Below, one piece after another: positions 1 to 64,000 of a DNA stretch of 64,000 nt; positions within the stretch are counted from its first letter, which is position 1, and each line of letters begins with the position of its first letter. Below the pieces are notes generated by a model that was given only the letters and a program-made list of their open reading frames with translations, had not been told where the DNA came from and made no database searches. The DNA is from Trypanosoma brucei. Lineage: Eukaryota. The translations under genes were made by a program, and so were the position numbers. The stretch spans positions 2,464,001 through 2,528,000 of the forward strand of contig CH464491.1 of assembly GCA_000002445.1 (NCBI GenBank), given 5' to 3'.

Positions 1-732
1 GGAAAAGAGTGAGAAAAAAAAAAGGCAAGCAAACAAACAGAAGGGAAGTGTCATGGTTTTGTGCAGGAGTGGTGGTGGTAGGGCGTTATTTGCTTTTCGT
101 TTTTTTTGTTTTGTTTGTGCATTGAGTGAAAGGAACTGTGTGTACGTATTTCTTTTTATGTATGTGATTGTCGGTTTCCTGCCTGTGCGTGGCCGTGTCT
201 TCTCGCGTAGCCTTCAAGTTGTCGCTTTGCCCCTTAGTTATCCACATTCTTTTTTCTTTTTGTCAAGGCTCATATCTTAAATGTTAAGGTGTGCTTTCCT
301 TCTTTTTTTTTTTTCTCCCCGTTTGTTGTCACCCCCTTCCATCAGTCACACACCCCCTTCCTCCGCCAGGGAGAAAAAAAAAGGAGGGGAATAATGTTTT
401 TTTTTCGCTCTTGTTGTTTGATATGTTTTTTTGATAAACTTTTTGCAGCACTTTTTCTCGATATTTCTCGCGGCTTGGAGAACCTGTTAGTAAGTTAAGT
501 GAGGAAAGGCGAAAAGAGCAACGAAAGGTGTATGAATTAGACGAAGATGAAAGGGCATACATCCGTAAAAAAAACCGAAAGTTTGAAGGTTCATGAAGTT
601 AACAACAAAAGCTGCGGTTTTAATACCCCCTGTGGTGCCGCTGGCCGGTAACAAACACTGCTTTTGTAAAAGGTGGCACCTGTTTCTTACTTCCACAGGT
701 CAAAGCTTTTTTTTTCTTCAAATCCCTTTTTT

Positions 733-746
733 AAATAAATAAATAA

Positions 747-784
<38 letters not shown>
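733..784. repeat. compound microsatellite (AAAT)5(AT)~16 in spacer upstream of VPS15
   Basis: Direct reading: aaataaataaataaataaat followed by an uninterrupted AT run to about 784. Confidence 0.95.
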
Positions 785-788
<4 letters not shown>

Positions 789-908
789 TTTAGTTGCAGG
801 ACGTATCGAGCCCCGTAGGGAAATTGAACCGTCGGGTGAGACACGGTTTAGGAAAAACAATAAATACAGAGGAGAGAGAGAGAGAGGGAGTAAGAGGGTG
901 GAGCAGTT

Positions 909-3900
909 ATGGGAAATCAGCTCGCAGCAGCCACCGTCGTAAATGTCTCCGATGTGACGTCATCACTAGAACTTATCGCTCCACTAAGTTGTATGCACCG
1001 CAACTACTTTCGTTCCTTCCGCTGCTCCAAGGAAGCGAGTGCAGCTGTACCCTCCGATACCCTTCGCTCACTTTACTCATTTTCTCGTGGTGACAATCGG
1101 GACCAATCCGCCCTGCACCATCGTCCGTCCAACCGCGGTGGGAGCACGGAAGTTGTTTTGAAGGTTTTCGTTCGCACACTTTATAATGAAGAGGAGCAGA
1201 AAGTTGTAGAATTTTGCTATAATCATTTGTTGAGTATTGAAAGACGAATGGCGGGAGCGAAGCCAGCTAACATGCAAAATACGGGGTCGTGTGAAACCGC
1301 AGCCAGTAACGGTTCTTCCCATGATAGCAGCAACTGCGGGGTTGCGACAACCCCGCCCCCGTGCAATGTGCTTTTCTATTCGTGTATGGAAATACAAAAT
1401 GATAGGTTTTGCATGCTTCAGCGGCCCTACGTTGCTTTTTCACTCGCTGAGCGCCTTGCCACACGACCATATTGGAGCACCGCAAACCGTCTCTTCGCCA
1501 CCTACCAGTTGTTGCAGGGTACAGTTCAGCTGCACGAAGTATGGGGAACCGTTCATGGAGACCTCAAGGTTGACAACATTCTGGTCAACACCTCTGGCTG
1601 GCTTTACATTACAGATATTTGTCCCTTTAACCCCGCACTGCTCCCAGCGAACAATCCAGCACTCTTCAACTATTTCTACGATACAAACGAGTCCCATATT
1701 TGCTCATTGGCACCAGAGAAATTCGTGGATCATCCAACCAACGTTAACACATCGAACCTCAACGCGACTGTTCACACACCTGGTATGGATATTTTCTCGT
1801 TGGCGTGTGTCGTGGTGTATATATTCACCGAGGAACCCCTCTTTCGCCTGTCAGAGGTACTCGAACTGCGCTCTCTGCAAACACAACGAGAACGTGAAGA
1901 AATGATAAACAGTATTCTGCAGGAGCGGGGTCTTGCACCTAACCTTTGCCGCATGCTTTCGGATATGTTGTGCACCAATCCAAATTCTCGCCCAACGTCA
2001 CGGCAGCTTCTTGAGAGGTACACCCCAACTGTGTTTCCTCCTTATTTTGAATACCTCTACCGTGACATACTACCGGCTCTGCTGCCGCGACCACCAGAAC
2101 ATCAGGTACAACTGCTGTGGTCTCGGCTGGATGACATTTTTGCTGAAGTGGAGTGCCGTGGCAGTTTCAATAGCGGTGGTGGTAGTGGCCACAACGGTGA
2201 AGCTGATGACGGTGAATTTCCTCCACTGGTGCCGTCAAGTGACGCCAAAAAGGTTACTGTGCTAGTGCTTATTCCAATAATTCTTAATGCAGGTCTACAC
2301 CTCATGGCGTCAGAAACATGTTGTCGTGTTGTCTCCATCGTTCAGCGGATACTGCCGCATTGTACGTTGGAAGTTCAAGCGGACGTAATTCTTCCATACA
2401 TGCTGCGTTTTTTGAGGACAGAAACGTTGCCTGTTGTGGCCCGCGTTCTCGCACTTCGTACGCTGTCTACGATCTGTCATAACATTCCCTTCTCCACAGG
2501 CGAGGCAACTGTCTTCGATGACCTTATCCTTCCGTGCGTGGAGGACCTCGTGGCGAAAGCAGACACTCAGAACGTTACACTTTTATTGGAAGTGGCTGCT
2601 CAACTGCCATCGTTATTTTTGATGGCACGGTCTTTTATGGAGCAGCAGCAGGCTCTTGTTACATCAAATGAACGACAAAGCACGTATGGGGAGCAACTGA
2701 ACAGGTTGCTTGAGCGCGGCTGGGATGCTCTGCGGACACTTTACAAGCACAATCATTCGGCTGTTGTCATTGCCGCACTTCAGCGTAGTGTGGACGTGGT
2801 AAAGTTTCTGGGTGAAGAGAGGACACAGCATGATTTTATTCCGTTCCTCACTACAGCTATTGCCTCCACCATTGATGTCCAAAGGGAATTATATCCACAG
2901 GCTATATTGTGTCATACAAACCTACAACGACCTCCACTAAAGACGCTGCGTTTTTTTGTGGAGGAAGCGTTGAGACGGACTGATGCGATTATTCTTCGGC
3001 GTGCTATCGAAAGTGTATCTGTCGTGGCTTCGAGCAAATTAGTTGATGTGAGTGATGTCATGTCACTTGCGGAATGCGTGCTTCCTCATATATTGGACAA
3101 AGATAAGTGGGTGAGCCTTGCTGCGCGTCAGCTAGTGGAGGTGGTCGCTCAAACTTACCGCATGAGTGACGTGTGCACGAGACTGCCAAGCACCCTGATA
3201 CCGTTATTACGATATAAGGTACCCTTTTCAACTCTTACATCTCTTCCAGAGGAACTGGTGAATGAAATATCACAACGACCATCTTTTTCCTTGAGGCATC
3301 GGGACGAGCGACCGACGGTTCGGGTTGTCGGCGGCGATTCGAAACTGTCTCGGCGTTTCATGAACGGTTCACGCAGTAGCGACAATAGCATCACTGAAAG
3401 GAATGTGATCAACGGTGGTGCGGGTGGTTTTGTCCAGTGTCAGTCAAATTATATCCTACAACATGGGACAACGAAACGTTTCCCGCCAAACTTTCCCTTA
3501 CGTGCGGCGTTTTTTGATGTAACGTTTGACCCTAGTGTGAGGGCCGGCACCCCTTCGGCACTGGACGCAGCCGCAGTTCACGACAGCAGTGACGCCACGG
3601 CAGCCTACGCGTGGGGGTTGACTTTCAAACCAACTCATCGTGAGAAAAAGCGGCTTTTACTTCGTCAGCAAACGTACACGAATCGTGTTGACAGTAACGG
3701 TGATATCGTTGGCGGCGCACTCTTTACTTCCACTACTGAGAGCACAACTGGAAGAAGACCGTGGTTACTAGGTCCTCCGACTGGATCCCTGAGTGTCCAA
3801 CCGTCCCCTGCTTTGTACCCCGGTGTGACTTGGGCTGATAAGGAACTAAAACCTATCGCTGCTCCGTACTTCACGCGACGGGCCCATAGTGGCGCCATCT

Positions 3901-5021
3901 ATAGTTCCGCCACAGTAGGGAGTGGAACACTGGTGACCGCGGGTGGAAAAGGTGAGGCGTTGCTCTGGTCTGTTACTGCTACGGGCGTAAACCTCTCCTC
4001 ACGCCTTAATGTTGGTGACGCCTCTAGCAAAAATACGTTTCTTTTCGTACACTTTGCTCGAGGCGGTGTTAGCCCGTTGTTGTGCATCGGAGGCACAGAC
4101 GGCACGTGGCAGCTCTGTGACATAGCGAGCAATAAAGTCGTGCAAGAGCGCAAACTTGACGGCAGCCCTTTGACAGCAGCATGCGCACTTAGCGAAGACG
4201 TGATGCTCGTATCAAGTGCACTGGGAGGACTGTTTGCTATGGACTATAGAGCGGGTCGAGAGGTGTGGAAGAGTGGCAGCATATTACCGGTGGAGTTCGG
4301 TACAATAAGCGGAGTGTACCCACTTTGCAGTGAGTGCCGAGCCTACGGCGCCGCGGTTACGACCATGGGGGGAGGTGTTGCCTTGTTCGACCTCCGCTTT
4401 GAGTTGCTTCTGCAAAAACACTGGTTACACGGTGCACCTATACAAGGTAGTCGTTCGATTGATAATCCCTATGCTATTTTGTGTGTCAGCCCCGATGCCG
4501 CCTGTAAGCCCGTACATCAATTAAATGAACACCCTGGGCTTTTGCTGGGAACTCGCTCAGGAATGGTCTATCACATGGATCTTATATCCGGTAGGTCGTG
4601 TGTGAGCCTCCGCCCTGCCACGCCCAACAATCCAACACGAGCTATGCTCCTTCAGCCGAGACACCGTCTCCTTTTCACTGCTGGAGATGATATGCAGATT
4701 CGAAGGTGGTGCCTTTCCAACTCCGCGCTGTCGTCGACTGTTGTCTTCCCCCCATACAACTCGTATGCGTATGCAAGAAGGACTAGCGGGTCTACAATGG
4801 AAGTTAGGCCATCATCGAAGTCTTCTAACGGACAGTTAGCTCCAACTGCTGCTGGCGCAACCACTGCGGTTAGCGCACCGCTGGTCCGACCTGTTGTACC
4901 CCAACATCATAGTGACGCTATTCTTACACTCTGTGGAGTCAGTGTGAGTGGTGGGGACGAGACCTACTTGGTGTCGGGATCCCGGGACGGGCAGTTGACA
5001 CTGTGGTTCAACGCTGAGTAA
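909..5021 (+). CDS. VPS15: VPS15 / PIK3R4-like PI3-kinase regulatory (pseudo)kinase, 1370 aa
   Basis: ATG-initiated 4113-nt ORF. The N-terminus MGNQLA is a Gly2 myristoylation-type start, like yeast Vps15 MGAQLS. The kinase-like core is collinear with Vps15 (VLKVFV ... HGDLKVDNILVNTSGWLYITDICPF ... LAPEKF). A long helical HEAT-like middle region follows. C-terminal WD40-like blades end in LVSGSRDGQLTLW. Confidence 0.85.
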   Translation: MGNQLAAATVVNVSDVTSSLELIAPLSCMHRNYFRSFRCSKEASAAVPSDTLRSLYSFSRGDNRDQSALHHRPSNRGGSTEVVLKVFVRTLYNEEEQKVVEFCYNHLLSIERRMAGAKPANMQNTGSCETAASNGSSHDSSNCGVATTPPPCNVLFYSCMEIQNDRFCMLQRPYVAFSLAERLATRPYWSTANRLFATYQLLQGTVQLHEVWGTVHGDLKVDNILVNTSGWLYITDICPFNPALLPANNPALFNYFYDTNESHICSLAPEKFVDHPTNVNTSNLNATVHTPGMDIFSLACVVVYIFTEEPLFRLSEVLELRSLQTQREREEMINSILQERGLAPNLCRMLSDMLCTNPNSRPTSRQLLERYTPTVFPPYFEYLYRDILPALLPRPPEHQVQLLWSRLDDIFAEVECRGSFNSGGGSGHNGEADDGEFPPLVPSSDAKKVTVLVLIPIILNAGLHLMASETCCRVVSIVQRILPHCTLEVQADVILPYMLRFLRTETLPVVARVLALRTLSTICHNIPFSTGEATVFDDLILPCVEDLVAKADTQNVTLLLEVAAQLPSLFLMARSFMEQQQALVTSNERQSTYGEQLNRLLERGWDALRTLYKHNHSAVVIAALQRSVDVVKFLGEERTQHDFIPFLTTAIASTIDVQRELYPQAILCHTNLQRPPLKTLRFFVEEALRRTDAIILRRAIESVSVVASSKLVDVSDVMSLAECVLPHILDKDKWVSLAARQLVEVVAQTYRMSDVCTRLPSTLIPLLRYKVPFSTLTSLPEELVNEISQRPSFSLRHRDERPTVRVVGGDSKLSRRFMNGSRSSDNSITERNVINGGAGGFVQCQSNYILQHGTTKRFPPNFPLRAAFFDVTFDPSVRAGTPSALDAAAVHDSSDATAAYAWGLTFKPTHREKKRLLLRQQTYTNRVDSNGDIVGGALFTSTTESTTGRRPWLLGPPTGSLSVQPSPALYPGVTWADKELKPIAAPYFTRRAHSGAIYSSATVGSGTLVTAGGKGEALLWSVTATGVNLSSRLNVGDASSKNTFLFVHFARGGVSPLLCIGGTDGTWQLCDIASNKVVQERKLDGSPLTAACALSEDVMLVSSALGGLFAMDYRAGREVWKSGSILPVEFGTISGVYPLCSECRAYGAAVTTMGGGVALFDLRFELLLQKHWLHGAPIQGSRSIDNPYAILCVSPDAACKPVHQLNEHPGLLLGTRSGMVYHMDLISGRSCVSLRPATPNNPTRAMLLQPRHRLLFTAGDDMQIRRWCLSNSALSSTVVFPPYNSYAYARRTSGSTMEVRPSSKSSNGQLAPTAAGATTAVSAPLVRPVVPQHHSDAILTLCGVSVSGGDETYLVSGSRDGQLTLWFNAE

Positions 5022-5269
5022 CCTCATACTGGAATACGCCAAACAAAAAAAAAGTCAGATACGAGCCTAATGAGATACAATGGAGTTTCCTCTGCCTGGT
5101 TTCGCGACGAGAGAGTTGCGTCTCGTTACACAGCCATTCGGTGGGCGGACAGATAGTTGGTAAGGGGGGGAAAGGTGGAGGGCAAATGATTTTTGCTGGG
5201 CGATACACAAACCTGTGCACACATGTAAGCTTGCGTTTTGAAGGGACCAAATTTGTCTTTGAAAGCAAG

Positions 5270-5320
5270 CTTCTCAATTTTTTTCTCTTTACGTTGCTGT
5301 TTTTCTTTGTAATCCATTAG
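5270..5320 (+). promoter_or_regulatory. polypyrimidine tract plus AG, a candidate trans-splice acceptor for the 5342 gene
   Basis: The sequence cttctcaatttttttctctttacgttgctgtttttctttgt is followed by the first AG at 5319-5320, 22 nt before the ATG. This is the kinetoplastid trans-splicing signal architecture. It has not been mapped experimentally. Confidence 0.45.
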
Positions 5321-5341
5321 ACCCCGCCTGCTGCTCGCATT

Positions 5342-7084
5342 ATGGTGAAGTTGAAGGATGTTTCCCGGAAGGGGGACACGCAGTCCCCAACAACCACTGT
5401 CATTGGTAAAAGTTTGGGTGGGCGGCATGAGGATGCACTCGTGCGCGCAGTGGAAAAATACGTCCCCGATGAAATAGCACGGCACCTCAGCAGCTTAACG
5501 GTGTACGCTCAGTTACGAGCCGGGCTCTGTCCTGGAGAATGCAACGGTGGTCACAATAACAATGCTAATGTTGGTGCTATATCCTGTAGCGGCAACTGCA
5601 AAAACGGTAATGCTGCTGTCTCGTGTGACATGCGTAGAAGAAACTGTGGAATAATGAGTGGTTGTAAAAGGGATGTTCATTTGGAGAGTTGTGTTTCCCG
5701 TGTACTTTCATGTCGAGTGTGTCATGTGTTGCGAGGCTACTGTGCGTTTTGGGTAGAATCAATGCTCACCATACGCACTGTTACTTCTGCATCGACAAAT
5801 TTTTCGAGACACAAACGCTTGCGTAGGAGTGATGACGTCGCCGTAGTTGCCGATTGTGTGGTGTCGAGCGGGCTTGATGGTGCGGGTGGAAACCGTCGGT
5901 ACAACGTCAAACTTCTCACACTTCATATTGTCGATAACGAAGCTTACAAGAATCCCGGAAATTATGTCTTTGTACTTCAGTCGGTTTGCCAGCCCGGTCG
6001 TGTGCTGCAACTGGAGTGCTACCCCAACCATATGATTCGATTTGGGCTGCTGATGCACTTCCTTTGGCAGTGTCCCTGTGAAGCTTTCGCTGCGTCACAA
6101 GCGAAAGGTGGCACCGGTAAGGAAAAGGATTTAAGGCGACTTCAAGTCAACTCAGCGTTTTCCTCAACTGATGTTGACATCCTCCCAGTCACTGATTTCA
6201 ATGAGTGCAACAGTTGTGGCATGTCGTTACATCTTTCCACATCACCAGCTGCAAAGGAAGTAGTTGTGGAGACTCAATCCGGAGCTGTGGGCCCCTCTGT
6301 GTTAGTGCTTGGGCTTGGTGCCAACGTAATTGGTAACTGGCTGGATGAGGCCCTCCCACCCAATGTTCGCATTGATGTCGTGGAAGTGGAGCCTACCGTC
6401 CTGCAGATTTGTCGGGATCACAAGCAGGTGCCGCCGTGCGACGAATTGGTGAACGAGGCGAACGAAGGCACAGGAGTGTGGTGCGTAACGCGTGGGCACA
6501 AGCGTTATCCAAATTATCGTTTCATTGTTGGAGATGCAAGGGAGGTCCTGAAGGAGAGTAACGACGATGGTCGATCCGAAGGGCGCAACAAGAAGTGCAT
6601 TAGCCTTTCCTATGATGTTGTGTTTCTCGATTGCTACGATCCCGCAAAGGAATGTATGATGCATGACGCCAATCTTGTCGATTTGTGCAGGGTGCGGCTG
6701 AGGCCAGGTGGTGCGCTCATCGTCAACGCTCATATTATCCCGGAAAAGGAAATGTTGCAGGAGCAATTTCTTGATCGCGGCTTCAGCTCTGTGCAGGTGC
6801 TGCGTGTGTCGTCCTGTAACCAGAGTATTGTGGTGTGTCTGGCCTCTCATAGCGGCTCTGCAGGCAAAACGGCTGAAGAGGTGGATGGTGAAAGACTGTC
6901 GGGTCGCTTTACCGTACTGTCCGCTGGTCGAGCAACAAGGTACATTCATAACATTATTGAAGCGGGCAATAGGGTGTATCTTCACAAACCGAACACTTGT
7001 TATTTTGGAGCAGGTTGGCTAAAATCATCAAAAGTGTTGGAGAATGATACGTGTTTTGTTAAATTATGGACTCATGTCGATTAA
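5342..7084 (+). CDS. putative SAM-dependent methyltransferase (spermidine-synthase-like fold), 580 aa
   Basis: ATG ORF. The C-terminal half carries Rossmann-type methyltransferase motifs (VLVLGLGANVIGNW; IDVVEVEP; VVFLDCYDP; LRPGGALIVN). The N-terminal ~300 aa is Cys/Asn-rich with no domain I recognise. Confidence 0.55.
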   Translation: MVKLKDVSRKGDTQSPTTTVIGKSLGGRHEDALVRAVEKYVPDEIARHLSSLTVYAQLRAGLCPGECNGGHNNNANVGAISCSGNCKNGNAAVSCDMRRRNCGIMSGCKRDVHLESCVSRVLSCRVCHVLRGYCAFWVESMLTIRTVTSASTNFSRHKRLRRSDDVAVVADCVVSSGLDGAGGNRRYNVKLLTLHIVDNEAYKNPGNYVFVLQSVCQPGRVLQLECYPNHMIRFGLLMHFLWQCPCEAFAASQAKGGTGKEKDLRRLQVNSAFSSTDVDILPVTDFNECNSCGMSLHLSTSPAAKEVVVETQSGAVGPSVLVLGLGANVIGNWLDEALPPNVRIDVVEVEPTVLQICRDHKQVPPCDELVNEANEGTGVWCVTRGHKRYPNYRFIVGDAREVLKESNDDGRSEGRNKKCISLSYDVVFLDCYDPAKECMMHDANLVDLCRVRLRPGGALIVNAHIIPEKEMLQEQFLDRGFSSVQVLRVSSCNQSIVVCLASHSGSAGKTAEEVDGERLSGRFTVLSAGRATRYIHNIIEAGNRVYLHKPNTCYFGAGWLKSSKVLENDTCFVKLWTHVD

Positions 7085-7413
7085 ACTGTTTCCGCTAATA
7101 CAGTTGCCGGGAAGGCAGGGGAGCGGGCACCGATCGTCTCGCTAATCCTCCCGGTTGCAAATTTAAAGTTGGGCTCCTATGTGGCAGCCCACTCGTCCAC
7201 TTGCGCTCTCTCAGCTGAGGCATCCCCTCGTCCGTCTTAAACCCCGTAGCAAACTCCCCTTATTATTATTAAGTTGTTTTGAGTTGATTCTCTCTGTCCC
7301 ATTTATATTCCTACTAATTTGCTTCTTATCGGATCAATCTATCTCGTTACGGATGTGGAGTGCCTCAGTTATTGGCGGGGGGCAGTGATCAAGCAAGAAG
7401 GAAACAATTGGCG

Positions 7414-9114
7414 ATGGATGTTTATCGACAAGCAAGTGAAATTGTGCGGGCTGTGCGTGAAGGAACCGGCACTGCCAAAGCGCTGTGTTTGCGTAAGGAA
7501 ATGCAGAAGAAGCGCCAAACGTACGCTGTTGTGTGCGAGACTCTGCGGCATTATGACCTTCTCCAGGATGTCCTCGAGCAAGCAGAATTCTTTCAATATT
7601 ACCCACGGGCCAATAGAGATTTTGCGATTTGCATGGCTTATGACGCTGTGCTTGGAAAGGGAGTCAACACCAACCGTGATACGACCGCGCAGGCTATTCA
7701 AAAGTCGGTGTCCTATCTTCAGGAGGCATACGAACGTGTGAAGAAGCACCATGTTATTCCCCCACGCGCCGGGGAGCTATTGACAGACGAGGAAGCTGGC
7801 CCCTGTGCACGCACCGGCGATCATAATAATGATGGGGGAAGGGTCAAACACAACGGTGTTGATGGCGGCTCGCTTGGGAAACATTTTGTTTCTGATGGTG
7901 AAGGTGCCGGTGACAACACCCAGGGACTGGGTTGTCTGATTCCGCGTTATGCGCGAGTGAACACGCTGAAGATTGATGTGGACAGCCTGGTGGAACGTCT
8001 TCGCCGTGCCTCCGCGAAACGCGAGCGTAACAATACGGAAAACTGTACAGGAAACGATCATAGTAGGCGCGATCATCGACATCGTGCAGCTGGAATTCGT
8101 GTACTGCCACCCTTTACCTTGGATCCTGTTGTACCGTCACTGCTAGTTTTCCCACCAGGTACCGATCTACACGCCCATCCGGCCGTTCGAAGTGGACAAC
8201 TTGTGCTACAGGACCGTGCATCGTGTCTTCCTGTTTGTGTGCTCCTTAATGCCGTGGAGGTTATCACGTCCTTCTCTGCTTCTGGAGAAGGTGAAGGTGA
8301 TAGCAAACCGGCTGAACCATTGGAATATGTTGTTGACGCCTGTGCGGCTCCTGGGAATAAGACAACTCAGCTGGCAGCCCTGGGTGCGCCTCATGTGAAG
8401 ATAATGGCGATTGAACGTGACGACAAGCGAGCTGAGTTGTTGAGGCATCGCGTGCAGAGCTTGGGGGCCGCTGATTACACAAACGTGGTTAATATGGACT
8501 TTCTGAAGATGGCACAAGACGATCGTGAGGTGACGGAAGGAATTTTGCTGGACCCAAGTTGCAGTGCCAGTGGCGTGCTGACAAGAGTGGATGTGGCCCT
8601 TTTGCGGAAGCAATGCGTTGCTGTGGATGGCAGCGGTATCTACACTAACGATGTTGTTCGTCAAGAAACTGCTGAGGAAGGGGTGAGCGAGACCGCTGTT
8701 GGTGGGGAAGTGGGCACCATAACTGCAGAGGCTCAAGGAGTCGGGTTTGCAAGCAACATGGAGCGCGTGATGGGCCTTGCCCGGCTTCAGCGCAAATTAC
8801 TTGCCCACTCACTTCTTTCCTTTGACAATTGTCGCACGGTTGTGTACTCCACATGCTCAGTGCATGAGGCAGAAAACGAGGAGGTAGTGCGGCAGGTTCT
8901 ACAGGACGAGCGGGTACAGGCTCGTGGGTGGGCACTTAGCAACATCATGCCGACGACGTGGCGGACGCGTGGGTGGAGGAACGACAGTGATACGTTTCCA
9001 CTTGAGTACACCATTCGGTGTGACCCCGAAGTGGACGCAACCAATGGTTTTTTTGTCGCTCGTTTCGACCGTGTTGTGGCGACGCCGCAGAAGAGGTCGA
9101 AGAAGAAGCGGTGA
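7414..9114 (+). CDS. NSUN5: NOL1/NOP2/Sun-family RNA cytosine-C5 methyltransferase, NSUN5/Rcm1-like, 566 aa
   Basis: The ORF-track start at 7360 is GTG; the first in-frame ATG is 7414 (MDVYRQASEIV). N-terminal TYAVVCETLRHYDLLQDVL resembles human NSUN5 YALVCETQRYSAVLDAVI (recalled). SAM-binding motif VVDACAAPGNKTTQLAAL. Catalytic Cys motifs LLDPSCSASG and VVYSTCSVHEAENEEVV. Confidence 0.8.
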   Translation: MDVYRQASEIVRAVREGTGTAKALCLRKEMQKKRQTYAVVCETLRHYDLLQDVLEQAEFFQYYPRANRDFAICMAYDAVLGKGVNTNRDTTAQAIQKSVSYLQEAYERVKKHHVIPPRAGELLTDEEAGPCARTGDHNNDGGRVKHNGVDGGSLGKHFVSDGEGAGDNTQGLGCLIPRYARVNTLKIDVDSLVERLRRASAKRERNNTENCTGNDHSRRDHRHRAAGIRVLPPFTLDPVVPSLLVFPPGTDLHAHPAVRSGQLVLQDRASCLPVCVLLNAVEVITSFSASGEGEGDSKPAEPLEYVVDACAAPGNKTTQLAALGAPHVKIMAIERDDKRAELLRHRVQSLGAADYTNVVNMDFLKMAQDDREVTEGILLDPSCSASGVLTRVDVALLRKQCVAVDGSGIYTNDVVRQETAEEGVSETAVGGEVGTITAEAQGVGFASNMERVMGLARLQRKLLAHSLLSFDNCRTVVYSTCSVHEAENEEVVRQVLQDERVQARGWALSNIMPTTWRTRGWRNDSDTFPLEYTIRCDPEVDATNGFFVARFDRVVATPQKRSKKKR

Positions 9115-9660
9115 GGTCCATAAAAACGTTAACTAGCGATTAAACACACCGCTGAAAGGGCAAATGAACAGGTGTTTTATTTTATTTTTATTTTTTCCCC
9201 TCCCCTCACTCTACAGGCAGTACGTGCGTCCCCCTTGCCTGCATACTGCCGTGCTATCACCACTTCAAGTTAGGGTACCATGGACATACAAACGTTCTTT
9301 TTCATCTATGTGTCCTGTTCTCTTCATCGTTCTTTTGCAAATCTGCATCACGATTCAACCCGTGCACTTGCTTTTGGGGGGCGAACCGACGCATTTATTT
9401 TTTTTCAACGTTTTACCGCTATCGGAAGAAATTGATTGACACGAGAAGACGAGAGAAGACAGGTACGCAGGAGGGAAAGTTTCTCTGCCACAAGCGTAAC
9501 AACAACAAGGGGTATCGCTTTGCACGGAGATTAAGGCACCGAAGTTAAGAAAGAAGAGGGAAGGCACGTATTTATATTTACTGTGTTGCGGAGAAGGGAT
9601 ACCCTCAAAAAGTAATATAAATTGAAGAGATAATTTTTTGAAAAAAAAAAAAAGGACCCA

Positions 9661-12594
9661 ATGGCCGTCGGACTCTCATCGTCCAAAGGTGTTTTGGCAC
9701 TACTACGAGAATCAGACTCGGATGTGCTGCAGTTTGCGTTGAAGCGCCTGCGACCCTTGGTGGACACGTATTGGTGTGAGATAAGTGATGACCTTCCTTT
9801 AATTGAGAGTCTGAGTGAATCGAGTGATTTGGCAGAAGAAACGCGGGCCCTCGCTGCTCTTATTGCTTCGCATGTTTACTTTCACCTTGGTGCGTATAAT
9901 GACTCTGTGCATTGCGCCCTCGCTGCCGGGCCCGCGTTCAGCTATGTCGAGCGCTCACTCTTCACTGACACCATTCTCAGTTGCTGCATTGACAAATTTG
10001 TGGAGTACCAACAGAAGCCAGAAGGCGCGCGTGAAGAACTCGACCCTCGCCTTGAGTCGCTTTTCACAGCCCTCACCAGCAAATGGATTGGCCAAGAAGG
10101 CATGCCAGTGAAGGAACTTGTTGGATTTACCATTCGTGCACGACGCCTGGACTTTCTTGAAAAGGTTCTGCGTCAGCACATCAAATCTACCAAGTCTGCG
10201 GCGATCTTGAATTTCACATTCGAGGTGGCGAGTGTTCTTCTACGTGATATCGCTTTCCGACGGGAAATTTTAAAACTTCTTTCCGTTTTGTACGCACAAG
10301 GTGGTTTAACCACCGTCGACTACTTTTCTCAGGCACAGTGTCTTCTCTTCCTGGGAGACTCGACCGGAACTGCTGACCTTATTGAGGACCTAATCCGGTC
10401 GGGTGATAAGGCAACTGCATACCAACTCGCCTTCGATTTGCACGAGTACGGCAATCAAGAGTTTCTTTCCGCTGTTGCGGGTCTCATAGAAAAGAGGGCA
10501 ACTCTTTCTATACCCGCGCCGTCACAAGTGCAGCGGGTGGAAACGGCTACCGAAGACAAGTCCGGCAGTGGGGCCGATCATTCGACTTCGTCACAGGCAG
10601 CTGCAGGCCAGACAACGCAGGAGGGCGACAAAAAGGACATATCTGAAGTGCATCAGAAGCTTCTTTCCGCTCTTACTGGTGAGTTAACAGCGTCACTTTA
10701 CCTCCAGTTCTTGTCCGGTCAATGCAAAGCGGATAGCAATGTTCTCAACCGTATCAAGCAGACTACCGACCAGCGCAAGGCCGTGCCCCATAATGCTCTC
10801 ACAATAGCCCATGCACTGATGTACTGCGGAACTACGATTCACACATTTTTGCGCAACGATATGGAATGGTTTGGTGGTGCCACTTACTGGGGTAAGTTCA
10901 TCGCTACAGCCTCTATCGGGGCACTCCACTACGGACATGTTAATGAGGCACTCAAAATAATGGATTCATATCTCCCTAAGGACAACATCGGGGTGCTCCC
11001 ACACTCGGAGGCGGGTTCGCTTTATGCTCTTGGACTCATTCATGCCCCCGTTGGCGTGGGCCGCAATCAGGAAATAATTCTTTACTTGAAGGAAATGCTT
11101 CGCAAGTTCAGCGCAAGTGAGCACATTATTCACGGCGCATCGCTGGGCATCGGCCTTGCAGCCATGGGGTTGAAGGACGAGAAGTTGCACGATTCCCTCT
11201 TCACCTGTGTGGGCGGATGTGATGCCGTGGCCAGTGAAGGAGCGGCGCTTGGTATCGGTTTGCTCATGATGGGAAGCGGCAACTTGGGCGCCATTGGAAA
11301 CCTCAGGGCCCTCGCTTCTGAGGATAACCAAAAAGAAAAAACTATCCGTGGCATATCCATGGCTATGGCGCTGATGATGTTGGGTCGTGAGGATGAGTGC
11401 TGGTCTACGGCGAACGAGCTCCTCGAAGACTCCGATCCATGGGTACGGTTGGGTGGTTGTTTCATGCTCGGCTTAGGTTACGCAGGGGCTGAAAACACAA
11501 AAGTGTTGGAACGCCTTCTTAGTGTAACGGTGAAGGACACCTCCGATGACGTCCGCCGAAACGCTGCTACGATGATCGGATTTCTCACAATAAAGGATCC
11601 CGCATTGTGCGTGGAGCTGACCCGCGTGCTTGTGGACAGCTATAACCCACACATAAGATATGGTGTAGGAATGGCGCTTGCCGTCGCCGCTGCGGGAACT
11701 GGAATGCCAGAAGTTATTGATATACTGTGGGGACTGAAAGATGACATTGTAGATTTTGTTCGTCAGGGAGCGTACATTGCCCTTGCTCTGGTTATGGTCC
11801 AAGTAACGGAAGTGGAGAATCCAAAGGTGAAGGAGCTACGCGATATTTTTACTAAAATAATCGCGGGCCGCAAGGAAGATATGTGCTCCAAGTTCGGTTG
11901 CATTATAGCCACAGGTCTCTTAGACGCAGGGGGGCGCAACTGCACCTTTGCTCTTCATCGGCAGCGGCATCGTCTCGATAAGGCTGTTGTGGGCATGTTT
12001 GTATTCCTGCAGCACTGGTACTGGTTCCCGTATCTCCTGATGATCACACTAGCCATGCGTCCAACCTGTTTCATTGGCCTTAACAGCGACCTTGAGGTGC
12101 CAGAGTATGTCTTCAAATCCAATGCACCCGCAAGTCGCTTCGCCCTCCCTAAGAGTGTTTTGGCTGAGAAGAAAGAAGCAAAGGCCGCTGCTGTCAAGGC
12201 GGTGATCCTGTCTACAACAAAGAAAGAAGAGGAGTTTGTACGCTTAAAGCGCTCGGCGGTGGCTGGAAAGAATCAAGGAACGGGAGGGACTGGTGGTGCC
12301 GCTAATGCCGCAGCATCGCAATCCGGCGCCACCAAGGAGCAGGAAACGGAAAAGAAGAGGGAGCCGGAAGCTAATTTCGTGATACTATCGAACCCGGCCC
12401 GTATAACCGCACGCCAGTTTGCTGTCATTACTCACGACGTTGACAAGCGGTTCGTACCACTGAAGGAAAATCCTTCGTCTATATGCCTTCTGCGGGACAC
12501 AAACCCTGCGGAAGGAAAACCCAAGGTCATAACGGACTTGGGATGGAACAGCAGTGATGACGCGCCACCGCCAGAACCGTTTACATGGCCCTAG
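9661..12594 (+). CDS. RPN2: 26S proteasome regulatory subunit RPN2 (PSMD1), 977 aa
   Basis: ATG ORF collinear with yeast Rpn2 over its full length. N-terminal VLALLRESDSDVLQFALKRLRPLVDTYWCEISDDLPLIESL. PC repeats (HGASLGIGLAAMG, GAALGIGLLMMGSG, GGCFMLGLGYAG, YGVGMALAVAAAGTG). Further matches at DFVRQGAYIALALVMVQ, FLQHWYWFPYLLM, and C-terminal RFVPLKENPSSICLLRD. Confidence 0.9.
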   Translation: MAVGLSSSKGVLALLRESDSDVLQFALKRLRPLVDTYWCEISDDLPLIESLSESSDLAEETRALAALIASHVYFHLGAYNDSVHCALAAGPAFSYVERSLFTDTILSCCIDKFVEYQQKPEGAREELDPRLESLFTALTSKWIGQEGMPVKELVGFTIRARRLDFLEKVLRQHIKSTKSAAILNFTFEVASVLLRDIAFRREILKLLSVLYAQGGLTTVDYFSQAQCLLFLGDSTGTADLIEDLIRSGDKATAYQLAFDLHEYGNQEFLSAVAGLIEKRATLSIPAPSQVQRVETATEDKSGSGADHSTSSQAAAGQTTQEGDKKDISEVHQKLLSALTGELTASLYLQFLSGQCKADSNVLNRIKQTTDQRKAVPHNALTIAHALMYCGTTIHTFLRNDMEWFGGATYWGKFIATASIGALHYGHVNEALKIMDSYLPKDNIGVLPHSEAGSLYALGLIHAPVGVGRNQEIILYLKEMLRKFSASEHIIHGASLGIGLAAMGLKDEKLHDSLFTCVGGCDAVASEGAALGIGLLMMGSGNLGAIGNLRALASEDNQKEKTIRGISMAMALMMLGREDECWSTANELLEDSDPWVRLGGCFMLGLGYAGAENTKVLERLLSVTVKDTSDDVRRNAATMIGFLTIKDPALCVELTRVLVDSYNPHIRYGVGMALAVAAAGTGMPEVIDILWGLKDDIVDFVRQGAYIALALVMVQVTEVENPKVKELRDIFTKIIAGRKEDMCSKFGCIIATGLLDAGGRNCTFALHRQRHRLDKAVVGMFVFLQHWYWFPYLLMITLAMRPTCFIGLNSDLEVPEYVFKSNAPASRFALPKSVLAEKKEAKAAAVKAVILSTTKKEEEFVRLKRSAVAGKNQGTGGTGGAANAAASQSGATKEQETEKKREPEANFVILSNPARITARQFAVITHDVDKRFVPLKENPSSICLLRDTNPAEGKPKVITDLGWNSSDDAPPPEPFTWP

Positions 12595-13245
12595 CTTCAG
12601 TGGCATACCTTGTTAGGCTGAGGGATGGTAAGATTAAGGGGAAAGGGTGAAGAAGTATATATGTATGATTAGGCGCAGGGACGGTAAGGGTGTTATCGGC
12701 TCTCTCAGTCTTCCGTAGTTCTCTCCACTTTAATTATTGTTTTCAATGAAGTCAAAGACTCTTCTGTGCTTGTTTGTCTTTGTATTGGTGAGGGCGTGTA
12801 CGATTTGCGAGCAAACGAGTAGTTGACAAAGACCCTACCAGATTTGTGCGCTGCCCTCTGTCACGGAAGTTTTTTGAGCTACAGGTAGTGCGACAGAAGA
12901 GAGGAAAAAGAATAGAAGAAGGATGACATGAGAAACAAAGTGAACGAGGAAGGAACACGTTTGTTTGCTTCAAGAAGTTTCGCGAAATCAGCAGAAGTTT
13001 AGAGAACCTCCCATATTTTTTTGTTATTCGCCATCCGAGCCCGGTGACAGAGGGGCTACGTGAGGGGCAAAAGCGACGCCGTCTTGCCAAATCTGGTACT
13101 CTCTTTGTCAACCTGTCTGCACACTGCCCTCAGGTTGTTGATTCGTGGATATTGTCAAGCTTTCTCGTTACTGTTTTGCTCTATGTTTCTTTGTTGGTCG
13201 CCGAAGGAATTGTAGTGCAGTGAGGAAGACGAGCTGTTTTGTAGT

Positions 13246-14307
13246 ATGCTTCTGCAATTCAACTGGGACCGTCTTGACGTGACGGCCGCAGAGGCGATAT
13301 GCGCCCTTCTTAATGCAAAGCTTGAGGAGGAGCTTCTGCTGCGGCGCGCTGCGAACCAATCTGTCAATGCAAGCGGAGGTCAAGAGACTGCGAGTGCTGA
13401 CGCCGCTTGTGGCGTCGAATCACTACGAGTTACAAACATCGAGTGGGGAAATGTTCCTCCCTTCATTGAAGTAGTTGAGTTGGACGACGCTGTGGAGTTT
13501 GCCAGTAGCACCCCTCTATCTTTTGAGGCCCCACTAGGGCAACAGGACTTTGGGGGAACCATCTCAAGCGGTACATGCGGCGGTGGAGCCACGACACCTT
13601 TCTTTCTTCGTCCCTCACCTGCATCATCTGTCACTATGATGGATGGGATTAGCGAAACGGACTCAGGCATTGTGGGCAACCATGGTGGGATGCCGACTCC
13701 GTCAGTGCCGCCGGCGTCCGGGATACGCCCGGGAAACGGCCAGTCTCCGATCAATAGCTCAAGCGCACCGGTGAAGGACGCCTTCGCCGCGTATTTTGGT
13801 CCAAAGGGGTTGTACGTTTGTTTACATGTAACATACGGTGGACCCATGCGGGTTTCCGTGGCCTCCGTGCTGCGACACGATGTTCCACTGGGGCCCATCG
13901 CCATCCCCGTGCGGATGCCACTGCAGTTACACTTTTCGAAAATGGATATGGACTTCCACTTGTGCATTAACTTACATCGCAACACGTGCCGCGTATGGAT
14001 GGAACCGGGAAAGCTATTCACATCACCACTTAATAGAATGAATGTCATGGCGGTGTTCGGGGAGCGGCGACCGAGTTCTCAGCACATGGCAGAATTTCCC
14101 ACCAGCGGTCAGAACGCCGGTGACGACTTAGATACATCGGATGCATGGACGCATGTAGGGAGCAGCCGCATAGGCTCGGATGATGCAGAAGACATGGTGT
14201 TCATAGATGAGAGCATCATATCTCAGTTCGTTTTGAAGGAAGTACGGGCGATTCTGCAAGAGAAGATAATATACCCCCACTCTGTTGTGGTGCCACTGTC
14301 CCTTTAG
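13246..14307 (+). CDS. hypothetical protein with Mdm12-like (ERMES-type SMP/TULIP) layout, 353 aa
   Basis: ATG ORF. The extreme N-terminus [10 protein letters not shown] compares with yeast Mdm12 [32 protein letters not shown] compares with [38 protein letters not shown] compares with EVEYKGDLLVTIGADL. The C-terminal [28 protein letters not shown] compares with [25 protein letters not shown]. Yeast sequences are recalled from memory. A Gly/Ser/Pro-rich insert separates the blocks, as in fungal Mdm12. Confidence 0.55.
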   Translation: [353 protein letters not shown]

Positions 14308-14662
14308 CTCCTTAACGCACTTAGCGTCTGCCTGCGAGTCAACTCCGTCGGTGGGTGTTGTAAAGTACGCATCGGCTAAAAAAAGAAAGCCGGCAACGGT
14401 TAAGTATAAAAAACAGAAGGTGGACCGGATTCACAGAGCGCTAACCCAAGAGTCATTATCGCTACAAAGCAGAGGAAGCGGGTGAATTGCGGTTAGGGAA
14501 GTAAAGAGGAACAGTACTATTTTTATTCTTTCTGCAAGGTGTGGGTAGAATATTATCTGAACTGTCCAGTTCAGTTCGTGTGTCTTCGAATTCGCTGTGG
14601 CTTTGGGCGGTGCGTTTGGCCGTCGTACTCTCCTCCTCCTCTTACATAGCGGGCACCAGTAA

Positions 14663-14705
14663 TTTTTTTTTTGCTTCTTCTTTGTTTTGCTACTTTATGC
14701 AATAG
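14663..14705 (+). promoter_or_regulatory. polypyrimidine tract plus AG, a candidate trans-splice acceptor for the 14882 gene
   Basis: A T10 run and the pyrimidine-rich ttgcttcttctttgttttgctactttatgc are followed by the first AG at 14704-14705. Confidence 0.45.
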
Positions 14706-14881
14706 TAGTAATAAGGAAGGGGGTGCTAAAGTTGAAAAGTTTCTTAATCGTGATTCAACAACCAAGCGGAAGCAGAAACACCGCTCAGAGTTGCGAACAA
14801 ACGTGTGCATTCCTAGTGACGAAAGAAAACAAAAGGTTTACATTGGAGAGGCAGCATTGCATATACTTAGAGCAAGAACTC

Positions 14882-17800
14882 ATGCTAGAGTTTAGGCCCC
14901 AGCATACACCGGATTCAGCGGCTCACAAAATCAACCAGGTAGCATGTGCAACTCCAGACTCGGTGCCTACGAGCGTCTCCTGGCGCAAGGAAGAGGAGAC
15001 ATCCGGAGAGGTGACTAGGGCAACAATGATTTCATCAGATGCGCGAGAGGTGTCGCACATTGCGCGCATGGCGTCAGAACGGGGGCGAGTCGACATTTCT
15101 CAGGCACGCAATAGTTCACCTAGAGGAACAGCTACCGCGGTTAACGCCGTTGAGGTTGAACTTCAGCGGCGGCTTGATGTAGTGAAGGCGGCTGTTGAAA
15201 AGGCTGACAAGGTGGTCGACGTTGCACGCGGAAGATGTGCAGAGGTGATATCCCGAGAGGAACGTCGACGCGCCATGGTTAAGCTGGAAATTTCGAAGTT
15301 GATTCTTTTCGTTGGACGGAACTACAACATACTTGACGAGTTAGAGCTTACATTGGGTAGTGTGCTCGAAGTATCCGAACTTCCTGTTTACCACAGCGAC
15401 AAATATTCTGAAGTTCCCTTTTCCGCGCGGGAGATACCTCCATATTTGTCTCTGGAAGATCTGGAGCGGGCTAACAGAGAAATGATGGCCCGGTTGATGA
15501 AAGAGCGAACCAAGCGGGCAAACGATCCGCCTCATGCCTCGTTGCTGGGGAAACGGGTCAACTCTAATTTGGATGAAGTGATGTGGCTCATAGACTCCCT
15601 TGAGGAACCTCCCTGTTCTGAAGAGCAGTTCGGGGAAACTGTCGGGACAGGTGAAGAAGAAGAATGTGAGAAGTCACCTGTGGCTGTGTCACAGCGAAGG
15701 AGTCAGGCTATAACTTCTACCAGTGCTGCGAGAGAGACTAGGACGAGCGGAGTACGCGGGGCATCCTCGTCAGGGAACGCAACTCTTTGCTCGTCACGCG
15801 TGGAGATGGACAGCAGCATTGTTAACTTCTCCTTAAGTAGTGAGTCGTTTCCCATTGCCACGGGGGAAACCAGGGATCTGAAGCTGCTGAAATTCATGTA
15901 TGATGCTGCTAAGGCTACTGTGGAGGAAGCTGCGGCGGCGGAAGCGTTTGGTGCGTTCAGTGGCGCGCAACTCGGAACGACCTTTCGAAGCACGTCCAAT
16001 AGGTTGCAGCCCGCGAGAGACTCTTTCTGCACGCAACAATTATCCGGTGCGCTGTCGGGCACGATTGGTCTTAACTCACCCAGTAAGATTGACAGCGGGT
16101 GCAAAGAGCTGTCGTTTACTTCTAGTCGGCCGCCATCGGGGATGTTTGAAGACCGGGAATCATTTAGTTTGGAGCAGCATATTTCAGATAGGGCGCTACC
16201 GACGGCGGCAGCACCGTGGCGAGGTTCACATAATCCAAGTACAGTCGTTATAGATCATCTTGATCCCGAAGTGTTCACCGTTCTGGGGGAGCTGTACAAA
16301 GCCTATGACTACAGGCAATTTTTCCGCGATATCCAAAACAAGCACCTAATGAGGGGTAAGACGGATGACGAGTACGAGGCGGAAATAGAAAATCTGCTTA
16401 CACAGCACATGGATGACAAGCGCAAACGAGCTGCTAACAGTGTTAAGGACGAGTTGATCATCAAAAAATGGGGAGGGGTGGCCAGCGAAGCATCTCGGGC
16501 ACCGACACCAAGACAAGAGGTTGAGTTTGTTTTACCAGCTCGTCGGGAGGAAGAGGAGGAAACAGAGGAAGCAGAGAAAAAGTCCTGGTTGCAGTCAGTG
16601 GTAGAAAGTATGTCGCCACTTTCCTCCGCGCCGACCCCAGTGGAGGAAGTGCCGTCCCCATCTTTTCTCTCACAAATCCCTGTCGATGCGTTGGTGTTTG
16701 CGAGAGACATGAACAACGGTGTTGTTTTCTTCATTAGAGGTCGAAACGAGGAAGCTTCGAACGATGAAAAGACTCTGGAAGGTAAACGAAAGGGGAAGAA
16801 AGGTAAGGCGAAAAAGGATGGTGATCAAGAGGATCGCAATGCAGCAGGAGGTCCTCCAGTATATGACAGTTACACCCTGTATGTGACCAATCAGTCAGAT
16901 ACGAATCTGACGGTGGTGGTGGACATTGAGAAGACTAAGGCCCGCAAATTGAGAATGAGTGCACACGTGAATTATGCAATCCCGCAGGAGTGCATCGTTA
17001 TAGCTCCACCACCCGGGAGTCTCAAATCACTACTTACATTCTGTCCCAAAAAAAGGCAACAAATTGATTTTGGTGAAATACTTAGCTTTCGTGAGGGGAC
17101 GGCCAGGGGTGAGGTAGGCGGTACAGTAGGCGAGGAAGAAAAGCTTCAACTAAAAGCTTCATCTGGTGTATCCGCTCGAACTAAGGTTTCGGGTACTACC
17201 AAGGACTCCACAGTGAAAGAAGCTGGCGAGCCGGTAGCCGCCACCGAAGTTAGTAGCGAACGAGAGACCGCCGGCACCAGAGCTGAAGTCAGCGATGCGG
17301 CACCCACTACTCAGCCTTCAGTGACTGCCACCACAAAGGAGGAGGTGTCCCATAAGGAAGCGGACGCAGGTGAAGTGGTGAAGATCCTCGATGAGGAAGC
17401 TGACAGCTATGTAGCAGTTGGAGGTGGTAGGCGTACTAAAAAGAGGGCCGGTTGTGCGGCGATCTTATCAAAGTACCCTTCTACACGGGGTGCGGAGTGG
17501 GAGGCCAATGCACCTGAGAGCACCACCGCTGAGAGCGCTGGCTTTACTGAAGAAGGAGAGGCTTCGATACCCCCTGGTCCACCGCGTGGAGAAAGGGAAC
17601 CGAAGGGTGAAGAGGCCTCATCGCGTTCAAGAGCACGAGCGCGCGAAGCGAGTGGAGCAGCGAATAGGGCCTCTTTCCAGCAAGCAGTTGGTCGTACCCG
17701 TGAAACAGTTGAAAAGGTTTGGCCCACAGGCACTGCGCCTGTTGATCACTGGGGTGTGCCCCTCTCTAACGAAGAGGATGAGGCATTTGAAAAGAATTGC

Positions 17801-20590
17801 GTTGCGTTGACCATACTGCAGGGTGGCATGTGGTCAGAAGTGGACCCTTCGCATGGGATGGTTGGTGAAGAACCATTTGGTGGGTCGGGTGAAATTCCGA
17901 AGGAAGAAGCTGACAAACTCCTTGATACAAGTAATGCGGATGAAGAGGAACTGGTTAGCAAAATTCTTAACGCTCCCACCTCTGGTGACATGCACACACT
18001 GTCTGGTGGGCAACTGACTGAAATGGATAGCGCCGAGGGGATGGCAGCGGCCTTTCTCGGGCGCATCGCAGCCGAAGAGCATTTGGATGCGAGTAATTTT
18101 GAGCGCGGAGGAGTTTCGCCCCGTCGGTTGCCCTCTGACAGTTCGGGGGTGCCACAAACGACTTCGCACGCTGAGCAAGTCGGCGACGAGGCTGCTGTTT
18201 CTTTAGCTAGAAAAGGCAAACGTGTGAAGAATGCTACTTCCTCTGCTGATGGCGAACATACACCCAGATCGCCTACCAGGGCGCGAAGAGGAAGTGGAGA
18301 GAGAGAAGGTGTATCCCGTTCTAGCGCTGTAGGGTCACAAAGACTCAGTCCTGGTGCTAAAGGGGGAAAGGGTCGAAAGGAAGGGGTTGAAGGCAGCGCA
18401 GCTCAAGGTGGTGAAAGTTCTATTTCAACCAATGAGACCTCTGAAGCCAGGACGGGCGTTGGTTCCGGGAGAAGAGCTGATGGCAAGGTGGGAGCTGATG
18501 CCGGAAGAAGAGCTGATGGCAAGGCAAGGGCTGATGCCGGAAGAGGAGCTGATGGCAAGGCAAGGGCTGATGCCGGAAGAGGAGCTGATGGCAAGGCAAG
18601 AGCTGATGCCGGAGGAAGAGCTGATGCCAAGGCGGGTGCTGGTGCCGGAGGAAGAGCTGATGCCAAGGCGGGTGCTGGTGCCAGGGCGAGGACAAGTTCT
18701 GATGCTCGCGCAAGCGCTGATACCGGGGAAACCTCTGATACTGAGGCAAGCATTGGTGCCGGTACCTCTTCAAGAGAGGTTGAACACGGTGGAGTGAGGA
18801 AGAGCAAACTTCGGAGCTTGTCGAAGACGTCAGTCTACGGGAGTGCGAAAATGAAGAGGTACAGCCTAAGGACTCCACCCACCAGCGGCCGTTTCCAAGC
18901 AAGTTCAGGCACAGTGACAGATGGTGAACAACACGGTGATACCACTGCAACCGAAAGTTGTAGAGGAAGCGACAGCACTTCCCACACCCCACGCGGCCAA
19001 CCGTCCCATAGGGGGGTCCTCAGCGCCACGAGAAGCTCCTTTATTGCATCAGTCGATGATAAGTCATCGTGGAGGTCGTCAGTAACGCCTCGTGCCGATA
19101 GTAAGAGCGTTTCAGCATCAGCGCTGAAACATCTATTGGACCAGGTTAGGGTGAGTGAAAAGAAGGACGCAGAGGCACCAACGGGCTTCATTATGGAAAA
19201 GGGGGTTACAGAATATAGTTCACTGTTGCGCAAAGGTGTGCAGGGCGTACAACGCCACCTCTTTCCGGATCGTCAAAAAGTATGCACCAAGTCAAACACC
19301 CACGGCCGTGTGGCTGTGTACGTTCCCGACGACATGGTTGCAGGCACGCTAGTATCGACCGCTGCCAGGGACAATTACTATGGGAAGATGTCGAGACTGT
19401 CCGGCGCATTAACCTCCAATGGTCAAGCCGAAAACATTGTAGAATCACTTCGTGATGATCTTCACGACGTGGCGAAGACGTGCTTCGTCCGCAACAGGAG
19501 GGGGAACCAGAGAGCAGTATTCGGACAGCAAGGAGGTACTGGAGTCTCTGGAGGTAGCAAACGTGCCTCCAGTTATGCGGATAAGGCAGGTATCACATCC
19601 CTCCCCTTACTTTGTGCTCCTGATGTTGTGGAAGAGGTAAGAGACCTCAAAGTTGCGGGGGAAGAGGCACGGGACCTCTTCATTCGAGACCCCACTCGCT
19701 ACGACTGTGTCATCGACGACATCGTTCAACGTGCCATTCAGAGGGTGAACGGGGACGATACCAACTTCACGGCTCTAACAGGAGGCAGAAACGAATTCAG
19801 CATCAAAGGAACTGGGTTAGGGGGGGCACGTGAGACATTTGTATCCTCCAACTCCACCACTGGCGGTTCCCTCTCGGGTCACGGTGTCGGTGCAGTGCGA
19901 GGTTTCAGAGATAACAGAGGGAGGGATGTTGCGCACTCAAACGGCTTGGGTGCTTCTCCCCGTGGGGGCCCGAAACGTGGCGGCGGGTTGGAAGCTCAGT
20001 TGGCAGGAAGTTTCCAGCGGCTCCTCGACGAGCAAAACCGAGCGAAAAGGATTATCGCGTACGTGCTTATGGAAATGAGGCGCATGTGGAGGTTGAGGAG
20101 GCTGGAGGGTGACATCGCCCTCCGCGCGGCTGTGGATCGCTTTGTGTTCCGCTCACTTTCCTTCACCTGGCGCATCGAGCGCCGCCGAGTCCTCAACCTC
20201 AACAAACTAATCAATCTGCTGGACCGTCGCACAGGTCGCGTGAAGGGCTGGGTGCCGTTCTATACCAAAGACAATGTTTTAGTTGACCATTACCTTTGGG
20301 AACCCGTGCCACCGGAGCTCTCACACCAGATGAAGGTTGTCCATCATGCCATGTGTTTAGCACGGCGGCAGGAACTGCTTCCTCTGCGAACGGTGCGACA
20401 TCTTTCTACGTCGGATCAAAGCTCGCACCATCTGATGTTCGGTTACTCAAGGAGGTTGCTAGACCCCTTTAGAAACACAGCAGTGCAACTGAGGAATGAG
20501 AGGCGTGCACGTCATGCTGCATACTTCCAAAGGTCTTTGAGGCGCTTTTCTCCACAAACTGAATATCTGGTGGGGACGCCAAAGAACTAA
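14882..20590 (+). CDS. large hypothetical protein (about 1902 aa from the first ATG) with an internal 12-aa tandem repeat
   Basis: Uninterrupted 5.9-kb ORF. The track start at 14687 is TTG inside the pyrimidine tract. The first in-frame ATG is 14882, and 15026 (MISSDAREV) is an alternative. The sequence is low-complexity, Ser/Glu/Ala-rich, with a basic C-terminal region (RRMWRLRRLEGDIALRAAVDRF). I recognise no catalytic domain. Confidence 0.75.
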   Translation: MLEFRPQHTPDSAAHKINQVACATPDSVPTSVSWRKEEETSGEVTRATMISSDAREVSHIARMASERGRVDISQARNSSPRGTATAVNAVEVELQRRLDVVKAAVEKADKVVDVARGRCAEVISREERRRAMVKLEISKLILFVGRNYNILDELELTLGSVLEVSELPVYHSDKYSEVPFSAREIPPYLSLEDLERANREMMARLMKERTKRANDPPHASLLGKRVNSNLDEVMWLIDSLEEPPCSEEQFGETVGTGEEEECEKSPVAVSQRRSQAITSTSAARETRTSGVRGASSSGNATLCSSRVEMDSSIVNFSLSSESFPIATGETRDLKLLKFMYDAAKATVEEAAAAEAFGAFSGAQLGTTFRSTSNRLQPARDSFCTQQLSGALSGTIGLNSPSKIDSGCKELSFTSSRPPSGMFEDRESFSLEQHISDRALPTAAAPWRGSHNPSTVVIDHLDPEVFTVLGELYKAYDYRQFFRDIQNKHLMRGKTDDEYEAEIENLLTQHMDDKRKRAANSVKDELIIKKWGGVASEASRAPTPRQEVEFVLPARREEEEETEEAEKKSWLQSVVESMSPLSSAPTPVEEVPSPSFLSQIPVDALVFARDMNNGVVFFIRGRNEEASNDEKTLEGKRKGKKGKAKKDGDQEDRNAAGGPPVYDSYTLYVTNQSDTNLTVVVDIEKTKARKLRMSAHVNYAIPQECIVIAPPPGSLKSLLTFCPKKRQQIDFGEILSFREGTARGEVGGTVGEEEKLQLKASSGVSARTKVSGTTKDSTVKEAGEPVAATEVSSERETAGTRAEVSDAAPTTQPSVTATTKEEVSHKEADAGEVVKILDEEADSYVAVGGGRRTKKRAGCAAILSKYPSTRGAEWEANAPESTTAESAGFTEEGEASIPPGPPRGEREPKGEEASSRSRARAREASGAANRASFQQAVGRTRETVEKVWPTGTAPVDHWGVPLSNEEDEAFEKNCVALTILQGGMWSEVDPSHGMVGEEPFGGSGEIPKEEADKLLDTSNADEEELVSKILNAPTSGDMHTLSGGQLTEMDSAEGMAAAFLGRIAAEEHLDASNFERGGVSPRRLPSDSSGVPQTTSHAEQVGDEAAVSLARKGKRVKNATSSADGEHTPRSPTRARRGSGEREGVSRSSAVGSQRLSPGAKGGKGRKEGVEGSAAQGGESSISTNETSEARTGVGSGRRADGKVGADAGRRADGKARADAGRGADGKARADAGRGADGKARADAGGRADAKAGAGAGGRADAKAGAGARARTSSDARASADTGETSDTEASIGAGTSSREVEHGGVRKSKLRSLSKTSVYGSAKMKRYSLRTPPTSGRFQASSGTVTDGEQHGDTTATESCRGSDSTSHTPRGQPSHRGVLSATRSSFIASVDDKSSWRSSVTPRADSKSVSASALKHLLDQVRVSEKKDAEAPTGFIMEKGVTEYSSLLRKGVQGVQRHLFPDRQKVCTKSNTHGRVAVYVPDDMVAGTLVSTAARDNYYGKMSRLSGALTSNGQAENIVESLRDDLHDVAKTCFVRNRRGNQRAVFGQQGGTGVSGGSKRASSYADKAGITSLPLLCAPDVVEEVRDLKVAGEEARDLFIRDPTRYDCVIDDIVQRAIQRVNGDDTNFTALTGGRNEFSIKGTGLGGARETFVSSNSTTGGSLSGHGVGAVRGFRDNRGRDVAHSNGLGASPRGGPKRGGGLEAQLAGSFQRLLDEQNRAKRIIAYVLMEMRRMWRLRRLEGDIALRAAVDRFVFRSLSFTWRIERRRVLNLNKLINLLDRRTGRVKGWVPFYTKDNVLVDHYLWEPVPPELSHQMKVVHHAMCLARRQELLPLRTVRHLSTSDQSSHHLMFGYSRRLLDPFRNTAVQLRNERRARHAAYFQRSLRRFSPQTEYLVGTPKN
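18467..18682 (+). repeat. coding tandem repeat, 6 x 36 bp (GRRADGKARADA / GGRADAKAGAGA units)
   Basis: Units read at 18467, 18503, 18539, 18575, 18611 and 18647. Units 2-4 are near-identical. Units 5 and 6 are identical to each other and form a second subtype. Confidence 0.95.
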
Positions 20591-21165
20591 ATGTAAATAT
20601 GGGGGACGGATGAGGGGGCGCATGTCTGAAGCTTGTGATCTGCGAGTGATGCCCATGTGTATACAACTCAATGGAGGTGGGTTGTATTTATTTCTGTCAA
20701 GAGGAAAATTGTGTCTAGATTGTGCAGCTCACATGTAGTTATGTAAGTTTTTCAACGAAAAGAAAAAATCTTTTTCTTTTTTGCTTGTTTCCTTTTTTTA
20801 TCGTGCTTTTCACATCTGGTGACTCGCATTGTTTTGGTATGCGCCTGCGAAGTACTCACTGGAAAAGGAGTAACAAAAAGTAGTGTACTGGAATTTTTAA
20901 AAGCATGAACTTCTCTCTCCTCATCCTTTCCCTTAATATGAGTGATTGCAACTACGCAGGTAAACAGCCCCCTTGCCTATGTTTTGGTTTTCCTCCTTCT
21001 TTCTGTTGTCGTGAAAGTTTCACAACTGCTCCTATTACATTTAACGTGCGGCATACCACCTGACCGCAGCAACAGACGAAGTCAGTAACCGACCTTCTGT
21101 TCTCTGGTCGAATCACACGAAAGCAGAAGGTTAGAGAGGGGGAAAAAAAATACAAGTCTTCCCAT

Positions 21166-22590
21166 ATGCTGCCTCGCACAGCATGTTTCATGCTTCTGTT
21201 AGCCCTGGGCAGCGAAAAATTCCGTTTAGTGAGTGGTAGTGCTGACGATCATGAAGAACCGAATGGACTGCCTGAATATCACGATGAAGAACTGTTGGAT
21301 GATGTTGGTGAAGGACTGGACCCGGGGGACGACCCCTCACTGTCACCCGATGGCCTTCCACCGGATGGTTTGGACGATGATGACGATCTTCCACCGCCAT
21401 CGGACACAAACACGAGTACAGTTTTTCCCCCAACCTCATTGGGACGGGAGCTCGTTCCGGACGTATCGTACACGCAGGCGGAGAAGTGCGGATTTGAACA
21501 GGTGGGCACGTGCGCAGAAAACTTCTGTAAGTGTCTCTCAGGGAATTTAAGCAGTAAGGGAGTTGAACCCCTAAATGGTATGACGGGTGGCGCGTGTGGC
21601 AGTGGTCATGTATCAAACTGCTACCTGCTGCACCACTGCGCAAGGGAGAGGACGATGTGCATTTGGGCCGCATCGAGGAGTTATGAAGATGCTGCCAAAG
21701 ATGCGATGTGGGACATGTCACGGATGCCGGAGAAGTGGAGGACAAACAGTGGTACAAACAGCAGTTTTTGTCGCGGGCTGCTCAGTATTAGCAGAAATCT
21801 CACCAAGGCTTCCGCGGATGTTAACTTCTACGACACGCCCTTTTACACGGATTGTGCCGAGTATATGTCTTTCCTCTTCAAGAGAAGTGGTGGATACATG
21901 TGTCTCGCTGGCTCTGTGCCCATGTATGTCTGCGGCCCGCTTCTCTTTCCAACGCCCGCACCTCGGCAGATTGGTTATGCTCCCGTAACAAACGGATCGC
22001 GGCGGTTGCTGGTTACTGTAGCGGCCTATTTTGTTGGGAACTTCGCTGTGCTTTTCAATGACCGGACACGAGGTGAAAACTTGCAAATCGGTAGTGGTTT
22101 CAACAAAGAGTTTGGCAACGAGTTGCACAAGTGTTTCCGTGAGTATGTGGGAATTGATGGTGAGTTTACCATGGTTCATGGTGGCCCTAATCTTATTGTG
22201 AAGTATGTTATCGGCCTCGGTGAAGCAGATACATGGGTCGGTGATTTAATTAAGGCAAATGCACTTAATCTTATGGTTCGACCCCCAGGATGGATGGCAA
22301 CAGCTCAGGACATCCTTAGGACTATCGACAGTAACGCTGAGCTTGTGGCTCCTATTGTGAAGTACACAGTCAACTTTGACCCAGGCAAAGGCCCCGTCTT
22401 CACGGAGCTGTGTGATGTCGGTTGTGCAGCGGCCCTTTCTGTTTCTGGCGCGCTTAGCGCCGCCGTTTATTTATTAGCGGGAATTTTTTGCTGTCAGCGA
22501 AATAAACGGACGCTCGCCAGCGTTGATTCCAGCAGCGACGTGGATAATGAAACAATGGAAACTGCTAATGGAGCTCTATCAAAACCGTAG
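21166..22590 (+). CDS. predicted type I membrane (surface/endomembrane) glycoprotein, 474 aa
   Basis: ATG ORF. Signal-peptide-like N-terminus MLPRTACFMLLLALGSEKFRLVSGSA. An acidic Pro/Asp-rich stretch follows. The ectodomain is Cys-rich with several NxS/T sites. A single C-terminal TM segment (AAALSVSGALSAAVYLLAGIFCC) is followed by a short tail. Confidence 0.7.
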   Translation: MLPRTACFMLLLALGSEKFRLVSGSADDHEEPNGLPEYHDEELLDDVGEGLDPGDDPSLSPDGLPPDGLDDDDDLPPPSDTNTSTVFPPTSLGRELVPDVSYTQAEKCGFEQVGTCAENFCKCLSGNLSSKGVEPLNGMTGGACGSGHVSNCYLLHHCARERTMCIWAASRSYEDAAKDAMWDMSRMPEKWRTNSGTNSSFCRGLLSISRNLTKASADVNFYDTPFYTDCAEYMSFLFKRSGGYMCLAGSVPMYVCGPLLFPTPAPRQIGYAPVTNGSRRLLVTVAAYFVGNFAVLFNDRTRGENLQIGSGFNKEFGNELHKCFREYVGIDGEFTMVHGGPNLIVKYVIGLGEADTWVGDLIKANALNLMVRPPGWMATAQDILRTIDSNAELVAPIVKYTVNFDPGKGPVFTELCDVGCAAALSVSGALSAAVYLLAGIFCCQRNKRTLASVDSSSDVDNETMETANGALSKP

Positions 22591-22779
22591 TGGCGGCTTG
22601 CTAATTTTCCTTCAGCAAACTTCCACTTTTTCCCCTTCTACGCGGTGCTTACGGCCTGGGTAGAAAATTAACAAATCTGTGCAATCGTTAATTTATGCAT
22701 TAACGCATCATTTATGGAATAGTTACTACGTGGGGAAAACGGTGAATATGCTTTTTGGGTTGTTACTATTAGCTTTTTT

Positions 22780-22790
22780 GGGGGGGGGGG
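22780..22790. repeat. G11 homopolymer in spacer
   Basis: Direct count. Confidence 0.95.
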
Positions 22791-24039
22791 TGATCGCTTT
22801 AACGTAGGTAGAGTCGAGGCGAATGAATGGGTTGGTTTGGAAGAGGAGGAGAAGGAGAAGGAGAAAAGAAAAGAAAAAAAGAAATGCAAAGGGAAGTAGA
22901 AAAGGGAACCCCTTTGAGTTTGTTACTGAAGGGAAAATACATAAGAAAAAAAAAGAACAAGGAATGAAACGGTGCGATCGAGGAGGTAGAGAAGGAGTGA
23001 AGAGGAAAAGGAAAGAGGCTCTGAATGGATTTGTGCGGCTTTCGCGTAATTTCACGCGTGGTGCATAGAATAGAGTAGGATAGCGTTGCCGGTTGATCAC
23101 GTTATTTTTGTTTTTGGTCACAGGAAGTAACATACGCATGCGTGTATATGTGTAGGTGAGACGGTACAAGGTTAAAGTGGCGTTAGAAAGGTAACTCAAC
23201 GCCAAGTTTTATACATAATAATATAATCATGATGAGTGACGGAAAAAAAAAAGACGAGACGAAAACATGTTACACACCATTGCAATTGAGGAGGAGAGTT
23301 ACGTGTGGGAGGCGACATATAATGATGTGCAAAGCGCAGGCGAACATCCGTTTTTTCTTTTGTTCCAACGTCCCTTGACCCTTCCTTTCTTTTTTGAACT
23401 TCTCTCCCTACTACCATTACTATTATTTAAGTTTGTTCGCTAAGTCACGCTCTCACACGATTACCTGCCTCCCCCTGCCGCCGCAACAGCCTTTGGGTGG
23501 CAAGGCACATATATTTATTTTTAGAATTATTGTTGTAACGATTGTTATCACTATTTATTTTTTCTCCTAGCACTTTTTTAGCTTACTTTTTTTTCGTGTG
23601 TGTGTGTGTTTCTGAAGGTTTTCCTTGCTTTTTTCTTTTATTATCCTTCTTTTGTGCCCTTCTTTGGTTCATTTGTTTTTGTGTGTCTAAGTAACCCTTC
23701 ACAGGGGTTGGACAAAACGCTGCCAAACCCAGAGCAGAACTAAGAGAAATGAAATGTAAGTCAGAACGTTAATTATTAGGAAACCAATAAGCAACGCGTC
23801 GGTTACGGACGTACAATCATGTAGATATTTTTATGGCAAACTTCCTGTGAAACTTTGTGCGCTGATGTGTCATTTCCTTTATGCTTTCTTTTTTCCTATA
23901 GCATTGCCATGTTGCTCACTTCCATTCATCCAACCCCATTCGTCTTTTTTTTTAAAAAAAAGTGGTTTTTGTGAAAGCGCTGGTGTGCCTCCCCTTTGCT
24001 CGTATGTTTGTCTTTTACTTCTTTCGCCATCGAAAGGTT

Positions 24040-24071
24040 AAATAAATAAATAAATATATATATATATATAT
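24040..24071. repeat. compound microsatellite (AAAT)4(AT)n
   Basis: Direct reading. It has the same architecture as 733-784. Confidence 0.95.
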
Positions 24072-24451
24072 AACACATCAGATTGTTAATACTACTTGTG
24101 CACGTGCAATTACTTGGCAGAGCGCAAGCCGACGATGATAAATAAATCAACTACCTTTCATTTAGTCGGTTTCTAACGGCTGCGGTTACACTGCTAACTC
24201 TTGTGTATTGCAGTTTCCTTTGTTTTTGGTGCCGTGAACCTTTCTCTACTGCTTTCTTTTTCCCCCCTTCATTCCCCATGTTATCATGTCTTTATTGTGT
24301 ATTTGTTGCATACATTTGTGGTTTCTCTCAAACACCCACAAACCCTCACCTTGTTCCACCTTTTACTCCAGCTGCATACCCGTGCGCTCCCGCACTTCCA
24401 TCGGCACGTGCATCTCATCGATTATCCACAGGTGATGCGTTTGATGCACTA

Positions 24452-24867
24452 ACAGACCTTAGCGCAATCGAGGTATTGGTGTAAAGTCGGTCAATTGTAG
24501 GCGAGTATGCATCAGTGCAAGGGCTGACAAATATTTCCCTGCAGCTGCCATGTTCGGCTGCCCTTTTGATCATCCAAACGGGTCAGTTAAACCATAGAGC
24601 GTGAGACATGCGAATAAACGTAAAGCTTTGGAGGTATATCTCCGTTACACGCTGCCCATGTGATAGGATGGCGCCTGAATGGATAAGGAAAGCGAGCTGA
24701 TGGCAGGAAGAAATGTGAATCCCATTATTTGTTGTGTGGAAATTATATGTGGATGTGAGAGTGAGAGTGAGGTTGGTAAGTTGATAACTGTACGTGTGGC
24801 GGTGATACGACACCCCACTGAATAAGATGCTTCATCAGTATCTCCTTCCTCTTCATGCCAATTCAAA
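24452..24867. repeat. inverted-repeat arm A (416 bp), reverse complement of 52818-53233
   Basis: A line-by-line reverse-complement comparison gives 415/416 identity. The single mismatch is at 24556 (partner 53129). The identical 76-aa spurious ORFs at 24583-24813(-) and 52872-53102(+) in the ORF track confirm it. Homology breaks sharply at both ends. Confidence 0.97.
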
Positions 24868-24871
24868 CCAG
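24841..24871 (+). promoter_or_regulatory. polypyrimidine tract plus AG at the right end of IR arm A, a candidate trans-splice acceptor for the 24931 gene
   Basis: tctccttcctcttc (24841-24854) is followed by AG at 24870-24871, about 60 nt before the ATG at 24931. Confidence 0.4.
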
Positions 24872-24930
24872 CTGCATATATACGCCCGTCTGCGGAGTAG
24901 GAAACGCAAGAAAGAGAGACAAGAGACAAG

Positions 24931-26175
24931 ATGGGATGTCAACAAAGTGGAGTGCGAATGTCTCCTCAGGACCTTAGTGATCGCACTCCCAGTGGTCAAC
25001 ACGGGTTTACAGGGGATGCCAGCAACACGGCACTTCCCACTGTTCCAACAGACTCATGGTATGGTAAAAACTTTAGTGAAACATCACGTATGGCATTTAC
25101 CGAGTTTCACTTAAAGCAGCGGGGAAACATCGTTTTCGCCGGGACCCCCGTTCCTGTTGGCGCCTCGGAATTGGGTGAGTTCCCTGGCAACTCCCCACCG
25201 CTGCTCACAAGGGCAGTTATTGGCAAGGACAATGTGTACGGCATGGCGTACCTCTATAGCACTCCACTTTCCATTGAGCATCAGTGGAGACTGCGTGTAT
25301 GCCACTACCAAATAGCGTGTTCACCCTCTGGACAAACGCTAGGGGAAGTGCCGGGGGCGCTTTCTACACTTCCTGAGACCCCAACGACAGATGAGCAGAA
25401 AATCAGACTGTGGAACTTCGCTAAACAAGTCTACGACCGGCCGCTTTGCGACACTTTTGTTGGGATCAAAGTGTATGTTGACGGAGAGCTTGTGCCCGAC
25501 CGTTATCCGAGAGCCAAAAGTCTCCCAAACTGCACAGCTACACTCGAATCTAGTGAAGTGTTTAATAACTGGACCTGTGTTCCTTTTGTACTTGTTGGTT
25601 ACGTGAACAGTCCGATGATAAGTACTGTTACGATGTACAGGCACCTGTCCCTTAGCTTCGTTGAGTACTTGTTGGGCAAAACCATCACGGGTGGAGAAAC
25701 CGACAGAACAAAAGATGAAGAGGTGGCGGAATGTAAAGACGAGAATACCGTTGGGGATGGACGTAGTGTGGACGCGCCCGATAAGCCGAAGGAGGAGGTC
25801 ACCCAGTCTTTCAATGTTTCTGTAGAGGTTGTGTACGGTTGTGAGGCGGAGATGAATTTCTGCACAGCCCACATTGCGAAGGGGAACATAGAACTTGTTA
25901 TGGGAGAGCACTCAGACGCAGCTTTACGAAAATATAAGGCTTCACTTGAGGAGTTTCTTAGGAAAAGCGGCAACGAGCGTCATCAGGTAGTTGCGGTGGA
26001 TCCTTTGACACTCAAAGGGCGGAACTCGGCATTATGGACTTGTTTGTTTTGCGGGTCTCCCCTGCAGTTCACGTGTACGATTTGCGGCGCCGAGCTGTGT
26101 GGAATGTCTTCGTGTGTGTGGAAGCCCTTCACGGGGTATCCGCTTGGCTGCTCGTCTCATAAGGCGCAGGCGTGA
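24931..26175 (+). CDS. hypothetical protein with a dual-acylation-type N-terminus and a C-terminal Cys cluster, 414 aa
   Basis: ATG ORF. MGCQQSG has Gly2, Cys3 and Ser6. The C-terminus has a zinc-finger-like spacing, CLFCGSPLQFTCTICGAELCGMSSCVWKP...GCSSH. Confidence 0.7.
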   Translation: MGCQQSGVRMSPQDLSDRTPSGQHGFTGDASNTALPTVPTDSWYGKNFSETSRMAFTEFHLKQRGNIVFAGTPVPVGASELGEFPGNSPPLLTRAVIGKDNVYGMAYLYSTPLSIEHQWRLRVCHYQIACSPSGQTLGEVPGALSTLPETPTTDEQKIRLWNFAKQVYDRPLCDTFVGIKVYVDGELVPDRYPRAKSLPNCTATLESSEVFNNWTCVPFVLVGYVNSPMISTVTMYRHLSLSFVEYLLGKTITGGETDRTKDEEVAECKDENTVGDGRSVDAPDKPKEEVTQSFNVSVEVVYGCEAEMNFCTAHIAKGNIELVMGEHSDAALRKYKASLEEFLRKSGNERHQVVAVDPLTLKGRNSALWTCLFCGSPLQFTCTICGAELCGMSSCVWKPFTGYPLGCSSHKAQA

Positions 26176-27009
26176 GGGTGACTCCCCAAGTTTTTGAGAT
26201 TCAGTTTCTGTATACGTTTCGTTTCGGTGTTATCATTCACCATTACTACTGTTTTCTCAACATCAACCCACTGAGCACGGATGTGCATGTGGGGTATTGT
26301 ATGTCTCTGGGCACTGGCAACGACGCAGGGGGAACAAATGTCCGAACTGGCCGGCTGCATATTTGGCAGATTCGGCTCTACTAAAAATGACGCGAAATGC
26401 AAAAAGGGATATACGTTATCTCCGTACTAATCTTTGCGCCTCCTTACGTGGTGTCAGTTATGAAGCTAATCTGCCTACCGCCCCCCCCCTCTTCCATTGA
26501 AACCCCGGTGTATACTTTTCGTTTTCTTTGTACTTTTCCTTTACTTCTTTTGTTTGTATATTTTATAATAAGGAAGTGGCTAACCTGTTGCTTATGGAAG
26601 TCAGTCGCGTTTTGTGCATGCAACATTGTGCTTAAACTTCAAAAACATTAAAGATAAAATAACGCATTGCACATCCTTCTTTTGCTTTTAATATGGTGTT
26701 GCATCTTGCCGACTGTCCGCCAACCTCGTTTTGCGCCACCAGCCTGTTTTCATTCTTCTTTTCTTTTATGTGTGTGTTATACTTCTCATGCGTTGTTAAC
26801 ACCACTGTAGTTTTCCACCTGTAGGAAACGCCAGGTGCGCCACGGCATCCAAAGGGTTACTCAGCAGAAACCTTACAAGGAAGCCAATTGTCTAACACGC
26901 TGCTGTGGAGGTTTCTATCTGCACCATTTTCCATTCATACATATACGTATACCGATTTCTTTACCCGAATATTTATTTTAAAAAAAACCGTACTCGGGCG
27001 GTTCTTGAA

Positions 27010-29586
27010 ATGCTATCCAAGTTATTCCGGTATGACACGAAACTTCAGGGGAAGCAGGAACTCAGTACCGCTGATCACAGGTCGTTACTTGAGCTTAGTA
27101 TGACAGACAACATTACATCCGTAGAGATTCCGCAGTACAGGGTGCGGGGGACGTTTGTTGAGTATGTGATTGAGTGCACAAAACGAAACATGACGTGGCA
27201 GGTGTTTCGGCGTTACCAGCAATTTAAGGCACTTGACCAGAGTCTGAAACAACTATGCTCACGCGGATCCTCAAGGCACTGTGACTACGGGGTCATTCCT
27301 GTCCTCTGCGGTAGCCACTGGACGGAAGTAACTAACCAGTCAATCGACCTCGTAGAAAAACGGCGGAGGCACTTGGAAATTTACCTCCGCCAGTTGCTCG
27401 TCCCGGGGAATGTATTTTATGTTGCTAAAACCGTGATTTACGATTTTCTTCACGATGGCGCGGTTCCTGCGCAGCACCAAAGGAGGGCCATACGACCGCT
27501 AATTGGCTTTGCAACGCCAGACTCGTTGGCAGACCTCCACTTGGAAAACAGGAACGGCGAAGGGAGTGCGAGCCGGTTAGGGGCGGCCTCAACTCTCAAC
27601 GATAAATCGATTTCTATGCTTGGGCCATCTGCTGTTGGTGAAAGTGATCGAGTGGATGATGGTGTCGGGGACGAAGAAGAGGAGCCCTGCAAATCACCTC
27701 CAGGAGAGACCGTAGAGAGCGGTGAGGAATGTGAAGATTTACCATCAGCTGACAACAGTGAAGCTGAGGACGTGCGTGTGCCGCCACCAGGCTCCTTGTG
27801 CAGGCAATGTAACGCTGAGTTTTCTTCTGTGCTGTATCCGCATCGTTGTTTCTTCTGTAGGCAACAGTTTTGTCGCGACTGTTTGCACCCAGTCGAACTT
27901 GAAGAAGGAGAGGTCGCTAGATCATGTGTTCAATGTTATGAAAACTTTGCTCGAAAGACCTGTAAACCCCAATATCCCCCAACTCCCATGGCTTCAACAC
28001 CAATACTTCAGTGCGCACCTGCTGGTGGTGCGTTGGACCCGTTGAACTTACTCGGTAGTACGTCCCACGTGCGAACAGATGTAACACTTTCTGACTTTAA
28101 GTTAGTTACAACTGTGGGACGTGGCACGTTTGGCAAAGTGATGAAAGTTATCTTTCGTGAAGATGGCAAGGTTTATGCTATGAAAGTGCTCAACAAGTGT
28201 GTTATTCACAAGCGGCGAATGATCGAGTACATCAGGGAGGAGAAGAATATCATGTCCTCTTTACCCTCGCATCCGTACATTGTAACATGTCACTTCGCAT
28301 TTCAGACTGACTACCATCTTTTCTTCGTACTGGACTACCTCCCTGGTGGAGACATGCACTCGCGTGTTTACCCTAAACTCAAACTAACTGAATCGGATGT
28401 CCGTTTGTATATTGCTGAACTTGTACTCGCACTCCAACATCTGCACCGTCACGACATTGCCCATCGTGACGTCAAGCTCGAAAACATTGTCTTGGGAGAA
28501 GACGGACATCTTAAACTGACAGATTTTGGGCTGGCACGCATGAATTTCTCACGGCAACGCCGTCGCAGTTTTGTGGGGAGTCCGGAGTACCTTCCGCCAG
28601 AAACGATTCAGGGGAAGTACCAAACGAAGGCTGTGGATTGGTGGAGTGCGGGGGTCATGCTGTACGAAATGCTGAGTGGGAAGACGCCGTTTTACTCGGC
28701 GTACAATTGTGAAATCTACAACAATGTGTTGAAGGCGGAGTTGGACCTCACAGCCCCGTGTTTCACGCCAGAGGCCGCCTCACTCATTGAACAACTGCTT
28801 CAAAGCCATCCAAAAGCAAGGTTGCAAGACGCAGGGGCAATAAAGGCTCATCCTTACTTTGCATCAATCGATTGGGCTGCTCTCGAAGGTAAAAAAATAT
28901 CTGCCCCCATACAGCTTGATCTTATGGGAAATGATATGAAATACATCAAATGGAAGTTCACGGCGGAGTGGGCTGTTATATACAAACCTCCTGGAGTGAC
29001 ACGTGCTACAATTGACCTTTTGATTAATCGCTTTAGTAACTTTGCTCATGTGAGCGAGGGGACGCCGCCCACGCCGCATCTGCCGATAGGGCAGCAGCAG
29101 GAAGAGGTATCTGACGGAGTGACAAACCCACCGGATATAACCGGCGTTTGGAATGTTGTCAAGGTAGAGATGCAAACGGAGGATGGAAAGATCACGCATC
29201 CTTGGGGAAGTGCAGTGTGTGGAGTGCTAGCGTACTTCCCAGAGGGTCAGTTCAGCATGCAGCTTACATCATATATGCGTCCACATTTGCGGCAACAGTT
29301 CGTGGATCGTGCCGTGAGAGAGGATCTGGTAGAAATGTGCAACTCGTACGCGGGCAGTTTCGGAAAGTATCAGATCAAGCCAGGGAGCAATATCATTACT
29401 CACAGGCTTCACGGCTGCCTCTGTCCGAATCTTACAGGAAGTACACAAAAGTATTTTTTTGAGGTTCGTGAGAGGAAAGAAAATGGGGCTAAAGTGTTGA
29501 AACTTTTTACCGCGTGTAACGCGCTCCCAGGTGAAGACATCTCCGCACAAACCGTCCTCACATGGGAACGGACGGGTTCCTGCTAA
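27010..29586 (+). CDS. AGC-family Ser/Thr protein kinase with N-terminal PX and FYVE-like domains and a C-terminal lipocalin-like domain (about 858 aa)
   Basis: The track start at 26905 is GTG; the first ATG is 27010. PX domain: YRVRGTFVEYVIEC...WQVFRRYQQFKALDQSL...RRRHLEIYLRQLL. FYVE-like Cys pattern: CRQCNAEF...HRCFFCRQQFCRDC...CVQCYENF. Kinase motifs are intact: GRGTFGKV, YAMKVL, HRDVKLENIVL, DFGLAR, GSPEYLPPE. C-terminal domain: GVWNVVKVEMQTEDGKITHPWGSAVCGVLAYFPEGQFSMQL...YAGSFGKYQIKPGSNIITHRLHGCLCPNLTGSTQKYFFEV. Confidence 0.85.
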   Translation: MLSKLFRYDTKLQGKQELSTADHRSLLELSMTDNITSVEIPQYRVRGTFVEYVIECTKRNMTWQVFRRYQQFKALDQSLKQLCSRGSSRHCDYGVIPVLCGSHWTEVTNQSIDLVEKRRRHLEIYLRQLLVPGNVFYVAKTVIYDFLHDGAVPAQHQRRAIRPLIGFATPDSLADLHLENRNGEGSASRLGAASTLNDKSISMLGPSAVGESDRVDDGVGDEEEEPCKSPPGETVESGEECEDLPSADNSEAEDVRVPPPGSLCRQCNAEFSSVLYPHRCFFCRQQFCRDCLHPVELEEGEVARSCVQCYENFARKTCKPQYPPTPMASTPILQCAPAGGALDPLNLLGSTSHVRTDVTLSDFKLVTTVGRGTFGKVMKVIFREDGKVYAMKVLNKCVIHKRRMIEYIREEKNIMSSLPSHPYIVTCHFAFQTDYHLFFVLDYLPGGDMHSRVYPKLKLTESDVRLYIAELVLALQHLHRHDIAHRDVKLENIVLGEDGHLKLTDFGLARMNFSRQRRRSFVGSPEYLPPETIQGKYQTKAVDWWSAGVMLYEMLSGKTPFYSAYNCEIYNNVLKAELDLTAPCFTPEAASLIEQLLQSHPKARLQDAGAIKAHPYFASIDWAALEGKKISAPIQLDLMGNDMKYIKWKFTAEWAVIYKPPGVTRATIDLLINRFSNFAHVSEGTPPTPHLPIGQQQEEVSDGVTNPPDITGVWNVVKVEMQTEDGKITHPWGSAVCGVLAYFPEGQFSMQLTSYMRPHLRQQFVDRAVREDLVEMCNSYAGSFGKYQIKPGSNIITHRLHGCLCPNLTGSTQKYFFEVRERKENGAKVLKLFTACNALPGEDISAQTVLTWERTGSC

Positions 29587-30015
29587 TCTCTTGCCTATAC
29601 GCTTCCCTGCCCCGTTAAATAATGGGCTGTTGCTGGGCCTCTCCCGTTGCTACTCTTCCCTGTTGCCTCCAATGTACCCAAACACGCTCATCTCACTGTT
29701 GGAGCCGTACAATGTGCTTCCATCTGCTGCTAGTGACTGATAAGGTGGGACAGTCTGGCGGCACCTTTTTTCTATCTCTCTGCCGTGGCACGGCTGCTGT
29801 ACAGTTCGGGGTATCGATTTCTCATAGCGCATCTTTTTCTTTTTTTCAGAAACACCCCTCTGTTATTGCCATTTGTCGAACGAACTCTTACCTTCATATG
29901 CTATTAATCATTCTCTGGTCACAAGTTGACGAATTTCTAGGACAAGAGAACGACAGAAGTAGAGGTAAAAAGAAAAAGGTGACCGCGGCACTCTTCTCTT
30001 TGTGCATCGTGTAGC

Positions 30016-32022
30016 ATGCTCTCCAGTGCGCTGAGGTTTGTAAAACCCGTCAAGCGGATGACGGCAACTGCTGGAAGGATCGTTTTTTCTAGCATCACAA
30101 ACACCCAGAAACGCGTAAGCACATCATCACAAGCCACAACCAAGTCGACTTTGGTTCTCTCTGATGAGGACCGCAAGCTAATGCCTCAGGGGATCGCACA
30201 ACCTACCATAGCGGAGCCCGGTGGAGTTAATGCACAGCAAGAACCAAGGAACGCTTCAGATACCATGGATGCAAGTACCGCTGTAGGGATCGGGAACCTT
30301 CGCAGAGGAAATAGCGGTGCATCCACACATGCTGGTGGTTATGCACCGTGGGAAATCCGCGCGCTCCTTGTTCCACTGTTGCCTGTAGGCAACACCTTTG
30401 TTCACATAAGTAGCGTCATCCACCTTCTTCCTTCGGCAGCACGGAAGGAAATGGAGCGTGAGGGGACACCCCTTCAGTACATAGAGAAATATCTATCGGA
30501 CAGTGTTATTGTCAGGGGGAGCCTGCTCTCGCGCATCACAACAGGTGCAAGCAGTTGTGACAAGGGGAATGGATGTAACAAAGCTTCTGTTGCGCCGCCA
30601 CCGCCTCCCATTTCCGTTGGTCGTGCAAGCGGTCCAGCTTCACAGCAGCAGCAGCAGCAGCAGGGCTTGCCTCCGCGAGGTGGTGCGGGTGCGAAAACAA
30701 CTCTTGAAGTGTTGGATATGTTAATTGAATTCATTCCAACCTTCTTTGTACAACACCAGATGGTAGCCGACCAGTTGCCGTCTGAAATTACAAAGCAGTT
30801 TGCTGACAGTAGTTTTCTTTATTATCTCAAGCGGTTCCGTCACTACATTGACATACGTGCCAGCCACGGGAACACTGAAATCCGGCTCCGCCCCGATTTT
30901 TCACACCCTAAGCGGGGTGCAGCTGATTCTCTCTACACCACTGGACTGAGCAGCAATGACATATTGAGCCAACTCGCCCGCGGTCGAAGGCCACCACGAC
31001 ACTCAGAGGCCAACTTAATTCAATTCATAGTGCCACGAATGCCCATCGAATACACTCCAATAGCTACCGTCCTGCAGGATGTGTCAGATATCGTCTCCCG
31101 CCATCCCTCCTTTGATCCTCGTCTCGGGGTAACGGGTCTCTTCGAGAAATACCCAGAATATTTTCAGATCACTGACTCCAAACTGCGAGTTCGGCCGTTT
31201 CGCAGTGCGCCAAATTCATTGGATGATTTGAACGCTACTACCTCACCCCTACCTGCTATATACGAGAAGGTTAAGCAACTGGTGGATGCACAGGCCGAGG
31301 GAAAGGACTACAGTAAAGAGTCAGAGAAGGCAGCTGCCATTGTGCCGACTGGTAAACTATACGCGCTACTTACTAACGTAGAAAAAACGGAGGTAAAAGC
31401 AAAATGTCGCTCCTTCCCGCGTTTCTTGCGGCTGCACGGCGAGGAGATTGTGGTATCTGTGGACAGCATGAAGGTGTACAAGTTCCGGCCAACGTATGAA
31501 CCCTGCGCAGAAACTCTTATGGATCAGCGGCTTATGATGAGTTCACTCTCCCCTAGTGACCCCGTACTAAAGATACCAGCCACAATGGAGGAAAGCAGTT
31601 CTGCTGACTGGGCCGTACGGGAGCTGTACGACGCGTTGCCGCTTATGCAGTGTGCTGAACTTAGTGAAGTGATGTCGCTCGTTCCGCCCTCCATAAGGGA
31701 TGCACTGCCAAAGGAGCTGGAGAAGCTTGTGGAACATTTGGCATTGTATCCCGACTACTTCGCCACCTGGCCCTACCCCGACGATCCCACTGTGATGGTG
31801 GTTCAGCGAGCAAAGCTGGAGCCGTTGCACTTAAAGAACGAAGACATTGTGAGGATGGTTCTTTCGTTTATTCCCCAGGGCGGTATTGAAGCGCACAAGC
31901 TGATGCGTCGCGTCCCGCTTCCTCTTCAAAGACACTTCTACCGCCACGGGTTGAAGAGGGTGCTTGGCGAACTTAAGGACTACTTTTTGATTGTTGGTGA
32001 TAAGGTTATGCGCGTAGGTTGA
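30016..32022 (+). CDS. hypothetical protein, probable mitochondrial presequence, poly-Q tract, six copies of a Y-x-x-YF...VRxRP-type motif, 668 aa
   Basis: ATG ORF. The N-terminus MLSSALRFVKPVKRMTATAGRIVF is basic and amphipathic. Q7 run at about 30643-30663. The repeated motif is described in findings. Confidence 0.7.
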   Translation: MLSSALRFVKPVKRMTATAGRIVFSSITNTQKRVSTSSQATTKSTLVLSDEDRKLMPQGIAQPTIAEPGGVNAQQEPRNASDTMDASTAVGIGNLRRGNSGASTHAGGYAPWEIRALLVPLLPVGNTFVHISSVIHLLPSAARKEMEREGTPLQYIEKYLSDSVIVRGSLLSRITTGASSCDKGNGCNKASVAPPPPPISVGRASGPASQQQQQQQGLPPRGGAGAKTTLEVLDMLIEFIPTFFVQHQMVADQLPSEITKQFADSSFLYYLKRFRHYIDIRASHGNTEIRLRPDFSHPKRGAADSLYTTGLSSNDILSQLARGRRPPRHSEANLIQFIVPRMPIEYTPIATVLQDVSDIVSRHPSFDPRLGVTGLFEKYPEYFQITDSKLRVRPFRSAPNSLDDLNATTSPLPAIYEKVKQLVDAQAEGKDYSKESEKAAAIVPTGKLYALLTNVEKTEVKAKCRSFPRFLRLHGEEIVVSVDSMKVYKFRPTYEPCAETLMDQRLMMSSLSPSDPVLKIPATMEESSSADWAVRELYDALPLMQCAELSEVMSLVPPSIRDALPKELEKLVEHLALYPDYFATWPYPDDPTVMVVQRAKLEPLHLKNEDIVRMVLSFIPQGGIEAHKLMRRVPLPLQRHFYRHGLKRVLGELKDYFLIVGDKVMRVG

Positions 32023-32729
32023 AGAACTCTAACATTACGTGAATCCACTGTTGTGATCACGCGAATAAAAACATTGATGATGGTGACACTTGAGCTACCG
32101 GTTAGCATACCGAGCGTGGAATTTCTTGGGTTGTGACTTCCGCATGCACGGAAGGATGGGCGCAGCATCATTGAGTCCAGAACGCGTGGGTTTGCGGCGA
32201 GTGGTTGACGCTAACAGAAATCATCACCGAGGTAACTTTTGAGAAGGATACAGAAGTTTGTTTGTGTGTGTGAAGCGTGGTGTCGCCACTGAGGATGTTT
32301 CTGGTGATACTTTCTGGCCACGAAAGGCTGATCCTTTTTATCGCCTAGTATTTCCATATTATTGATGACCGTTACTCTTCCCTTCACACAGGGTCACACA
32401 CGGCATATTCAATTCTTGAGTATAACAACTCTCACGCTTGCCTTCGTTTTCGTTATCATTCTTGATTATCCTGTGCATAGTACTAGGTAAGTAGAAGTCA
32501 GAATCAATTTCAGTGACTAGAATTGTTCCGTTTCCCACCTGTGGGAAAAGTTACCTATCCGTTAGGTTATATTCGCTTCGTTGTACATATACACAAGCAC
32601 TCGAACATTTTTATTTCGTTTTTGTTTTCAGGATAGTGTCGGTGTTTTGTTTTTACCTTTTCGAAGTTTAGTGGTATACTCTGTTGCTCACACTTTTGCT
32701 CGTGCGCACCTTTGAGTTCGCTTGGCTAA

Positions 32730-35021
32730 ATGCTACAAAAGGAGGTATTGGGCTCAAATGCGAATTCCTCCACGGTTCTTGTAAAGGACACAGAGGCTGG
32801 AGGGGAACTCCGCGTTGTTAAGCGAATCAACGTCACCTCGTGGGCGGAATCCGATGTGGACAAAACACTCGAGACGTACAACGCTATTGCTTCGGCAAAT
32901 ATACCGAATATGGTTAAGTTGTACGTGGCCATGCGGCAGAGCTCCTCCATAAGTGTCGTGAGCTCCTACTGCCTTGGCGAGGAACTGCAGGAGTACCTTG
33001 ACGAGAAAATCTCCTGTCCTTTAGATGAGGTTACTGCCTTGAGGTGGATGCGAAATATAGCGCGGGTCGTGCAACAGGTCCACAACCTTCCCCTCAACAA
33101 CAGGGTGGCATGTTTTCATGGACCTTTAATTGATCGTATTTTTGTTGTGGACGACGGTAAAGAGGTATGCGTAGGTTTGCCACTACCACGCGTCTTGTAC
33201 TTCAAATGGCTTGAGGAGCGTGAGACGTATGGTGTTAAATTGCACCACGAATACCCACCAGAAGTTCTGCGCGGCCGGTATTATTACACCCAAGCAAGCG
33301 ATATTTGGCAGTTAGGACTCGTAGGAATGAAGTTGTTAGCAGCTAACGCCTCATTTGATCGTCGATCAGCCGCCATTCGGACACTTATTGCGTCCATGAT
33401 GAACCCCATAATGAGGAAGCGACCTAACATTGAAGAGGTTAACAGAAAATTGGGGGAAATCACACGGGAACGCAGTATCTCATGCTTGTCGTCTGCGGAT
33501 GTGAATACTCCGACATCGTATGAACGATTTCTCACTCCGCGCTCCGCAGTTATGGAGGAGCCGATCGGAATGACATCGTTGGATGAGTATGACACCTTCA
33601 CCACCGACCTTAGTAAGACGAACTTCGATGAGGTGACCCAAAGCACGCATAAACATGCCTGGCGTAACAGGCTTCAACCAAGTTGGTACAACCAAGCGAT
33701 GAAGCAATTTGAGGAGCTGCAACGGATGAACTCAACCCCGTTAACGTCAAGGTCACGCCCGGCATCACCCACGCCAGCAACTGGTGGAGCTGTATCACCG
33801 CGAGCGAGGAGAGATGCAAAGGCAACAAACGCACGGGACAGGTCGGGTGGAGCTCGGCCATCTCCCCGTCGGCGCGCGTCCTCTTCAACGCTTACCGGAC
33901 CACAAAAAAATCGAACTCTTGAGCGCGTGCCGAGCTCGGCGCGCAGGGACCTTGCGATGCCCAGAATGTTGAATAACATTCCGTCTCAGCGGTCGCGTAA
34001 TGCCCATAGGTTGGAATTGGAAGAAAAAAAGCGAAGGCAACAGGCTCTGGAGCGAGAGGCCCATGCCATGCACCGAGTTCATGAAAATAGGATGCGGGAA
34101 ATCCGTAAGAACCAAGATGAGTCCATGAAACACGATATTCGGAAGTACATCAAGCAGTGGAGAGAGCAGAGCACCGCCGCAAAAGACGATAGCACTTCGT
34201 ATAGCGAACACAATGGTGTGGCAATATTTGTTCCAAAAAATCCACCACCACCGGGGCGGTCACCAAATGTAGACACGAAAGCAAAGCAACAACCACTTAA
34301 TAGTGAAGGGGATACACACAGGAGGGTTTTCTCGGATGAACTCACGCATGCAGCGGCAGGGCCGGTGGTGCATGGAAGCACACCAAGACCCTACAGTGCG
34401 ACACGACACCCGCGGACACCACCATCAGCTACACCGAAGCGCTCAGCATCTATATACCGCATCCGTGGCATTAGCCCCAAGGTGCCGCACTCACGTGCCA
34501 ATCCCTCCGACAGATACAAGGTCACAGAAAGTGCACCCACCACCACTGTGTCGTGTGCAAATCCTTCCAGTAGCAAAAATAGTGGCACGACGGCCTACCA
34601 AACTAGTGAAACCTCGTCCGGTACATATCCGTCAGGAACGAACAGGGCGGGGCAATCAAATTCACGGACAATCTCCGTTCTGGGAGAAGACGCGACTAAA
34701 CCAAGCTGCACAGCTGGTGTGCCAGGCACTAATCGTCTCGCTGCGGAAAGTCTCAGGTGTTCTGCGGGTAGATTGCGGGAAGCACTGGAGAAACTATTAC
34801 CAACCCGCGAGTTGTTCGTTGAGACAATGGAAGTTGTAGATGCCTTCGTGGTGCGCTCAGAGATTGAGCGGTGTAACCCTCGTTTCAACACAGTGTTCAT
34901 GCACACACTTAGGAAGTTAATGAATGATGATGAACTTCTTCTTTCCGCCGTTCCGATGTGTGCGCAGTTAGTTTCGTTGTTGAGTCTGTTGCAAGGAGGC
35001 GAACAGCCTGAGGGGACGTAA
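32730..35021 (+). CDS. protein-kinase-like protein, predicted pseudokinase, with a long disordered basic/Ser-rich C-terminus, 763 aa
   Basis: ATG ORF. Kinase-fold landmarks are present (LRVVKRI lysine, YPPEVL, DIWQLGLVGMKLL). The Gly loop is degenerate (LGSNANSSTV). The HRD region reads FHGPLIDRIFV and the DFG position reads VGLPLP. Confidence 0.75.
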   Translation: MLQKEVLGSNANSSTVLVKDTEAGGELRVVKRINVTSWAESDVDKTLETYNAIASANIPNMVKLYVAMRQSSSISVVSSYCLGEELQEYLDEKISCPLDEVTALRWMRNIARVVQQVHNLPLNNRVACFHGPLIDRIFVVDDGKEVCVGLPLPRVLYFKWLEERETYGVKLHHEYPPEVLRGRYYYTQASDIWQLGLVGMKLLAANASFDRRSAAIRTLIASMMNPIMRKRPNIEEVNRKLGEITRERSISCLSSADVNTPTSYERFLTPRSAVMEEPIGMTSLDEYDTFTTDLSKTNFDEVTQSTHKHAWRNRLQPSWYNQAMKQFEELQRMNSTPLTSRSRPASPTPATGGAVSPRARRDAKATNARDRSGGARPSPRRRASSSTLTGPQKNRTLERVPSSARRDLAMPRMLNNIPSQRSRNAHRLELEEKKRRQQALEREAHAMHRVHENRMREIRKNQDESMKHDIRKYIKQWREQSTAAKDDSTSYSEHNGVAIFVPKNPPPPGRSPNVDTKAKQQPLNSEGDTHRRVFSDELTHAAAGPVVHGSTPRPYSATRHPRTPPSATPKRSASIYRIRGISPKVPHSRANPSDRYKVTESAPTTTVSCANPSSSKNSGTTAYQTSETSSGTYPSGTNRAGQSNSRTISVLGEDATKPSCTAGVPGTNRLAAESLRCSAGRLREALEKLLPTRELFVETMEVVDAFVVRSEIERCNPRFNTVFMHTLRKLMNDDELLLSAVPMCAQLVSLLSLLQGGEQPEGT

Positions 35022-36096
35022 AATTTGAGGAAAGAAGGTGGGGAATAAAGAATGGAGGAAGGAAAGGGGGAGATAGGGACGATGTACGCAAGGTGGAGGT
35101 CGCTGCAGTAGTCACTGCGCTCGCTGTTACGAAGACAGCACGGGCAAGTGATTAACGGTCCAACTAACCGCACCCTTGAAGAGGGAAAACGATGGTAAGG
35201 GTTCCAACTTGTTTTGCTGCACTGCATGTACATATATACAAACTTAGAATTGTGCATGTATCTTGCATTCTTCGTATCTTTTTTGTGTACGTGCGCCTTC
35301 ACGTATCCCTCTCTTTTCCGTCTTCTTCTATCGCTCTGCATGTCCTCTCCTTTATTTTCGACGTGCCACGGGCGCTGTCAACCATTGGAAATGAATTCCA
35401 GCATATTATACGCAAACGCAAACATCCATTTCAGTTTGAATGGGCGGATTTTGGAGGGACGTGATCAGTCTTTTTATGTGTCTCGCAGTTCCGTACCCTT
35501 TCTCTCACACATTGCCGTGTTTTTTTTTGTGATTGCCTAACGTCTTTCAAAAAGGTGGAATTACGACACACGCAAAGGTGTGTCAAGGGTGGATATGAAG
35601 TTGAAGCAAGGGAAAGGAATGAGAATAAATGTAAAAGAGGTAACTGAAGCAGGTGGAGGTGTCTGTAGAAAGGGGGCGCACAACAAGTTGAACATGTGGA
35701 GTATCGTGAAGAATCCCAAAAGAAAACAAGAAAAAAAGAGGAAAACATTTCGCCCTTCTCTTCTTTTTATTTCCCCTCTCCTCCCTTGTTTCTCCTTCAT
35801 TTCAATAGGCTATCATAAAGAATCACTCCAGTTTATTTTTCCAGTGTTTCTGCTTCTTTTTCTGGCCCTTCTCTTCTCTTCTCTTCTCTTTTTTGCTTTT
35901 TTTCTTTTTTGTGTGAGCGATTGTTGTTATTATTGTTTTCATTACTTTCACTATCATCATCATTATTGACTCGTCCTTATTGGCGGTAAAGGACACCGTG
36001 AGAGAAGAGGGTGAATATTGTTAAAGTTGACGTAATTATGAGCCCTTCAGGAAGGATATTTCCCACCTTGTAGAATTTCATGGGAGTGTACTGTGC

Positions 36097-36114
36097 ATAT
36101 ATATATATATATAT
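36097..36114. repeat. (AT)9 microsatellite
   Basis: Direct reading. Confidence 0.9.
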
Positions 36115-37189
36115 GGATATGAATAAACATATTTATTACCTACGCAGTCCTGTTAGGCAATGTTTTGATTTGCTGCTGCTGTTGGCATTCCCCCTTCCAA
36201 CTCGATCGTGTGCCCGATTTCATCCCTCTAATTCACTTTCCCTTAAGGCTCATCTCACCTGTGACAGAGTGGGCGGCGCATGAAAATATTTTCCATTAAT
36301 TTTATATGGATGAGTTAAATTCTTTTGTTTCTGCATTTTGATTCTAGTTCGGGTGGGTTGGTGCGGTGCCACTTGTTGAAAGTGGGGTGAAGTATTTTTT
36401 TTTTAGGTTCGTAAACTGCGGCAACGACAGCAGTGACTTCATCATGAAAAGAATCCACTAGTGCGATTGTGACTGCGCGGCCCTTGTGACTTCGGGGCTG
36501 GCGGCACATAATTATCTCTACAGTTGTTTCATCGCATTGGTTTCCTTTTTTTTTCCTGGTTGCCATGGTGTTGGTGGTTCCCCGCACACACTTACCTTTT
36601 CGTTCGTTTTCACTTACTTCCTGCCATCGTGATATCGGTACTACATGAAAGAGGAGAGAGGAAATTTGGGGGGAAACTATGCGATTCTATTTTTGTGAAG
36701 AGCTGGCATTCTTCTTTTATATCGTCCCCTGTTCTGCATGCAGCTTTTCGCATATGCATAAGAGTTGAATGGTGCGGCGATGAGTCGAGAAAAGAAGGTT
36801 GGGGAAACAAAATAATCACGTGAAGGTTGGAAGGAAAAGGGAAAGGGCGGTGGAAGAAGAAACCTTAGAAGGAGAGAAGGCGATGGTAAGTGGCTTTCGA
36901 GAAGCGGAAAGCGACCTACCACGGGGGTAGGGAAATATTTTGTCCACTCTCACAGTTTTTTGTCTGCCTTGTGGTTTTTTTTAACTAGTTATTTTTTAAA
37001 AAGTAAATCACTTTTCAAAGTTGATTGCTTTTGCTCCTTCATTTGCATAATTTAGAACGTAAAGCCCCCACGACTGCTTAGAGAGAGTTCCTGTTGGAGC
37101 CACGAGACGGATGGGAAGGACAAGAAGGGTCGAAACCGTTCAGTGAATCGTACATCACACTTTCCATGATTGCATAGCCACGCACTCGT

Positions 37190-37213
37190 AAATATAAATA
37201 AATATATATATAT
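37190..37213. repeat. AAAT/AT compound microsatellite
   Basis: aaatataaataaatatatatatat read directly. Confidence 0.9.
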
Positions 37214-37453
37214 TTGCGCTTGCATATGCATATGCATAACCCCACTGAAAACACCTACTTGTGTAATTCACACCTCCAATACTTCCTACACCGCTTATAT
37301 TATTTTTTCCAATACTGCACACTTTGTGGCTTCTGTATTTATCACCTACCATTTGACTGTAGTAGTAAAGTACAGCACAGGGAAATAGTAAGGAGCGATA
37401 AGAGGAAAAACAGACGAGAGCACCGGTTTGTTGCAAGGTATAGCATCGATAGT

Positions 37454-37744
37454 ATGGGAGATTCTGAAGCCACTGCGGCTGCTGCTTTAGAGCAATCCAT
37501 GCGAAGTGGCCGGACCGTGGTTTATTATACTCACCCGCAGAAGCTTCCATCCACATCAAGGGGCCTAACCAATATCGTTTCTGGTGATCAGCAGGGCAGT
37601 GGGGCAGACAGTCGTCATTACAAACATGAAGAGGTTGTCGCGGCGGGTGATTTCTCTTTCCTCCCGTTCCCATCGTATTGTGGAAGGACAACCGCCAACA
37701 CGGTTCTCTACAAGCATTTTCTGTCTTTTGACGTCCACACATGA
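37454..37744 (+). CDS. tentative small ORF (96 aa) in an otherwise empty 3-kb spacer
   Basis: In-frame ATG (MGDSEATAAAALEQSMRSGRTVVYYTHPQKL...) inside track ORF 37214-37744, on the sense strand of the polycistron. It shows no recognisable homology, and an overlapping antisense ORF of similar length weakens the call. Confidence 0.25.
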   Translation: MGDSEATAAAALEQSMRSGRTVVYYTHPQKLPSTSRGLTNIVSGDQQGSGADSRHYKHEEVVAAGDFSFLPFPSYCGRTTANTVLYKHFLSFDVHT

Positions 37745-38086
37745 AGTGAATCTCTCAGATGCACGTTAAATCCTTCGCACGCACTTCCGCCGTTTCCACC
37801 TCACCAAATGACATCCCCCTTTGAGTTTGTCTTTCTGCTGTGTGCGCCCTTTTTTTTTTGTTGTCGCGGCAGCGGACACCTCCGAATGGTGGAAGATCCT
37901 CGGTTCCCGTGATGGTTACTAAACACCTTTCTTGCTCTCACCCTCCATTATTTGTCTTTAACTCTTTAGTATTTAGTGAAACTGCTGCAATTATTGTAAA
38001 TTACTGTCCCCCCCCCTTCGCTCACAACTGTTTGCTCGCTGAAATCGCTGCTGTCACTGCTACCCGGTTCGCACCGATAAAAGGGA

Positions 38087-39769
38087 ATGGGAAACAGGTT
38101 TGAAGGGAGTTCTACAATGGATGATGGCTGCGAGTCGCCCCGTGGTACGTGTGAGCGGCTGGTAGAGGTGAGCGTTTATGACAAGCAGTCGAACGAAATG
38201 CGTGTGTTCAGATGTGATTTGCATTTGCTCGAGTCGTCCATGACGTACTTCACACCTATCATCAAATGTTACCTCGACGAAGAAGAGCGCCAAAAGTCGC
38301 GGGAAGAAAAGTCGTTGGATAGGGCGTCATCGACCGGTGCACGCTCCGTGAAAAACAGCAAGACAAAGGCTCACGAGGCCACCAAGCCGTTGAAGCGAAA
38401 GGGTAAAGAAGAGAAGCCCCCCATACCACTCCATGTCAACTGTGACATGAGCACCTTTTCTTGGCTTATGGCCTACGTGGAGGGGAAGCAACGTTCATTT
38501 ACTCCAAAGAATGCCGTGTCGCTAGCGTTGTCGTCAAACTTTTTGCACATGACACAGTTAGTTGAAATGACCCTCCTTTACATCAAGGATCACCTAGTGG
38601 AGGTTATTCTCTCGGGAGTGAACATGGACTGCTTTACTGGGGAACTATTGGCGAGGCTTGCAAGCATGATGTCGGAGGGCGATGTCGCCAGGGCCTTTCT
38701 AAAACTATTTGACTGGCATGCGGAGGACTCACCAAACCGCCGCTTCCTGACAGCCTTAATCCGACACATGTTGTGCGACCGCTTCGGGGAGGGTCGTCCC
38801 AGTAGTCTTCGGTGGTGTGGTCTCTGTGGTGCTCTTTTTGATCAACAGGAACTACAACACATAGAGCGGCGGTATAAAAATGTTAGGCTCCCTGTGTGCC
38901 CCCGCGTGACTAAGAATTCAGTTGGTCACCGGGGTGAGCTTCTCAAAACCCATGTAGCGTCCAAGCAAGAGGCAAATATCAAGTTTCCCCCACTTTCGTG
39001 GCATGAAAAGGAAGTGGAAGCGTGGGCGTGGCGCGTCGTGGGATCGTTGTACTTGTTTGTCTGCCGCCGTTGCAATTGTTGCGTCTCGCTGACGAACACT
39101 ACCTGCCACTCTTGCCCCGGAGGCACCGCCAACTTTAGCCGCGCTGAAGGAGTGAGTAGTGAAGACGCTGACGCACTTCTTGCGTGGTTCGATTTAGCAA
39201 AGAACTTGTACCCAGGAGGACTACGGCCTATGTACTGCCCAAAAGAGGAGGCAGTGCGTGAACCTTTTCTACTTTTAACCCCCAAGGGTGGGTGGTTATA
39301 CGATGATGAGGGCGACTCAAGCGTGCCAGGTGTGTGGAGCACACATCCAGCTGCAGTGGAAGAGTCCGTTGATGCGAAGGGTTATGTGAATATAGGCGTG
39401 ATGAATGGGTTTGAGCGCTGGTTGATGGAAGAGCTCCAACAAATGATGGAGGACTTTGACCAGTCAGGACTCCACGCAAAGCCGTCCGCAAATCAACACG
39501 GCTCATCTCCTGCACAAGCAGGGCCATACTCACCTAACACTACGATGTCATCTCTTTCCCCAGGGCCGCGTAACATAGTCGGAGGAATCCACGGCGAAGG
39601 CGCCCCCGGCCGACCCGGGCTCCGCGGGGCTAAAGGCGTCGGTGATACGCGAATGAGACCTCTCAGTAATGGGACTGACCTGTCAAGGAAGGTGAAAGAG
39701 GGAGCACCACCAAGTGGGAGGCTGCAGAAGCGTGACAAGTTGGACAGCGGTGCGAGACTGCTTTCTTAG
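38087..39769 (+). CDS. BTB-domain protein resembling SANBR (KIAA1841), 560 aa
   Basis: ATG ORF starting MGNRFEG. VEVSVYDKQSNEMRVFRCDLHLLESSMTYFTPIIKCYL and LHVNCDMSTFSWLMAYVEGK...NAVSLALSSNFLHMTQLVEMTLLYIKDHLVEVI are collinear with the split BTB of human KIAA1841 as I recall it (DISVHCDVHIFNWLIKYVK...[21 protein letters not shown]). Confidence 0.65.
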   Translation: MGNRFEGSSTMDDGCESPRGTCERLVEVSVYDKQSNEMRVFRCDLHLLESSMTYFTPIIKCYLDEEERQKSREEKSLDRASSTGARSVKNSKTKAHEATKPLKRKGKEEKPPIPLHVNCDMSTFSWLMAYVEGKQRSFTPKNAVSLALSSNFLHMTQLVEMTLLYIKDHLVEVILSGVNMDCFTGELLARLASMMSEGDVARAFLKLFDWHAEDSPNRRFLTALIRHMLCDRFGEGRPSSLRWCGLCGALFDQQELQHIERRYKNVRLPVCPRVTKNSVGHRGELLKTHVASKQEANIKFPPLSWHEKEVEAWAWRVVGSLYLFVCRRCNCCVSLTNTTCHSCPGGTANFSRAEGVSSEDADALLAWFDLAKNLYPGGLRPMYCPKEEAVREPFLLLTPKGGWLYDDEGDSSVPGVWSTHPAAVEESVDAKGYVNIGVMNGFERWLMEELQQMMEDFDQSGLHAKPSANQHGSSPAQAGPYSPNTTMSSLSPGPRNIVGGIHGEGAPGRPGLRGAKGVGDTRMRPLSNGTDLSRKVKEGAPPSGRLQKRDKLDSGARLLS

Positions 39770-40311
39770 AGCGATCAGTGCGTAAAAACTTTGAGTATGA
39801 TGGTTGCACCAGGTATATCCTCTCAGTAACCTCCATAACCAACTTTGACCTCCGTGATCGCTGACCTGGTGAAGCTGACATCGCGCGATTTCGGTGGCCA
39901 GGAAAGAAGGAAGTGGGTAGATATATAACGGATAAGGGTGCGGCTTCAAGAGAAGAAAAGTATACCTGGTTGCACCCGGTGGGACTTTGTGCCTTCTTAG
40001 CTCCGGTGCGCTGACGGTTGTACGTTGGCTCTATACGTAGCGCATATGCTGCCGTACTCGGCGAGATTTCGAGCATGTAGTTTGATCATTTGTCTAGTAC
40101 GTTCACAGGTCTCCGGCAATGTTTTTGTTTTTCTTTTTACTTGCAAGTGGGTTGTGCTTGTGCTCAATACCCAGCGGGCAATAGTCTTCTGGGCTCACTC
40201 GGCTTACGCCACTGTGTTGGGTCGGCATGCACCTATGTCCCGATGTTGGTTGCATTTTTCTCTTATTCCCTTCCCCCACTGTCTTATTTTACACGTGTAT
40301 TTGTTGCAAAG

Positions 40312-43014
40312 ATGAGGGTGGGGTGGACAACTCGCTCCCCAGTGAAGTCAAAATGGATATGGGAACTTGAGCCGAGCAGGCTCCGCGCTATCGACTTTTT
40401 TACCTACCGTCTCGGGCTTTTCAGCGATCCCTCCACGAAGTGTACCAGGAAGGTCGCAGTCGACGGTAGCAACGGCAAAATAAGCAATAAAAAACGAAAT
40501 GCGAATCGATTAAACAAACTGTCTGAACCTTTGAGCCCTATTCCGTCACCCTATGGCGGGGAGCTTACGAAGGCGCACAATACCGCAGGCGATGGATGCA
40601 GTAGGATTTTCTCATTCTCTCCCTTGAAGCTGATGCAACGGATGATGCGCGAGTGGGAAGAAGAGCAGCGAGAGCTTTTGTCGCGAGATGAAGAAATCCT
40701 GGCAAGGGAAGAAGCGCAAATGGCTTCTATTATGAAGCATCCATCCGCATTGTTCGGGGATGAAGCAGCGGTCCTGTACAAATTTGGCATGGGTGCCTTC
40801 GTTTCACCGAACGCACCGGGCTTCTCGGGAATTTTTCGGCAGCATTGGAAGGACTTTTTGGTCACGGAAATGGTCTACGATAGTGAGGGAGAAGATGGCA
40901 AACCACTTTCCCGCGAGCTCGATTGGACTATTCCACCACTTCCTGATTGTTTTCGTTCAGTTGATGAATCAGATACCAAATATGTGCATGGTGGCAGCAC
41001 GGCTAGCGGTGAAAACCGCATCAACAGTTTCTTTACCGTCGATATAGGAGGGCAGTTAAAACAAATAATGAAGGAAGATAGCGGCGAGGGAGATAGCAAA
41101 AGAACGGGGGTGGAACCCCTAACGGGTAATCTGTCTGGCGCAGCCTCACGAAATAAATCTCGACTAGAGGGAAACGGCCAGGATGAGGATTCGAGCGAAT
41201 TTAGGACGGGGAAGTTTTACCTTCAGTGCTACCTCCGTAAGCAGCATATTGCACACAGCGTCGCGCTCTCCAACATCGCTCAAACTCTTCGAATGCACCC
41301 CTCCTGTATATCCGTAGCCGGTATTAAGGACTACATTGGGGACACGCTGCAAAGGGTCCGGTTGCAAAATGTCACTCCAGCATCAGCGCTAGAAGCAAAT
41401 CGTGTCTTCCGCAAGAAGAAGTGGGCAATGACCCTTTCCGACTTCTCATATCATACGGAACCACTATTTCCTGGGCGGCTGTTCGGTAATCACTTTAAAA
41501 TTGTCCTTCGAGATGTGACGGTGCCAAAGACATGCATTCAACAGGCGGTGTACGAGCTCCAGACGCATGGGTTCCCGAACTATTACGGATGCCAGCGGTT
41601 CTCGTGGTTTGGTGGGACTAATGATGCTGCTTTCGCTATACTAAATCAAAACTGGTTAGCTTTCGCGTTCCGCTTTCTCGGGTATACCAGTCGTGAGCTG
41701 ACACTCCGAGAACTGCTACAGCGTGAAAAAAAATATCCGAACCCAGTACAAGACGAGTATCGTCGCAATATCGTACGGCGTCTTCGATCCATCGCAATAG
41801 AACCCAGTGAATTGGATACGGCTCCATTTCTTGCATGTCCCTCCCTTGGTGCCCCGTTGACCGCTACCGATGGTGGGCCCGTGAGCAAGAAGCAAGAGTT
41901 GATACTTCTGCAGTTACAAGGTGCGTATCTTGATTTGAGCGTGATGAGTCGGCGTCTCACAGCACAGCGTCTCTGTAGCTACTTGTGGAACCAAGTGCTA
42001 ACACTTCGGCTTCACCACTTCGGTGGTAAAGAGGTTTTGGAAGGTGATATGGTTCTACCCGAGGTGCTGCGGCGTGTGCAAACCTCACCAGAAGAACGGA
42101 CTGACTGGTACCGACAGGGTATTCATCTCGTTGAAACTGAGGAAGAAAGAGAGAGAACGTCCATTATGAATGTTATTCATCCTGGTTTCTCCTTCAATTC
42201 CATGCGGTTGCCGCAGAACGCGGTAGGGGAGTATTTTCTTCAGGTGTGTCAAAAGTACCACCTGGAATGGCACAGCCGCCACTCGAGGTTGGGGATTCAC
42301 GACTTCTTTGAGCCACCGCGCCCTATTATTCGTAAACCAATGAACCTGCGGTATGACTACGACACTGAGTCATGCAAGTTGACGCTTGAATTTTCTCTTG
42401 AGCGTGGCAGCTACGCTAATGTTGTTCTTACAGAGCTCATGAAACAAGCTCGTTGTGTTGGTTCCTCTGATATTCTTACCCTTCCCGCTCCCGATGCAAT
42501 GTGGGAGTTTGGAAACCGCGATCCTGGATACGTCACATCCCTGCAAGACATATACGAAGGATTTCAAGACGGTGTTGGGTTTGTGAATGAGGAGCACGTC
42601 CTACCTTTTGTTGGGGATGTCAAGCCGTGGGACTATAATACCGGGCCGCTCTTTCTACCGGAGAGTGCAGATCCTGTGCGCAAAGCACATCGTTGGGGAT
42701 CACGGCACCTGATTCGGAATATGGCCCGCCGGGAACAAGATGAGGAGGAAATGAGGTTGCGACTATTTGAGAAACCACTCGCCAAAACACTTAAAGATGG
42801 CGAAGTGAGCTGTTACGCCGGGCACACAGTTCCCCTTCCACCCAATGCTAAGGCGAAGAAAATATTCTTTAAAGTCCTCCGCCGGCAGCGTCGCTACCCC
42901 GGGGCACCCAAAACCACGCCACGTATCAAACGCGGTGCAGAGGTTCAAAGGAGGGAAACGGCTCGTGTGCCGTTTAAAACCATTAACAAGAATACGTGGA
43001 ACGTGACGTGGTGA
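40312..43014 (+). CDS. PUS7: tRNA pseudouridine synthase, TruD/PUS7 family (about 900 aa)
   Basis: The track start at 40090 is TTG. In-frame ATGs lie at 40243 and 40312, and a pyrimidine tract at 40255-40290 favours 40312. TruD motifs: FSGIFRQHWKDFLVTEM, VAGIKDYIGDTLQRVRL (GxKD catalytic Asp), FPNYYGCQRF, SYANVVLTELMK. Confidence 0.85.
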   Translation: MRVGWTTRSPVKSKWIWELEPSRLRAIDFFTYRLGLFSDPSTKCTRKVAVDGSNGKISNKKRNANRLNKLSEPLSPIPSPYGGELTKAHNTAGDGCSRIFSFSPLKLMQRMMREWEEEQRELLSRDEEILAREEAQMASIMKHPSALFGDEAAVLYKFGMGAFVSPNAPGFSGIFRQHWKDFLVTEMVYDSEGEDGKPLSRELDWTIPPLPDCFRSVDESDTKYVHGGSTASGENRINSFFTVDIGGQLKQIMKEDSGEGDSKRTGVEPLTGNLSGAASRNKSRLEGNGQDEDSSEFRTGKFYLQCYLRKQHIAHSVALSNIAQTLRMHPSCISVAGIKDYIGDTLQRVRLQNVTPASALEANRVFRKKKWAMTLSDFSYHTEPLFPGRLFGNHFKIVLRDVTVPKTCIQQAVYELQTHGFPNYYGCQRFSWFGGTNDAAFAILNQNWLAFAFRFLGYTSRELTLRELLQREKKYPNPVQDEYRRNIVRRLRSIAIEPSELDTAPFLACPSLGAPLTATDGGPVSKKQELILLQLQGAYLDLSVMSRRLTAQRLCSYLWNQVLTLRLHHFGGKEVLEGDMVLPEVLRRVQTSPEERTDWYRQGIHLVETEEERERTSIMNVIHPGFSFNSMRLPQNAVGEYFLQVCQKYHLEWHSRHSRLGIHDFFEPPRPIIRKPMNLRYDYDTESCKLTLEFSLERGSYANVVLTELMKQARCVGSSDILTLPAPDAMWEFGNRDPGYVTSLQDIYEGFQDGVGFVNEEHVLPFVGDVKPWDYNTGPLFLPESADPVRKAHRWGSRHLIRNMARREQDEEEMRLRLFEKPLAKTLKDGEVSCYAGHTVPLPPNAKAKKIFFKVLRRQRRYPGAPKTTPRIKRGAEVQRRETARVPFKTINKNTWNVTW

Positions 43015-43377
43015 TGTGACTTGTTTTAAGAGTTCTGAACAGAACAAATGATCAGTAAAATGGACTTTCTTCCCTGCATTTCCCTTGTATGTGCTCGTGG
43101 GAAAGCAGGCGTGTATATTGCACACTCTGGTCGGTTCCCTTTGCTGTTCAACCTCTCTTTTTTTGTATCAATAATGCCCGTCGTTTGGTTTTGTACTTTT
43201 TTGGGAAGGGGTCAGGCCTTATAAAGGTTGGCGGCTCATTTTTCTCGCCCGTGTGCATCTAGTAATAGGCAAGCAGCAGGTTTAAATAGCTGCCCAGTAG
43301 GGTTTGAGTTGGTTCTCCCCTTTCCTCACTCGTATATAAGTTTAATTTCGTCTCTACGCATTAGTGTTTACGCACGC

Positions 43378-44013
43378 ATGTATCGCTCAGTGGGAGAAGC
43401 AGTCGGACGGACCCCTAAGCAGGACGCACCGCCATACGACCCCTCTCTTTGGGAAGGAAAGGATTGTGCATTCATCACAGTTCTGAAAGAGGCTCATGAA
43501 AGGCAACAACGGCAGGAGCGCCACCGCGACGCACAGCACGGCGGAGTCGACGAGGCTGGCTTGGCGGCTCCCCACACCTCCCATATTCAGCTGACATACA
43601 CACCAACAAGTTGGTGGGAAAGGCTTATGTTGAAATTGTTCCCTCGGTATTATGCCTTACGGGTCATGGCAAATAGTGATATTTCCCGACTGAGCAATGA
43701 AGAACTTGTAATGCGGATGCATCTCGCCCTTCAGGCGGGAGACGGTGATTTCTCTGCCCTCATAGCGCAGGAGTTGGCTCGGAGACGTGTGTATCTGTAC
43801 CGAGAGGAGGTTACCACTGTGAATACAACCCCTGGGGGTGCGGCAGTTAGGCGAAACAACTATAGAGGGATGGGAAGTTCTGACGAAGGGGTTGGTATTA
43901 TGCGTGCGAGGTATTCGGACAGTGCAGTAAAGCAAGGTGCCGTCAGCCATGTTGCAGATTCGTCATTTACGGTGCCAGAGTTTCTGCTGAGGCGTCCCTC
44001 ATACGGTGGATGA
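43378..44013 (+). CDS. hypothetical protein, 211 aa
   Basis: The track start at 43228 is TTG; the first ATG is 43378 (MYRSVGEAVGR). It lies on the sense strand of the polycistron. I recognise no domain. Confidence 0.55.
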   Translation: MYRSVGEAVGRTPKQDAPPYDPSLWEGKDCAFITVLKEAHERQQRQERHRDAQHGGVDEAGLAAPHTSHIQLTYTPTSWWERLMLKLFPRYYALRVMANSDISRLSNEELVMRMHLALQAGDGDFSALIAQELARRRVYLYREEVTTVNTTPGGAAVRRNNYRGMGSSDEGVGIMRARYSDSAVKQGAVSHVADSSFTVPEFLLRRPSYGG

Positions 44014-44423
44014 GGTTTCCGCTGCTTTCGGCTGCCCGTACACGTGGACACAACCGCAGCATGGCAGGCAAAGGGCTGGGAAAGGAGAAGCTGGGACACT
44101 GAAGTAAGTAAATGCTGGAAAAGAGGTAAATCGCGGTGGTGTTACATTACTACAAAACTCAGGTTGCACTGGCAGCTGAATTTTTTCACTCCTCTGTGCA
44201 TGGTGTCTTGTTTGAGGGAGATGATGTAGCTTCAAACTCGTTAATTCCTGTTGTTTTGATTCCTTGGAAAGGATTTGGTGAGCACGCTCACATGGTTCTC
44301 TTTTGTGTTTGTTTGTTTTCCCTTCGCACACGCCTACAACGTAAGACACACCAATTCACCACGAGGCGGCACGCCCTCAGCTCCGCACGGTCCTCCCGTG
44401 TTGGTGTGCACGCAGGCCTGACG

Positions 44424-47321
44424 ATGACAGAGGACGAGGAACCATATGTTATGGCCTTCGAGCCCTACACAGTGCAGAGGGAAATGATGCGAACTGTTCA
44501 TTTGGCTCTTAATTCCTGGCCTCGGCACACCCCCATTGCGGCGATTGAGGTTCCCACCGGGTGTGGAAAGACGCTGGCATTGCTTTCAAGCGTGTTGCGC
44601 TACCAGGCAGGGTTGGAGAAACACACACCACAGGAGCTGGAGCAGCACTTTCGCCTGCGGAGGTGTAGGGGTCCCCCAGTGTTGCCCTCATTGTCAAGAA
44701 CGGAAATGTCGTCACGTAAATGGTGCCACTGCAAGGAAGACAGTAAACACAGTGAAGAGTCGAATGGTTTGAAAGCAAATACAGCGGACGGTGAAGAAGC
44801 TTGGCGTGTGTCGTCGTTATTTCTGAGGCAGTTCAGGCCACCGAACGGCAAACGTCTGCGTGTTGAGCTAGTAACTGAAGGATCGTTGGAACTCCGCAAG
44901 CAGCATCAATCGCCGCCATGTACGATTTTTTACGTGACGCGTACGCACGCGCAGCTTCGACAGTGTGTGGGGGAACTGCGTAAACTCAAAGGTCTGGAGA
45001 GACTGAAAATGAATATCCTGGGAAGCCGCAAGCAATACTGCATAAACCAACATGTGCTGAAGGCGTGTGCAAACAAGACGCTTCCTATAGAGGGAAACAA
45101 CCTTGGTGAAGTCTGTGACAAGCTTGTGTCTCTCGGTCAGTGCGAAGCCGTTCATGGCTACGGTGTCCTTGGTAGTAAGGCTATAACTCACCCCCTGAGC
45201 CAAGGACGGAGTGACAAAGTGTGGGATATTGAAGATTTGGTAACCGAAGGTGTAGGAATGGAGTGTTGTCCGTATTATGCCGCGAGAGACCTTGTCTTCT
45301 TCGCCCACATCAACTTTGCCACGTATCAGTATCTTCTGGACCCGCTCATTCGTCATGAGTGCAAGATGGAGGCTGCCCTAAAAAATCACTCCATCATTAT
45401 CTTTGATGAGGCACACAACGTCCCGCAAGTGTGTCAAGATGCATTATCCGTAGAGACGTCAGTGGACACGCTCCGTCTCATCCTAAATGAGATCGAGCCT
45501 CTAATACAACCCACTGTGGCGGTGGCGACGCTCAGCTACCCGCGCGAGTTCAAACTAACCAAATGGACACTTGTGGAGCTACTTTCCCTACTGTATGACG
45601 TATTCAAAGCCGTCACAGAGTTCGTGTCACCTGCGCAACCGTCGGTAAAAACGCAGCGTGGGGTACACTCCCGGCCGGTGGGGGGACAAGATGTCGAGGA
45701 AAGTGAAAGTAACCATGACGTTGAGAACAACGCAATCTTTCCAGGCGAAACCCTCGCAGAAGTGTTACGCCGCTGCATTACGGATTACATACCGATCGCT
45801 TCTAGCTGCAGCCGTCGAGGGTATGGGACCGCAGAGAGTTCAGCATCGAAAGACGGTGTAGCGATGTTTCGGCAAGTTTACGGGATTATAATGTCTCTGG
45901 GGGTCACCTTTAATCCATTCCAGTTCTCCATTTTTTGTCTTTCACTTATGAAGCGTTGGATCCTCATCATGCGCTTTATCATCCAGAAACCGAGCGCCTT
46001 TGTCCTCAGCATCAGTGACCCATTGCCAGAAAAAAACCGTAACGGTCAAGACAGCGTCCCAAGCAGTGAGGCTGGCGGCAACACCGAGGGGGTTGAGTCA
46101 GCTGTGCCATCACGAAGAATTGTTGGTATCCGATGTTTGGATGGTAGTTTGGCATTTCAGCACATCTTGAGTACCGCTCACCGTGTTGTGTTGGCCTCCG
46201 GGACACTTGCGCCGTTTCATCAGTTGGGACGAGACTTGGGAATACCACCTTCCAGTATGGCAACTTATGAAGGATTGCATGTGGCACAGAAGCATCAGTA
46301 TCGATTGGGGGTTCTCACACATACTGTGGATGCCACTCCGTTGCACTGTACCTACGGGAGTTTGAAGGATCCTTCTTTCATTAGTCAGCTTGTGGAGACA
46401 CTCGCTATGCTTGTTGAAAAAGTGGAACTTGGAGGTGTTCTCGTCTTCATGCCCAACTACACCGTAATGAAAACCATCGGGTTGCAGCTCATTTCTCGTT
46501 ACCGTGACGCAGCCCGTCAGATGGAAGGAACACCAAAGTCTTCTAGGTTCCCGCAGGTTTTCCTCGAGAGTCAGTCAGCAGCTGATTTCCCTTCAGTGCT
46601 AGATAGCTTCCGAAAGGCTACAGTTCGTGGCCCAGCCGTTTTCGCCTCTGTTTTTCGAGCGAAAGTGAGTGAAGGGATTGACTTCGCGGATTGCATGGCC
46701 CGTCTTGTCGTGTGTGTGGGAGTCCCTTTACAGCCGTTGAAATCGTGGACGGTGCAAGCACAGAGGAGATACAGTGGGGAGGAGTGGTACGTAAATGATG
46801 CGGTCCGCGCTGTTAATCAAGCCCTTGGACGCTGCATACGTCACTCACGAGATTTCGGTGCGATGGTCCTGTTGGACGACCGTTTTGAACAAATGAACCT
46901 TCAGCAATCCCTGTCAAGATGGTGCCGCGAGGAGTTGAGGGTCCACCACTCACACGCGTCGTTAGCGGATGATCTTCATGAGTTCTTTCGCACTTGCAGG
47001 GGGGGAAATGCAATAGCGAAGGATTCTCATCTCAGAGAAAACGTAAGCGGTGGAAATACCAGCCAAGGAGAAGAACTGTATTGCCGGTCACTGGAAAAAG
47101 AAAACGTCCCTCCCCCCATTAAGGAAGAACGAGTGACCAGCATCTTGGATGCACCCTTTCTCATGGGGCCTGTACTGAAGCCGAAGGTTCCAACTTACAC
47201 ACGACAGTTGAGTTGCACCGCATTAAAACTCATGTACGAAGCCCATGATGATGTCTCCCAAGTTACAGCCGAAGAGCTTCGTGAGGCACTGCGACTCTTG
47301 GAGGACGGGTTTCCGCAGTGA
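44424..47321 (+). CDS. Rad3/XPD-superfamily Fe-S DNA helicase, RTEL1/FANCJ-like (about 965 aa)
   Basis: The track start at 44136 is GTG. ATGs lie at 44292 (inside a pyrimidine tract) and 44424 (MTEDEEPYVMAFEPYTVQREMM, matching the family N-terminus). Walker A EVPTGCGKTLALL. Four Cys for a 4Fe-4S cluster (QYC, EVC, GQC, CCPYYAAR). Also VWDIEDLV, the DEAH box IIFDEAHNV, VVLASGTLAP, and GRCIRHSRDFGAMVLLDDRF. Confidence 0.85.
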   Translation: MTEDEEPYVMAFEPYTVQREMMRTVHLALNSWPRHTPIAAIEVPTGCGKTLALLSSVLRYQAGLEKHTPQELEQHFRLRRCRGPPVLPSLSRTEMSSRKWCHCKEDSKHSEESNGLKANTADGEEAWRVSSLFLRQFRPPNGKRLRVELVTEGSLELRKQHQSPPCTIFYVTRTHAQLRQCVGELRKLKGLERLKMNILGSRKQYCINQHVLKACANKTLPIEGNNLGEVCDKLVSLGQCEAVHGYGVLGSKAITHPLSQGRSDKVWDIEDLVTEGVGMECCPYYAARDLVFFAHINFATYQYLLDPLIRHECKMEAALKNHSIIIFDEAHNVPQVCQDALSVETSVDTLRLILNEIEPLIQPTVAVATLSYPREFKLTKWTLVELLSLLYDVFKAVTEFVSPAQPSVKTQRGVHSRPVGGQDVEESESNHDVENNAIFPGETLAEVLRRCITDYIPIASSCSRRGYGTAESSASKDGVAMFRQVYGIIMSLGVTFNPFQFSIFCLSLMKRWILIMRFIIQKPSAFVLSISDPLPEKNRNGQDSVPSSEAGGNTEGVESAVPSRRIVGIRCLDGSLAFQHILSTAHRVVLASGTLAPFHQLGRDLGIPPSSMATYEGLHVAQKHQYRLGVLTHTVDATPLHCTYGSLKDPSFISQLVETLAMLVEKVELGGVLVFMPNYTVMKTIGLQLISRYRDAARQMEGTPKSSRFPQVFLESQSAADFPSVLDSFRKATVRGPAVFASVFRAKVSEGIDFADCMARLVVCVGVPLQPLKSWTVQAQRRYSGEEWYVNDAVRAVNQALGRCIRHSRDFGAMVLLDDRFEQMNLQQSLSRWCREELRVHHSHASLADDLHEFFRTCRGGNAIAKDSHLRENVSGGNTSQGEELYCRSLEKENVPPPIKEERVTSILDAPFLMGPVLKPKVPTYTRQLSCTALKLMYEAHDDVSQVTAEELREALRLLEDGFPQ

Positions 47322-48155
47322 CACAGTAGGCAGTTGTTATTTTGATATTAAGCTTTTTTCCTTGGTGGGCATCCCGCACACCGTCTACACCTTGTGTTTC
47401 CTTGGTAAGTGAACCATCGCTTAATAATTCGTGGGTTCGCTAGAACCTCAAGTTCGATGGCGGAGGTCAATGCCTGCCCCTGAGCACCCTGATGCGGAAA
47501 ATAGACCCGCTAACAATGTTGCGTGTTGATTCCGGTTCTACAGAAAGTTGAAAAGGCACCCATCTGGGGGATGCAGCGAGGGGCGAGTAAACTCATGCAA
47601 AATGGGTCGAAGAACATCGCAAAACGAAGGTAGACACCGGCTTTTCTGCCGGTTCACTGCCGACCTCCATATCACTACTCTTATCTGGAGGCATAGAATA
47701 CAGGAAAACTGGTGAGACTGCGCGGTTACGGTAAGATTATTAAACTCTGATGCGTGGTTTCTGGTGCCAGGATTTGTTTCAGATGGCAGTTTAGGCGTCA
47801 ACATTTGTCTCATAGAAAGGCTTTGCGCGCATGAGTCACCACTTTTCCCGAAACACCAACAAGAGAGTATTCCCTTGGTGTTTCCAGTTGACCCCTATGT
47901 GTACCTTGTTGTTGTACATTTACTTTTGACACGGTCAACACCTTCCCACCGAGTTGTATGGTGGGTGGGCTAAAAAGTTGCGTGGATTTTTGTATTCCAC
48001 GTTTTGTTGTTGCTATTCGCGGGTGCGAAGCTCTTTGATATGCGTTGCTCTCCTCCCCTCTTCCTCGGCCCACGCTATGTTTTACTTCTTTGCAAACCCT
48101 CTTTACGCGTTGACTACGCTGGCAACAAGGCTGAGAGATCGCCGGAATCCTTAAA

Positions 48156-49202
48156 ATGGAGTGGGTTCCGTGCACCGAGCAGACGGGGTCGGTGGGCTGC
48201 CGCGAGGGGCACTGCGCAACCTCTCTTCAAGAAAAAAGTACTGGAGAAGAATGGGTTTTGGTTGTTGGGGGATATTGCGAAGGGGAGCGCGACGGCGCGG
48301 TTATGGCAGCGCGAGCAGATGGACTGCCGATGCTACGATGGGTTCGGCTGGATAAGCCCAACATGACGTGGTTCGAATGTGATGGGGCTTCGCTAACGCA
48401 CGTAACTGGCGACACCGCCTACTTCTTTGGTGGATTAAACGAGCACATGAATCACAGTAATCAGTTACTCTGTCTTTCCCTGCATCAGGGGCAACAGGGT
48501 GATCTTTCCCTCGATGTGGTGAAGGTAGAGACAACAGGAGACGTCCCTCTTCCGCGCGCGAGGCATTCAGCTGGTAGTGCCGGGCGGTATTTCGTTGTGT
48601 TCGGTGGTGAAACGGAAGATGCTGAACAAAATAATGACGGATACATCCTGGACACCGACACAATGGTATGGACACGAATTCCAACAGGGCACCAGGTGCC
48701 CAATCCACGACTTCTCGCCGGCCCTCTTGTGTTCTACTCACCCCACGGGTGCATACTTTACGGTGGGGCACACTTTGTGAACGGCGATATAAGGAGTATG
48801 TCTGACGTGTGGAACCTGCACATCCCGCTGGGAGGCACATGGTTTAACGTTTCCTATGGGGACGGCGCCCCCGCCTGTCGCTTCCCGAGGTCGAATGGTC
48901 ACGCCGGTGGCGTTCTGGGGCGGGTTGGGGGAGAAACTGTAGTGTTGTTTGTTGGAGGAAAGGATGCCGCTGAGGGGTGTGACAGAGTAAAACAGGTGCA
49001 GCCTCCGAAATCTGCTGAAGACAAATTCCATCTTCGTCTGGTAGACCCCGTGTTGGCTGGTGGTGAGGGCCCGCACTGGCGGTACACACCAGCAGCGGTA
49101 GATACACGACGTGGCGTATTGCTTTTGGGTGGTCAGTGCCGTCATCCACAGGAGGTTGCTGCCTTCCTACTAAAGCAGACGGGTGTTACTTTGCAACGGT
49201 AA
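48156..49202 (+). CDS. kelch-repeat (galactose-oxidase-type beta-propeller) protein, 348 aa
   Basis: ATG ORF. It has repeated blades with GG doublets and conserved Trp/Tyr: WVLVVGGYCEG, AYFFGGLNEH, YFVVFGGETED...MVWTRIP, CILYGGAHF, VVLFVGGKD, VLLLGGQC. Confidence 0.8.
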   Translation: MEWVPCTEQTGSVGCREGHCATSLQEKSTGEEWVLVVGGYCEGERDGAVMAARADGLPMLRWVRLDKPNMTWFECDGASLTHVTGDTAYFFGGLNEHMNHSNQLLCLSLHQGQQGDLSLDVVKVETTGDVPLPRARHSAGSAGRYFVVFGGETEDAEQNNDGYILDTDTMVWTRIPTGHQVPNPRLLAGPLVFYSPHGCILYGGAHFVNGDIRSMSDVWNLHIPLGGTWFNVSYGDGAPACRFPRSNGHAGGVLGRVGGETVVLFVGGKDAAEGCDRVKQVQPPKSAEDKFHLRLVDPVLAGGEGPHWRYTPAAVDTRRGVLLLGGQCRHPQEVAAFLLKQTGVTLQR

Positions 49203-49537
49203 CAAATAATCAACAAGGTGGAATCAGTGGAGACAATTTGGAGAGATAGTGCAGTACTGCGCCCTACTGAATTCGGGGTTGTTTCGTTATTATCGTTTAC
49301 GTTTCGTACGCATTTCTTGTTTGTCTTCGCTTTTTTTGGATATGCGTGATGTGGCGCGTCGTTTTCACACAGCCTTTTTCCCTAATGTTAGCCCTCCAAA
49401 CCCTCACCCCCTCAATCTGAAGAAAAAGAGAGGGGCTTTCGTATCCTCAGGACTCGACCGCAAGTATGTCTTTAATTTTTTTTTGTATCATCCCTCATCC
49501 GTTCACCCGCACAAAGTGTTCCAAGGTGTCGATCATC

Positions 49538-50731
49538 ATGCAGATGTTGGCCCCTGGTGCTTTCTTCAACGCATTAAAGGTCCGGGGGGTTACACACTTT
49601 TTTGGAGTTCCTGACCCCATTCTAAAATATTTCTGTGCCTTCGTGGCAAGTCACACGACACCGAAGGAACACATCATCACAGCAAACGAAGGGAATGCAG
49701 TGGCCATGGCTGCAGGTTACCATCTTGCAACTGGGGGACTCCCTTTGGTGTACATGAAAAACAGTGGCTTAGGCGATGCACTCAATCCCCTGATCTCTCT
49801 CACACACGCTGAGGCGTGCAGCATTCCCATGTTTATAGTCGTTGGTTGGCGAGGAGCTCCTGATGCTGGAAATGAGCTACCGTGTGCCGCAGAAGGGCGC
49901 TTGACCGAAGGAATCCTACGTGCTGCTGAGGTCCCGTATATCATTTTATCTTCTGCTTGTGGAAACGGGGAGCAGTCGATGGAAACAGCTCTGGATATGG
50001 CACTGAAGCACGTGCATAATTCAAGGACGCCCTATGCCTTTTTGGTACCACCAAACTTTTTTGAGGAATGCGCTTACGAAGGGGTTGGAGAAGGTATTGC
50101 TGAGCTTCCCATGACTCGCAGGGAGGCGGTTGAACAAGCACTGCGCCAAATAGACCGGGGAGATATAGTTGTGGGCGCCGCAAGCTTCCTTGCTCGTGAA
50201 ATCTTTGAAGTTCAGGAGTGTGCCGGGATGCGACACGGCCCACAATTCTTCCCAGTCGGCAGCATGGGTCATTGTTCTTCCGTAGCAGCGGGTATAGCAT
50301 TGGCCAAACCAGAAAGGCAAGTGTTTTGCTTTGATGGAGATGGCGCATTCCTTATGCACATGGGTTCATCAGCAACCATCGGCGGTGTAGCCGCCATACA
50401 TTTAATAGGTACGGGCGAAACTTCCCTCATGCGCAACTACAAACATGTCGTTTTCAACAACGGATCCCACGATTCGGCAGGTGGTCAACCCACTGTGTCT
50501 TTTGATGTATCCCTCACGCAAGTGGCGAGTGCGTGTGGTTTTAGGACTGTCCGCGAAGAACCCGTAATGGACCTTGGCGAAACTGTGCGGGCCCTTCAGG
50601 AATTAAAGAAGGCGGAAGGGCCCGCGTTCTTGGAAGTATTTGTGCGAAGGGGCGGCCATTCAAACCCACAATGTGAACTTCCCTCTTTAGATGAGAGCAA
50701 ACAAGCTCTCACTAACTGCTTGAGGGGCTAG
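49538..50731 (+). CDS. thiamine-diphosphate enzyme, phosphonopyruvate decarboxylase-like (about 397 aa)
   Basis: The first ATG at 49466 lies in pyrimidine-rich sequence, and homology begins at ATG 49538 (MQMLAPGAFFNALKVRGVTHFFGVPDPILKYF). ANEGNAVAMAAGYHLATGGLPLVYMKNSGLGDALNPLISL is collinear with bacterial Ppd/AepY as recalled. The C-terminal ThDP motif is GDGAFLMHMGS...NNGSHDSAGGQP. Confidence 0.8.
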   Translation: MQMLAPGAFFNALKVRGVTHFFGVPDPILKYFCAFVASHTTPKEHIITANEGNAVAMAAGYHLATGGLPLVYMKNSGLGDALNPLISLTHAEACSIPMFIVVGWRGAPDAGNELPCAAEGRLTEGILRAAEVPYIILSSACGNGEQSMETALDMALKHVHNSRTPYAFLVPPNFFEECAYEGVGEGIAELPMTRREAVEQALRQIDRGDIVVGAASFLAREIFEVQECAGMRHGPQFFPVGSMGHCSSVAAGIALAKPERQVFCFDGDGAFLMHMGSSATIGGVAAIHLIGTGETSLMRNYKHVVFNNGSHDSAGGQPTVSFDVSLTQVASACGFRTVREEPVMDLGETVRALQELKKAEGPAFLEVFVRRGGHSNPQCELPSLDESKQALTNCLRG

Positions 50732-50810
50732 TAATATCAGAGTACGCGGAGGGTGAGAAACGGCATATATGTGGATCAACACCTCGTTTGAGCGCTATTA
50801 AACGGGTATC

Positions 50811-50821
50811 GGGGGGGGGGG
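50811..50821. repeat. G11 homopolymer in the Ppd-COQ2 spacer
   Basis: Direct count. Confidence 0.95.
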
Positions 50822-51132
50822 ACCTGTGGGGAAACAAAAGAGGAAGTCGCTTTATTTTCTCACAATCAAACCCAAACAATTTGGTAGTACCAATGGAAAG
50901 GGAGGAGGAGCGAGTGAACGCAAGTAGTGAAGTAGAAGGGATGAACCCAACCAACAAGTCAAATGTTATCTTCCACTGTTACCCCTCATCTCTCTAGTAA
51001 GTGACGCTCCGACGTGGCTGGGGTGAAGACAGAAGTTCTGCTCCGTACCGGCTGAAGTGCGTAGGAAAGGCAAAACTAACAAGCATTTCTCAAGCGGCCC
51101 GCAATAGAAACATCGCTGAAAAGAAAGGGGGA

Positions 51133-52605
51133 ATGTTAAGGCGTACAATTTTCCTGGGAAGGGTAACCCGCTCTTGGACCAAAGGATCTATAGTTAAGGC
51201 ATCGGCCCATTTCCCAGATTCTGTGAGGGCTGATCCCGCAGAAAGACGTAATGAAGACTCGTCTCCGAAGGAAAGCCGCACATGGTCTCTTCATGACGGC
51301 CCGTGCAGCGAACCTCTTCACGTTCCCAAACATATTCAATGGGCAACACAGAAGGTGAGAGTTTGGGGGCAACTAATGCGAGTGGATAAGGCTGCTGCAA
51401 TAAACCTCCTGCTTCAACCTTGTTACTGGGGAGCCAGTCTAGCAGTAACTCGGGCCATCGTCTGGGAGGGGGCGGATCCTGTCGTTTTGTTCGCTCCTTT
51501 CATTCCCGTACATTTGATCGTCCTGTTCGGCGCTGGTGCCTTTTTGGCTCGGGGTGCGGGTTGTATTATTAACGACATGTGTGACAGAAAGTTCGACCGA
51601 ATGGTAGAACGCACCAAAACACGGCCGCTTGCTAGCGGTGTTGTCAGCATGAAGGAGGCATCAGGCCTTCTCATAACAGTAGCTGGTTTTGCGCTTGTTA
51701 TTGCACTAAACCTGTCGCCCATGGCACTTGCTTCGGCGGTAGCGTTAGCTCCCATCGCGGCAGTTTATCCGCTCATGAAGCGTATAACCTACATGCCTCA
51801 GCTCGTTCTGGGACTTTGCTTCAACGGCGGCATTTTTGTTGGGTATGCTGCCGTGCTAAACCGCATTGATTTGGCCGTTACGCTTCCTATCTACTGCTCA
51901 GCCGTCGTGTGGACAGTTTTGTATGATACCATCTATGCGTACCAAGACAGGGCGGACGACCTGAAATGCGGTGTGAAGAGCTCGGCTATTCTTATTGGTG
52001 ACAGGAAGCATATTCTCACTTTCATGATACTCCCCATCGGCATGGGTATTCTTATTTCGGGATTGATGGTCTCACAGTCGCTTCCGTTTTACATCGGTGT
52101 CCTCTGTTGCGTTTGGTACCTTCAGGGTGTCGTTGATAACGTCAACATATACGATGCGTGGTCATGTGGTATGGGATTCCGCAGGAACGTACGATTTGCC
52201 ATCCTGGTTACTTTTTCTCTCTGCCTTGGAAACGTGTTGTGGGCACTCGCATCTGAGCACCAACCGGAAAAGGACGCCGCGAGCAACGCCATATCGGAAA
52301 AGTCGGCCTTGATGAAATTCCTTCTTTTGAATAAGGAAGCGGAACCCATGTCGTACAGCGTGCAAGATATTCGTTGGGTAGACCGTTTTGCGCATCCGGC
52401 ATTCGTGGCAGCGCAGAAGGCTCAACACGAGGGAGAGGAAAAAACGGTGGTGGTGCCGGCGTGGATGCGGCGTGAGTACCTGGGTGAGAATGTAGGGACT
52501 ATCATGCGCTTTTTTGGCGTTGACGAGGAAGCAATCCAAACTTGGCAAAAGTGGTGGTACGCGCAACTTGACCACTACAACATGTTCTCCAGCATCGCCG
52601 TTTAG
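51133..52605 (+). CDS. COQ2: 4-hydroxybenzoate polyprenyltransferase (COQ2, UbiA family) with a C-terminal extension (about 490 aa)
   Basis: The track start at 51001 is GTG; the first ATG is 51133 (MLRRTIFLGRVTRSW, presequence-like). UbiA Asp-rich motifs NDMCDRKFDRMVERTKTRPLASG and YAYQDRADD. There are multiple hydrophobic helices, followed by about 120 aa of soluble Trp-rich tail. Confidence 0.88.
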   Translation: MLRRTIFLGRVTRSWTKGSIVKASAHFPDSVRADPAERRNEDSSPKESRTWSLHDGPCSEPLHVPKHIQWATQKVRVWGQLMRVDKAAAINLLLQPCYWGASLAVTRAIVWEGADPVVLFAPFIPVHLIVLFGAGAFLARGAGCIINDMCDRKFDRMVERTKTRPLASGVVSMKEASGLLITVAGFALVIALNLSPMALASAVALAPIAAVYPLMKRITYMPQLVLGLCFNGGIFVGYAAVLNRIDLAVTLPIYCSAVVWTVLYDTIYAYQDRADDLKCGVKSSAILIGDRKHILTFMILPIGMGILISGLMVSQSLPFYIGVLCCVWYLQGVVDNVNIYDAWSCGMGFRRNVRFAILVTFSLCLGNVLWALASEHQPEKDAASNAISEKSALMKFLLLNKEAEPMSYSVQDIRWVDRFAHPAFVAAQKAQHEGEEKTVVVPAWMRREYLGENVGTIMRFFGVDEEAIQTWQKWWYAQLDHYNMFSSIAV

Positions 52606-52817
52606 TGTCAAGACATGCTGCTAGCAGAGGGGAACATGGAAAAGCAACTGCGACTTGTGGGATTTGTCTTCATTGGACGGTCTGGGATTTGTTACTGAAA
52701 GAAGGTAAGAGATGGTTCAACAGCAGTCAAATAAACAAAATATATATATGTACATCGTTACCCCCCGCTCCCTCTCTACCCCCATTTTTCAGCACGGTCA
52801 GAAATACATGTGTCTGT

Positions 52818-53233
52818 TTTGAATTGGCATGAAGAGGAAGGAGATACTGATGAAGCATCTTATTCAGTGGGGTGTCGTATCACCGCCACACGTACAGTTA
52901 TCAACTTACCAACCTCACTCTCACTCTCACATCCACATATAATTTCCACACAACAAATAATGGGATTCACATTTCTTCCTGCCATCAGCTCGCTTTCCTT
53001 ATCCATTCAGGCGCCATCCTATCACATGGGCAGCGTGTAACGGAGATATACCTCCAAAGCTTTACGTTTATTCGCATGTCTCACGCTCTATGGTTTAACT
53101 GACCCGTTTGGATGATCAAAAGGGCAGCAGAACATGGCAGCTGCAGGGAAATATTTGTCAGCCCTTGCACTGATGCATACTCGCCTACAATTGACCGACT
53201 TTACACCAATACCTCGATTGCGCTAAGGTCTGT
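52818..53233. repeat. inverted-repeat arm B (416 bp), reverse complement of 24452-24867
   Basis: See arm A. It lies in the spacer between the COQ2 stop (52605) and the next ATG (53432). Confidence 0.97.
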
Positions 53234-53431
53234 ATGTGCTTGCAAGAATACTTTTTTTAGTAAACTACTCCGCTTCTCTTTTCATCTTTTTTTTTTGTGT
53301 CTCATTTTACCAGGTTACGGAGTAGGAGACTGATTGGGCCCACCATTGCGGAGATTATACATATCCTCGCTTCGCTGTGAGTCTGAAAGGGGACTCGGGT
53401 AACTTGTGAACACACAAGCCTCCTTTTTGAC

Positions 53432-55294
53432 ATGGAGAATGTGGTTATGGAAGCGGGGGAGGGAGGTTCTAAGTCGAATGCCCCGCAGAATGATGATGCA
53501 AGTGTCATGAATGCCTTGTACGAGCCGCCCCCTCCATTAGCTTCTGACGGTGTGGATGATGCCTTCATTGGCATGGCGTTAGAGGAATGTAGTTTACGGG
53601 ATGTTTATTCGTACAGCTGCCACAGATTTGGGGTCCGACCCAACGAAAACATCCTGCGGCAACTCCCTCCTGTTGCTGGTGATGAATGGGTTAGAAAAAT
53701 AAAGGTACTCGACTTTTCCGCGGTGTACCTTGGTGGTAAAGGGTGCCTTTCGCTCGTACCAATAATTGAACGTTGCACGGAGGCAACACATTTGATGATG
53801 CCCAACGTTGGCTTAACACACGAAGCGGCCGCGCCTCTTTTTGAAGTCATGCGGTACCACCCCAGTGTGTCGTGGATGGACGTATCGAAAAATCGCCTGA
53901 ACGATGATGTGGGTCGCTGGATTCTCAACGCCGTGATCGAAAACCCGAGGATAAGGTTCGTTCTTCTCCGAGATGCGGGTATTAGTCCACCGCTTCTGCA
54001 AAAAATCGAAAACCGTTTGCACGAACGAATGTATGGAACGGTGGAGGCTATAACTCCATCCATTCGCGTAACTTACGCCGAAGGATTTTCTCAACTGTTT
54101 GAATCCTCCCTTGGAACTGGTGCGAATGACACCGCAAGGGTTCCGGTGCATTACGTTCCCCCATCCGTGGCTGCAGGTCTTGTGGAATTACGACACCAAC
54201 TGTATCGCAATGCCGAATCCATGCGGTGCGTTTACAACTGTTTTACCCACAACCTCACACCGGAGTCGGGAGGGTGCGCAAGCGACGCAGGGACAGACGC
54301 AGAAGAATTACCGGAAACAAACAGTGAGGCCGGATTCGGCGCCCCTCACCCTGATCGCTGCTCGTGGCGGTCGTTTTTCTGTGGGCTACGCCTGCTTGGT
54401 GTCCGCGCCGTCTGCAAGTCCCTTGAAGATAGCGTGGCCTTCGCCAACTTATGCGGCATATGTAATGTTGAGACCGTACTTTTTGGAAAACTTATCCAGC
54501 TTTTGAGGCCGCATGTGGCGATTAAAGATGAGATGACGCCGGAATCACCGCCTGTGCGCGGGAACACTATTCCAAATCAGTTTGCCGACGTCTCGCCTCC
54601 GTTGGATGTGCAGCAGGGGGCATCGATGGATGCAGAAGAGATTCCATCAAGGGATCTAAGCGGCAACATGCGCGCAGCTACGCCTGAAATGGGGAAACCA
54701 CAAGCAGATACACCGTCTGTTCCTACCCAAGAGGCTGCCCGTATGGCCTCCGAAGCGAGATGCTCGCCACTCACCCTGAGGCCGCTGCATTGCACACTTC
54801 ACGAAAAAAGGTCGTCTTTAGGCCCATCCCTTTTGGACACATTCGTGACGACCCCGAGCATTGCTGGAGTGCATGCCAGTGGGCCCTTGGAGGCGCGGCT
54901 TCGGCTGGATCGTACGTTTGATTCACGGAACAAGCAGACTGTTGTGGACCAACTGTATGATGAACGTGTCACTCTTAGCGAAGTCTTCAAAAAAACAGGT
55001 GGCGAAGACCCTGATGCAAGTGCCCCATCTTACCTAGTGGATATAGATGAGGTGATTAAGCACGCCGTCTCTCGCGTAGGTGAGTCGAATCGGGAAATTG
55101 TGAAATCTTTGGTGGAGCCATGGGCTGTTGGCGTTGAGGATCGAGTGCTCGTGAATACTGAAGGTTGGTTAAGCTCCATGTACGTTCCCCAATTAGAGGC
55201 GTCAACGCTAATGCCGTTCTCGTTTTCTGAAGAAAAGCTTATCTGGGCCGGTGTCACGGTGGAGGAATTACGAGAGTCAGTTGACTTATGGTGA
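53432..55294 (+). CDS. leucine-rich-repeat (RNI-type) protein, 620 aa; last gene of the + strand cluster
   Basis: ATG ORF. The N-terminal third has RNI-like LRRs (KVLDFSAVYLGGKGCLSLVPIIERCTEATHLMMPNVGLTHEAAAPLFEVMRYHPSVSWMDVSKNRLNDDVGRWILNAV). The remainder is unassigned. Confidence 0.7.
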   Translation: MENVVMEAGEGGSKSNAPQNDDASVMNALYEPPPPLASDGVDDAFIGMALEECSLRDVYSYSCHRFGVRPNENILRQLPPVAGDEWVRKIKVLDFSAVYLGGKGCLSLVPIIERCTEATHLMMPNVGLTHEAAAPLFEVMRYHPSVSWMDVSKNRLNDDVGRWILNAVIENPRIRFVLLRDAGISPPLLQKIENRLHERMYGTVEAITPSIRVTYAEGFSQLFESSLGTGANDTARVPVHYVPPSVAAGLVELRHQLYRNAESMRCVYNCFTHNLTPESGGCASDAGTDAEELPETNSEAGFGAPHPDRCSWRSFFCGLRLLGVRAVCKSLEDSVAFANLCGICNVETVLFGKLIQLLRPHVAIKDEMTPESPPVRGNTIPNQFADVSPPLDVQQGASMDAEEIPSRDLSGNMRAATPEMGKPQADTPSVPTQEAARMASEARCSPLTLRPLHCTLHEKRSSLGPSLLDTFVTTPSIAGVHASGPLEARLRLDRTFDSRNKQTVVDQLYDERVTLSEVFKKTGGEDPDASAPSYLVDIDEVIKHAVSRVGESNREIVKSLVEPWAVGVEDRVLVNTEGWLSSMYVPQLEASTLMPFSFSEEKLIWAGVTVEELRESVDLW

Positions 55295-56293
55295 GGTTTA
55301 CTCTCTTTTGTTATTCACTAGAAGGATATGTGTAGTATATATTTCCCTATGTGAGTCGCTTATTTGCATACCGGTGAAGCGGTTCCTTATGGTGTCAGCG
55401 CCGATGCAGCAACACACGCCAAGACGACACCGCTCTGGTCGCTGGTGCTTTTTTTTTTTTTACTTCTATTTTTCTTTGCCCTCTGCGGCTACCAAAGGAG
55501 CCATCACAATTAGCAAAGGTAGAACTTAGTTGGCCGTACGGCGGGAAAGGTTGTGTGGTAGAATTGGTGTTGAATGTCCGGTGTTTTTCCAATATGTACG
55601 ATGCCGCGCAGAGGCGCAGTGAACCAGCAAAACTGTGGGGGACAAAAAGGAATATACTGATCTGCAAAAGGTCTCGGCTGACGTTTTACCACTTTTTGTG
55701 TACGGATGCGCCGAGACCGAGGTTGCAGTAAAACGTGGCACATAGGGAAAACGACAAAGAGCAATGCGAGCAGCCCCAATTGCAGGTCGCAGGCGCTCTA
55801 AGAAATAAAAGGAAGAGAATAGTGAGCAAGGCAATTCGGAAGCGTGGACCGGCGGGAAGTGCTCCGCGAGGAAAAAAAAATAAAGGCACGACTCAACAAA
55901 TCCACCTAAAAGTGCGGAGGAGAGCAGGATGGAATACATCAACTGCAACATTTATGGAACACAACACCAAGTCCAATTGCTTCCTGAAACAATTTTTTGG
56001 CGCTTGTGTAGAAAAGTGGAGCTGGAGCGGTGGAAACTCGCATGTGACTACATACTGCGATAAGTCATTAGTGAAAGGGAATTTGGGGTGGAGAGTGCAT
56101 ATGGGCAAAAATAGGTTTCCACAACAATTAAACACAAGATTGTTGATTGTTAGCAGTCGTCGCACTACCCGCTTGTGTGCAACAACTTGGCTGTGATATG
56201 GAAATGCTGTGAGCCGACGAGGTCGGGGGAGCGGATGCCAGTTTGGGGGGGCGAATCCCTTTCTTGATTTCCTCTGCCTGGCGCAAGAATGCA

Positions 56294-56313
56294 CCCCCCC
56301 CCCAAAAAAAAAA
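56294..56313. repeat. C10A10 homopolymer pair
   Basis: Direct count: C at 56294-56303 and A at 56304-56313. Confidence 0.95.
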
Positions 56314-56459
56314 GAAAACAGCTGGGGAAGCCGAGAAACACCACTGCCCAGGAGAGTATCAACGAGAAAGACAATCTCGCAAGGTTTAAATCCGACTAAT
56401 AACATTGTTGACAGCAACCCCTTTCTGATGTTCAGCAATTGTAATGTGTCTCTCGGCCC

Positions 56460-56474
56460 GGGGGGGGGGGGGGG
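56460..56474. repeat. G15 homopolymer at the skew switch point of the strand-switch region
   Basis: Direct count. Confidence 0.95.
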
Positions 56475-58008
56475 AATCCTCTCCGGCACAATTGCACCAT
56501 GCCTTTTCCAACTCGAGCTCACGCTTCATCGGTAATATGGGAATGGGAAGAGGGTAGTTTGTCAGTAACCTTTCGTGCGACTTTGCTAGCATGTACTCCA
56601 CTTTCCCCTCCACACGTGTGGATATTTTCCCCCAGTTTGAGAACCCTTTCAACGGGCTTTTCCCCTAAGTCCCGGGCGTTACACCCCCACTCCCATGATG
56701 AGCCGTTTTGAGACTTCGCCACGAGACCGCCGGTATAACTCTGCGGTGAGGAGTTCATTATTTTCTTTTGTCCTGCGTCGCCGACGCAACCTCCACGATA
56801 AGAAGAAACCCCCGCTTTCCGCGAATGGGCCACTCACGTCAGTTGTCCACCCTCGCGCGAGGAACCACTTACCAGACGAAGTGAACTTAACAACCACCCT
56901 CGTACGATCTTGTTTTTGTATAAATATTGCCCCTCTTCCCGCACGCAGCTGCGCCAGCTACAGTCCGCGGTGCTCGGAACAAACCGTTTCTCGCTTTTTC
57001 CCGCATCCCTTTACTTTCCGCGCAAGCGCGATCCGAGGACACAATGCACGACTCCAGCTCCGACGATGCACCCACCATTTCCTAGAAACCCCTCCGACAA
57101 TGAATTCCTCACGAAACGCGTCATCTTAGTTCACGAGTCCAAAAACGAGAGATAAGGACAAAAATAATCTTGCAAAAGAGTGAGATGTTACTCAGGTTTG
57201 CACCAACATAAATTGCAGCCACACAGATGGGAAGGGAAGATAAGGGCGTGCGCACGCACGCATTAGTTGGATTCGAACAAACGAACATCCCGTTGATCAA
57301 GCACAATGCACTGACGAAATGGGCTGGCGAGACCGGGCTACTCATCCGCCCACTGCGAGCCGAAGGCAGTTGTCGATAATAGCAGGCACCATTTCGCACG
57401 TAAATTCATTACACAAACACGCAAGCAGTTCCTTCATTTGTTTTGGGTTCCAAGACAGCGCAACCCCGCCGCATTTTGCCCAATTCCCATACCCGCACGC
57501 ACGCACGTGCCACTCCCCGGGAAAAAGTTGGGTCAAGATAACTTTTGCCGAGCGCCTGACGTGTGAACTCGAATCTCCAACATGGTACCTGGAACACTGC
57601 AGTGAGCCGCTAGCGCCACAGTTATTTTCGTTGGGTACATCCCAACTGCTGTGGGAAACACTGCAACCCCGTCCTGTCCCGCGAACTGTCGCCCTAAACA
57701 TGTAGAACCCGTGGCATTTCCACTCCAATGCCGCACCCAATCGGTGATATCTTTCCCGCATTCCATGCGGATGTCAAGTTCATTCGCAAGAGATGCGCCT
57801 TCAAGCCAGCACGCCAACCCCTAGCCCACCATACGACCAAAGACACGGCATTCGCGTGGCTGCATTCAGTGGCGCGTACTCGCAAAACTGCAATGTGTTC
57901 GTAGATTTGTCAACAAAGTGAAAAAAAAATAATAATAATACACTCAATCCCATCATTTGAGTGAACGTGTGCAGTCACTAATTGCCGGTGCGACATACAA
58001 AACAAACC

Positions 58009-58806
58009 TTATTCAAGTTCGCAAAGGATGCTTCGCTCCCAGCTTCCATCGATCGACAAGTCAACAAGCTCCGTGTTAACAACACTCTCCTGCTGCTGCA
58101 TACTCAAAAGAAAATGATGGAGCAAGCGAGGTGCGATAACGTGGGGAGTCGGCTCTGCCCCGCTCAATCCTCGTAGCCGGAGTTCCTCCACTAAAGACGT
58201 CGCTGCTTCGTTCGGCATCTCGCACATAACGATATCGTTGAAGTAAAGCAGATTATTACTCACATTCAGTCCCGCACCATGCATAGAGACCCAATTCCCC
58301 AGTTGAAGCCCGACGAACCCCATCTTTCGTGGTGCCACATCTCCCCAACTGTCGGACCAAACCCCAACCCTCCCTCGATGGGCGGGGATGTTGTATTCGC
58401 CCGCTACGTTAATCATAGCCTGTTCCAACACGGAACTAAACCACTCAATTGGGGAACGTGGTTTGTCAGAAGCCGTGCATTGCTTCCACAGAACCTGCAC
58501 GTTAACAATGGGGTACATAGTTACCTGCCCTGGTCCATGGAATGTGACGCCCCCTCCCCTCCTCGTCTTGACCACCTCGGCGGCACAACCCGCTTTGATG
58601 CCATTGGAAGTGTCTCGCCTGCCAATCGTGTAAACAGGAGACGAATGTTCCACAAGCAAAACAACGTTGGGGATGAGGCGAGCAGATTTGTCTCCACGAA
58701 TGTAGCGCATCTGCCTATCGATTTTCTTTCGAAAAATTGCCTCTTGCAGCCGCAGAACATCGTGGTAACGACGGCTTCCAAGGTTATACGCCCGCATTCC
58801 ATTCAT
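58009..58806 (-). CDS. LIPB: lipoyl(octanoyl) transferase LipB, 265 aa
   Basis: ATG ORF on the - strand. It carries the LipB signature RRGGGVTFHGPGQVTMYPIV, a downstream RKMGFVGLQL (lysine region), and the overall LipB length. Confidence 0.85.
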   Translation of the reverse strand: MNGMRAYNLGSRRYHDVLRLQEAIFRKKIDRQMRYIRGDKSARLIPNVVLLVEHSSPVYTIGRRDTSNGIKAGCAAEVVKTRRGGGVTFHGPGQVTMYPIVNVQVLWKQCTASDKPRSPIEWFSSVLEQAMINVAGEYNIPAHRGRVGVWSDSWGDVAPRKMGFVGLQLGNWVSMHGAGLNVSNNLLYFNDIVMCEMPNEAATSLVEELRLRGLSGAEPTPHVIAPRLLHHFLLSMQQQESVVNTELVDLSIDGSWERSILCELE

Positions 58807-59142
58807 AAGAGGGGGGGACTACATTATTCAAAAAATAAAACATGAAAGTGCGAATGAAAGAGAGAAATGAAGCGCAAGAATCAAAGGTTGGTAATGCAGC
58901 ACACCCCTCAACCCCGGAATGTAAGGAGAATTTTAGCGGTTGTTGGTGTCTTCTTCAATTTACATCGTAATATATGCACATCTATCCTCGTTTTTAGAGA
59001 ACCAAAGGCCACGCCATAATCACCCTCCTTATGTGTTTCTATCATCTTCCTCCTTCATAATTCTCTCTAGAACATAGACAAGTTCCGACATCCAAGGCTG
59101 ACGCGACGACACTCAACATCTAATTGATCATTACCACTTGCC

Positions 59143-61806
59143 TCAATCCCTGCTTCCTTCACTGCCTCGCCCACTGATATCCTCAGTTCCTGACCTTTTC
59201 ATCGCTTCACTGGCTTGGTCACTGCCAATCTCCTCAGCATCTACTTTTGCTGCTTCACTGGTTTGCTTACTCTCCGTGTCCTCGGTGTCTGGATCTTTTG
59301 CTGCTTCGCTTGTTCTCTCACTCGCACCTTCTGTACCAGACCTTTTCATCGCTTCACTGGCTTGGTCACTGCCAATCTCCTCAGCATCTACTTTTGCTGC
59401 TTCACTGGTTTGTTTACTCTCCGTGTCATCGTTGTCTGGATCTTTTGCTGCTTCGCTCGTTTTCTCATTCGCATCCTCTGTATCAGATGGCTTCCGCGCT
59501 TCACTTGTCCATTCACTGTCAATCTCCTCAGTGTCCGCCTCTTTTGCTGTTTCGCTTATCTGTTTACTGCCAATCTCCTCAGTCTCCGCCTCTTTTGCCG
59601 CACCACTCGCCTCGTTGCCTTCAATATCCCCGGTATCTGGATCTTTTGCTGCTTCACTGGCTTGTTTACTGCCAATCTCCTCAGCATCTTCTTCTTTTGC
59701 TGCTTCGCTCGTTTTCTCATTCGCATCCTCCGTATCAGATGGTTTCCCCGCCTCACATGACTGCTCGTCCCCAAACTGTTCATCGGCATATTCTTCATTG
59801 GCAACCTCCTGTGCGGCGCCTTCCTCATCCGCATTGGCACCTCCATCGGCAACAGCGTCCTCAGCAGCGACAGTGTCTTGCGCAATAGGAGGTTCTGTGA
59901 CTTGCCCCTCCTCAACCTCAACGTCACCTTCTCCACCAGCCCCATTCTCAACTGCAGAACGGGAGTGTTGGCTTGTGGAACCCTCGTGCAAACGCGAGGC
60001 GCTACCACCGGGGGCGCCCTCAGCGTGTTCACCCTTTGGAGCCTCAACACCACTGGTACTTCTCATACGCCCAACTGAAGAGGCGGAAGGAGGTGCCCCT
60101 GAGCCACCAAAGTTGTTTTGAGTTGCAACGGATGGCAGGGACAGCTCATGTCCCAGTCCGAGGGAACGTTCGTAGAGGGCAATTATGTCGGCTGAGGCGG
60201 ACAGTTTATCTTCATCTTCGCAGATTCGTTTAGCGTATGGTTCGAGTACTTGCCTGAATTGTTCATCCCCAACATTCTCAACAAACTCCAGCACAAGATG
60301 ATTATCTGACGCCTCTTTCACGTTGAATTTCGTGAACCACGGGGTTAAAACAGTGAACACTCCATTTTCGCCCGTTTCTTCAAGTTGGATCACGTTGGGA
60401 ATCCCACAAATCTCCACCTTAAAGGCAGCCTCCGTTTCTCCACTCGAAGAGAGTCGGCTGAGAGGCGGTAAAACAACTTGGCCTCCTTCCTTGGCGTTCT
60501 CGATCTGGTTCACTTGGCCGGCCTCATCACAACAATAATAAAACGGTTTAGCGTCAGTCACTTCTGACGTGCAGTGGCAGATGACTGTATATGCGAGTGT
60601 GGGGTAGTTTTTGAGTAGCGTACCCCCTGCCAACTCATCCGCCAATTCCTGCCGCACTCCAGTAAGTTCCTCAAGTTTGTCACCGTTGCATGATATCAGG
60701 AGTTGAGCCAGTTTAGCGTAAGCAATGCTTCCAGACGGATATTTCTCTGCCGCAGCGTGACACATAATGTGAATATTTTCCGCAGCGACGTTGCAACCGC
60801 TCAGATAAGCTTCCACAGTGGGTAAATCGGCGACAAGAGCCAGAGCGTCCTCCGCATCCTTCTCCGCCTCCTCACATGACATGAGAACGAACCGGCTGTT
60901 ACCCGAGCCATCCGGCTGTATTGCCAAGACTCGATGCCATATCTCCGGTTTCCATTCTGTACGGGCATCGCAGTGGGAACTGAGCACATTGACGAAGCTC
61001 CCAGTTAGTGCGGTGTCGTCTGCGGGCTGGTCCCCAGACGCCTTGCGTTTGCCGCTATCAGCGGGTGTTTCTTCGCTCTTGCTCAAGAAAGGGAAGACGT
61101 TGATAAAAGCCGTCTCTATCGCCTGACCGGCAGTCCACTTGTCGAGTGCACTGACGCTTACTTTATCACCATCAACACCGATAACCTCCGCAAGAGTACT
61201 CTCCTCTTTAGCAGAGAGAGGCCTGGCCGTCCCGACGTGCTCAAGTATGGCACGCATAAAGGACTCCCAGAAGACTTCAGACTCCCCTTCACCAAAGTAA
61301 CGCCCCCAAAAGTCAAGCAATGGCTTGCTTTCCGTGCACTCCTTGGCGGGTTTTTGGGAGCGGCACAGCTCAATAACGTAATTGATTATCTTGGGTGTGT
61401 TAATGCCCTCTATAGAGGTACGTTTCCTGCCTTCTTTAAAAAATACAAAGTAAGACTTCGATTTTCCGCGCCGGCTCTCAAGGATATCCTTCCAGAACGG
61501 TGCCAAGGATTCTCGAAACTTTACCTTGTCATCTGTTTTCATGTGCTGATGGTGCTCCTCTGTCTGGTCAATGCTCTCGAGAATGGAGTTGCACTCCACG
61601 GAGAGAAAACGAAGATACGCCTGATCAGAAGCGTCCATTTGCAAGCGCCTAAAGGTCTCAGACAGCGCCTTGCTAAGTCCCCACTCGGAACTGTACACAT
61701 CTAGTACCGCCACCCCATGTTGCTCATGTATAAGCCGAAGCTCCTGCTCCAGTTTCACGGCATTTGTGATGTCCTGTACAATTTCTGTGCGGTTTTGCTG
61801 TTGCAT
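59143..61806 (-). CDS. hypothetical protein with a thioredoxin-like N-terminal segment (no CxxC) and an acidic repetitive C-terminus (about 887 aa)
   Basis: The track start at 61824 is TTG; the first ATG is 61806 (MQQQNRTEIV). VAVLDVYSSEWGLSKALSETFRRL resembles a thioredoxin-fold strand-helix but lacks the redox Cys pair. The C-terminal 200 aa are SEAAK/DTE/EEIGS repeats. Confidence 0.7.
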   Translation of the reverse strand: MQQQNRTEIVQDITNAVKLEQELRLIHEQHGVAVLDVYSSEWGLSKALSETFRRLQMDASDQAYLRFLSVECNSILESIDQTEEHHQHMKTDDKVKFRESLAPFWKDILESRRGKSKSYFVFFKEGRKRTSIEGINTPKIINYVIELCRSQKPAKECTESKPLLDFWGRYFGEGESEVFWESFMRAILEHVGTARPLSAKEESTLAEVIGVDGDKVSVSALDKWTAGQAIETAFINVFPFLSKSEETPADSGKRKASGDQPADDTALTGSFVNVLSSHCDARTEWKPEIWHRVLAIQPDGSGNSRFVLMSCEEAEKDAEDALALVADLPTVEAYLSGCNVAAENIHIMCHAAAEKYPSGSIAYAKLAQLLISCNGDKLEELTGVRQELADELAGGTLLKNYPTLAYTVICHCTSEVTDAKPFYYCCDEAGQVNQIENAKEGGQVVLPPLSRLSSSGETEAAFKVEICGIPNVIQLEETGENGVFTVLTPWFTKFNVKEASDNHLVLEFVENVGDEQFRQVLEPYAKRICEDEDKLSASADIIALYERSLGLGHELSLPSVATQNNFGGSGAPPSASSVGRMRSTSGVEAPKGEHAEGAPGGSASRLHEGSTSQHSRSAVENGAGGEGDVEVEEGQVTEPPIAQDTVAAEDAVADGGANADEEGAAQEVANEEYADEQFGDEQSCEAGKPSDTEDANEKTSEAAKEEDAEEIGSKQASEAAKDPDTGDIEGNEASGAAKEAETEEIGSKQISETAKEADTEEIDSEWTSEARKPSDTEDANEKTSEAAKDPDNDDTESKQTSEAAKVDAEEIGSDQASEAMKRSGTEGASERTSEAAKDPDTEDTESKQTSEAAKVDAEEIGSDQASEAMKRSGTEDISGRGSEGSRD
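59192..59747 (-). repeat. coding tandem repeat: two 147-bp units (59192-59338, 59339-59485) plus degenerate related copies to about 59747
   Basis: Direct comparison of the two units shows only a handful of substitutions. The encoded 49-aa unit is SEAAKDPDxxDTESKQTSEAAKVDAEEIGSDQASEAMKRSGTE... Confidence 0.9.
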
Positions 61807-62184
61807 TACCACGCAGTAAAACAAGACACTTATAAGTCAACTGCAGTAAACCTTCTAAGCACTGCACCGTGGAGGGATGTGCGTCGAAGAATTGCGGGGG
61901 AAACGGTAGGAAAGAGATAGTCGAAAGGGGTTGCGGAACATGATAAGCACAGAAAGAATACTGAAATCGGCATTTTTTTGTCAGAGGGGAAAGGAAAAAG
62001 AAAAAGAAAATTTCCCTCCCAGACACATGGAAGATAACTAAATAATACTGATAACAACGAGACACACAACGCACAGTAATCACCAGCGTTTTTCTTCCTT
62101 CCCTTGGCATGGTTCGGTTCCACCCCACATAGATTTCGCATTCAATAAAAGAAAAAAAGAAAACATCATCAATCTTTCCCCCTC

Positions 62185-62194
62185 GGGGGGGGGG
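62185..62194. repeat. G10 homopolymer in spacer
   Basis: Direct count. Confidence 0.9.
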
Positions 62195-62298
62195 AGAGGG
62201 AATGATTGTTTCAAATTCCCCCGCTCCATCCTCACTACAGGGCTACATGCAAGCAAGGTCAACAGTTCACAAACAAACAGACAAAGGAAGGGATCTTT

Positions 62299-62835
62299 TC
62301 AGATGCGGGTCCCACAATTCCAACAGAACTGCGCCGTTGGCCGTCTCTGCTCTACTCCACAGTTTGAACATGCCTTCAGCAGTTCCTGCGCATGGGAGGC
62401 GTCCAGTGGGGGGAGCCGCGACGGCACGCAATTTCTAACGCCCCCGTCACGGCCGTGAGGACACGCGCCGACGGACGCGTTCGCAGGACTGTGAGGAGGC
62501 GAAACACTAACAATCCCTCCTAGCACAGCCCCTTCAGATGCAACGGGGTTTGTGCAACGTAACTTCCCCTTATTATTCGCATGCAGAAGGCGCAAGGATG
62601 GATGTTTACTTTGGGGAGAGGGGAGCTGCAAAGGTTCTTGCGTATTCGCTCCCTGCCGCTGAGCCGCTCCACTCGTGCTGCGCACCCGCGGGGGAGAAGC
62701 GACTGCGTCGCTGGAGTTGCGGCGCTTCGAGGAATGTGTCGCGGGACAAGTAGCTTGAACGTCTTCCCAAATCACTTGCAGCTCCTCCAGTTTCAGTTCC
62801 AACTGGGACAGCTCTACCTTCTCCTCCCCTTCCAT
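62299..62835 (-). CDS. hypothetical protein with an N-terminal coiled-coil-like segment and a C-terminal zinc-ribbon motif, 178 aa
   Basis: ATG ORF. N-terminal MEGEEKVELSQLELKLEELQVIWEDV. C-terminal CSNCGVEQRRPTAQFCWNCGTRI (CxxC-x12-CxxC). Confidence 0.55.
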   Translation of the reverse strand: MEGEEKVELSQLELKLEELQVIWEDVQATCPATHSSKRRNSSDAVASPPRVRSTSGAAQRQGANTQEPLQLPSPQSKHPSLRLLHANNKGKLRCTNPVASEGAVLGGIVSVSPPHSPANASVGACPHGRDGGVRNCVPSRLPPLDASHAQELLKACSNCGVEQRRPTAQFCWNCGTRI

Positions 62836-62940
62836 ACTGAAATTTTTCGATTAGTCAGTATACGCGCATATTCGTGTGACGAACGGCAAGGTGTTGAGAG
62901 AATGAAATAGGGGAGAGAGTACGTAGATGTATGCATTTAC

Positions 62941-62984
62941 AAATAAATAAATACATATATATGTATATATATATATATGTGTGT
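62941..62984. repeat. compound microsatellite (AAAT)3 / AT / GT
   Basis: Direct reading. Confidence 0.9.
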
Positions 62985-63501
62985 ATCAGTGTAAAGGTGA
63001 AAATGAACAAACAAAAAGTGTGGACACGAAAATCGGAGATGAACGACGCCCTCCATCCCGCCCTCGGGGTGCCTGTCCATCACTTGGTAACACGGCAAAA
63101 AGGGAAGAAGCAAATTTCTTTTATCTCCCATATCACATCCCCCACACCGTCAGTGTATGTGTTTCTCCTTCAAGCATTTCCGTTCCTTCCTATACGCATG
63201 TGTGCACACCCGCGCACGTGTGCCGTGACACATCTGGCCAACTTGTCTTATGCCCCTTGCGGTAAAATACGGAAGAAGGAGCTTCGCCCCCTCTTCGCCT
63301 CTTCACCTCCGCCCAGCCGTCAATGTTATACCCTCTGGAGGCAGCGACGCCGACACGGCACCACGGCCGCCACAGCATTACAGAACAACAGCAACAAAAC
63401 ATACAAACAGAAAGAAGAATGAGGGGGAAGAAAAAGAGAGAGAACAGTAATGTCCATTTAGAAAAAATGGCGTCGTTTTTTCTTGCTCTTTTTCATTTCC
63501 T

Positions 63502-64000
63502 TCAGATAGATGACTCTGGATTGAAGAGGTAGTATCGTATCGTGGGAAGCTGATCATTGACGCAGTTCCTCATTCTGCTGGACAGCGTCCAGTTGCACAC
63601 GATGTGGCCGTCGTGGGACTTAACGACGACGCCGCCCAGTGCCTCCTCTGCGTTAAGATATTCTTTACCCATACGGATGCTCACTCGTGTTCCCACTGTT
63701 TTGAGGTACCACTGCTCGAGTTCACTGAGCATGCCGGTAACAATTGGCTCATCATTCTTGCAAGTGTAAACGATGGCGTCCGTGCGCACGGCAGAGAGAG
63801 CTTCATGCAGGATGGAGACTAGGAGCTTTTTGTAGCTGTCAGTGTTCTTCACAAAAGCCATCAGCTTCGTCTTGATATTCTCCTTTAGTTGTTCCACAAT
63901 ATTAGACTGGGCCTCCATGATGCGCAGCCGTTGTGCCTTGGAGAAGTTCGCCCGCGCCACGCGCCGACCGACATCCACCTGTTTTAACTTTTGCTCATTA
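63502..64000 (-). CDS. V-type ATPase subunit E (Vma4/ATP6V1E-like), 5'-truncated by the window edge
   Basis: The reading frame stays open to position 64000 (NEQKLKQVDVGRRVARANFSKAQRLRIMEAQ...), and the track start is only an internal GTG. It is collinear with yeast Vma4 as recalled, including GGVVVKSHDGHIVCNWTLSSRM...LPTIRYYLF. About 55 N-terminal residues lie outside the window. Confidence 0.8.
   Translation of the reverse strand, partial: NEQKLKQVDVGRRVARANFSKAQRLRIMEAQSNIVEQLKENIKTKLMAFVKNTDSYKKLLVSILHEALSAVRTDAIVYTCKNDEPIVTGMLSELEQWYLKTVGTRVSIRMGKEYLNAEEALGGVVVKSHDGHIVCNWTLSSRMRNCVNDQLPTIRYYLFNPESSI

Follow-up and report, generated by a model that had tools for sequence, protein, structure and literature searches.

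A Mdm12-type SMP-domain protein encoded in the Trypanosoma brucei genome, probably part of a reduced or rewired lipid-transfer module

The open reading frame (ORF) of 353 aa found at positions 13246-14307 (+) of the Trypanosoma brucei DNA analyzed here (64,000 nucleotides, referred to as the window) encodes a very divergent protein of the Mdm12 type, soluble and made up of a single SMP domain (TULIP fold). Mdm12, protein 12 of mitochondrial distribution and morphology, is the cytosolic SMP subunit of the fungal ERMES. Both by sequence profile and by structure, the trypanosome protein resembles Mdm12 more than it does Mdm34/Mmm2, Mmm1, E-Syt or TMEM24. An Mdm12-like, ERMES-type SMP/TULIP protein had already been proposed by eye in a first-pass annotation of the sequence; that family call is backed by our profile searches and by the predicted structure, and was therefore correct, yet it gained statistical support only with profiles and structure, because pairwise and single-sequence searches see nothing. 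We give the reading as a whole, namely a Mdm12-type SMP protein that probably works in a rewired lipid-transfer module, a probability of about 0.9, with the weight mainly on the family call. Overall, the result is the correct family assignment of an already-known gene and not a new kind of system, as the presence of Mdm12 in trypanosomes was proposed in 2013 and the protein is automatically annotated as SMP-LTD.

We looked at the gene itself and at its conservation. The reading frame is real and intact, with 353 codons and a stop, as had been claimed, and an in-frame stop codon lies 10 codons 5' of the ATG, so that Met1 is the sole possible start. Its product and TEOVI_000475800 of T. equiperdum are identical (100%), and single orthologs with 49-70% identity were found in T. 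congolense, T. vivax, T. grayi, T. rangeli, T. conorhini and T. cruzi, which places the window on chromosome 11 of a T. brucei-group genome. An exhaustive HMMER search, in which a profile of nine Trypanosoma sequences was compared with 1.84 billion representative proteins, retrieved 42 relatives at E<=1e-3, 32 of them at E<=1e-10, including proteins from Phytomonas sp. Hart1 (CCW68656.1), the leishmaniine Porcisia hertigi and T. melophagium. Using the same Trypanosoma-only profile and library, a relative deposited under the name 'Mdm12 protein' was recovered from Perkinsela sp. CCAP 1560/4 (P0044, KNH01802.1; E 5.5e-8), an early-branching kinetoplastid. The gene is single-copy and conserved in Trypanosomatidae and in related kinetoplastids. 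In UniRef, the orthologs of Trypanosoma and Porcisia bear the name 'SMP-LTD domain-containing protein', which implies an automatic PROSITE match. Capsaspora CAOG_01118 (P0049), with precomputed matches to PF26544 and PF26545, stands at the weak end of the relatives.

Conservation of this kind also bears on the possibility that the ORF is non-coding or that its resemblance to Mdm12 is due to chance. Similarity to yeast Mdm12 is indeed not significant in pairwise comparison (BLASTP, E 6.8), but the block-wise conservation among the Trypanosoma orthologs, the 32 relatives at E<=1e-10, the confident predicted fold and the sense orientation of the ORF within its polycistronic unit all speak against such an explanation, which is ruled out by the conservation data and to which we attach practically no weight.

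Word-indexed homolog searches that started from the broad alignment, or from one trimmed of its inserts and seeded with yeast Mdm12 and Mdm34, brought back hardly anything but the Trypanosoma proteins already found and none of the named canonical Mdm12/Mdm34 sets, the sole additions being a T. cruzi fragment (P0056) and a Mdm34 fragment (P0057). As a side observation, a 51-aa 'hypothetical protein [Streptomyces guryensis]' (P0059, WP_269787769.1) shares a cluster, at 90% identity or more, with a eukaryotic Mdm12-like protein of 481 aa (P0020 cluster), and probably represents eukaryotic contamination of a bacterial assembly.

Regarding the family assignment, searches with single sequences or with Trypanosoma sequences only were uninformative. 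No Pfam family was matched by the 353-aa protein at E<=10, a Pfam scan of the nine Trypanosoma orthologs gave only noise, and single-sequence phmmer against the PDB returned nothing relevant, with one spurious match to 31 residues of an oligosaccharyltransferase (E 0.46). The nine-sequence Trypanosoma profile likewise found nothing relevant in the PDB and reached only 4-12 bits with Mdm12 references. The absence of Pfam matches carries no information, since in the same copy of Pfam yeast Mdm12 matches only the generic MMM1 model PF10296 (33 bits), Andalucia Mdm12 remains below threshold (18 < 21.9 bits), and the Mdm34 references match nothing.

Upon inclusion of more distant relatives, the signal became clear. 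A profile of 46 sequences matched every distinct Mdm12 sequence in the PDB, seven in all, with E-values from 2.1e-14 to 8.6e-13; the sole other match was Mmm1 (E 0.028). The alignment ran end to end, with profile positions 10-294 placed against Mdm12 residues 2-264. This significance is due to intermediate sequences from metagenomes, mostly of unknown taxonomy. A strict, kinetoplastid-centred profile (A3) served as a control for profile contamination, and was composed of 24 sequences that all match the Trypanosoma profile at E<=1e-28. Against the PDB, A3 ranked Mdm12 chains first, as six of the top seven matches, at non-significant values (E 0.17-1.2). When aligned with yeast Mdm12 by hhalign, A3 covered 232 columns and Mdm12 residues 1-262 of 263, with an E-value of 2.3e-5 and a probability of 76%, as opposed to 21 columns and 6.7% for the SMP region of yeast Mdm34. 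For the latter we used a sequence that we take to be that of yeast Mdm34; it closely resembles P0057, a fragment from the databases that matches PF26545.

The four Mdm12 blocks that had been recognized by eye, in the same order, were all paired alike in this alignment of a kinetoplastid-only profile with yeast Mdm12. The N-terminal strand indeed starts at residue 1, with MLLQFNW paired with MSFDINW; the pairing of the internal blocks, including EVEYKGDLLVTI on the yeast Mdm12 side, was reproduced; and the C-terminal amphipathic segment paired with the C-terminal helix of yeast Mdm12.

The possibility that the protein is an ortholog of Mdm34/Mmm2 instead of Mdm12 deserves attention, as the two paralog families are close: Capsaspora P0049 matches both PF26544 and PF26545, and a MSFxF-type N-terminus with a beta-strand at residue 1 occurs in both. 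Every clean profile favours Mdm12, however. Profiles free of canonical Mdm12 gave 39-46 bits with yeast Mdm12 and 1-4 bits with Mdm34, and once the eight weakest members, Capsaspora included, had been left out, the values were 39.4 bits for yeast Mdm12 and 1-4 bits for Mdm34. Independent references were provided by the ERMES proteins of the jakobid Andalucia godoyi (Discoba), taken from the supplement of PMC7050145. With A3, Andalucia Mdm12 scored 35.6 bits in hmmsearch and 97% in hhalign (E 1.1e-10), against -0.7 bits and 4% for Andalucia Mdm34. Moreover, the long C-terminal extension that follows the SMP domain of Mdm34 is missing, the trypanosome protein stopping together with the domain. 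An identity as Mdm34/Mmm2 is therefore very improbable in our view. Mmm1 was also rejected, as its Andalucia representative gave 0 bits in hmmsearch and 2.8% in hhalign with A3, and the trypanosome protein has no TM anchor. Finally, phmmer with Andalucia Mdm12 alone selected this ORF among the 443 ORF segments of the window (E 0.0012).

Structure prediction and a fold search for the TULIP fold, both proposed in the first-pass annotation, support the Mdm12 assignment. An AlphaFold2 model based on nine close orthologs was unusable for fold search (pLDDT 39.7), while the one based on the 46-sequence alignment reached a mean pLDDT of 74.8, with 173 residues at or above 90. In the latter, a strand at residue 2 is followed by a helix (12-42), a hairpin (56-80), a disordered segment (98-167), five strands (189-271), a second disordered segment (283-311), a helix (322-340) and a final strand (347-350), and these elements form the elongated barrel of the SMP fold, with a highly twisted beta-sheet against long helices. 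Mdm12 chains filled the first 19 places among the Foldseek matches in the PDB (E 3.6e-6 to 8.1e-4, probability 1.00, target-normalised TM 0.50-0.61); Mmm1 came next (E ~0.15), and other TULIP folds appeared only above E 3. In pairwise structural comparison, the scores were 12.8 for Mdm12 chain 5yk7_D (172 residues aligned, 22% identity), 11.3 for Mdm12 chain 5h55_A, 9.5 for Mmm1, 6.7 for the SMP domain of E-Syt2, 6.3 for a Takeout-family protein and 6.0 for the SMP domain of TMEM24. Since Mdm12 structures are among the PDB entries on which AlphaFold was trained, the structural match cannot count as wholly separate from the sequence signal.

Another view would be that the protein represents a different SMP/TULIP class, generic or restricted to the lineage, of the E-Syt, TEX2/Nvj2, TMEM24 or BPI/takeout-like kind, with no ERMES kinship. 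Such a view could draw on the UniRef label, which reads only 'SMP-LTD domain-containing', and on the fact that the only related Pfam match among family members is to the broad MMM1 model. It is disfavoured, and we deem it very unlikely. An E-Syt-, TMEM24- or TEX2-type identity was rejected, as neither a TM anchor nor flanking C2, PH or other targeting domains are present.

The organization of the protein (Table 1) agrees with that of Mdm12: the SMP domain begins at residue 1 and the protein is soluble, with neither a TM anchor nor accessory domains, since no Pfam domain was matched and the model contains just the SMP core and two disordered inserts. No TM segment was detected, the maximum 19-residue Kyte-Doolittle mean being 1.11, as compared to the usual threshold of ~1.6. 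The N-terminal half of the SMP domain comprises beta1, which starts at Met1 (MLLQFNW), the long helix and a beta-hairpin with the motif WGxxPPF[IV]E; residues M1, F5, W7, W67, G68, P72, F73 and E75 are invariant among Trypanosoma orthologs. Between blocks 2 and 3 lies the disordered insert that had been pointed out earlier, rich in S, G and P and with 34% identity within Trypanosoma, as compared to 64-75% in the SMP core blocks. It occupies the position of the acidic insert of yeast Mdm12, and its length differs between lineages. The central sheet of five long strands is 75% identical within Trypanosoma and carries the motifs GLYxxLHVTYGG, LPVRMP, DMDF/DLDC, NLHxNxCRVWxEPGK and FGE. A second disordered insert, absent from the earlier description, separates it from the C-terminal helix, which together with the last strand closes the SMP barrel (motif VDExxISQFVLxExRAILQEKxxYPH); the AlphaFold2 model places the end of the protein 3 residues past this strand. 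In the orthologs P0011-P0019, among them those of Phytomonas (P0013) and Porcisia hertigi (P0016), the disordered inserts are much enlarged, giving proteins of 509-721 aa (509-635 aa in Phytomonas and Porcisia), and the SMP blocks are conserved.

Table 1. Position of the Mdm12-type gene, its upstream region and the segments of its product in the window.
Feature	Position	Strand	Basis
Pyrimidine-rich stretch, then several AG dinucleotides (13205-13243)	13150..13245	+	Read from sequence
Complete CDS, trypanosome Mdm12-type SMP-domain protein	13246..14307	+	353 aa plus stop
SMP N-terminal half, aa 1-82	13246..13491	+	pLDDT 83-96; aligns with Mdm12 residues 1-64
Disordered S/G/P-rich insert 1, ~aa 83-177	13492..13776	+	Composition, low conservation, pLDDT <50 for 98-167
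Central twisted beta-sheet, aa 178-273	13777..14064	+	pLDDT 93-96; aligns with Mdm12 residues 119-230
Disordered acidic/serine-rich insert 2, ~aa 274-320	14065..14205	+	pLDDT <50 for 283-311; S/D 15% each
C-terminal amphipathic helix, aa 322-340, and last strand, aa 347-350	14206..14304	+	pLDDT 86-94; aligns with yeast Mdm12 C-terminal helix

Concerning the genomic setting, the region immediately upstream of the ATG (Table 1) is likely to contain the spliced-leader acceptor and a short 5' UTR, a reading of the nucleotides that follows the known trypanosomatid trans-splicing signal. The ORF lies in sense orientation in a run of + strand ORFs from 909 to 55294, which is typical of a trypanosomatid polycistronic unit. 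The gene encoding the proteasome subunit RPN2 (9661..12594; Pfam RPN2_N, E 1.4e-67) is located directly upstream, and further upstream are found those for a NSUN5-type RNA cytosine methyltransferase (7360-9114, +) and a protein kinase of 1370 aa (909-5021, +), with no evident functional tie between these two and the SMP gene. The next large ORF (14687-20590, +) encodes a low-complexity protein of 1967 aa without any Pfam domain, and contains a 36-bp tandem repeat (18465-18688, +; 5.7 copies, 91% matches) encoding the peptide motif GRRADGKARADAG. In the T. melophagium model P0010 (2281 aa), the Mdm12-like part (aa 1-352) is joined to a long downstream protein; this fusion is probably an annotation run-through, and points to synteny, across Trypanosoma, of the Mdm12 gene with the large low-complexity ORF that follows it.

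Other features of the window were also recorded. An 893-aa protein (26905-29586, +) shows an unusual order of PX, protein kinase and lipocalin-like domains (Lipocalin_5, E 6e-46), in which a phosphoinositide-binding module and a kinase are joined to a small-ligand-binding barrel. At ~55300-58000 there is a strand-switch region, with large ORFs on the + strand up to 55294 and on the - strand from 58009, and the sign of the GC skew is reversed at 56-60 kb; two polycistronic units seem to end here convergently. A search for tRNA genes over the whole 64-kb window found none.

Part of what has been written on ERMES in kinetoplastids anticipates these results. In PMC6027259, which cites Wideman et al. 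2013, orthologs of Mmm2 and Mdm12 are proposed in T. brucei and are said to have received little detailed study; these are the only candidates that it gives for this organism, and none is given for Mmm1. In Table 1 of a 2019 review (PMC6871780), T. brucei is marked as having ERMES homologues, with a footnote stating that they form no complex and take no part in ER-mitochondrion contact sites. The Mdm12 candidate of 2013 is most probably the locus described here, since our exhaustive search gave one Trypanosoma family only with affinity to Mdm12. The first-pass annotation had described Mmm1, Mdm12 and Mdm34 as reported to be undetectable in kinetoplastids, which for Mdm12 and Mdm34 is contradicted by PMC6027259, by the table in PMC6871780, by the name that the Perkinsela protein bears in GenBank and by the SMP-LTD label in UniRef. 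The novelty that it had attached to the gene, unless the latter was already described as an ERMES component, is lost on this count.

The literature is not uniform. A diplonemid proteome paper did not find the ERMES SMP subunits, and a 2023 review states that Leishmania donovani is devoid of SMP-domain proteins (PMC10341546), a statement that is doubtful because an ortholog was found in the leishmaniine Porcisia. The proteins of the ER-mitochondrion contact in trypanosomes are described as remaining unknown (PMC8630539), and the Mdm10-like barrel TAC40 has a role in kDNA segregation and inheritance only. No dedicated functional study of the trypanosome Mdm12 was found in the searchable literature.

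Based on our and others' results, the protein most likely belongs to an Mdm12 module that is reduced or rewired, in which it would act in the cytosol as a lipid-transfer protein or a bridge, and not to a canonical four-subunit ERMES. This is favoured because no Mmm1 is reported, TAC40 is devoted to kDNA inheritance, and the 2019 review denies both an ERMES complex and its contacts. By analogy with the Mdm12 structures 5GYD, 5H54, 5VKZ and 5YK7 and with the associated biochemistry, the SMP barrel would hold glycerophospholipid acyl chains in its hydrophobic groove. In addition, the conserved N-terminal beta-strand or head (M1, F5, W7) could pair with another SMP domain, either in a second copy of the protein or in the proposed Mmm2/Mdm34-like protein, and such SMP-SMP pairing may pass lipids from one membrane to another.

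It can also be envisaged, along the lines of the first-pass annotation, that the protein is a working subunit of a genuine, divergent ERMES-like ER-mitochondrion tether, bridging an ER-anchored SMP protein, an outer-membrane Mmm2/Mdm34-like protein and a beta-barrel, and carrying phospholipids, PS/PC for instance, into the single mitochondrion. Orthology to Mdm12 would fit this role, as would the strict conservation of the N-terminus (M1, F5, W7), a region that mediates SMP-SMP contacts in Mdm12. Moreover, a precedent for component replacement exists in Trichomonas, whose divergent ERMES has exchanged Mdm10 for a lineage-specific porin, according to PMC10648710. Against this, the cited literature reports no Mmm1 candidate, the 2019 review is at odds with a role of ERMES type in T. 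brucei (PMC6871780), no second SMP-like ORF that could serve as Mdm34 or Mmm1 partner is found within the 64-kb window, and the homolog searches supplied no partner either. We consider a tether of this type rather unlikely, though conceivable.

The rewired module that we prefer could take a more specific form. With Mdm12 and the reported Mmm2-like protein present, Mmm1 lacking and TAC40 diverted, Mdm12 may work in a non-canonical assembly, in which it could form a lipid bridge anchored by partners particular to the lineage. The contact might be of the ER-mitochondrion, acidocalcisome-mitochondrion or TAC-proximal kind, and the variable disordered inserts would offer docking sites of the sort that fungi have in Mmm1. 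This is put forward tentatively, and we would hesitate to rely on it.

The protein is a well-validated candidate for experiments on inter-organelle lipid transport in trypanosomes, in particular on the way in which their single mitochondrion obtains phospholipids from the ER. Sequence and structure firmly support the conservation of a Mdm12-type SMP protein across the whole of Trypanosomatidae, the leishmaniine and Phytomonas lineages among them, and this corrects the impression that SMP proteins are absent from these organisms.

When compared to known systems, the closest counterpart is fungal Mdm12. According to PMC10648710 and the PDB entries matched here, the latter connects, in the cytosol, ER-anchored Mmm1 with outer-membrane-associated Mdm34/Mmm2, itself anchored by the beta-barrel Mdm10, and the ERMES SMP domains provide a hydrophobic path for phospholipids. 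In structural alignments, the trypanosome protein shares ~11-22% identity with the Mdm12 of S. cerevisiae and K. lactis (PDB 5GYD, 5GYK, 5H54/5H55/5H5A, 5VKZ and 5YK7). Its first insert is longer and rich in S, G and P, whereas that of fungi is acidic; it carries an extra disordered insert before the C-terminal helix; and it lacks the loop that fungal proteins have within the sheet (yeast residues ~183-212). Furthermore, Mmm1, Mdm34 and Mdm10 are demonstrated partners in fungi but not in trypanosomes, where Mmm1 is apparently missing. With regard to the remaining SMP subunits, Mmm1 possesses a N-terminal TM anchor and a lumenal segment, and Mdm34/Mmm2 a long C-terminal extension; the trypanosome protein has none of these, and both give background profile scores. 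The 'ERMES protein Mdm12' of Andalucia godoyi (PMC7050145) and the Perkinsela 'Mdm12 protein' (KNH01802.1) belong to the same family by profile, and share with the trypanosome protein several motifs, among them [FI]xW at the N-terminus, G..PP.[IV]E and Y.G. Andalucia keeps the full SMP trio of Mmm1, Mdm34 and Mdm12, whereas in trypanosomes Mdm12 and Mmm2 are the only candidates reported. Within T. brucei itself, the characterised extended synaptotagmin TbE-Syt (PMC8093936) is likewise a SMP-domain lipid-transfer protein.

What the first reader, a model, noticed from the sequence alone, without database searches (positions are those of the whole stretch)
22780..62194. Homopolymeric G or C runs of 9 or more confined to intergenic spacers
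The runs are G11 (22780-22790), C9 (26481-26489), C9 (38008-38016), G11 (50811-50821), C10 (56294-56303), G15 (56460-56474) and G10 (62185-62194). I saw none inside a called CDS. Seven such runs in 64 kb of roughly 50% GC sequence is far more than chance would give. They may act as processing or termination punctuation or as G4-forming elements. They may equally be slippage-prone sites and therefore sequencing or assembly error hotspots.
Basis: seen in the sequence. Interest (0 to 1): 0.25.

Follow-up and report, generated by a model that had tools for sequence, protein, structure and literature searches.

The report
Slippage-prone G/C tracts between trypanosome genes
The seven long G or C runs are real and sit only between genes of Trypanosoma brucei chromosome 11, but they behave like ordinary length-unstable single-base repeats, a feature of this parasite's genome that is already documented.

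Summary
All seven runs are at the stated coordinates, and the window has no other G/C run of 8 or more. All lie in the 30% of the window that is non-coding. Null models expect 0.03-0.9 such runs; 7 are seen. The window is T. b. brucei TREU927 chromosome 11: one long + strand gene array meeting a - strand array at about 55.3-58.0 kb.

Confinement to spacers is not special to G/C: all 21 A/T runs of 9 or more are non-coding too. Every one of the seven tracts differs in length in at least one other T. brucei-group assembly (for example G11/G10/G7/G9). Instability rises with tract length equally for A/T and G/C. Coding tracts of 7-8 nt never vary.

Where the window has G15, two other strains have a 127-128 bp segment bounded by shorter G tracts, and a third has an assembly gap.

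On the transcribed strand the runs are G, C, C, G, C, with no consistent position, so RNA-processing punctuation is not supported. G-quadruplex potential exists at motif level only.

Published work already reports 65-75-fold over-representation of (G)10/(C)10 and nucleosome exclusion in T. brucei.

Verdict: mononucleotide microsatellites. Already known, low interest.

The parts
22780..22790 (+). G11 tract, G on the sense strand. It lies 189 nt after the stop codon of CDS 21166-22590, so it is probably in that gene's 3' UTR, within a 2340-nt spacer. A variable T tract abuts it.
   Evidence: Lengths: TREU927 G11, gambiense G11 (neighbouring T tract T12 instead of T6), four Logan contigs G10. G4Hunter 1.80.
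26481..26489 (+). C9 tract, C on the sense strand. It lies 305 nt after the stop of CDS 24931-26175 and 520 nt before the ATG of the ZFK kinase gene. It forms the 5' part of a 15-nt pure-pyrimidine stretch.
   Evidence: Lengths: TREU927 C9, gambiense C10, equiperdum OVI C11. G4Hunter -2.08.
38008..38016 (+). C9 tract, C on the sense strand. It lies 70 nt before the ATG of CDS 38087-39769, at the end of a 3065-nt spacer, inside a 13-nt pyrimidine stretch. A T10-containing tract lies 150 nt further upstream.
   Evidence: Lengths: TREU927 C9, gambiense C9, OVI C9, equiperdum IVM-t1 TC7.
50811..50821 (+). G11 tract, G on the sense strand. It lies 79 nt after the stop of CDS 49466/49538-50731, so it is probably in a 3' UTR. 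Together with its neighbours it forms a canonical G4 motif at 50804-50831.
   Evidence: Lengths: TREU927 G11, gambiense G10, IVM-t1 G7, five Logan contigs G9. G4Hunter 2.24.
56245..56251 (+). It is the first member of the tract cluster in the convergent strand-switch region, and the cumulative GC-skew maximum falls at 56251.
   Evidence: Lengths: G7 in TREU927 and OVI, G12 in gambiense, G8 in IVM-t1. Skew maximum.
56294..56313 (+). Composite C10-A10 tract in the convergent strand-switch region. It lies 999 nt after the last + strand CDS and about 1.7 kb after the last - strand CDS.
   Evidence: Lengths: C10A10 in TREU927, C10A13 in gambiense, C9A12 in IVM-t1, C10A12 in OVI.
56460..56474 (+). 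G15 tract in the convergent strand-switch region. On its own it is a minimal canonical G4 motif. The site is structurally polymorphic.
   Evidence: In gambiense and IVM-t1 the same flanks enclose 128 or 127 bp, running from CGGT-G7 to G9 or G10. OVI has 27 N followed by G16. The extra segment occurs nowhere else in the sequence held.
58811..58817 (+). G7 tract of the same class (C on the sense strand), in the spacer between the two - strand genes 58009-58806 and 59143-61806.
   Evidence: Lengths: G7 in TREU927 and OVI, G10 in gambiense, G8 in IVM-t1.
62185..62194 (+). G10 on the + strand, which is C10 on the sense (-) strand. It lies 104 nt after the stop of CDS 62299-62835 and 378 nt before the ATG of CDS 59143-61806. 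It is the 3' end of an 18-nt pure-pyrimidine stretch that is followed by an AG.
   Evidence: Lengths: G10 in TREU927, G11 plus AGG in gambiense and IVM-t1, G13 in OVI. No G/C tract in the syntenic T. vivax or T. cruzi spacers.

Best explanation
The runs are poly(dG.dC) mononucleotide microsatellites in the non-coding spacers of Trypanosoma brucei chromosome 11.

Proposed mechanism:
1. Once a homopolymer passes about 7-8 nt, replication slippage adds and removes units quickly. This step is inferred from the observed dependence of polymorphism on tract length.
2. As a result, tracts drift between roughly 7 and 16 nt among closely related strains. This is shown.
3. Inside coding sequence such changes cause frameshifts and are removed by selection, so long tracts survive only between genes. 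The absence of long tracts from CDS and the invariance of 7-8 nt tracts within CDS are shown; the selective cause is inferred.

The tracts have physical side-effects. They exclude nucleosomes (published) and they match motifs that form G-quadruplexes on naked DNA. Nothing found here indicates that they were selected as RNA-processing or termination signals.

The G15 run is one allele of an unstable, G-tract-bounded site that also exists as a version about 113 bp longer.
For: - All seven tracts, plus two G7 tracts, differ in length between TREU927, gambiense DAL972, equiperdum IVM-t1, equiperdum OVI and Logan short-read assemblies, while the flanking sequence is conserved.
- Length differences depend on tract length and not on base. 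For A/T the fractions of comparisons that differ are 0.005, 0.008, 0.11 and 0.74 at 4, 5-6, 7-8 and 9+ nt. For G/C they are 0, 0, 0.33 and 0.5.
- Tracts of 7-8 nt inside CDS differed in 0 of 18 comparisons, against 6 of 23 in non-coding DNA (Fisher p = 0.02).
- A/T runs of 9 or more are confined to non-coding DNA as well.
- There is no sense-strand bias and no fixed position relative to stop or start codons.
- Syntenic T. vivax and T. cruzi spacers lack these tracts.
- The tracts are reproducible within a lineage, so they are not read errors.
- Genome-wide over-representation in T. brucei 427 is already tabulated: (G)10 858 times (65-fold), (C)10 978 times (75-fold), (A)10 9854 times, (T)10 9390 times (PMC5359979, Table S1).
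- In Leishmania major, G-tracts of 10 nt or more are described as 'peppered throughout the genome' (PMC2679053).
Against: - The G and C run-length spectra in the non-coding DNA look bimodal: no C tract of 7-8 nt and no G tract of 8-9 nt, then seven of 9-15 nt. That could hint at selection for long tracts. But n is small, and the same sites move between 7 and 12-13 nt in other strains.
- Some length differences between assemblies may be assembly error rather than real polymorphism. IVM-t1 is, from my own recollection, a long-read assembly, and OVI contains gaps.
- Three tracts cluster within 230 nt at the GC-skew switch of the convergent strand-switch region. Published BG4 ChIP finds about 5-fold enrichment of G4s at termination sites. 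Some functional use at that one site is therefore not excluded.
- A neutral origin does not rule out that the tracts have been put to use for keeping spacers free of nucleosomes.
Confidence: 0.78

Rival explanations
1. The tracts are selected chromatin elements. Rigid poly(dG.dC) excludes nucleosomes and keeps specific points in the spacers open, for example near polyadenylation or splice sites or near replication origins.
For: - Oligo-d(G.C) runs longer than 7 bp are 'strikingly absent' from T. brucei nucleosomes (PMC5359979).
- Replication origins map to intergenic regions of low nucleosome occupancy with strand-specific G4s nearby (PMC13179062).
- Every tract remains present, at 7 nt or more, in every strain where the site is covered.
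Against: - A/T tracts do the same job and are about ten times commoner genome-wide.
- Positions within spacers are scattered, from 0.08 to 0.98.
- Lengths drift freely.
- The tracts are absent from syntenic T. vivax and T. cruzi spacers.
- Retention across about 1-2% sequence divergence says nothing about selection.
Confidence: 0.12
2. The cluster G7 / C10A10 / G15 at 56245-56474 marks the meeting point of the two converging transcription units. It would act as a pausing or termination element for RNA polymerase II, or as a boundary between replication and transcription, through G-quadruplex or hairpin formation.
For: - The cumulative GC-skew maximum falls at 56251, inside the cluster.
- G15 is one of only two canonical G4 motifs in the 64 kb.
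- C10 and G15 form an 18-nt inverted repeat that is 83% complementary.
- G4 ChIP and G4-seq peaks are enriched 3-5-fold at T. brucei termination sites (PMC13316426).
Against: - This is a single locus. The chance that a 230-nt cluster lies this close to the switch within a 2.7 kb region is roughly 0.2, and the tracts themselves contribute to the skew curve.
- The region folds no better than shuffles, z = +0.34.
- The element is not structurally conserved even within T. brucei. G15 is replaced by G7, about 108 nt of other sequence, then G9-10 in two strains, and C10 and A10 vary in length.
Confidence: 0.07
3. The three tracts that read as C on the sense strand (26481, 38008, 62185) are working parts of the polypyrimidine tracts that direct trans-splicing of the downstream gene and polyadenylation of the upstream gene.
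For: Each lies within a pure-pyrimidine stretch of 15, 13 or 18 nt upstream of an AG and of the next ATG. The tract at 62185 is followed by an AG within 3 nt.
Against: - Every one of these spacers also has T-rich pyrimidine tracts as long or longer that lie closer to the ATG: 26753-26767, 37847-37859 and 62010-61983 (28 nt).
- Two other in-unit tracts read as G on the sense strand, so the class as a whole cannot be explained this way.
- From my own knowledge, not tested here, U-rich tracts are the efficient trans-splicing signals in T. brucei.
Confidence: 0.1
4. The runs, or their exact lengths, are sequencing or assembly artefacts of the reference genome.
For: - OVI has an assembly gap at the G15 site.
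- TREU927 lacks about 113 bp that is present in two other assemblies at that site.
- Length calls differ between assemblies made with different technologies.
Against: - A tract is present at every site in every assembly that covers it.
- Independent short-read assemblies agree with one another: five give G9 and four give G10.
- OVI shows G16 next to its gap, which supports a genuine long-G allele.
- The G15 junction lacks the CGGT that a simple collapse between the G7 and G9 tracts would leave behind.
Confidence: 0.03

Closest known systems
Mononucleotide (poly-G/poly-C) microsatellites of eukaryotic non-coding DNA
   Same: Uninterrupted homopolymers of 9 nt or more. Their length instability rises steeply above about 7-8 nt. 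Their flanks are conserved. They are excluded from coding sequence, and individual tracts are not conserved in more distant species.
   Different: Nothing essential differs. T. brucei carries relatively many G/C tracts: published over-representation is 65-75-fold for (G)10 and (C)10. One site, G15, also shows a larger indel bounded by G tracts.
G-tracts (10 nt or more) of Leishmania major, described at RNA polymerase II initiation regions (Thomas et al. 2009, PMC2679053)
   Same: Long G or C homopolymers in a related kinetoplastid with the same polycistronic genome layout. They are explicitly described as 'peppered throughout the genome' and as insufficient to direct transcription initiation.
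   Different: In Leishmania the tracts were noticed because of their association with TBP/SNAP50 peaks at divergent strand-switch regions. None of the seven tracts here is at a divergent region: five lie inside transcription units and two lie in a convergent region.
Nucleosome-refractory oligo-d(G.C) and oligo-d(A.T) runs in T. brucei (Maree et al. 2017, PMC5359979)
   Same: The same organism and the same sequence class. Runs longer than 7 bp are absent from nucleosomal DNA, and genome-wide counts are tabulated.
   Different: That study did not examine length polymorphism or per-site behaviour. The present work adds a strain comparison for one 41-kb stretch.
In-vitro G-quadruplex sites of T. 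brucei (G4-seq, Marsico et al. 2019, PMC6486626; re-annotated in PMC13316426)
   Same: The G4-seq K+ peaks are 66% intergenic. In this window the only canonical G4 motifs are two of these runs, and all seven pass G4Hunter 1.57.
   Different: Whether these particular coordinates score in G4-seq could not be checked. In chromatin (BG4 ChIP) intergenic G4s are depleted to 0.05-0.14-fold. Five of the seven runs do not meet the canonical four-tract motif.
Bacterial contingency loci (phase-variable poly-G/poly-C tracts, for example in Neisseria, Haemophilus and Campylobacter; from my own knowledge)
   Same: The underlying chemistry is the same: slipped-strand mispairing at G/C homopolymers changes tract length at high frequency.
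   Different: In bacteria the tracts sit inside reading frames or between promoter elements and switch genes on and off. Here they avoid reading frames completely, and no link to any gene's expression is evident.

Membership tests
Mononucleotide microsatellite | Uninterrupted single-base run at or above the slippage threshold of about 8-9 nt | tested here: met
   Seven runs of 9-15 nt.
Mononucleotide microsatellite | Length polymorphism at orthologous sites among close relatives, increasing with tract length | tested here: met
   All seven vary between assemblies. The fraction of comparisons that differ is 1% or less at 6 nt or shorter, 11-33% at 7-8 nt and 50-74% at 9 nt or longer.
Mononucleotide microsatellite | Depletion from coding sequence, and constraint on the tracts that do occur within it | tested here: met
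   None of 7 G/C runs and none of 21 A/T runs of 9 or more is coding. CDS tracts of 7-8 nt differed in 0 of 18 comparisons, against 6 of 23 in non-coding DNA.
Mononucleotide microsatellite | Individual tracts not conserved in distant relatives (turnover) | tested here: met
   The syntenic T. vivax locus has no G/C run of 8 or more. The T. cruzi loci have only a C8 and one C9 elsewhere. This covers only the region around 58-64 kb.
G-quadruplex-forming sequence | Canonical motif of four G3+ tracts with loops of 1-7 nt | tested here: inconclusive
   Met by 2 of the 7 runs (50804-50831 and G15). The other five fail it.
G-quadruplex-forming sequence | G4Hunter score at or above the threshold used for T. 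brucei (1.57, window 25) | tested here: met
   All seven score between 1.60 and 2.24 in absolute value. The threshold comes from PMC13179062.
G-quadruplex-forming sequence | Experimental G4 signal (G4-seq or BG4 ChIP) at these coordinates | not testable with these tools
The published class-level result is that intergenic G4s are seen in vitro but are depleted in chromatin.
RNA polymerase II termination-region element (convergent strand-switch region) | Located where two converging transcription units meet | tested here: inconclusive
   Two of the seven runs, plus one G7 tract, lie in the convergent region, at the GC-skew switch at 56251. The other five lie inside transcription units.
RNA polymerase II termination-region element (convergent strand-switch region) | Recurrence at other termination regions, and coincidence with H3.V / H4.V / base J | not testable with these tools
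   No other T. brucei strand-switch regions and no ChIP tracks could be retrieved.
Trans-splicing polypyrimidine tract | Pyrimidine run on the sense strand, upstream of an AG and of the downstream ATG | tested here: inconclusive
   Met by the three tracts that read as C on the sense strand. Not met by the two that read as G. Competing T-rich tracts lie nearer each ATG.
Trans-splicing polypyrimidine tract | Being the tract used at the mapped spliced-leader addition site | not testable with these tools
   No splice-site maps are available here.
Kinetoplastid initiation-region G-tract (Leishmania type) | [quoted passage not shown] | tested here: not met
   The window holds no divergent strand-switch region. 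The gene array runs on the + strand to 55294 and on the - strand from 58009, which is a convergent arrangement. Internal start regions cannot be excluded without ChIP data.

The most novel reading that the evidence does not exclude
The tight cluster of G/C tracts at 56245-56474 (G7, C10A10 and G15) lies exactly at the compositional switch of the convergent strand-switch region. It could be a functional boundary element, nucleosome-free and G4-prone, where converging RNA polymerase II complexes or replication forks are halted. On this reading its G-tract-bounded indel of about 113 bp and its assembly gap are consequences of the breakage and repair that such an element provokes. If G/C tracts proved to be systematically centred on skew switches at convergent regions genome-wide, that would give trypanosome transcription termination a sequence component, which is currently lacking.
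Probability: 0.07. Interest if true: 0.5.

Novelty: already known. Interest (0 to 1): 0.12.

Why it matters
There is little new biology here. The work shows that an eye-catching sequence pattern is the expected footprint of slippage in non-coding DNA combined with selection against frameshifts in coding DNA, in a genome where this pattern has already been tabulated.

The practical value is modest but real:
- These tracts, and G15 in particular, are places where T. brucei assemblies disagree, so they should be treated as unreliable for variant calling.
- They dominate motif-based G-quadruplex predictions in the gene-dense chromosome cores. In this window they supply both canonical motifs and seven of the 25 G4Hunter regions. 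This may help explain why in-vitro and motif-based G4 maps are mostly intergenic while chromatin maps are not.
- They could serve as hypervariable markers for strain typing.

Tried and rejected
- **tRNA and Rfam scans of the whole window:** nothing found, so the runs do not flank RNA genes.
- **ORFs overlapping runs:** 22726-23139(-) and 55893-56405(-) are low-complexity with no Pfam hit, so I rejected them as genes.
- **Exact-protein look-ups:** two window ORFs returned nothing. For one of them (49466-50731) my ORF start differs from the annotated start. I got round this with homolog searches and a cluster look-up.
- **Hairpin or cruciform between C10 and G15:** the pairing appears in the minimum-energy fold, but the region is no more stable than shuffled sequence (z = +0.34). 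Rejected as evidence of structure.
- **Simple deletion between the G7 and G9 tracts as the origin of G15:** this does not fit, because TREU927 lacks the CGGT that should remain. The direction of the event is unresolved without an outgroup.
- **The extra 128-bp segment as a mobile element:** it has no other copy in any sequence I hold.
- **Deep conservation:** T. vivax and T. cruzi loci lose synteny just beyond the lipoate-ligase gene, where RHS and reverse-transcriptase genes appear. The strand-switch region itself therefore cannot be compared. No T. congolense contig was available.
- **Higher-order Markov nulls (orders 4-5):** these partly learn the runs themselves, expecting 2.5-3.6, so they are not informative.
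- **Siegel et al. 2009 (Genes Dev):** I recall that it reports G runs at T. brucei start sites. The paper is not held, so the point remains an unverified recollection and I did not rely on it.
- **Apparent bimodality of the G/C length spectrum:** not pursued as evidence of selection. The sample is small, and G7 tracts in this strain are G10-12 in others.

Full report
**Origin of the window.** The window comes from Trypanosoma brucei brucei TREU927, chromosome 11.
- Its RPN2 protein is 99% identical to the T. brucei entry, and its PX-domain kinase is 100% identical to T. b. brucei ZFK.
- Ten ORFs match annotated TREU927 proteins letter for letter (accessions within EAN79877-EAN79891), on a contig of 5,261,801 bp.
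- The layout is typical of a kinetoplastid. There are nineteen intronless genes on the + strand from 909 to 55294, then genes on the - strand from 58009 onward. The two arrays therefore meet in a convergent strand-switch region of 2.7 kb.
- No tRNA gene and no Rfam family is present.

**The observation.** All seven runs are at exactly the stated coordinates, and there is no other G or C run of 8 or more.
- Coding sequence makes up 70.4% of the window. All seven runs fall in the remaining 18.9 kb. The probability of that under random placement is 2e-4.
- The two small ORFs that overlap runs are low-complexity and match no protein family.
- The consecutive accession numbers of the annotated genes leave no room for an unrecognised gene in the long spacers that hold runs.
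- Markov models of order 0 to 3 trained on the non-coding DNA expect 0.03 to 0.9 such runs, against 7 observed.

The pattern is not specific to G and C.
- Twenty of the 21 A or T runs of 9 or more are also non-coding. The exception, T9 at 49476, lies upstream of the start codon annotated in T. b. gambiense.
- Long homopolymers of every base are excluded from reading frames in this window.

**Comparison with other strains.** I retrieved orthologous DNA from T. b. gambiense DAL972, T. b. equiperdum IVM-t1 and T. equiperdum OVI, plus short-read assemblies of a further lineage (Logan, runs ERR79291xx). Tract lengths are given below; a dash means the site is not covered.

| Window site | TREU927 | gambiense | IVM-t1 | OVI | Logan |
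|---|---|---|---|---|---|
| 22780 | G11 | G11 | - | - | G10 |
| 26481 | C9 | C10 | - | C11 | - |
| 38008 | C9 | C9 | TC7 | C9 | - |
| 50811 | G11 | G10 | G7 | - | G9 |
| 56294 | C10A10 | C10A13 | C9A12 | C10A12 | - |
| 62185 | G10 | G11 (+AGG) | G11 (+AGG) | G13 | - |

- Every tract varies somewhere.
- Two tracts that are only G7 in the window belong to the same class. The one at 56245 is G12/G8/G7 in gambiense, IVM-t1 and OVI, and the one at 58811 is G10/G8/G7.
- The Logan contigs agree with each other: five give G9 and four give G10. The tracts are therefore genuine and do not collapse on re-sequencing.

**Control over all homopolymers.** I applied the same comparison to every homopolymer in the 41 kb covered by the other strains. 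The table gives the fraction of strain comparisons in which the length differs.

| Tract length in window | A/T | G/C |
|---|---|---|
| 4 nt | 0.005 | 0 |
| 5-6 nt | 0.008 | 0 |
| 7-8 nt | 0.11 | 0.33 |
| 9+ nt | 0.74 | 0.5 |

- Instability depends on length, not on which base is repeated.
- Tracts of 7-8 nt inside coding sequence never changed (0 of 18 comparisons). Non-coding tracts of the same length changed in 6 of 23 (Fisher p = 0.02).
- This is the signature of slippage combined with selection against frameshifts. It explains both the excess of long runs and their confinement to spacers.

**The G15 site.**
- In gambiense and IVM-t1 the same flanks enclose 128 or 127 bp. The segment begins CGGT-G7 and ends in G9 or G10.
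- That segment occurs nowhere else in the sequence I hold.
- In OVI the site is a 27-N assembly gap followed by G16.
- G15 is therefore one allele of a structurally unstable site bounded by G tracts.
- A simple collapse between the two G tracts would leave CGGT behind, and TREU927 lacks it. The history of the site is therefore unresolved.

**Tests of a functional role.**
- *Strand and position.* On the transcribed strand the five runs inside transcription units read G, C, C, G, C. Their relative positions within the spacers range from 0.08 to 0.98.
- *Sense-strand G runs.* Both lie 79 and 189 nt after a stop codon, so they are probably in 3' UTRs. That placement is an inference from typical UTR lengths, which I know from memory.
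- *Sense-strand C runs.* All three lie inside pure-pyrimidine stretches of 13-18 nt. Each of those spacers also has T-rich tracts as long or longer that lie nearer the ATG.
- *Other species.* The syntenic T. vivax locus has no G/C run of 8 or more, and T. cruzi has mostly long T tracts in the equivalent places.
- *Structure.* The strand-switch segment folds no better than shuffled sequence (z = +0.34).
- *Conclusion.* None of this supports RNA-processing punctuation.

**G-quadruplex potential.**
- The only two canonical G4 motifs in the 64 kb, on either strand, are 50804-50831 and G15. All seven runs pass the G4Hunter threshold of 1.57 used for T. brucei (threshold).
- Published G4-seq places 66% of the K+ peaks in T. 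brucei intergenic DNA. BG4 ChIP finds intergenic G4s depleted to 0.05-0.14-fold in chromatin, with about 5-fold enrichment at transcription start and termination regions (PMC13316426).
- These runs are therefore likely to score on naked DNA. Whether they form G4s in the cell is doubtful, except possibly at the strand-switch region.

**The one suggestive positional fact.** The cumulative GC-skew maximum of the convergent region falls at 56251. That is inside the 230-nt cluster formed by G7, C10A10 and G15. This is a single locus, the prior chance is roughly 0.2, and the cluster is not structurally conserved among strains. I keep it as the low-probability novel reading.

**Prior knowledge.**
- Maree et al. 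2017 tabulate counts for T. brucei 427: (G)10 858 times (65-fold over expectation), (C)10 978 times (75-fold), (A)10 9854 times and (T)10 9390 times. They also report that oligo-d(G.C) runs longer than 7 bp are strikingly absent from nucleosomes (PMC5359979).
- At the genome rate, 64 kb should hold 4.6 (G/C)10 settings. The window has 12, six of them from G15 alone.
- Thomas et al. 2009 describe G-tracts of 10 nt or more in Leishmania major as peppered throughout the genome and insufficient for transcription initiation (PMC2679053).
- The phenomenon is therefore already known. This analysis adds a per-site strain comparison showing that the tracts are ordinary, fast-evolving mononucleotide microsatellites.

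**Verdict.** The slippage reading is supported. The signalling reading is not supported, apart from an untested possibility at the strand-switch cluster. Novelty: already known. Interest: low.

Noticed in passing
window 24446-24871 and 52814-53239: A 426-bp dispersed repeat, 99.1% identical, in inverted orientation. One copy lies 60 nt upstream of CDS 24931 and the other about 190 nt upstream of CDS 53432. It is also present in gambiense and equiperdum. All six Logan short-read contigs of that region end at window 52847, inside this repeat. Its nature is not determined.
   Followed up: partly
L001 (T. b. gambiense) 2534-10798, against window 58009-61806: Gambiense carries a tandem duplication of the unit formed by the 887-aa repeat-containing gene and the lipoate-ligase gene. 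Its called genes are 987 aa, 217 aa LplA, 777 aa and 265 aa LplA. TREU927, OVI and IVM-t1 show a single copy.
   Followed up: no
window 59181-59760, inside CDS 59143-61806 (-): The 887-aa protein of unknown function holds tandem repeats of 147 nt (49 aa) with sub-repeats of about 48-51 nt. They account for the extreme local GC and TA skew at 59.0-60.0 kb.
   Followed up: no
window 18465-18669, inside CDS 14882-20590 (+): A 36-nt (12-aa) tandem repeat, 5.7 copies at 91% match, inside the 1902-aa protein that has no Pfam match.
   Followed up: no
window 49466-49537: The longest ATG ORF of the thiamine-pyrophosphate enzyme gene is 421 aa, but gambiense annotates 397 aa. The extra 24 codons contain a T9 tract that is T8 in IVM-t1 and in the Logan contigs. 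The upstream ATG is therefore almost certainly not the real start.
   Followed up: partly
window 50732-51132: The 401-nt spacer upstream of the UbiA prenyltransferase gene, which holds G11, contains no pure pyrimidine stretch of 10 nt or more. That is unusual for a trans-splicing acceptor region.
   Followed up: no
window 1-908: The left end of the window is AT-rich (GC 0.448 over the first 2 kb). It is packed with A and T runs (A10 at 14, T12 at 303, A9 at 374, T9 at 397, T9 at 707) and an (AT)n array at 735-784. This is a large spacer or a unit boundary that runs off the window.
   Followed up: no
window 55526-55951 (-): Gambiense annotates a 141-aa hypothetical gene on the - strand inside the convergent strand-switch region (L001 12975-13400). 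The gap in TREU927 accession numbering (EAN79890) suggests the same annotation there. The ORF has no Pfam match and lies on the side of the skew switch where the + strand reads as sense, so it may be spurious.
   Followed up: partly
window 35022-38086: A 3.07-kb spacer with no consistently annotated gene. Gambiense calls a 230-aa - strand ORF there, while equiperdum calls a 96-aa + strand ORF. The spacer is dense in pyrimidine tracts at 35.3-36.7 kb and AT-rich (GC 0.436).
   Followed up: no

What the first reader, a model, noticed from the sequence alone, without database searches (positions are those of the whole stretch)
24452..53233. Near-perfect 416-bp inverted repeat pair bracketing a 27.95-kb, 11-gene block inside a single polycistron
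Reverse-complementing 24452-24867 reproduces 52818-53233 with one mismatch in 416 positions (24556 vs 53129), and similarity stops abruptly at both ends. Both arms lie in spacers of the same + strand gene cluster. Arm A ends 63 nt before the ATG at 24931, and arm B starts about 210 nt after the COQ2 stop. Together they enclose 27,950 bp that carry housekeeping genes (PX kinase, PUS7, Fe-S helicase, Ppd-like, COQ2 and others). I see no transposase or RT ORF, poly(A) tail or target-site duplication, so the pair does not look like a standard transposon or retroposon. Near-identity implies very recent duplication or ongoing gene conversion. Inverted repeats of this size are recombination substrates: they can drive inversion and, as described for Leishmania, palindromic linear amplicons. 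An inversion here would put 11 genes antisense to their transcription unit. Persistence of a perfect inverted repeat at this spot is therefore unexpected and suggests either a function or a very young event.
Basis: partly seen in the sequence, partly recalled or inferred. Interest (0 to 1): 0.75.

Follow-up and report, generated by a model that had tools for sequence, protein, structure and literature searches.

The report
Low-copy inverted repeat in Trypanosoma brucei
Two nearly identical 416-base non-coding stretches sit in opposite orientation 28 kb apart in one gene cluster of Trypanosoma brucei chromosome 11; the pair is real and kept alike by copying between the two, but it is an ordinary example of a repeat class already counted in the hundreds in this parasite.

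Summary
Reverse-complementing 24452-24867 gives 52818-53233 with one mismatch (24556/53129). The borders are abrupt and there is no third copy in the window. The window is T. b. brucei TREU927 chromosome 11.

Both arms lie at the same sites in T. b. gambiense DAL972. Arm B is in T. equiperdum OVI, and arm A is in a 3.65-Mb contig of T. b. equiperdum IVM-t1. So the pair is neither an assembly artefact nor a very young event.

Two sites differ between TREU927 and DAL972 in both arms at once, and a third variant is shared across arms and lineages. No site separates A arms from B arms. This is the signature of gene conversion between the arms. Between strains the arms diverge at the rate of ordinary spacers (1.0-1.4%), so the sequence itself shows no constraint.

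The arm is non-coding, has no special fold or Rfam match, and lacks transposon or retroposon hallmarks. The block's orientation is unchanged in the T. brucei-group assemblies, and gene order across each junction is conserved in one outgroup.

Such repeats are known. Ubeda et al. 2014 counted at least 773 intergenic direct or inverted repeats in T. brucei. Tschudi et al. 2012 described seven near-identical inverted repeats that yield siRNAs; this pair is not among them. Genome-wide copy number could not be tested. It is a new member of a known kind, of low interest.

The parts
24452..24867 (+). Arm A, 416-nt core (recognisable unit 24446-24871). Non-coding, 45.7% GC. It sits in the 2.34-kb spacer between the 474-aa ORF (21166-22590) and the 414-aa ORF (24931-26175).
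   Evidence: identity. (stops in all six frames). (orthologous copies in DAL972 L001:9522-9937 and in IVM-t1 L005).
52818..53233 (-). Arm B, the reverse complement of arm A with one mismatch (53129). It sits in the 826-nt spacer between UbiA/COQ2 (stop at 52605) and the 620-aa ORF (53432-55294).
   Evidence: (orthologous copy in DAL972 within L004:2383-2808). (T. equiperdum OVI L002:1-391; the contig ends inside the arm).
24868..52817 (+). Enclosed 27,950-nt block with 11 + strand genes: a 414-aa protein, PX/FYVE-kinase-lipocalin, 668 aa, a kinase-like 763 aa, BTB_SANBR 560 aa, TruD/PUS7, 261 aa, a DEAD_2/Helicase_C_2 helicase, a kelch protein, a TPP enzyme, and UbiA/COQ2.
   Evidence: Same orientation in DAL972 and IVM-t1. 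Gene order is conserved across the arm A junction in T. cruzi and across the arm B junction in T. congolense.
24200..24431 (+). Polypyrimidine-rich stretch ending in AG (24430-24431), 15 nt upstream of arm A. It is a candidate trans-splice acceptor region that would put arm A into a long 5' UTR. Read from the sequence, not shown.
   Evidence: Sequence; inference.
24838..24871 (+). Short polypyrimidine run (TATCTCCTTCCTCTTC) and CAG at the 3' end of arm A. It is an alternative splice-acceptor signal for the gene at 24931. Inferred.
   Evidence: Sequence; inference.
52762..52793 (+). Polypyrimidine tract + AG just upstream of arm B. Inferred signal.
   Evidence: Sequence; inference.
53245..53313 (+). 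Polypyrimidine tract + AG just downstream of arm B, the likely splice-acceptor region of the 620-aa gene. Polyadenylation of COQ2 mRNA is therefore expected within or near arm B. Inferred.
   Evidence: Sequence; established coupling of trans-splicing and upstream polyadenylation in trypanosomes (own knowledge).
55295..58008 (.). Convergent strand-switch region 2.1 kb downstream of arm B. This is context, not part of the repeat.
   Evidence: GC-skew change and ORF strands. (LplA on the - strand).

Best explanation
The feature is a true two-copy inverted duplication, at this locus, of a 416-426-nt non-coding intergenic segment on Trypanosoma brucei chromosome 11. It arose before the split of the T. 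b. brucei TREU927 and T. b. gambiense DAL972 lineages. This is shown by both arms in DAL972; the T. equiperdum assemblies each contribute one arm. The two arms stay almost identical because homologous recombination occasionally copies one arm onto the other without crossover (gene conversion, concerted evolution). This is supported here by the pattern of variable sites. A crossover between the arms would invert the 28-kb block and turn 11 genes antisense to their polycistronic transcription unit. Such products are presumably lost by selection, so only the ancestral orientation is seen (inferred). The sequence itself shows no sign of constraint and has no recognisable coding, structural-RNA or mobile-element features. 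It fits the known class of low-copy intergenic repeats of trypanosomatids. A likely by-product, inferred and not shown, is RNA pairing. Both arms are transcribed by RNA polymerase II from the same strand of one unit, so their RNAs are complementary. They could pair in trans and feed Dicer (DCL2/DCL1), as reported for all seven long inverted repeats described in T. brucei.
For: Identity and borders.

Organism: the two flanking ORFs are identical to TREU927 proteins XP_828990 and XP_829001.

Presence in other assemblies: DAL972 has arm A (98.6%) and arm B. Its two arms differ from each other at 5 sites, so they are not a copy-paste artefact. T. equiperdum OVI has arm B, and the contig ends inside it. 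T. b. equiperdum IVM-t1 has arm A inside a 3.65-Mb contig.

Concerted evolution: sites 24476 and 24688 have one state in both TREU927 arms and another in both DAL972 arms. Site 24790 is C in DAL972 arm B and in IVM-t1 arm A but G elsewhere. No site inside the core separates A arms from B arms. With divergence of 1.44% and 0.96% per arm, the number of sites expected to change identically in both arms by chance is about 416 x 0.0144 x 0.0096 / 3 = 0.02. Two or more such sites therefore have a probability of about 2e-4 (own arithmetic).

No sequence constraint: arm divergence between TREU927 and DAL972 is 1.44% (A) and 0.96% (B). Other spacers give 0.4-2.1% and coding sequences 0.2-1.1%.

No other identity: no Rfam match, fold z-scores of -0.11 and -0.07, stops in all frames and no protein-level match to anything else held, and no TSD, TIR or poly(A).

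Known class: PMC4028189 and PMC3447711.
Against: Genome-wide copy number was not measured, so 'two-copy' holds only for this 64-kb window plus about 95 kb of related loci.

The conversion inference rests on three sites. It assumes that the DAL972 Sanger assembly did not swap reads between the two arms.

Without an outgroup copy, the direction and number of conversion events cannot be given. The T. congolense spacer shows no similarity.

Production of dsRNA or siRNA from arms 28 kb apart is not shown. The seven published inverted repeats all span 12 kb or less, and pre-mRNA processing in trypanosomes is co-transcriptional, so a fold-back within one transcript is unlikely.

Which arm is the parent copy is undetermined.
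Confidence: 0.7

Rival explanations
1. The 416-nt unit belongs to a dispersed interspersed repeat family, such as a degenerate retroposon or an unrecognised non-autonomous element. Two copies happen to lie in opposite orientation in this cluster.
For: Both arms begin 15-25 nt downstream of a polypyrimidine tract + AG despite their opposite orientation, which could hint at an insertion preference. The borders are sharp. Spacer A is four times longer than its T. cruzi counterpart, so DNA has been gained there. The smallest inverted repeat of Tschudi et al. on chromosome 2 has arms of similar size, 422 bp, but its sequence could not be compared.
Against: There is no poly(A), TSD, TIR or ORF. No further copy, even a diverged one, is found in the window or in the other loci held. 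The longest arm reading frame finds a single protein among 5.8 billion, the DAL972 arm-B 'hypothetical protein, unlikely'. Another frame finds no relative, only one weak match (E 1.7e-05, 32% identity) among 1.84 billion representatives. Dozens of copies in annotated T. brucei genomes would be expected to leave more such spurious ORFs, although this is weak evidence. A 99.8% identity between two random members of an old family would be unusual.
Confidence: 0.15
2. The pair is kept identical by selection for a function that needs complementarity. One possibility is a trans-acting dsRNA/siRNA source regulating the mRNAs that carry the arms in their UTRs. Another is a DNA-level boundary or pairing element for the 11-gene block.
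For: All seven long inverted repeats of T. brucei yield AGO1-bound small RNAs, and their authors speculated about selection for hairpin formation (PMC3447711). Several unexplained siRNA loci exist on chromosome 11, listed without coordinates. The arms probably overlap UTRs (inferred).
Against: The arm sequence diverges between strains as fast as neighbouring spacers. In DAL972 the two arms have already drifted apart at 5 sites, which does not suggest strong selection for perfect pairing. Gene conversion alone explains the identity. The 28-kb spacing makes an intramolecular hairpin unlikely.
Confidence: 0.1
3. The pair is a very recent duplication with no conversion needed, or an assembly artefact in which one arm was placed wrongly.
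For: Only one mismatch in 416 nt in TREU927. A short-read T. equiperdum contig breaks inside arm B.
Against: Both arms are at orthologous positions in DAL972, each with its own private substitutions. Arm A lies inside a 3.65-Mb T. b. equiperdum IVM-t1 contig. Shared strain-specific states in both arms require exchange after the strains split.
Confidence: 0.03
4. The pair is the footprint of an inversion made by staggered breaks, which leaves inverted duplications at both ends of the inverted segment.
For: The arms bracket a discrete block exactly, and the borders are sharp.
Against: All 11 genes have the same orientation as their flanks. Gene order and orientation are conserved across the arm A junction in T. 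cruzi and across the arm B junction in T. congolense. The explanation would need two successive inversions, the first of them putting 11 genes antisense.
Confidence: 0.02

Closest known systems
Low-copy intergenic repeated sequences of trypanosomatids ('repeat alignment groups', Ubeda et al. 2014, PMC4028189)
   Same: It is non-coding and intergenic, and its length falls within 0.2-2.5 kb. Identity is far above 85%. Both copies are on one chromosome in inverted orientation. As far as can be seen, the group has only two members, like 242 of the 507 L. major groups. The same search in T. brucei gave at least 773 repeats, and rearrangement junctions were detected by PCR at four tested pairs.
   Different: The T. 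brucei list was not published and the four tested examples are on chromosomes 2, 3, 6 and 7, so this pair is not individually documented. In Leishmania two thirds of such repeats are SIDER retroposon relics; no such relation was found or could be tested here. In T. brucei no stable amplicons form.
Long, essentially identical inverted repeats IR1-IR7 of T. brucei TREU927 that give rise to siRNAs (Tschudi et al. 2012, PMC3447711)
   Same: Same genome. The arm length (416-426 nt) is close to IR1 (422 bp), and identity is at least 99%. Both arms are transcribed. The authors noted the same puzzle of very high identity.
   Different: It is not in their table; the only chromosome 11 entry has 1,814-bp arms within a 12-kb span at 4.219-4.231 Mb. 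The spacer here is 27.95 kb and holds 11 expressed genes, whereas the published loci span 3.6-12 kb. Small-RNA production is untested.
Concerted evolution of inverted repeats by gene conversion (for example palindrome arms of sex chromosomes, or plastid inverted repeats). Comparison from own knowledge.
   Same: The arms are more alike within a genome than orthologous arms are between lineages. Strain-specific substitutions are present in both arms. The borders of identity are sharp.
   Different: The arms are far smaller, the spacer is long, and the arms carry no genes.
ingi/RIME and SIDER-type retroposons of trypanosomatids
   Same: A short non-coding repeat in intergenic or UTR regions of polycistronic clusters.
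   Different: No poly(A) tail, no target-site duplication and no ORF remnants. The shared 5' signature of these elements could not be compared because no reference sequence was available.

Membership tests
Trypanosomatid low-copy intergenic repeats (Ubeda et al. 2014 criteria) | Lies in non-coding intergenic DNA | tested here: met
   Both arms lie between ORFs. All six frames have stops and there is no protein-level match.
Trypanosomatid low-copy intergenic repeats (Ubeda et al. 2014 criteria) | Length 200-2,500 nt and at least 85% identity to another copy on the same chromosome | tested here: met
   416 nt at 99.8% identity, with both copies in the same 64-kb window. Criteria taken.
Trypanosomatid low-copy intergenic repeats (Ubeda et al. 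2014 criteria) | Low copy number (most groups have fewer than 10 members) | tested here: inconclusive
   No third copy in the window or in 95 kb of related loci. Only one spurious ORF in protein collections and no relative in a second frame. The whole genome was not searchable.
Trypanosomatid low-copy intergenic repeats (Ubeda et al. 2014 criteria) | Rearrangement junctions detectable by sensitive PCR | not testable with these tools
   Needs genomic DNA or raw long reads.
T. brucei siRNA-producing long inverted repeats (Tschudi et al. 2012) | Arms of about 0.4 kb or more with at least 99% identity in inverted orientation | tested here: met
   Table 3 of PMC3447711.
T. brucei siRNA-producing long inverted repeats (Tschudi et al. 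2012) | Compact locus (published spans 3.6-12 kb) listed among IR1-IR7 | tested here: not met
   The spacer is 27,950 nt. The only chromosome 11 entry has 1,814-bp arms, and no such repeat exists in the window.
T. brucei siRNA-producing long inverted repeats (Tschudi et al. 2012) | AGO1-bound 22-25-nt small RNAs from both strands, dependent on Dicer | not testable with these tools
   The small-RNA supplements give no coordinates for the unexplained chromosome 11 loci.
Non-LTR retroposons (ingi/RIME, SIDER) | 3' poly(A) or A-rich tail and flanking target-site duplication | tested here: not met
   No A or T run of 6 nt or more at either arm end. The longest word shared by the two flanks is 4-5 nt.
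Non-LTR retroposons (ingi/RIME, SIDER) | Conserved 5' signature shared by trypanosomatid retroposons | not tested
MITE / DNA transposon | Terminal inverted repeats and target-site duplication | tested here: not met
   First 40 nt against the reverse complement of the last 40 nt scores 6, equal to the shuffle mean (309 of 500 shuffles as good). No TSD.
Structured non-coding RNA gene (snoRNA, tRNA and others) | Match to a covariance model, or a fold more stable than shuffles | tested here: not met
   No Rfam hit at gathering score. The best E-value hits are far below threshold. No tRNA. Fold z-scores -0.11 and -0.07.

The most novel reading that the evidence does not exclude
The two arms, transcribed from one polycistronic unit into the UTRs or processed spacers of different genes, pair in trans. 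Arm A RNA would lie upstream of the 414-aa gene or in the long 3' UTR of the 474-aa gene, and arm B RNA in the 3' UTR of COQ2. The pairing would form a dedicated endogenous dsRNA/siRNA circuit that tunes those mRNAs. Complementarity would then be maintained by selection as well as by conversion.
Probability: 0.08. Interest if true: 0.5.

Novelty: new member of a known kind. Interest (0 to 1): 0.22.

Why it matters
It gives a clean, small example of concerted evolution between inverted repeats inside a trypanosome polycistronic unit, with the expected absence of the inverted isomer. It also adds one locus to the short published list of near-identical inverted repeats of T. brucei that can be checked for small RNAs. 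It does not change what is known: intergenic repeats of this type are numerous in T. brucei and Leishmania, and their roles as recombination substrates and siRNA sources have already been described.

Tried and rejected
- **TREU927 lookups.** Exact-protein look-ups of four window ORFs and of the TREU927 proteins found nothing. The TREU927 genome is not in the gene-position index, so TREU927 DNA outside the window could not be fetched and copy number could not be measured.
- **Metagenome scan.** A scan with a 29-mer of the arm found nothing, as expected for a trypanosome sequence.
- **Outgroup dating.** The T. congolense COQ2-downstream spacer shows no similarity to the T. brucei spacer or to the arm, and the T. 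cruzi locus has no match. Neither the age of the duplication nor the parent arm could be inferred.
- **Residual similarity beyond the arms.** None was found, so there is no sign of an older, larger duplication.
- **RNA gene.** Rejected.
- **Pseudogene fragment or local gene fragment.** Rejected.
- **Transposon or retroposon hallmarks.** Absent.
- **Gene identifiers.** A literature search for the Tb927.11 identifiers of the locus found nothing.
- **Small-RNA supplements.** The Tschudi et al. supplements list six unexplained siRNA loci on chromosome 11 without coordinates, so they could not be matched to the arms.


Full report
**1.

A repeat scan of the whole window finds one long inverted pair, 24446-24881 against 52804-53239. 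Base-by-base comparison gives a core of 416 nt: 24452-24867 equals the reverse complement of 52818-53233. The single mismatch is at 24556/53129, and the exact runs are 104 and 311 nt. Four more bases on one side and three on the other still match after one or two mismatches, so the recognisable unit is at most 24446-24871. Beyond that the flanks are unrelated (z between -1.3 and +0.5 for flanks of 30-300 nt).

Shuffled windows give longest exact inverted matches of 14-22 nt. A sensitive blastn finds no third copy in the window.

**2. Where the window comes from**

The ORFs next to the arms are identical to T. brucei brucei TREU927 proteins XP_828990 and XP_829001 of chromosome 11. These are a PX/FYVE protein kinase, TruD/PUS7, a DEAD_2/Helicase_C_2 helicase, a TPP enzyme and UbiA/COQ2, together with kelch, BTB and unassigned proteins. 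A convergent strand switch lies at about 55.3-58.0 kb, 2.1 kb past arm B.

**3. The pair is neither an artefact nor very young**

- T. b. gambiense DAL972 carries arm A at the orthologous place (L001:9522-9937, 98.6% identical). It also carries arm B (within L004:2383-2808). Its two arms differ from each other at five positions, so each was assembled from its own reads.
- The T. equiperdum OVI contig holding the 620-aa gene ends inside arm B, 25 nt short of its far end. This is what a repeat does to a short-read assembly.
- In T. b. equiperdum IVM-t1, arm A lies inside a 3.65-Mb contig.
- The block has the same orientation in these assemblies.
- Gene order and strand are conserved across the arm A junction in T. 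cruzi and across the arm B junction in T. congolense. The present orientation is therefore ancestral.

**4. Why the arms are so alike**

I aligned six arms from four assemblies (variable sites).

- No position inside the core separates A arms from B arms.
- At 24476 and 24688 both TREU927 arms carry one base and both DAL972 arms carry another.
- At 24790 a C is found in DAL972 arm B and in IVM-t1 arm A, while the other four arms have G.
- Orthologous arms differ between TREU927 and DAL972 at 6 (A) and 4 (B) sites. The two arms within a genome differ at 1 site (TREU927) and 5 sites (DAL972).

The number of sites expected to mutate identically in both arms by chance is about 0.02, so two such sites are very unlikely (about 2e-4, my arithmetic). 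The simplest reading is at least one transfer of sequence between the arms after the lineages separated, that is, gene conversion.

The divergence of the arms between strains (1.44% and 0.96%) is within the range of neighbouring spacers (0.4-2.1%). It sits at or above the top of the range for coding sequence (0.2-1.1%). The sequence as such is therefore not conserved; only the likeness of the two copies is.

**5. What the unit is not**

- It has stops in all six frames and no protein-level similarity to anything else in the window or in the fetched loci.
- It has no Rfam match and no tRNA.
- Its fold is no more stable than shuffles on either strand.
- It has no terminal inverted repeats, no target-site duplication and no A-rich tail.
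- Its longest reading frame finds only one protein among 5.8 billion. That protein is the 'hypothetical protein, unlikely' which the DAL972 annotators placed over arm B.
- A second frame finds no relative, only one weak match, among 1.84 billion representatives.

The last two results are weak evidence against a large dispersed family.

**6. Context of the arms (read from the sequence, inferred)**

On the + strand each arm begins 15-25 nt after a polypyrimidine tract ending in AG (24200-24431 and 52762-52793). Arm A ends with its own short pyrimidine run and a CAG, 60 nt before the ATG. Arm B is followed by a second, strong pyrimidine tract (53245-53313) ahead of the next gene.

In trypanosomes the poly(A) site of the upstream gene is set by the downstream splice-acceptor region. 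Arm B is therefore likely to be in the 3' UTR of COQ2 mRNA. Arm A is likely to be in a long 5' UTR of the 414-aa gene or in the 3' end of the upstream transcript.

RNAs carrying the two arms would be complementary over up to 416 nt. A hairpin within one primary transcript is unlikely, because 28 kb separates the arms and processing is co-transcriptional. Pairing in trans is possible.

**7. Comparison with what is known**

Ubeda et al. 2014 (PMC4028189) screened intergenic regions for repeats of 0.2-2.5 kb with at least 85% identity on the same chromosome.

- They found 1,926 such repeats in L. major, in 507 groups, 242 of which have only two members.
- They found at least 773 in T. brucei.
- Rearrangement junctions were confirmed by PCR at four T. 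brucei pairs, on chromosomes 2, 3, 6 and 7.
- They note that T. brucei does not go on to amplify such products.

The present pair meets every sequence criterion of that class.

Tschudi et al. 2012 (PMC3447711) surveyed TREU927 for large inverted repeats.

- They listed seven, with arms of 422 bp to 10 kb, at least 99% identical, within spans of 3.6-12 kb.
- All were sources of AGO1-bound small RNAs.
- The authors remarked on the striking identity.
- Their single chromosome 11 entry has 1,814-bp arms, so this pair is not in their list, perhaps because of its long spacer.

The pair is therefore a further, individually undescribed member of a known kind.

**8. Verdict**

Its idea of gene conversion is supported, and its recombination-substrate argument agrees with the literature. 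The claims that the repeat is unexpected, very young or functional are not supported.

The best explanation has three parts. The pair is an old-enough inverted duplication of spacer DNA. It is homogenised by non-crossover recombination. The inversion product is removed by selection because it would turn 11 genes antisense. The first two parts are shown or supported here. The selection argument and any small-RNA output are inferred.

Three things remain open: the genome-wide copy number, the parent arm and the mechanism of the original duplication, and whether small RNAs arise from the arms.

Noticed in passing
window 18405-18728: Tandem repeats of 18/36-nt period inside the 1967-aa ORF 14687-20590. 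The ORF length differs between assemblies (1878 aa in DAL972, at least 1899 aa in IVM-t1), so the array is length-polymorphic.
   Followed up: no
window 59157-59782: Tandem repeats of 51 and 147 nt inside the 893-aa ORF on the - strand (59143-61824). The orthologue is 887 aa in T. equiperdum OVI.
   Followed up: no
window 55295-58008: Convergent strand-switch region 2.1 kb downstream of arm B. Judging from its DAL972 coordinate (about 2.55 Mb), it is probably CTU48 of Tschudi et al. (Tb927_11_01_v4 2,515,000-2,525,000; 7,394 small-RNA reads). If so, that 10-kb interval may include arm B. This is inference only.
   Followed up: partly
window 22591-24930 and 35022-38086: Two unusually long gene-free spacers. 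The first is 2,340 nt, against 569 nt at the same place in T. cruzi, and is full of pyrimidine and purine runs. The second is about 3 kb, AT-rich, with a (TA)n tract at 36097-36137.
   Followed up: partly
L002 (T. equiperdum OVI, CZPT02001192.1) positions 1-391: The 108-kb contig ends inside arm B, 25 nt before the end of the arm. The repeat broke this assembly.
   Followed up: yes
L003 (T. congolense IL3000, CAEQ01001257.1) 4029-9243: Downstream of the orthologue of the 620-aa gene, the contig carries VSG-type genes (VSG_B, Trypan_glycop) instead of the convergent switch and LplA seen in T. brucei. This is either a synteny break or a misassembly.
   Followed up: no
L004 2277-2609 (DAL972), equivalent to window 52709-53041: DAL972 annotates a 110-aa 'hypothetical protein, unlikely' that runs from the spacer into arm B. 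It is the only protein in the searched collections that matches an arm reading frame and is almost certainly a spurious ORF.
   Followed up: yes
window 24430-24446 and 52792-52818: Both arms start 15-25 nt downstream of a polypyrimidine tract + AG on the + strand, although they are in opposite orientation. This may be chance or a hint about where the copy was inserted.
   Followed up: no
window 716-799, 24028-24072, 36097-36137, 62942-62986: (TA)n / (TAAA)n microsatellites in spacers. They account for all the other, short 'inverted repeats' reported by the repeat scan.
   Followed up: no

What the first reader, a model, noticed from the sequence alone, without database searches (positions are those of the whole stretch)
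24452..24930. The two IR arms are co-transcribed, predicting a 416-nt perfect dsRNA; arm A also supplies the splice-acceptor signal of the downstream gene
Both arms lie on the sense path of one + strand primary transcript, so that RNA contains two fully complementary 416-nt segments. Depending on the processing sites, arm A would be in the long 3' UTR or spacer after the 21166-22590 membrane-protein gene. Arm B would be in the COQ2 3' UTR or spacer. Either an intramolecular stem or an mRNA-to-mRNA duplex would give long dsRNA. In RNAi-competent trypanosomes, inverted repeats and convergent transcription units are reported sources of endogenous siRNAs (my recollection of T. brucei small-RNA surveys). 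In addition, the right end of arm A reads tctccttcctcttc...AG (24841-24871), a plausible trans-splice signal for the gene at 24931. The mirrored copy in arm B points the same signal antisense, toward the COQ2 3' end.
Basis: inference. Interest (0 to 1): 0.6.

Follow-up and report, generated by a model that had tools for sequence, protein, structure and literature searches.

The report
Transcribed 416-bp inverted duplication, T. brucei
Two near-identical 416-bp copies of non-coding DNA lie in opposite orientation 28 kb apart within one transcription unit of Trypanosoma brucei chromosome 11, so their RNAs can pair into double-stranded RNA and may feed RNA interference, but small-RNA production and any function remain untested.

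Summary
The inverted repeat is real. The core is 24452-24867 against 53233-52818, 415/416 complementary (one G·A mismatch at 24556/53129), whereas chance gives 14-20 nt. The window is T. brucei brucei TREU927 chr11, an RNAi-competent organism.

Both arms lie in spacers of one + strand gene array, with eleven genes and no tRNA or minus-strand gene between them. The repeat has the same boundaries in T. b. gambiense and T. b. equiperdum. Variants shared between arms across lineages indicate gene conversion. The arms diverge about as fast as their flanks, so no selection is detectable.

RNA-seq assemblies from a gambiense-like strain show RNA crossing the COQ2-3'UTR/arm B junction and the arm A/24931-gene junction, so complementary RNAs coexist.

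A 28-kb intramolecular stem is implausible, because splicing takes 1-3 min and eleven processing units intervene. Pairing in trans is the realistic route.

The proposed splice acceptor (PPT 24841-54, AG 24870-71) exists, but all six transcript contigs read through it, and a larger PPT block lies upstream of the arm.

The locus is absent from the seven published T. brucei siRNA-producing inverted repeats. siRNA production is untested. My verdict is a plausible, probably weak, unlisted candidate of a known class.

The parts
24452..24867 (+). Arm A core (416 nt), in the 2.34-kb spacer between the 21166-22590 gene and the 24931-26175 gene
   Evidence: 415/416 complementary to 52818-53233. No ORF over 94 aa, no Rfam family, and self-fold z = -0.11.
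52818..53233 (-). Arm B core (416 nt, reverse complement of arm A), in the 826-nt spacer between COQ2 (51133-52605) and the 53432-55294 gene
   Evidence: Self-fold of the + strand RNA gives z = -0.17. Six COQ2 transcript contigs run from the CDS into this arm and stop at 52847, which is 52818+29, the k-1 branch point.
24446..24881 (+). Extended arm A with ragged edges (436 nt at 98%)
   Evidence: The edge positions are mismatch-rich, and no homology is detectable further out.
52804..53239 (-). Extended arm B with ragged edges
24556..24556 (+). The only arm-to-arm difference inside the core in TREU927 (G here; partner 53129 reads A on the + strand, a G·A mismatch). It can serve as a marker to tell the arms apart in read mapping.
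   Evidence: The other five arms examined carry T at this position in arm A orientation.
24841..24871 (+).
   Evidence: The tract length is within the published range of 9-40 nt (PMC9639853). However, 6/6 RNA contigs read through it.
24214..24371 (+). Alternative, larger polypyrimidine block upstream of arm A (24214-24227, 24252-24277, 24343-24369) with the first AG at 24370-71. If this is used, all of arm A lies in a roughly 560-nt 5' UTR of the 24931 gene.
   Evidence: Transcript contigs of the upstream gene extend to 24066 and break in a (TA)n run.
52761..52801 (+). 30-nt polypyrimidine tract plus AGs (52791-92, 52800-01) immediately before arm B. This is a possible extra acceptor that would place arm B in a separate non-coding RNA.
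   Evidence: sequence only.
53268..53313 (+). Polypyrimidine tract (53268-53296) plus AG 53312-13, the likely acceptor of the 53432 gene, located downstream of arm B
   Evidence: Transcript contigs of that gene start at 53339 and 53356 and do not reach the arm.
51133..52605 (+). COQ2 (4-hydroxybenzoate polyprenyltransferase, UbiA family, EAN79888.1), whose 3' region runs into arm B
24931..26175 (+). Conserved hypothetical gene (EAN79878.1) immediately downstream of arm A. Its transcripts are contiguous with the right end of arm A.
21166..22590 (+). Conserved hypothetical membrane-protein gene (EAN79877.1) upstream of arm A. Its acceptor is the AG at 21015-16, so the mRNA starts at 21017, and its 3' UTR is at least 1.47 kb.
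   Evidence: spliced-leader remnant TATTG on L010.

Best explanation
This is a discrete inverted segmental duplication of non-coding DNA, about 416-436 bp long. It sits in two spacers of the same + strand polycistronic unit on T. brucei chromosome 11. It arose before the brucei, gambiense and equiperdum lineages separated, and it is kept 98.8-99.8% alike by occasional gene conversion between the arms, not by detectable selection.

Both arms are transcribed in the sense direction, so arm A RNA and arm B RNA are complementary. Arm A RNA is contiguous with the 5' region of the 24931 gene and possibly with the long 3' UTR of the 21166 gene. Arm B RNA is contiguous with the COQ2 3' UTR. The arms are separated by eleven independently and rapidly processed genes, so any duplex must form in trans between separate RNA molecules. 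The most plausible place is near the locus in the nucleus, where several polymerases traverse the 28 kb at once, rather than as a 28-kb fold-back.

Such a duplex would be a substrate for the nuclear Dicer DCL2 and/or the cytoplasmic DCL1. That makes the locus a candidate, probably low-output, endogenous siRNA source of the inverted-repeat/trans-NAT type.

Shown here: the repeat, its conservation, inter-arm sequence exchange, sense RNA across two arm junctions, and duplex thermodynamics. Inferred: trans pairing, dicing and low output. I saw no evidence for a regulatory role.
For: The repeat and its significance rest. The same boundaries are seen in DAL972 and T. b. equiperdum. A 28,028-bp T. 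equiperdum OVI contig carries exactly the inter-arm genes, which implies an assembly break at the arms.

Inter-arm exchange is supported by three sites. At 24476 the state is C/C in Tbg and T/T in the others. At 24688 it is G/G, A/A and G/A in the three genomes. At 24790 the variant C is in arm B of Tbg but arm A of Teq.

No constraint is detectable. Core divergence between Tbb and Tbg is 1.0-1.4%, against about 2% in the flanks. There is no ORF, Rfam hit or unusual self-structure.

Transcription is supported by six COQ2 contigs ending at 52847 and six 24931-gene contigs starting at 24838. These are the two reverse-complementary k-1 overlaps of the repeat end, in six RNA-seq libraries that are 99.7-99.9% identical to DAL972. 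A spliced-leader junction on L010 confirms RNA origin.

The duplex cofolds at -843.6 kcal/mol against -117.5 and -97.6 for the self-folds, with 414/416 intermolecular pairs.

For kinetics, splicing half-time is 1-3 min, precursor decay about 8 min, and transcription 0.24 per min (PMC4285177).

For precedent, seven long IRs, all CTUs and many trans-NATs yield AGO1-bound siRNAs in T. brucei (PMC3447711; PMC3683921). The most similar published IR by arm length (IR1, 422 bp, 100%) gave only 403 of 6.8 million annotated reads, which supports an expectation of low output.
Against: No small-RNA data could be mapped, so dicing is unproven. The locus is not in Tschudi's IR table, although they searched each chromosome against itself with BLAST. 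Either a size or spacing cut-off excluded it, or it was not noticed as a small-RNA source.

The RNA-seq libraries also contain intergenic or precursor reads: L015 spans three genes and L009 carries an unspliced acceptor. The arms may therefore be present mainly in short-lived precursors rather than in mature mRNAs. Typical trypanosome mRNAs are present at a few copies per cell, which disfavours bimolecular annealing in the cytoplasm.

The transcript evidence comes from a gambiense-like strain, not TREU927. The interior of the arms and the two outer junctions (24451/24452 and 53233/53234) were not covered by any contig I could retrieve.
Confidence: 0.55

Rival explanations
1. One + strand primary transcript contains both arms and folds back into a 416-bp intramolecular stem. 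The stem is diced, and the siRNAs regulate the flanking genes (21166, 24931, COQ2, 53432).
For: Both arms are in one uninterrupted + strand gene array. The duplex is very stable. The published T. brucei IR loci are thought to act as fold-back sources.
Against: There are 27.9 kb and eleven genes between the arms, and each gene boundary is a co-transcriptional cleavage site. Splicing half-times are about 1-3 min and unspliced precursors decay in about 8 min, so arm A is detached long before arm B is made. All seven published IR loci are compact, spanning at most about 12 kb in total. There is no sign of selection for complementarity: 5 mismatches have accumulated in each of gambiense and equiperdum. 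In Tschudi's data, mRNA levels at two tested CTUs did not change in DCL2 knockouts (Discussion).
Confidence: 0.07
2. The repeat is a neutral relic with no RNA-level consequence. The duplication is real and homogenised by gene conversion, but the complementary RNAs never meet, because they are removed as spacer, degraded or exported separately. No siRNAs above background arise.
For: The arms evolve like their flanks. The locus is absent from the IR list in the only systematic survey. mRNA copy numbers are low and processing is fast. The libraries show precursor reads, so junction coverage need not mean stable RNA.
Against: T. brucei dices even low-level antisense overlap: siRNAs were detected at all convergent transcription units, and 134-147 NAT pairs gave small RNAs. 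Both arm junctions were covered well enough to be assembled in six of six libraries.
Confidence: 0.3
3. The arms are the footprint of, or the substrate for, a 28-kb inversion. Either they are an inverted duplication created at inversion breakpoints, or the segment flips between strains.
For: Inverted repeats flanking a segment are the classical arrangement for inversion. The arms do exchange sequence.
Against: Gene order and orientation across the arm A junction are the same in T. cruzi: 1885-aa, 502-aa orthologue (2e-91), 430-aa orthologue, then the PX kinase, all on the + strand. Orientation is identical in TREU927, DAL972 and T. b. equiperdum. An inverted segment would place eleven genes antisense to the transcription unit.
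Confidence: 0.03
4. The arms are two copies of a short mobile or dispersed repeat (MITE-, RIME- or SIDER-like) that happened to insert in opposite orientation.
For: The segment is a discrete unit with sharp boundaries and no flanking homology. It is non-coding.
Against: There are only two copies in 64 kb and none in the other fetched loci outside the orthologous sites. I saw no target-site duplication, terminal inverted repeats or A-tail when reading the edges. The genome-wide copy number could not be searched with these tools.
Confidence: 0.05

Closest known systems
Long inverted repeats IR1-IR7 of T. brucei that yield AGO1-bound siRNAs (Tschudi, Shi, Franklin, Ullu 2012, BMC Genomics 13:427)
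   Same: Same organism. The arms are near-identical (99-100%) inverted copies of non-coding or low-coding DNA. Arm length matches the smallest listed member (IR1, 422 bp). The authors also noted puzzlingly high arm identity.
   Different: The published loci are compact, 3.6-12 kb in total, and can fold back. This one has 27.9 kb and eleven expressed genes between the arms, so it can only pair in trans. It is not in their table. The only chr11 entry is IR7 at 4.219 Mb with 1,814-bp arms. Small RNAs have not been shown for this locus.
trans-natural antisense transcript (trans-NAT) pairs producing siRNAs in T. brucei (Zheng et al. 2013, RNA 19:863)
   Same: Two transcripts from different positions have extended complementarity and are co-expressed in the same cell. 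The predicted outcome is NAT-siRNAs.
   Different: Most listed pairs involve pseudogenes, repeats or ncRNAs (79%). Here the complementarity lies in UTR or spacer parts of two housekeeping-gene transcripts in the same polycistron. I could not check whether this pair is in their Supplemental Table S2, because the file is not held.
Convergent transcription unit (CTU) siRNA loci of T. brucei
   Same: dsRNA arises from ordinary Pol II transcription without an RdRP, and published production depends on DCL2. A CTU lies only about 2-5 kb downstream of arm B in this window.
   Different: At CTUs the two strands of one DNA segment are transcribed. Here the same strand of two inverted DNA copies is transcribed.
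Gene-converting inverted segmental duplications (for example palindrome arms in sex chromosomes)
   Same: Arm identity is maintained by intrachromosomal gene conversion, and variants are shared between arms across lineages.
   Different: This one is far smaller (0.4 kb), contains no genes, and has a long unique spacer.

Membership tests
T. brucei siRNA-producing long inverted repeats (Tschudi 2012 IR class) | Two essentially identical inverted arms of at least about 400 bp on one chromosome | tested here: met
   The core is 415/416 over 416 bp, or 436 bp at 98%.
T. brucei siRNA-producing long inverted repeats (Tschudi 2012 IR class) | Compact locus able to form a fold-back hairpin (published loci span 3.6-12 kb in total) | tested here: not met
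   There are 27,922-27,950 nt and eleven genes between the arms.
T. brucei siRNA-producing long inverted repeats (Tschudi 2012 IR class) | 22-25-nt AGO1-bound small RNAs of both polarities mapping to the arms, reduced in dcl mutants | not testable with these tools
   No read data are available. The locus is absent from Table 3, and the miscellaneous chr11 loci (DNK9/11/12/13/14, TUD5) are listed without coordinates.
T. brucei siRNA-producing long inverted repeats (Tschudi 2012 IR class) | Host has a functional RNAi pathway (AGO1, DCL1, DCL2) | tested here: met
   Window proteins are identical to T. brucei brucei TREU927 entries EAN79877-EAN79889. RNAi competence of this species is established knowledge (PMC3447711).
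trans-NAT pair | Extended complementarity between two RNAs transcribed from different loci | tested here: met
   The sense RNAs of the two arms cofold with 414/416 intermolecular pairs at -843.6 kcal/mol.
trans-NAT pair | Both RNAs present in the same cells | tested here: inconclusive
   Reads cross the COQ2-3'UTR/arm B and arm A/24931 junctions in each of six RNA-seq assemblies. The libraries also hold precursor reads, strand specificity is unknown, and the strain is gambiense-like.
trans-NAT pair | Small RNAs from the overlap | not testable with these tools
   Supplemental tables of PMC3683921 are not held.
   A 14-nt, 100% pyrimidine tract at 24841-54 with AG at 24870-71. The published range is from PMC9639853.
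   Six of six transcript contigs contain 24838-24871 uninterrupted and carry no spliced-leader remnant. Contigs of neighbouring genes mostly stop at or just after their acceptors. Minor use of this site cannot be excluded.
Inversion-breakpoint inverted duplication | Segment between the arms inverted relative to outgroups | tested here: not met
   T. cruzi has the same order and strand across the arm A junction.
Dispersed mobile element (MITE/RIME/SIDER-like) | Multiple genomic copies with target-site duplications or terminal structures | tested here: inconclusive
   There are only two copies in the window and no flanking duplications. The whole genome could not be searched.

The most novel reading that the evidence does not exclude
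The inverted duplication could be a functional natural RNAi module. In this reading, sense transcripts of the two arms pair in trans near their shared transcription unit and are diced by DCL2/DCL1. The resulting siRNAs then tune the mRNAs carrying the arms: COQ2, the first committed prenylation step of ubiquinone synthesis, and the conserved 24931 gene. That would be the first case of RNAi regulating ordinary housekeeping genes in T. brucei, with gene conversion preserving the complementarity.
Probability: 0.08. Interest if true: 0.65.

Novelty: new member of a known kind. Interest (0 to 1): 0.3.

Why it matters
The known endogenous RNAi targets in T. brucei are retroposons, satellite repeats, a handful of compact inverted repeats, convergent transcription zones and pseudogene NATs. 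No ordinary protein-coding gene is known to be controlled by the pathway.

This locus places 416 nt of near-perfect complementarity into the transcripts of two conserved genes in one polycistron, so it is a clean natural test case. If small RNAs map to it, they would show that widely spaced inverted duplications can feed RNAi in trans. They would also allow a direct test of whether RNAi affects COQ2 expression, by deleting one arm or comparing ago1-/- cells.

If no small RNAs map, that would set a useful limit on how far apart complementary segments in a polycistron can be before the RNAi machinery ignores them.

The repeat is also a practical hazard. It breaks short-read assemblies (the T. 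equiperdum 28-kb contig and the RNA-seq contigs), and it underlies a spurious gene model in gambiense.

Tried and rejected
- **TREU927 look-ups.** Exact look-ups of the TREU927 proteins in the contig index returned nothing. I worked through gambiense, equiperdum and Logan members instead.
- **Concatenated ORF search.** I tried to reach contigs covering the arm interior or the outer junctions. A concatenation of the spurious arm ORFs gave no hits, which wasted one of three searches. Exact look-ups of nine arm ORFs also found nothing.
- **Gene IDs.** Literature searches for Tb927.11 IDs, needed to query published splice and poly(A) maps, failed. The RNA-seq run accessions are not cited in any held paper.
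- **Published siRNA tables.** Tschudi's miscellaneous siRNA loci have no coordinates. Zheng's NAT tables are not held. No later T. brucei siRNA survey was found.
- **Known RNA genes.** Rfam, with both gathering and permissive thresholds, and tRNA scans found nothing. The SgrS hit at E = 0.3 is noise.
- **Structured RNA.** Rejected, because self-fold z-scores are about 0.
- **Older, larger duplication with decayed flanks.** Rejected, because flank alignments are no better than shuffles.
- **Inversion breakpoint.** Rejected on T. cruzi synteny.
- **Which arm is ancestral.** Strand composition was uninformative: purine fractions of 0.543 and 0.459 against 0.476 ± 0.072 for other spacers.
- **Contig start at 24838.** An AG happens to sit at 24837-38, which raised the possibility of a real 5' end. 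I rejected this because there is no polypyrimidine tract upstream, and because the position equals the k-1 overlap exactly, mirrored by the COQ2 contig ends at 52847.

Full report
**Observation.** The window contains exactly one long inverted repeat, 24446-24881 against 52804-53239 (436 nt, 98%), with 27,922 nt between the arms. There is a single mismatch at 24556, where G faces A at 53129 on the + strand. The repeat is therefore 415/416, with perfect runs of 311 and 104 nt, and is not perfect as the title states. Surrogate sequences of the same composition give longest inverted matches of 14-20 nt. Homology stops sharply: alignments of the flanks are no better than shuffles. No third copy exists in the window.

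**Organism and setting.** Six proteins of the window are identical to entries of Trypanosoma brucei brucei TREU927 chromosome 11 (EAN79877-EAN79889, on a 5.26-Mb record). COQ2 is EAN79888.1, with a UbiA domain. All large ORFs from 909 to 55294 are on the + strand, and minus-strand genes begin beyond about 55.5-58 kb.

Arm A lies in the 2.34-kb spacer between the 21166 gene and the 24931 gene. Arm B lies in the 826-nt spacer between COQ2 and the 53432 gene. Eleven genes lie between the arms. There are no tRNA genes, no Rfam families, and no credible minus-strand gene in the one long gap at 35022-38086. The arms themselves have no ORF over 94 aa, no RNA-family match and no unusual self-structure, with z-scores of -0.11 and -0.17.

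**Conservation and evolution.** The same repeat with the same boundaries is present in T. b. gambiense DAL972 and in a T. brucei equiperdum chromosome-scale contig. In T. equiperdum OVI the genes between the arms sit on a 28,028-bp contig, against 27,950 bp from core to core, while the outer genes are on other contigs. That implies the assembly broke at the arms.

Arm-to-arm differences are 1, 5 and 5 of 416 in the three genomes. Same-arm differences between genomes are 2-8. Three sites show variants shared between different arms across lineages:
- 24476: C/C in gambiense, T/T elsewhere.
- 24688: G/G, A/A and G/A in the three genomes.
- 24790: C in arm B of gambiense but in arm A of equiperdum.

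This pattern requires sequence exchange between the arms (gene conversion) or recurrent mutation. The core diverges between subspecies at 1.0-1.4%, against about 2% in the adjacent spacer. Purifying selection is therefore not detectable, and complementarity is allowed to decay to 98.8%.

T. cruzi has the same gene order and strand across the arm A junction, but with a 570-nt spacer and no similarity to the arm. The repeat is therefore not an inversion breakpoint. Strand composition does not reveal which arm is the original.

**Transcription.** Logan assemblies of runs ERR7929156-64 carry these genes on contigs of 1.7-4.7 kb that are 99.7-99.9% identical to DAL972. They come from RNA. Contig L010 begins with TATTG, the last five bases of the spliced leader, in place of genomic GAAAG, exactly after a polypyrimidine tract and AG at 21015-16. 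Contig ends also cluster in UTRs.

All six COQ2 contigs end at 52847, and all six contigs of the 24931 gene begin at 24838. These are the positions 30 nt (k-1 for k = 31) inside the repeat end, and the two terminal 30-mers are reverse complements. The assembly graph therefore branches at the end of the repeat in every library. That can only happen if RNA reads cross both the COQ2-3'UTR/arm B junction and the arm A/24931 junction.

Transcripts of the 21166 gene extend at least to 24066, where contigs break in a (TA)n run. Contigs of the 53432 gene start at 53339 and 53356, downstream of a 29-nt polypyrimidine tract and AG 53312-13, and do not contain arm B.

There are several caveats. The libraries also contain intergenic or precursor reads. 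Strandedness is unknown. The strain is gambiense-like. The arm interior and the two outer junctions could not be retrieved.

**The splice-acceptor claim.** The 14-nt all-pyrimidine tract 24841-54 and AG 24870-71 exist, and their size is typical for T. brucei acceptors: tracts range 9-40 nt, mostly 12-24, with poly(A) sites 100-150 nt upstream (PMC9639853). The same paper stresses that many tracts in UTRs are unused.

In the RNA assemblies, 6/6 contigs read through this AG without a spliced-leader remnant. Contigs of the two neighbouring genes mostly stop at or 2-43 nt after their acceptors, and one of six extends 45 nt upstream. A much larger composite tract at 24214-24369, with its first AG at 24370-71, lies upstream of the arm. 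If that site is used, the whole arm lies in a roughly 560-nt 5' UTR. I consider the proposed acceptor possible but probably not the main one.

**dsRNA potential and mechanism.** The two sense RNAs cofold with 414/416 intermolecular pairs at -843.6 kcal/mol, against -117.5 and -97.6 for the separate folds. A single RNA holding both arms is very unlikely. Eleven trans-splice/poly(A) units separate them, 5' splicing half-times are about 1-3 min, and unspliced precursors decay in about 8 min (PMC4285177). With general Pol II elongation rates (my own knowledge), 28 kb needs many minutes to transcribe.

The modelled transcription rate of 0.24 per min implies that several polymerases are on the 28 kb at once. 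Arm A and arm B RNAs are therefore made simultaneously and close together. Pairing in trans in the nucleus, where DCL2 acts, is the most plausible route. Pairing of mature mRNAs in the cytoplasm, where DCL1 acts, is less likely, because most trypanosome mRNAs are present at only a few copies per cell (my own knowledge of the field; one search gives a median of 9 only for the most stable mRNAs).

**Comparison with what is known.** Tschudi et al. searched the TREU927 genome for inverted repeats and listed seven, 422-10,011 bp long, in loci of 3.6-12 kb. All yielded AGO1-bound small RNAs. The only chr11 entry is IR7 at 4.219 Mb with 1,814-bp arms. The present repeat is not listed. Six miscellaneous chr11 small-RNA loci are given without coordinates. 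The closest listed repeat by arm length (IR1, 422 bp, 100%) gave only 403 reads, which suggests low output for arms of this size.

The convergent switch region just downstream of arm B is probably their CTU46 (chr11 1.654-1.666 Mb, 790 reads, DCL2-dependent). This rests only on approximate position: the equiperdum coordinate is about 1.53-1.56 Mb, and the neighbouring CTUs lie at 1.18 and 2.08 Mb.

Zheng et al. showed that most of 182 NAT pairs, mainly trans, give small RNAs, but their tables were not available. No later survey was found.

**Verdict.** The organism is RNAi-competent and both arms are transcribed in the sense direction, so complementary RNAs coexist. The fold-back version is implausible, the splice-acceptor role is unproven and somewhat disfavoured, and siRNA production is untested. 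The evolutionary data point to a neutral duplication homogenised by gene conversion rather than a selected regulatory device. It is best filed as an unlisted, widely spaced candidate of the known inverted-repeat/trans-NAT class of potential siRNA sources. Its interest is modest, and it is easily testable with existing small-RNA data.

Noticed in passing
window 24868-52817 (whole inter-arm segment): In the T. equiperdum OVI assembly, the genes between the arms (SCU68133-SCU68142) lie on a separate 28,028-bp contig. That is almost exactly the core-to-core distance of 27,950 bp. The outer genes are on other contigs, so the repeat broke that assembly and the orientation of the segment there is unresolved.
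   Followed up: partly
window 52708-53040 (+); L002 9277-9609: The DAL972 annotation carries a 110-aa 'hypothetical protein, unlikely' (CBH17930.1) that overlaps arm B. Its cluster has no other member, so it looks like a spurious gene model caused by the repeat sequence.
   Followed up: partly
window 55294-58009: A convergent strand switch lies here. + strand genes end at 55294 and minus-strand genes (lipoate ligase-like, 58009-58806, and others) follow, and GC skew changes sign at about 56 kb. It lies only 2-5 kb from arm B and is probably Tschudi's CTU46 (790 small-RNA reads, DCL2-dependent). Reads from arm B could have been counted within that interval.
   Followed up: partly
window 22591-24930; L021 9432-10000: The spacer between the 21166 gene and the 24931 gene is 2,340 nt in T. 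brucei but only 570 nt in T. cruzi. RNA contigs show a 3' UTR of at least 1.47 kb for the upstream gene. The spacer contains several polypyrimidine tracts and a (TA)n run at about 24040-24066, where all contigs break.
   Followed up: partly
window 18405-18728: There is a tandem array with 18/36-nt periodicity (6- or 12-codon repeats) inside the 1,967-aa ORF 14687-20590. The orthologue is 1,885 aa in T. cruzi.
   Followed up: no
window 59157-59782: There are 51-nt and 147-nt tandem repeats inside the minus-strand 893-aa ORF 59143-61824, which has no Pfam domain. The gambiense model of this gene is shorter (777 aa), which suggests variation in repeat number.
   Followed up: no
window 35022-38086: A 3-kb stretch within the + strand array has no credible gene. 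It holds only low-complexity overlapping ORFs on both strands with no Pfam hits. It may be a very long UTR, an unannotated non-coding RNA or an internal transcription start region.
   Followed up: partly
L023 3001-4086 and L024 5001-5753 (T. b. equiperdum): The gene models of the 24931 orthologue (361 aa against 414) and the phosphonopyruvate-decarboxylase-like gene (250 aa against 421) are truncated in this assembly. Arm A has a 1-nt deletion at the position equivalent to 24801. These are probably long-read indel errors, so that one arm difference may not be real.
   Followed up: no
L022 (L. donovani LR812648.1): In Leishmania the orthologue of the 24931 gene is followed by a sulfate-transporter/phosphatase gene instead of the PX-domain kinase. 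No orthologue of the 474-aa gene is called upstream. So there is a synteny break relative to Trypanosoma near this locus, though not at the arm position.
   Followed up: no
window 26905-29586: This protein kinase has an unusual architecture: PX domain, weak FYVE, kinase domain and a C-terminal lipocalin-like domain. The architecture is conserved in T. cruzi.
   Followed up: no
L015 1-19: The first 19 nt of this RNA contig (GATTTGGACAAACTTGAGG) do not align to the window or to DAL972 at the expected place just upstream of the Kelch gene. This could be a strain-specific indel or an assembly chimera.
   Followed up: no
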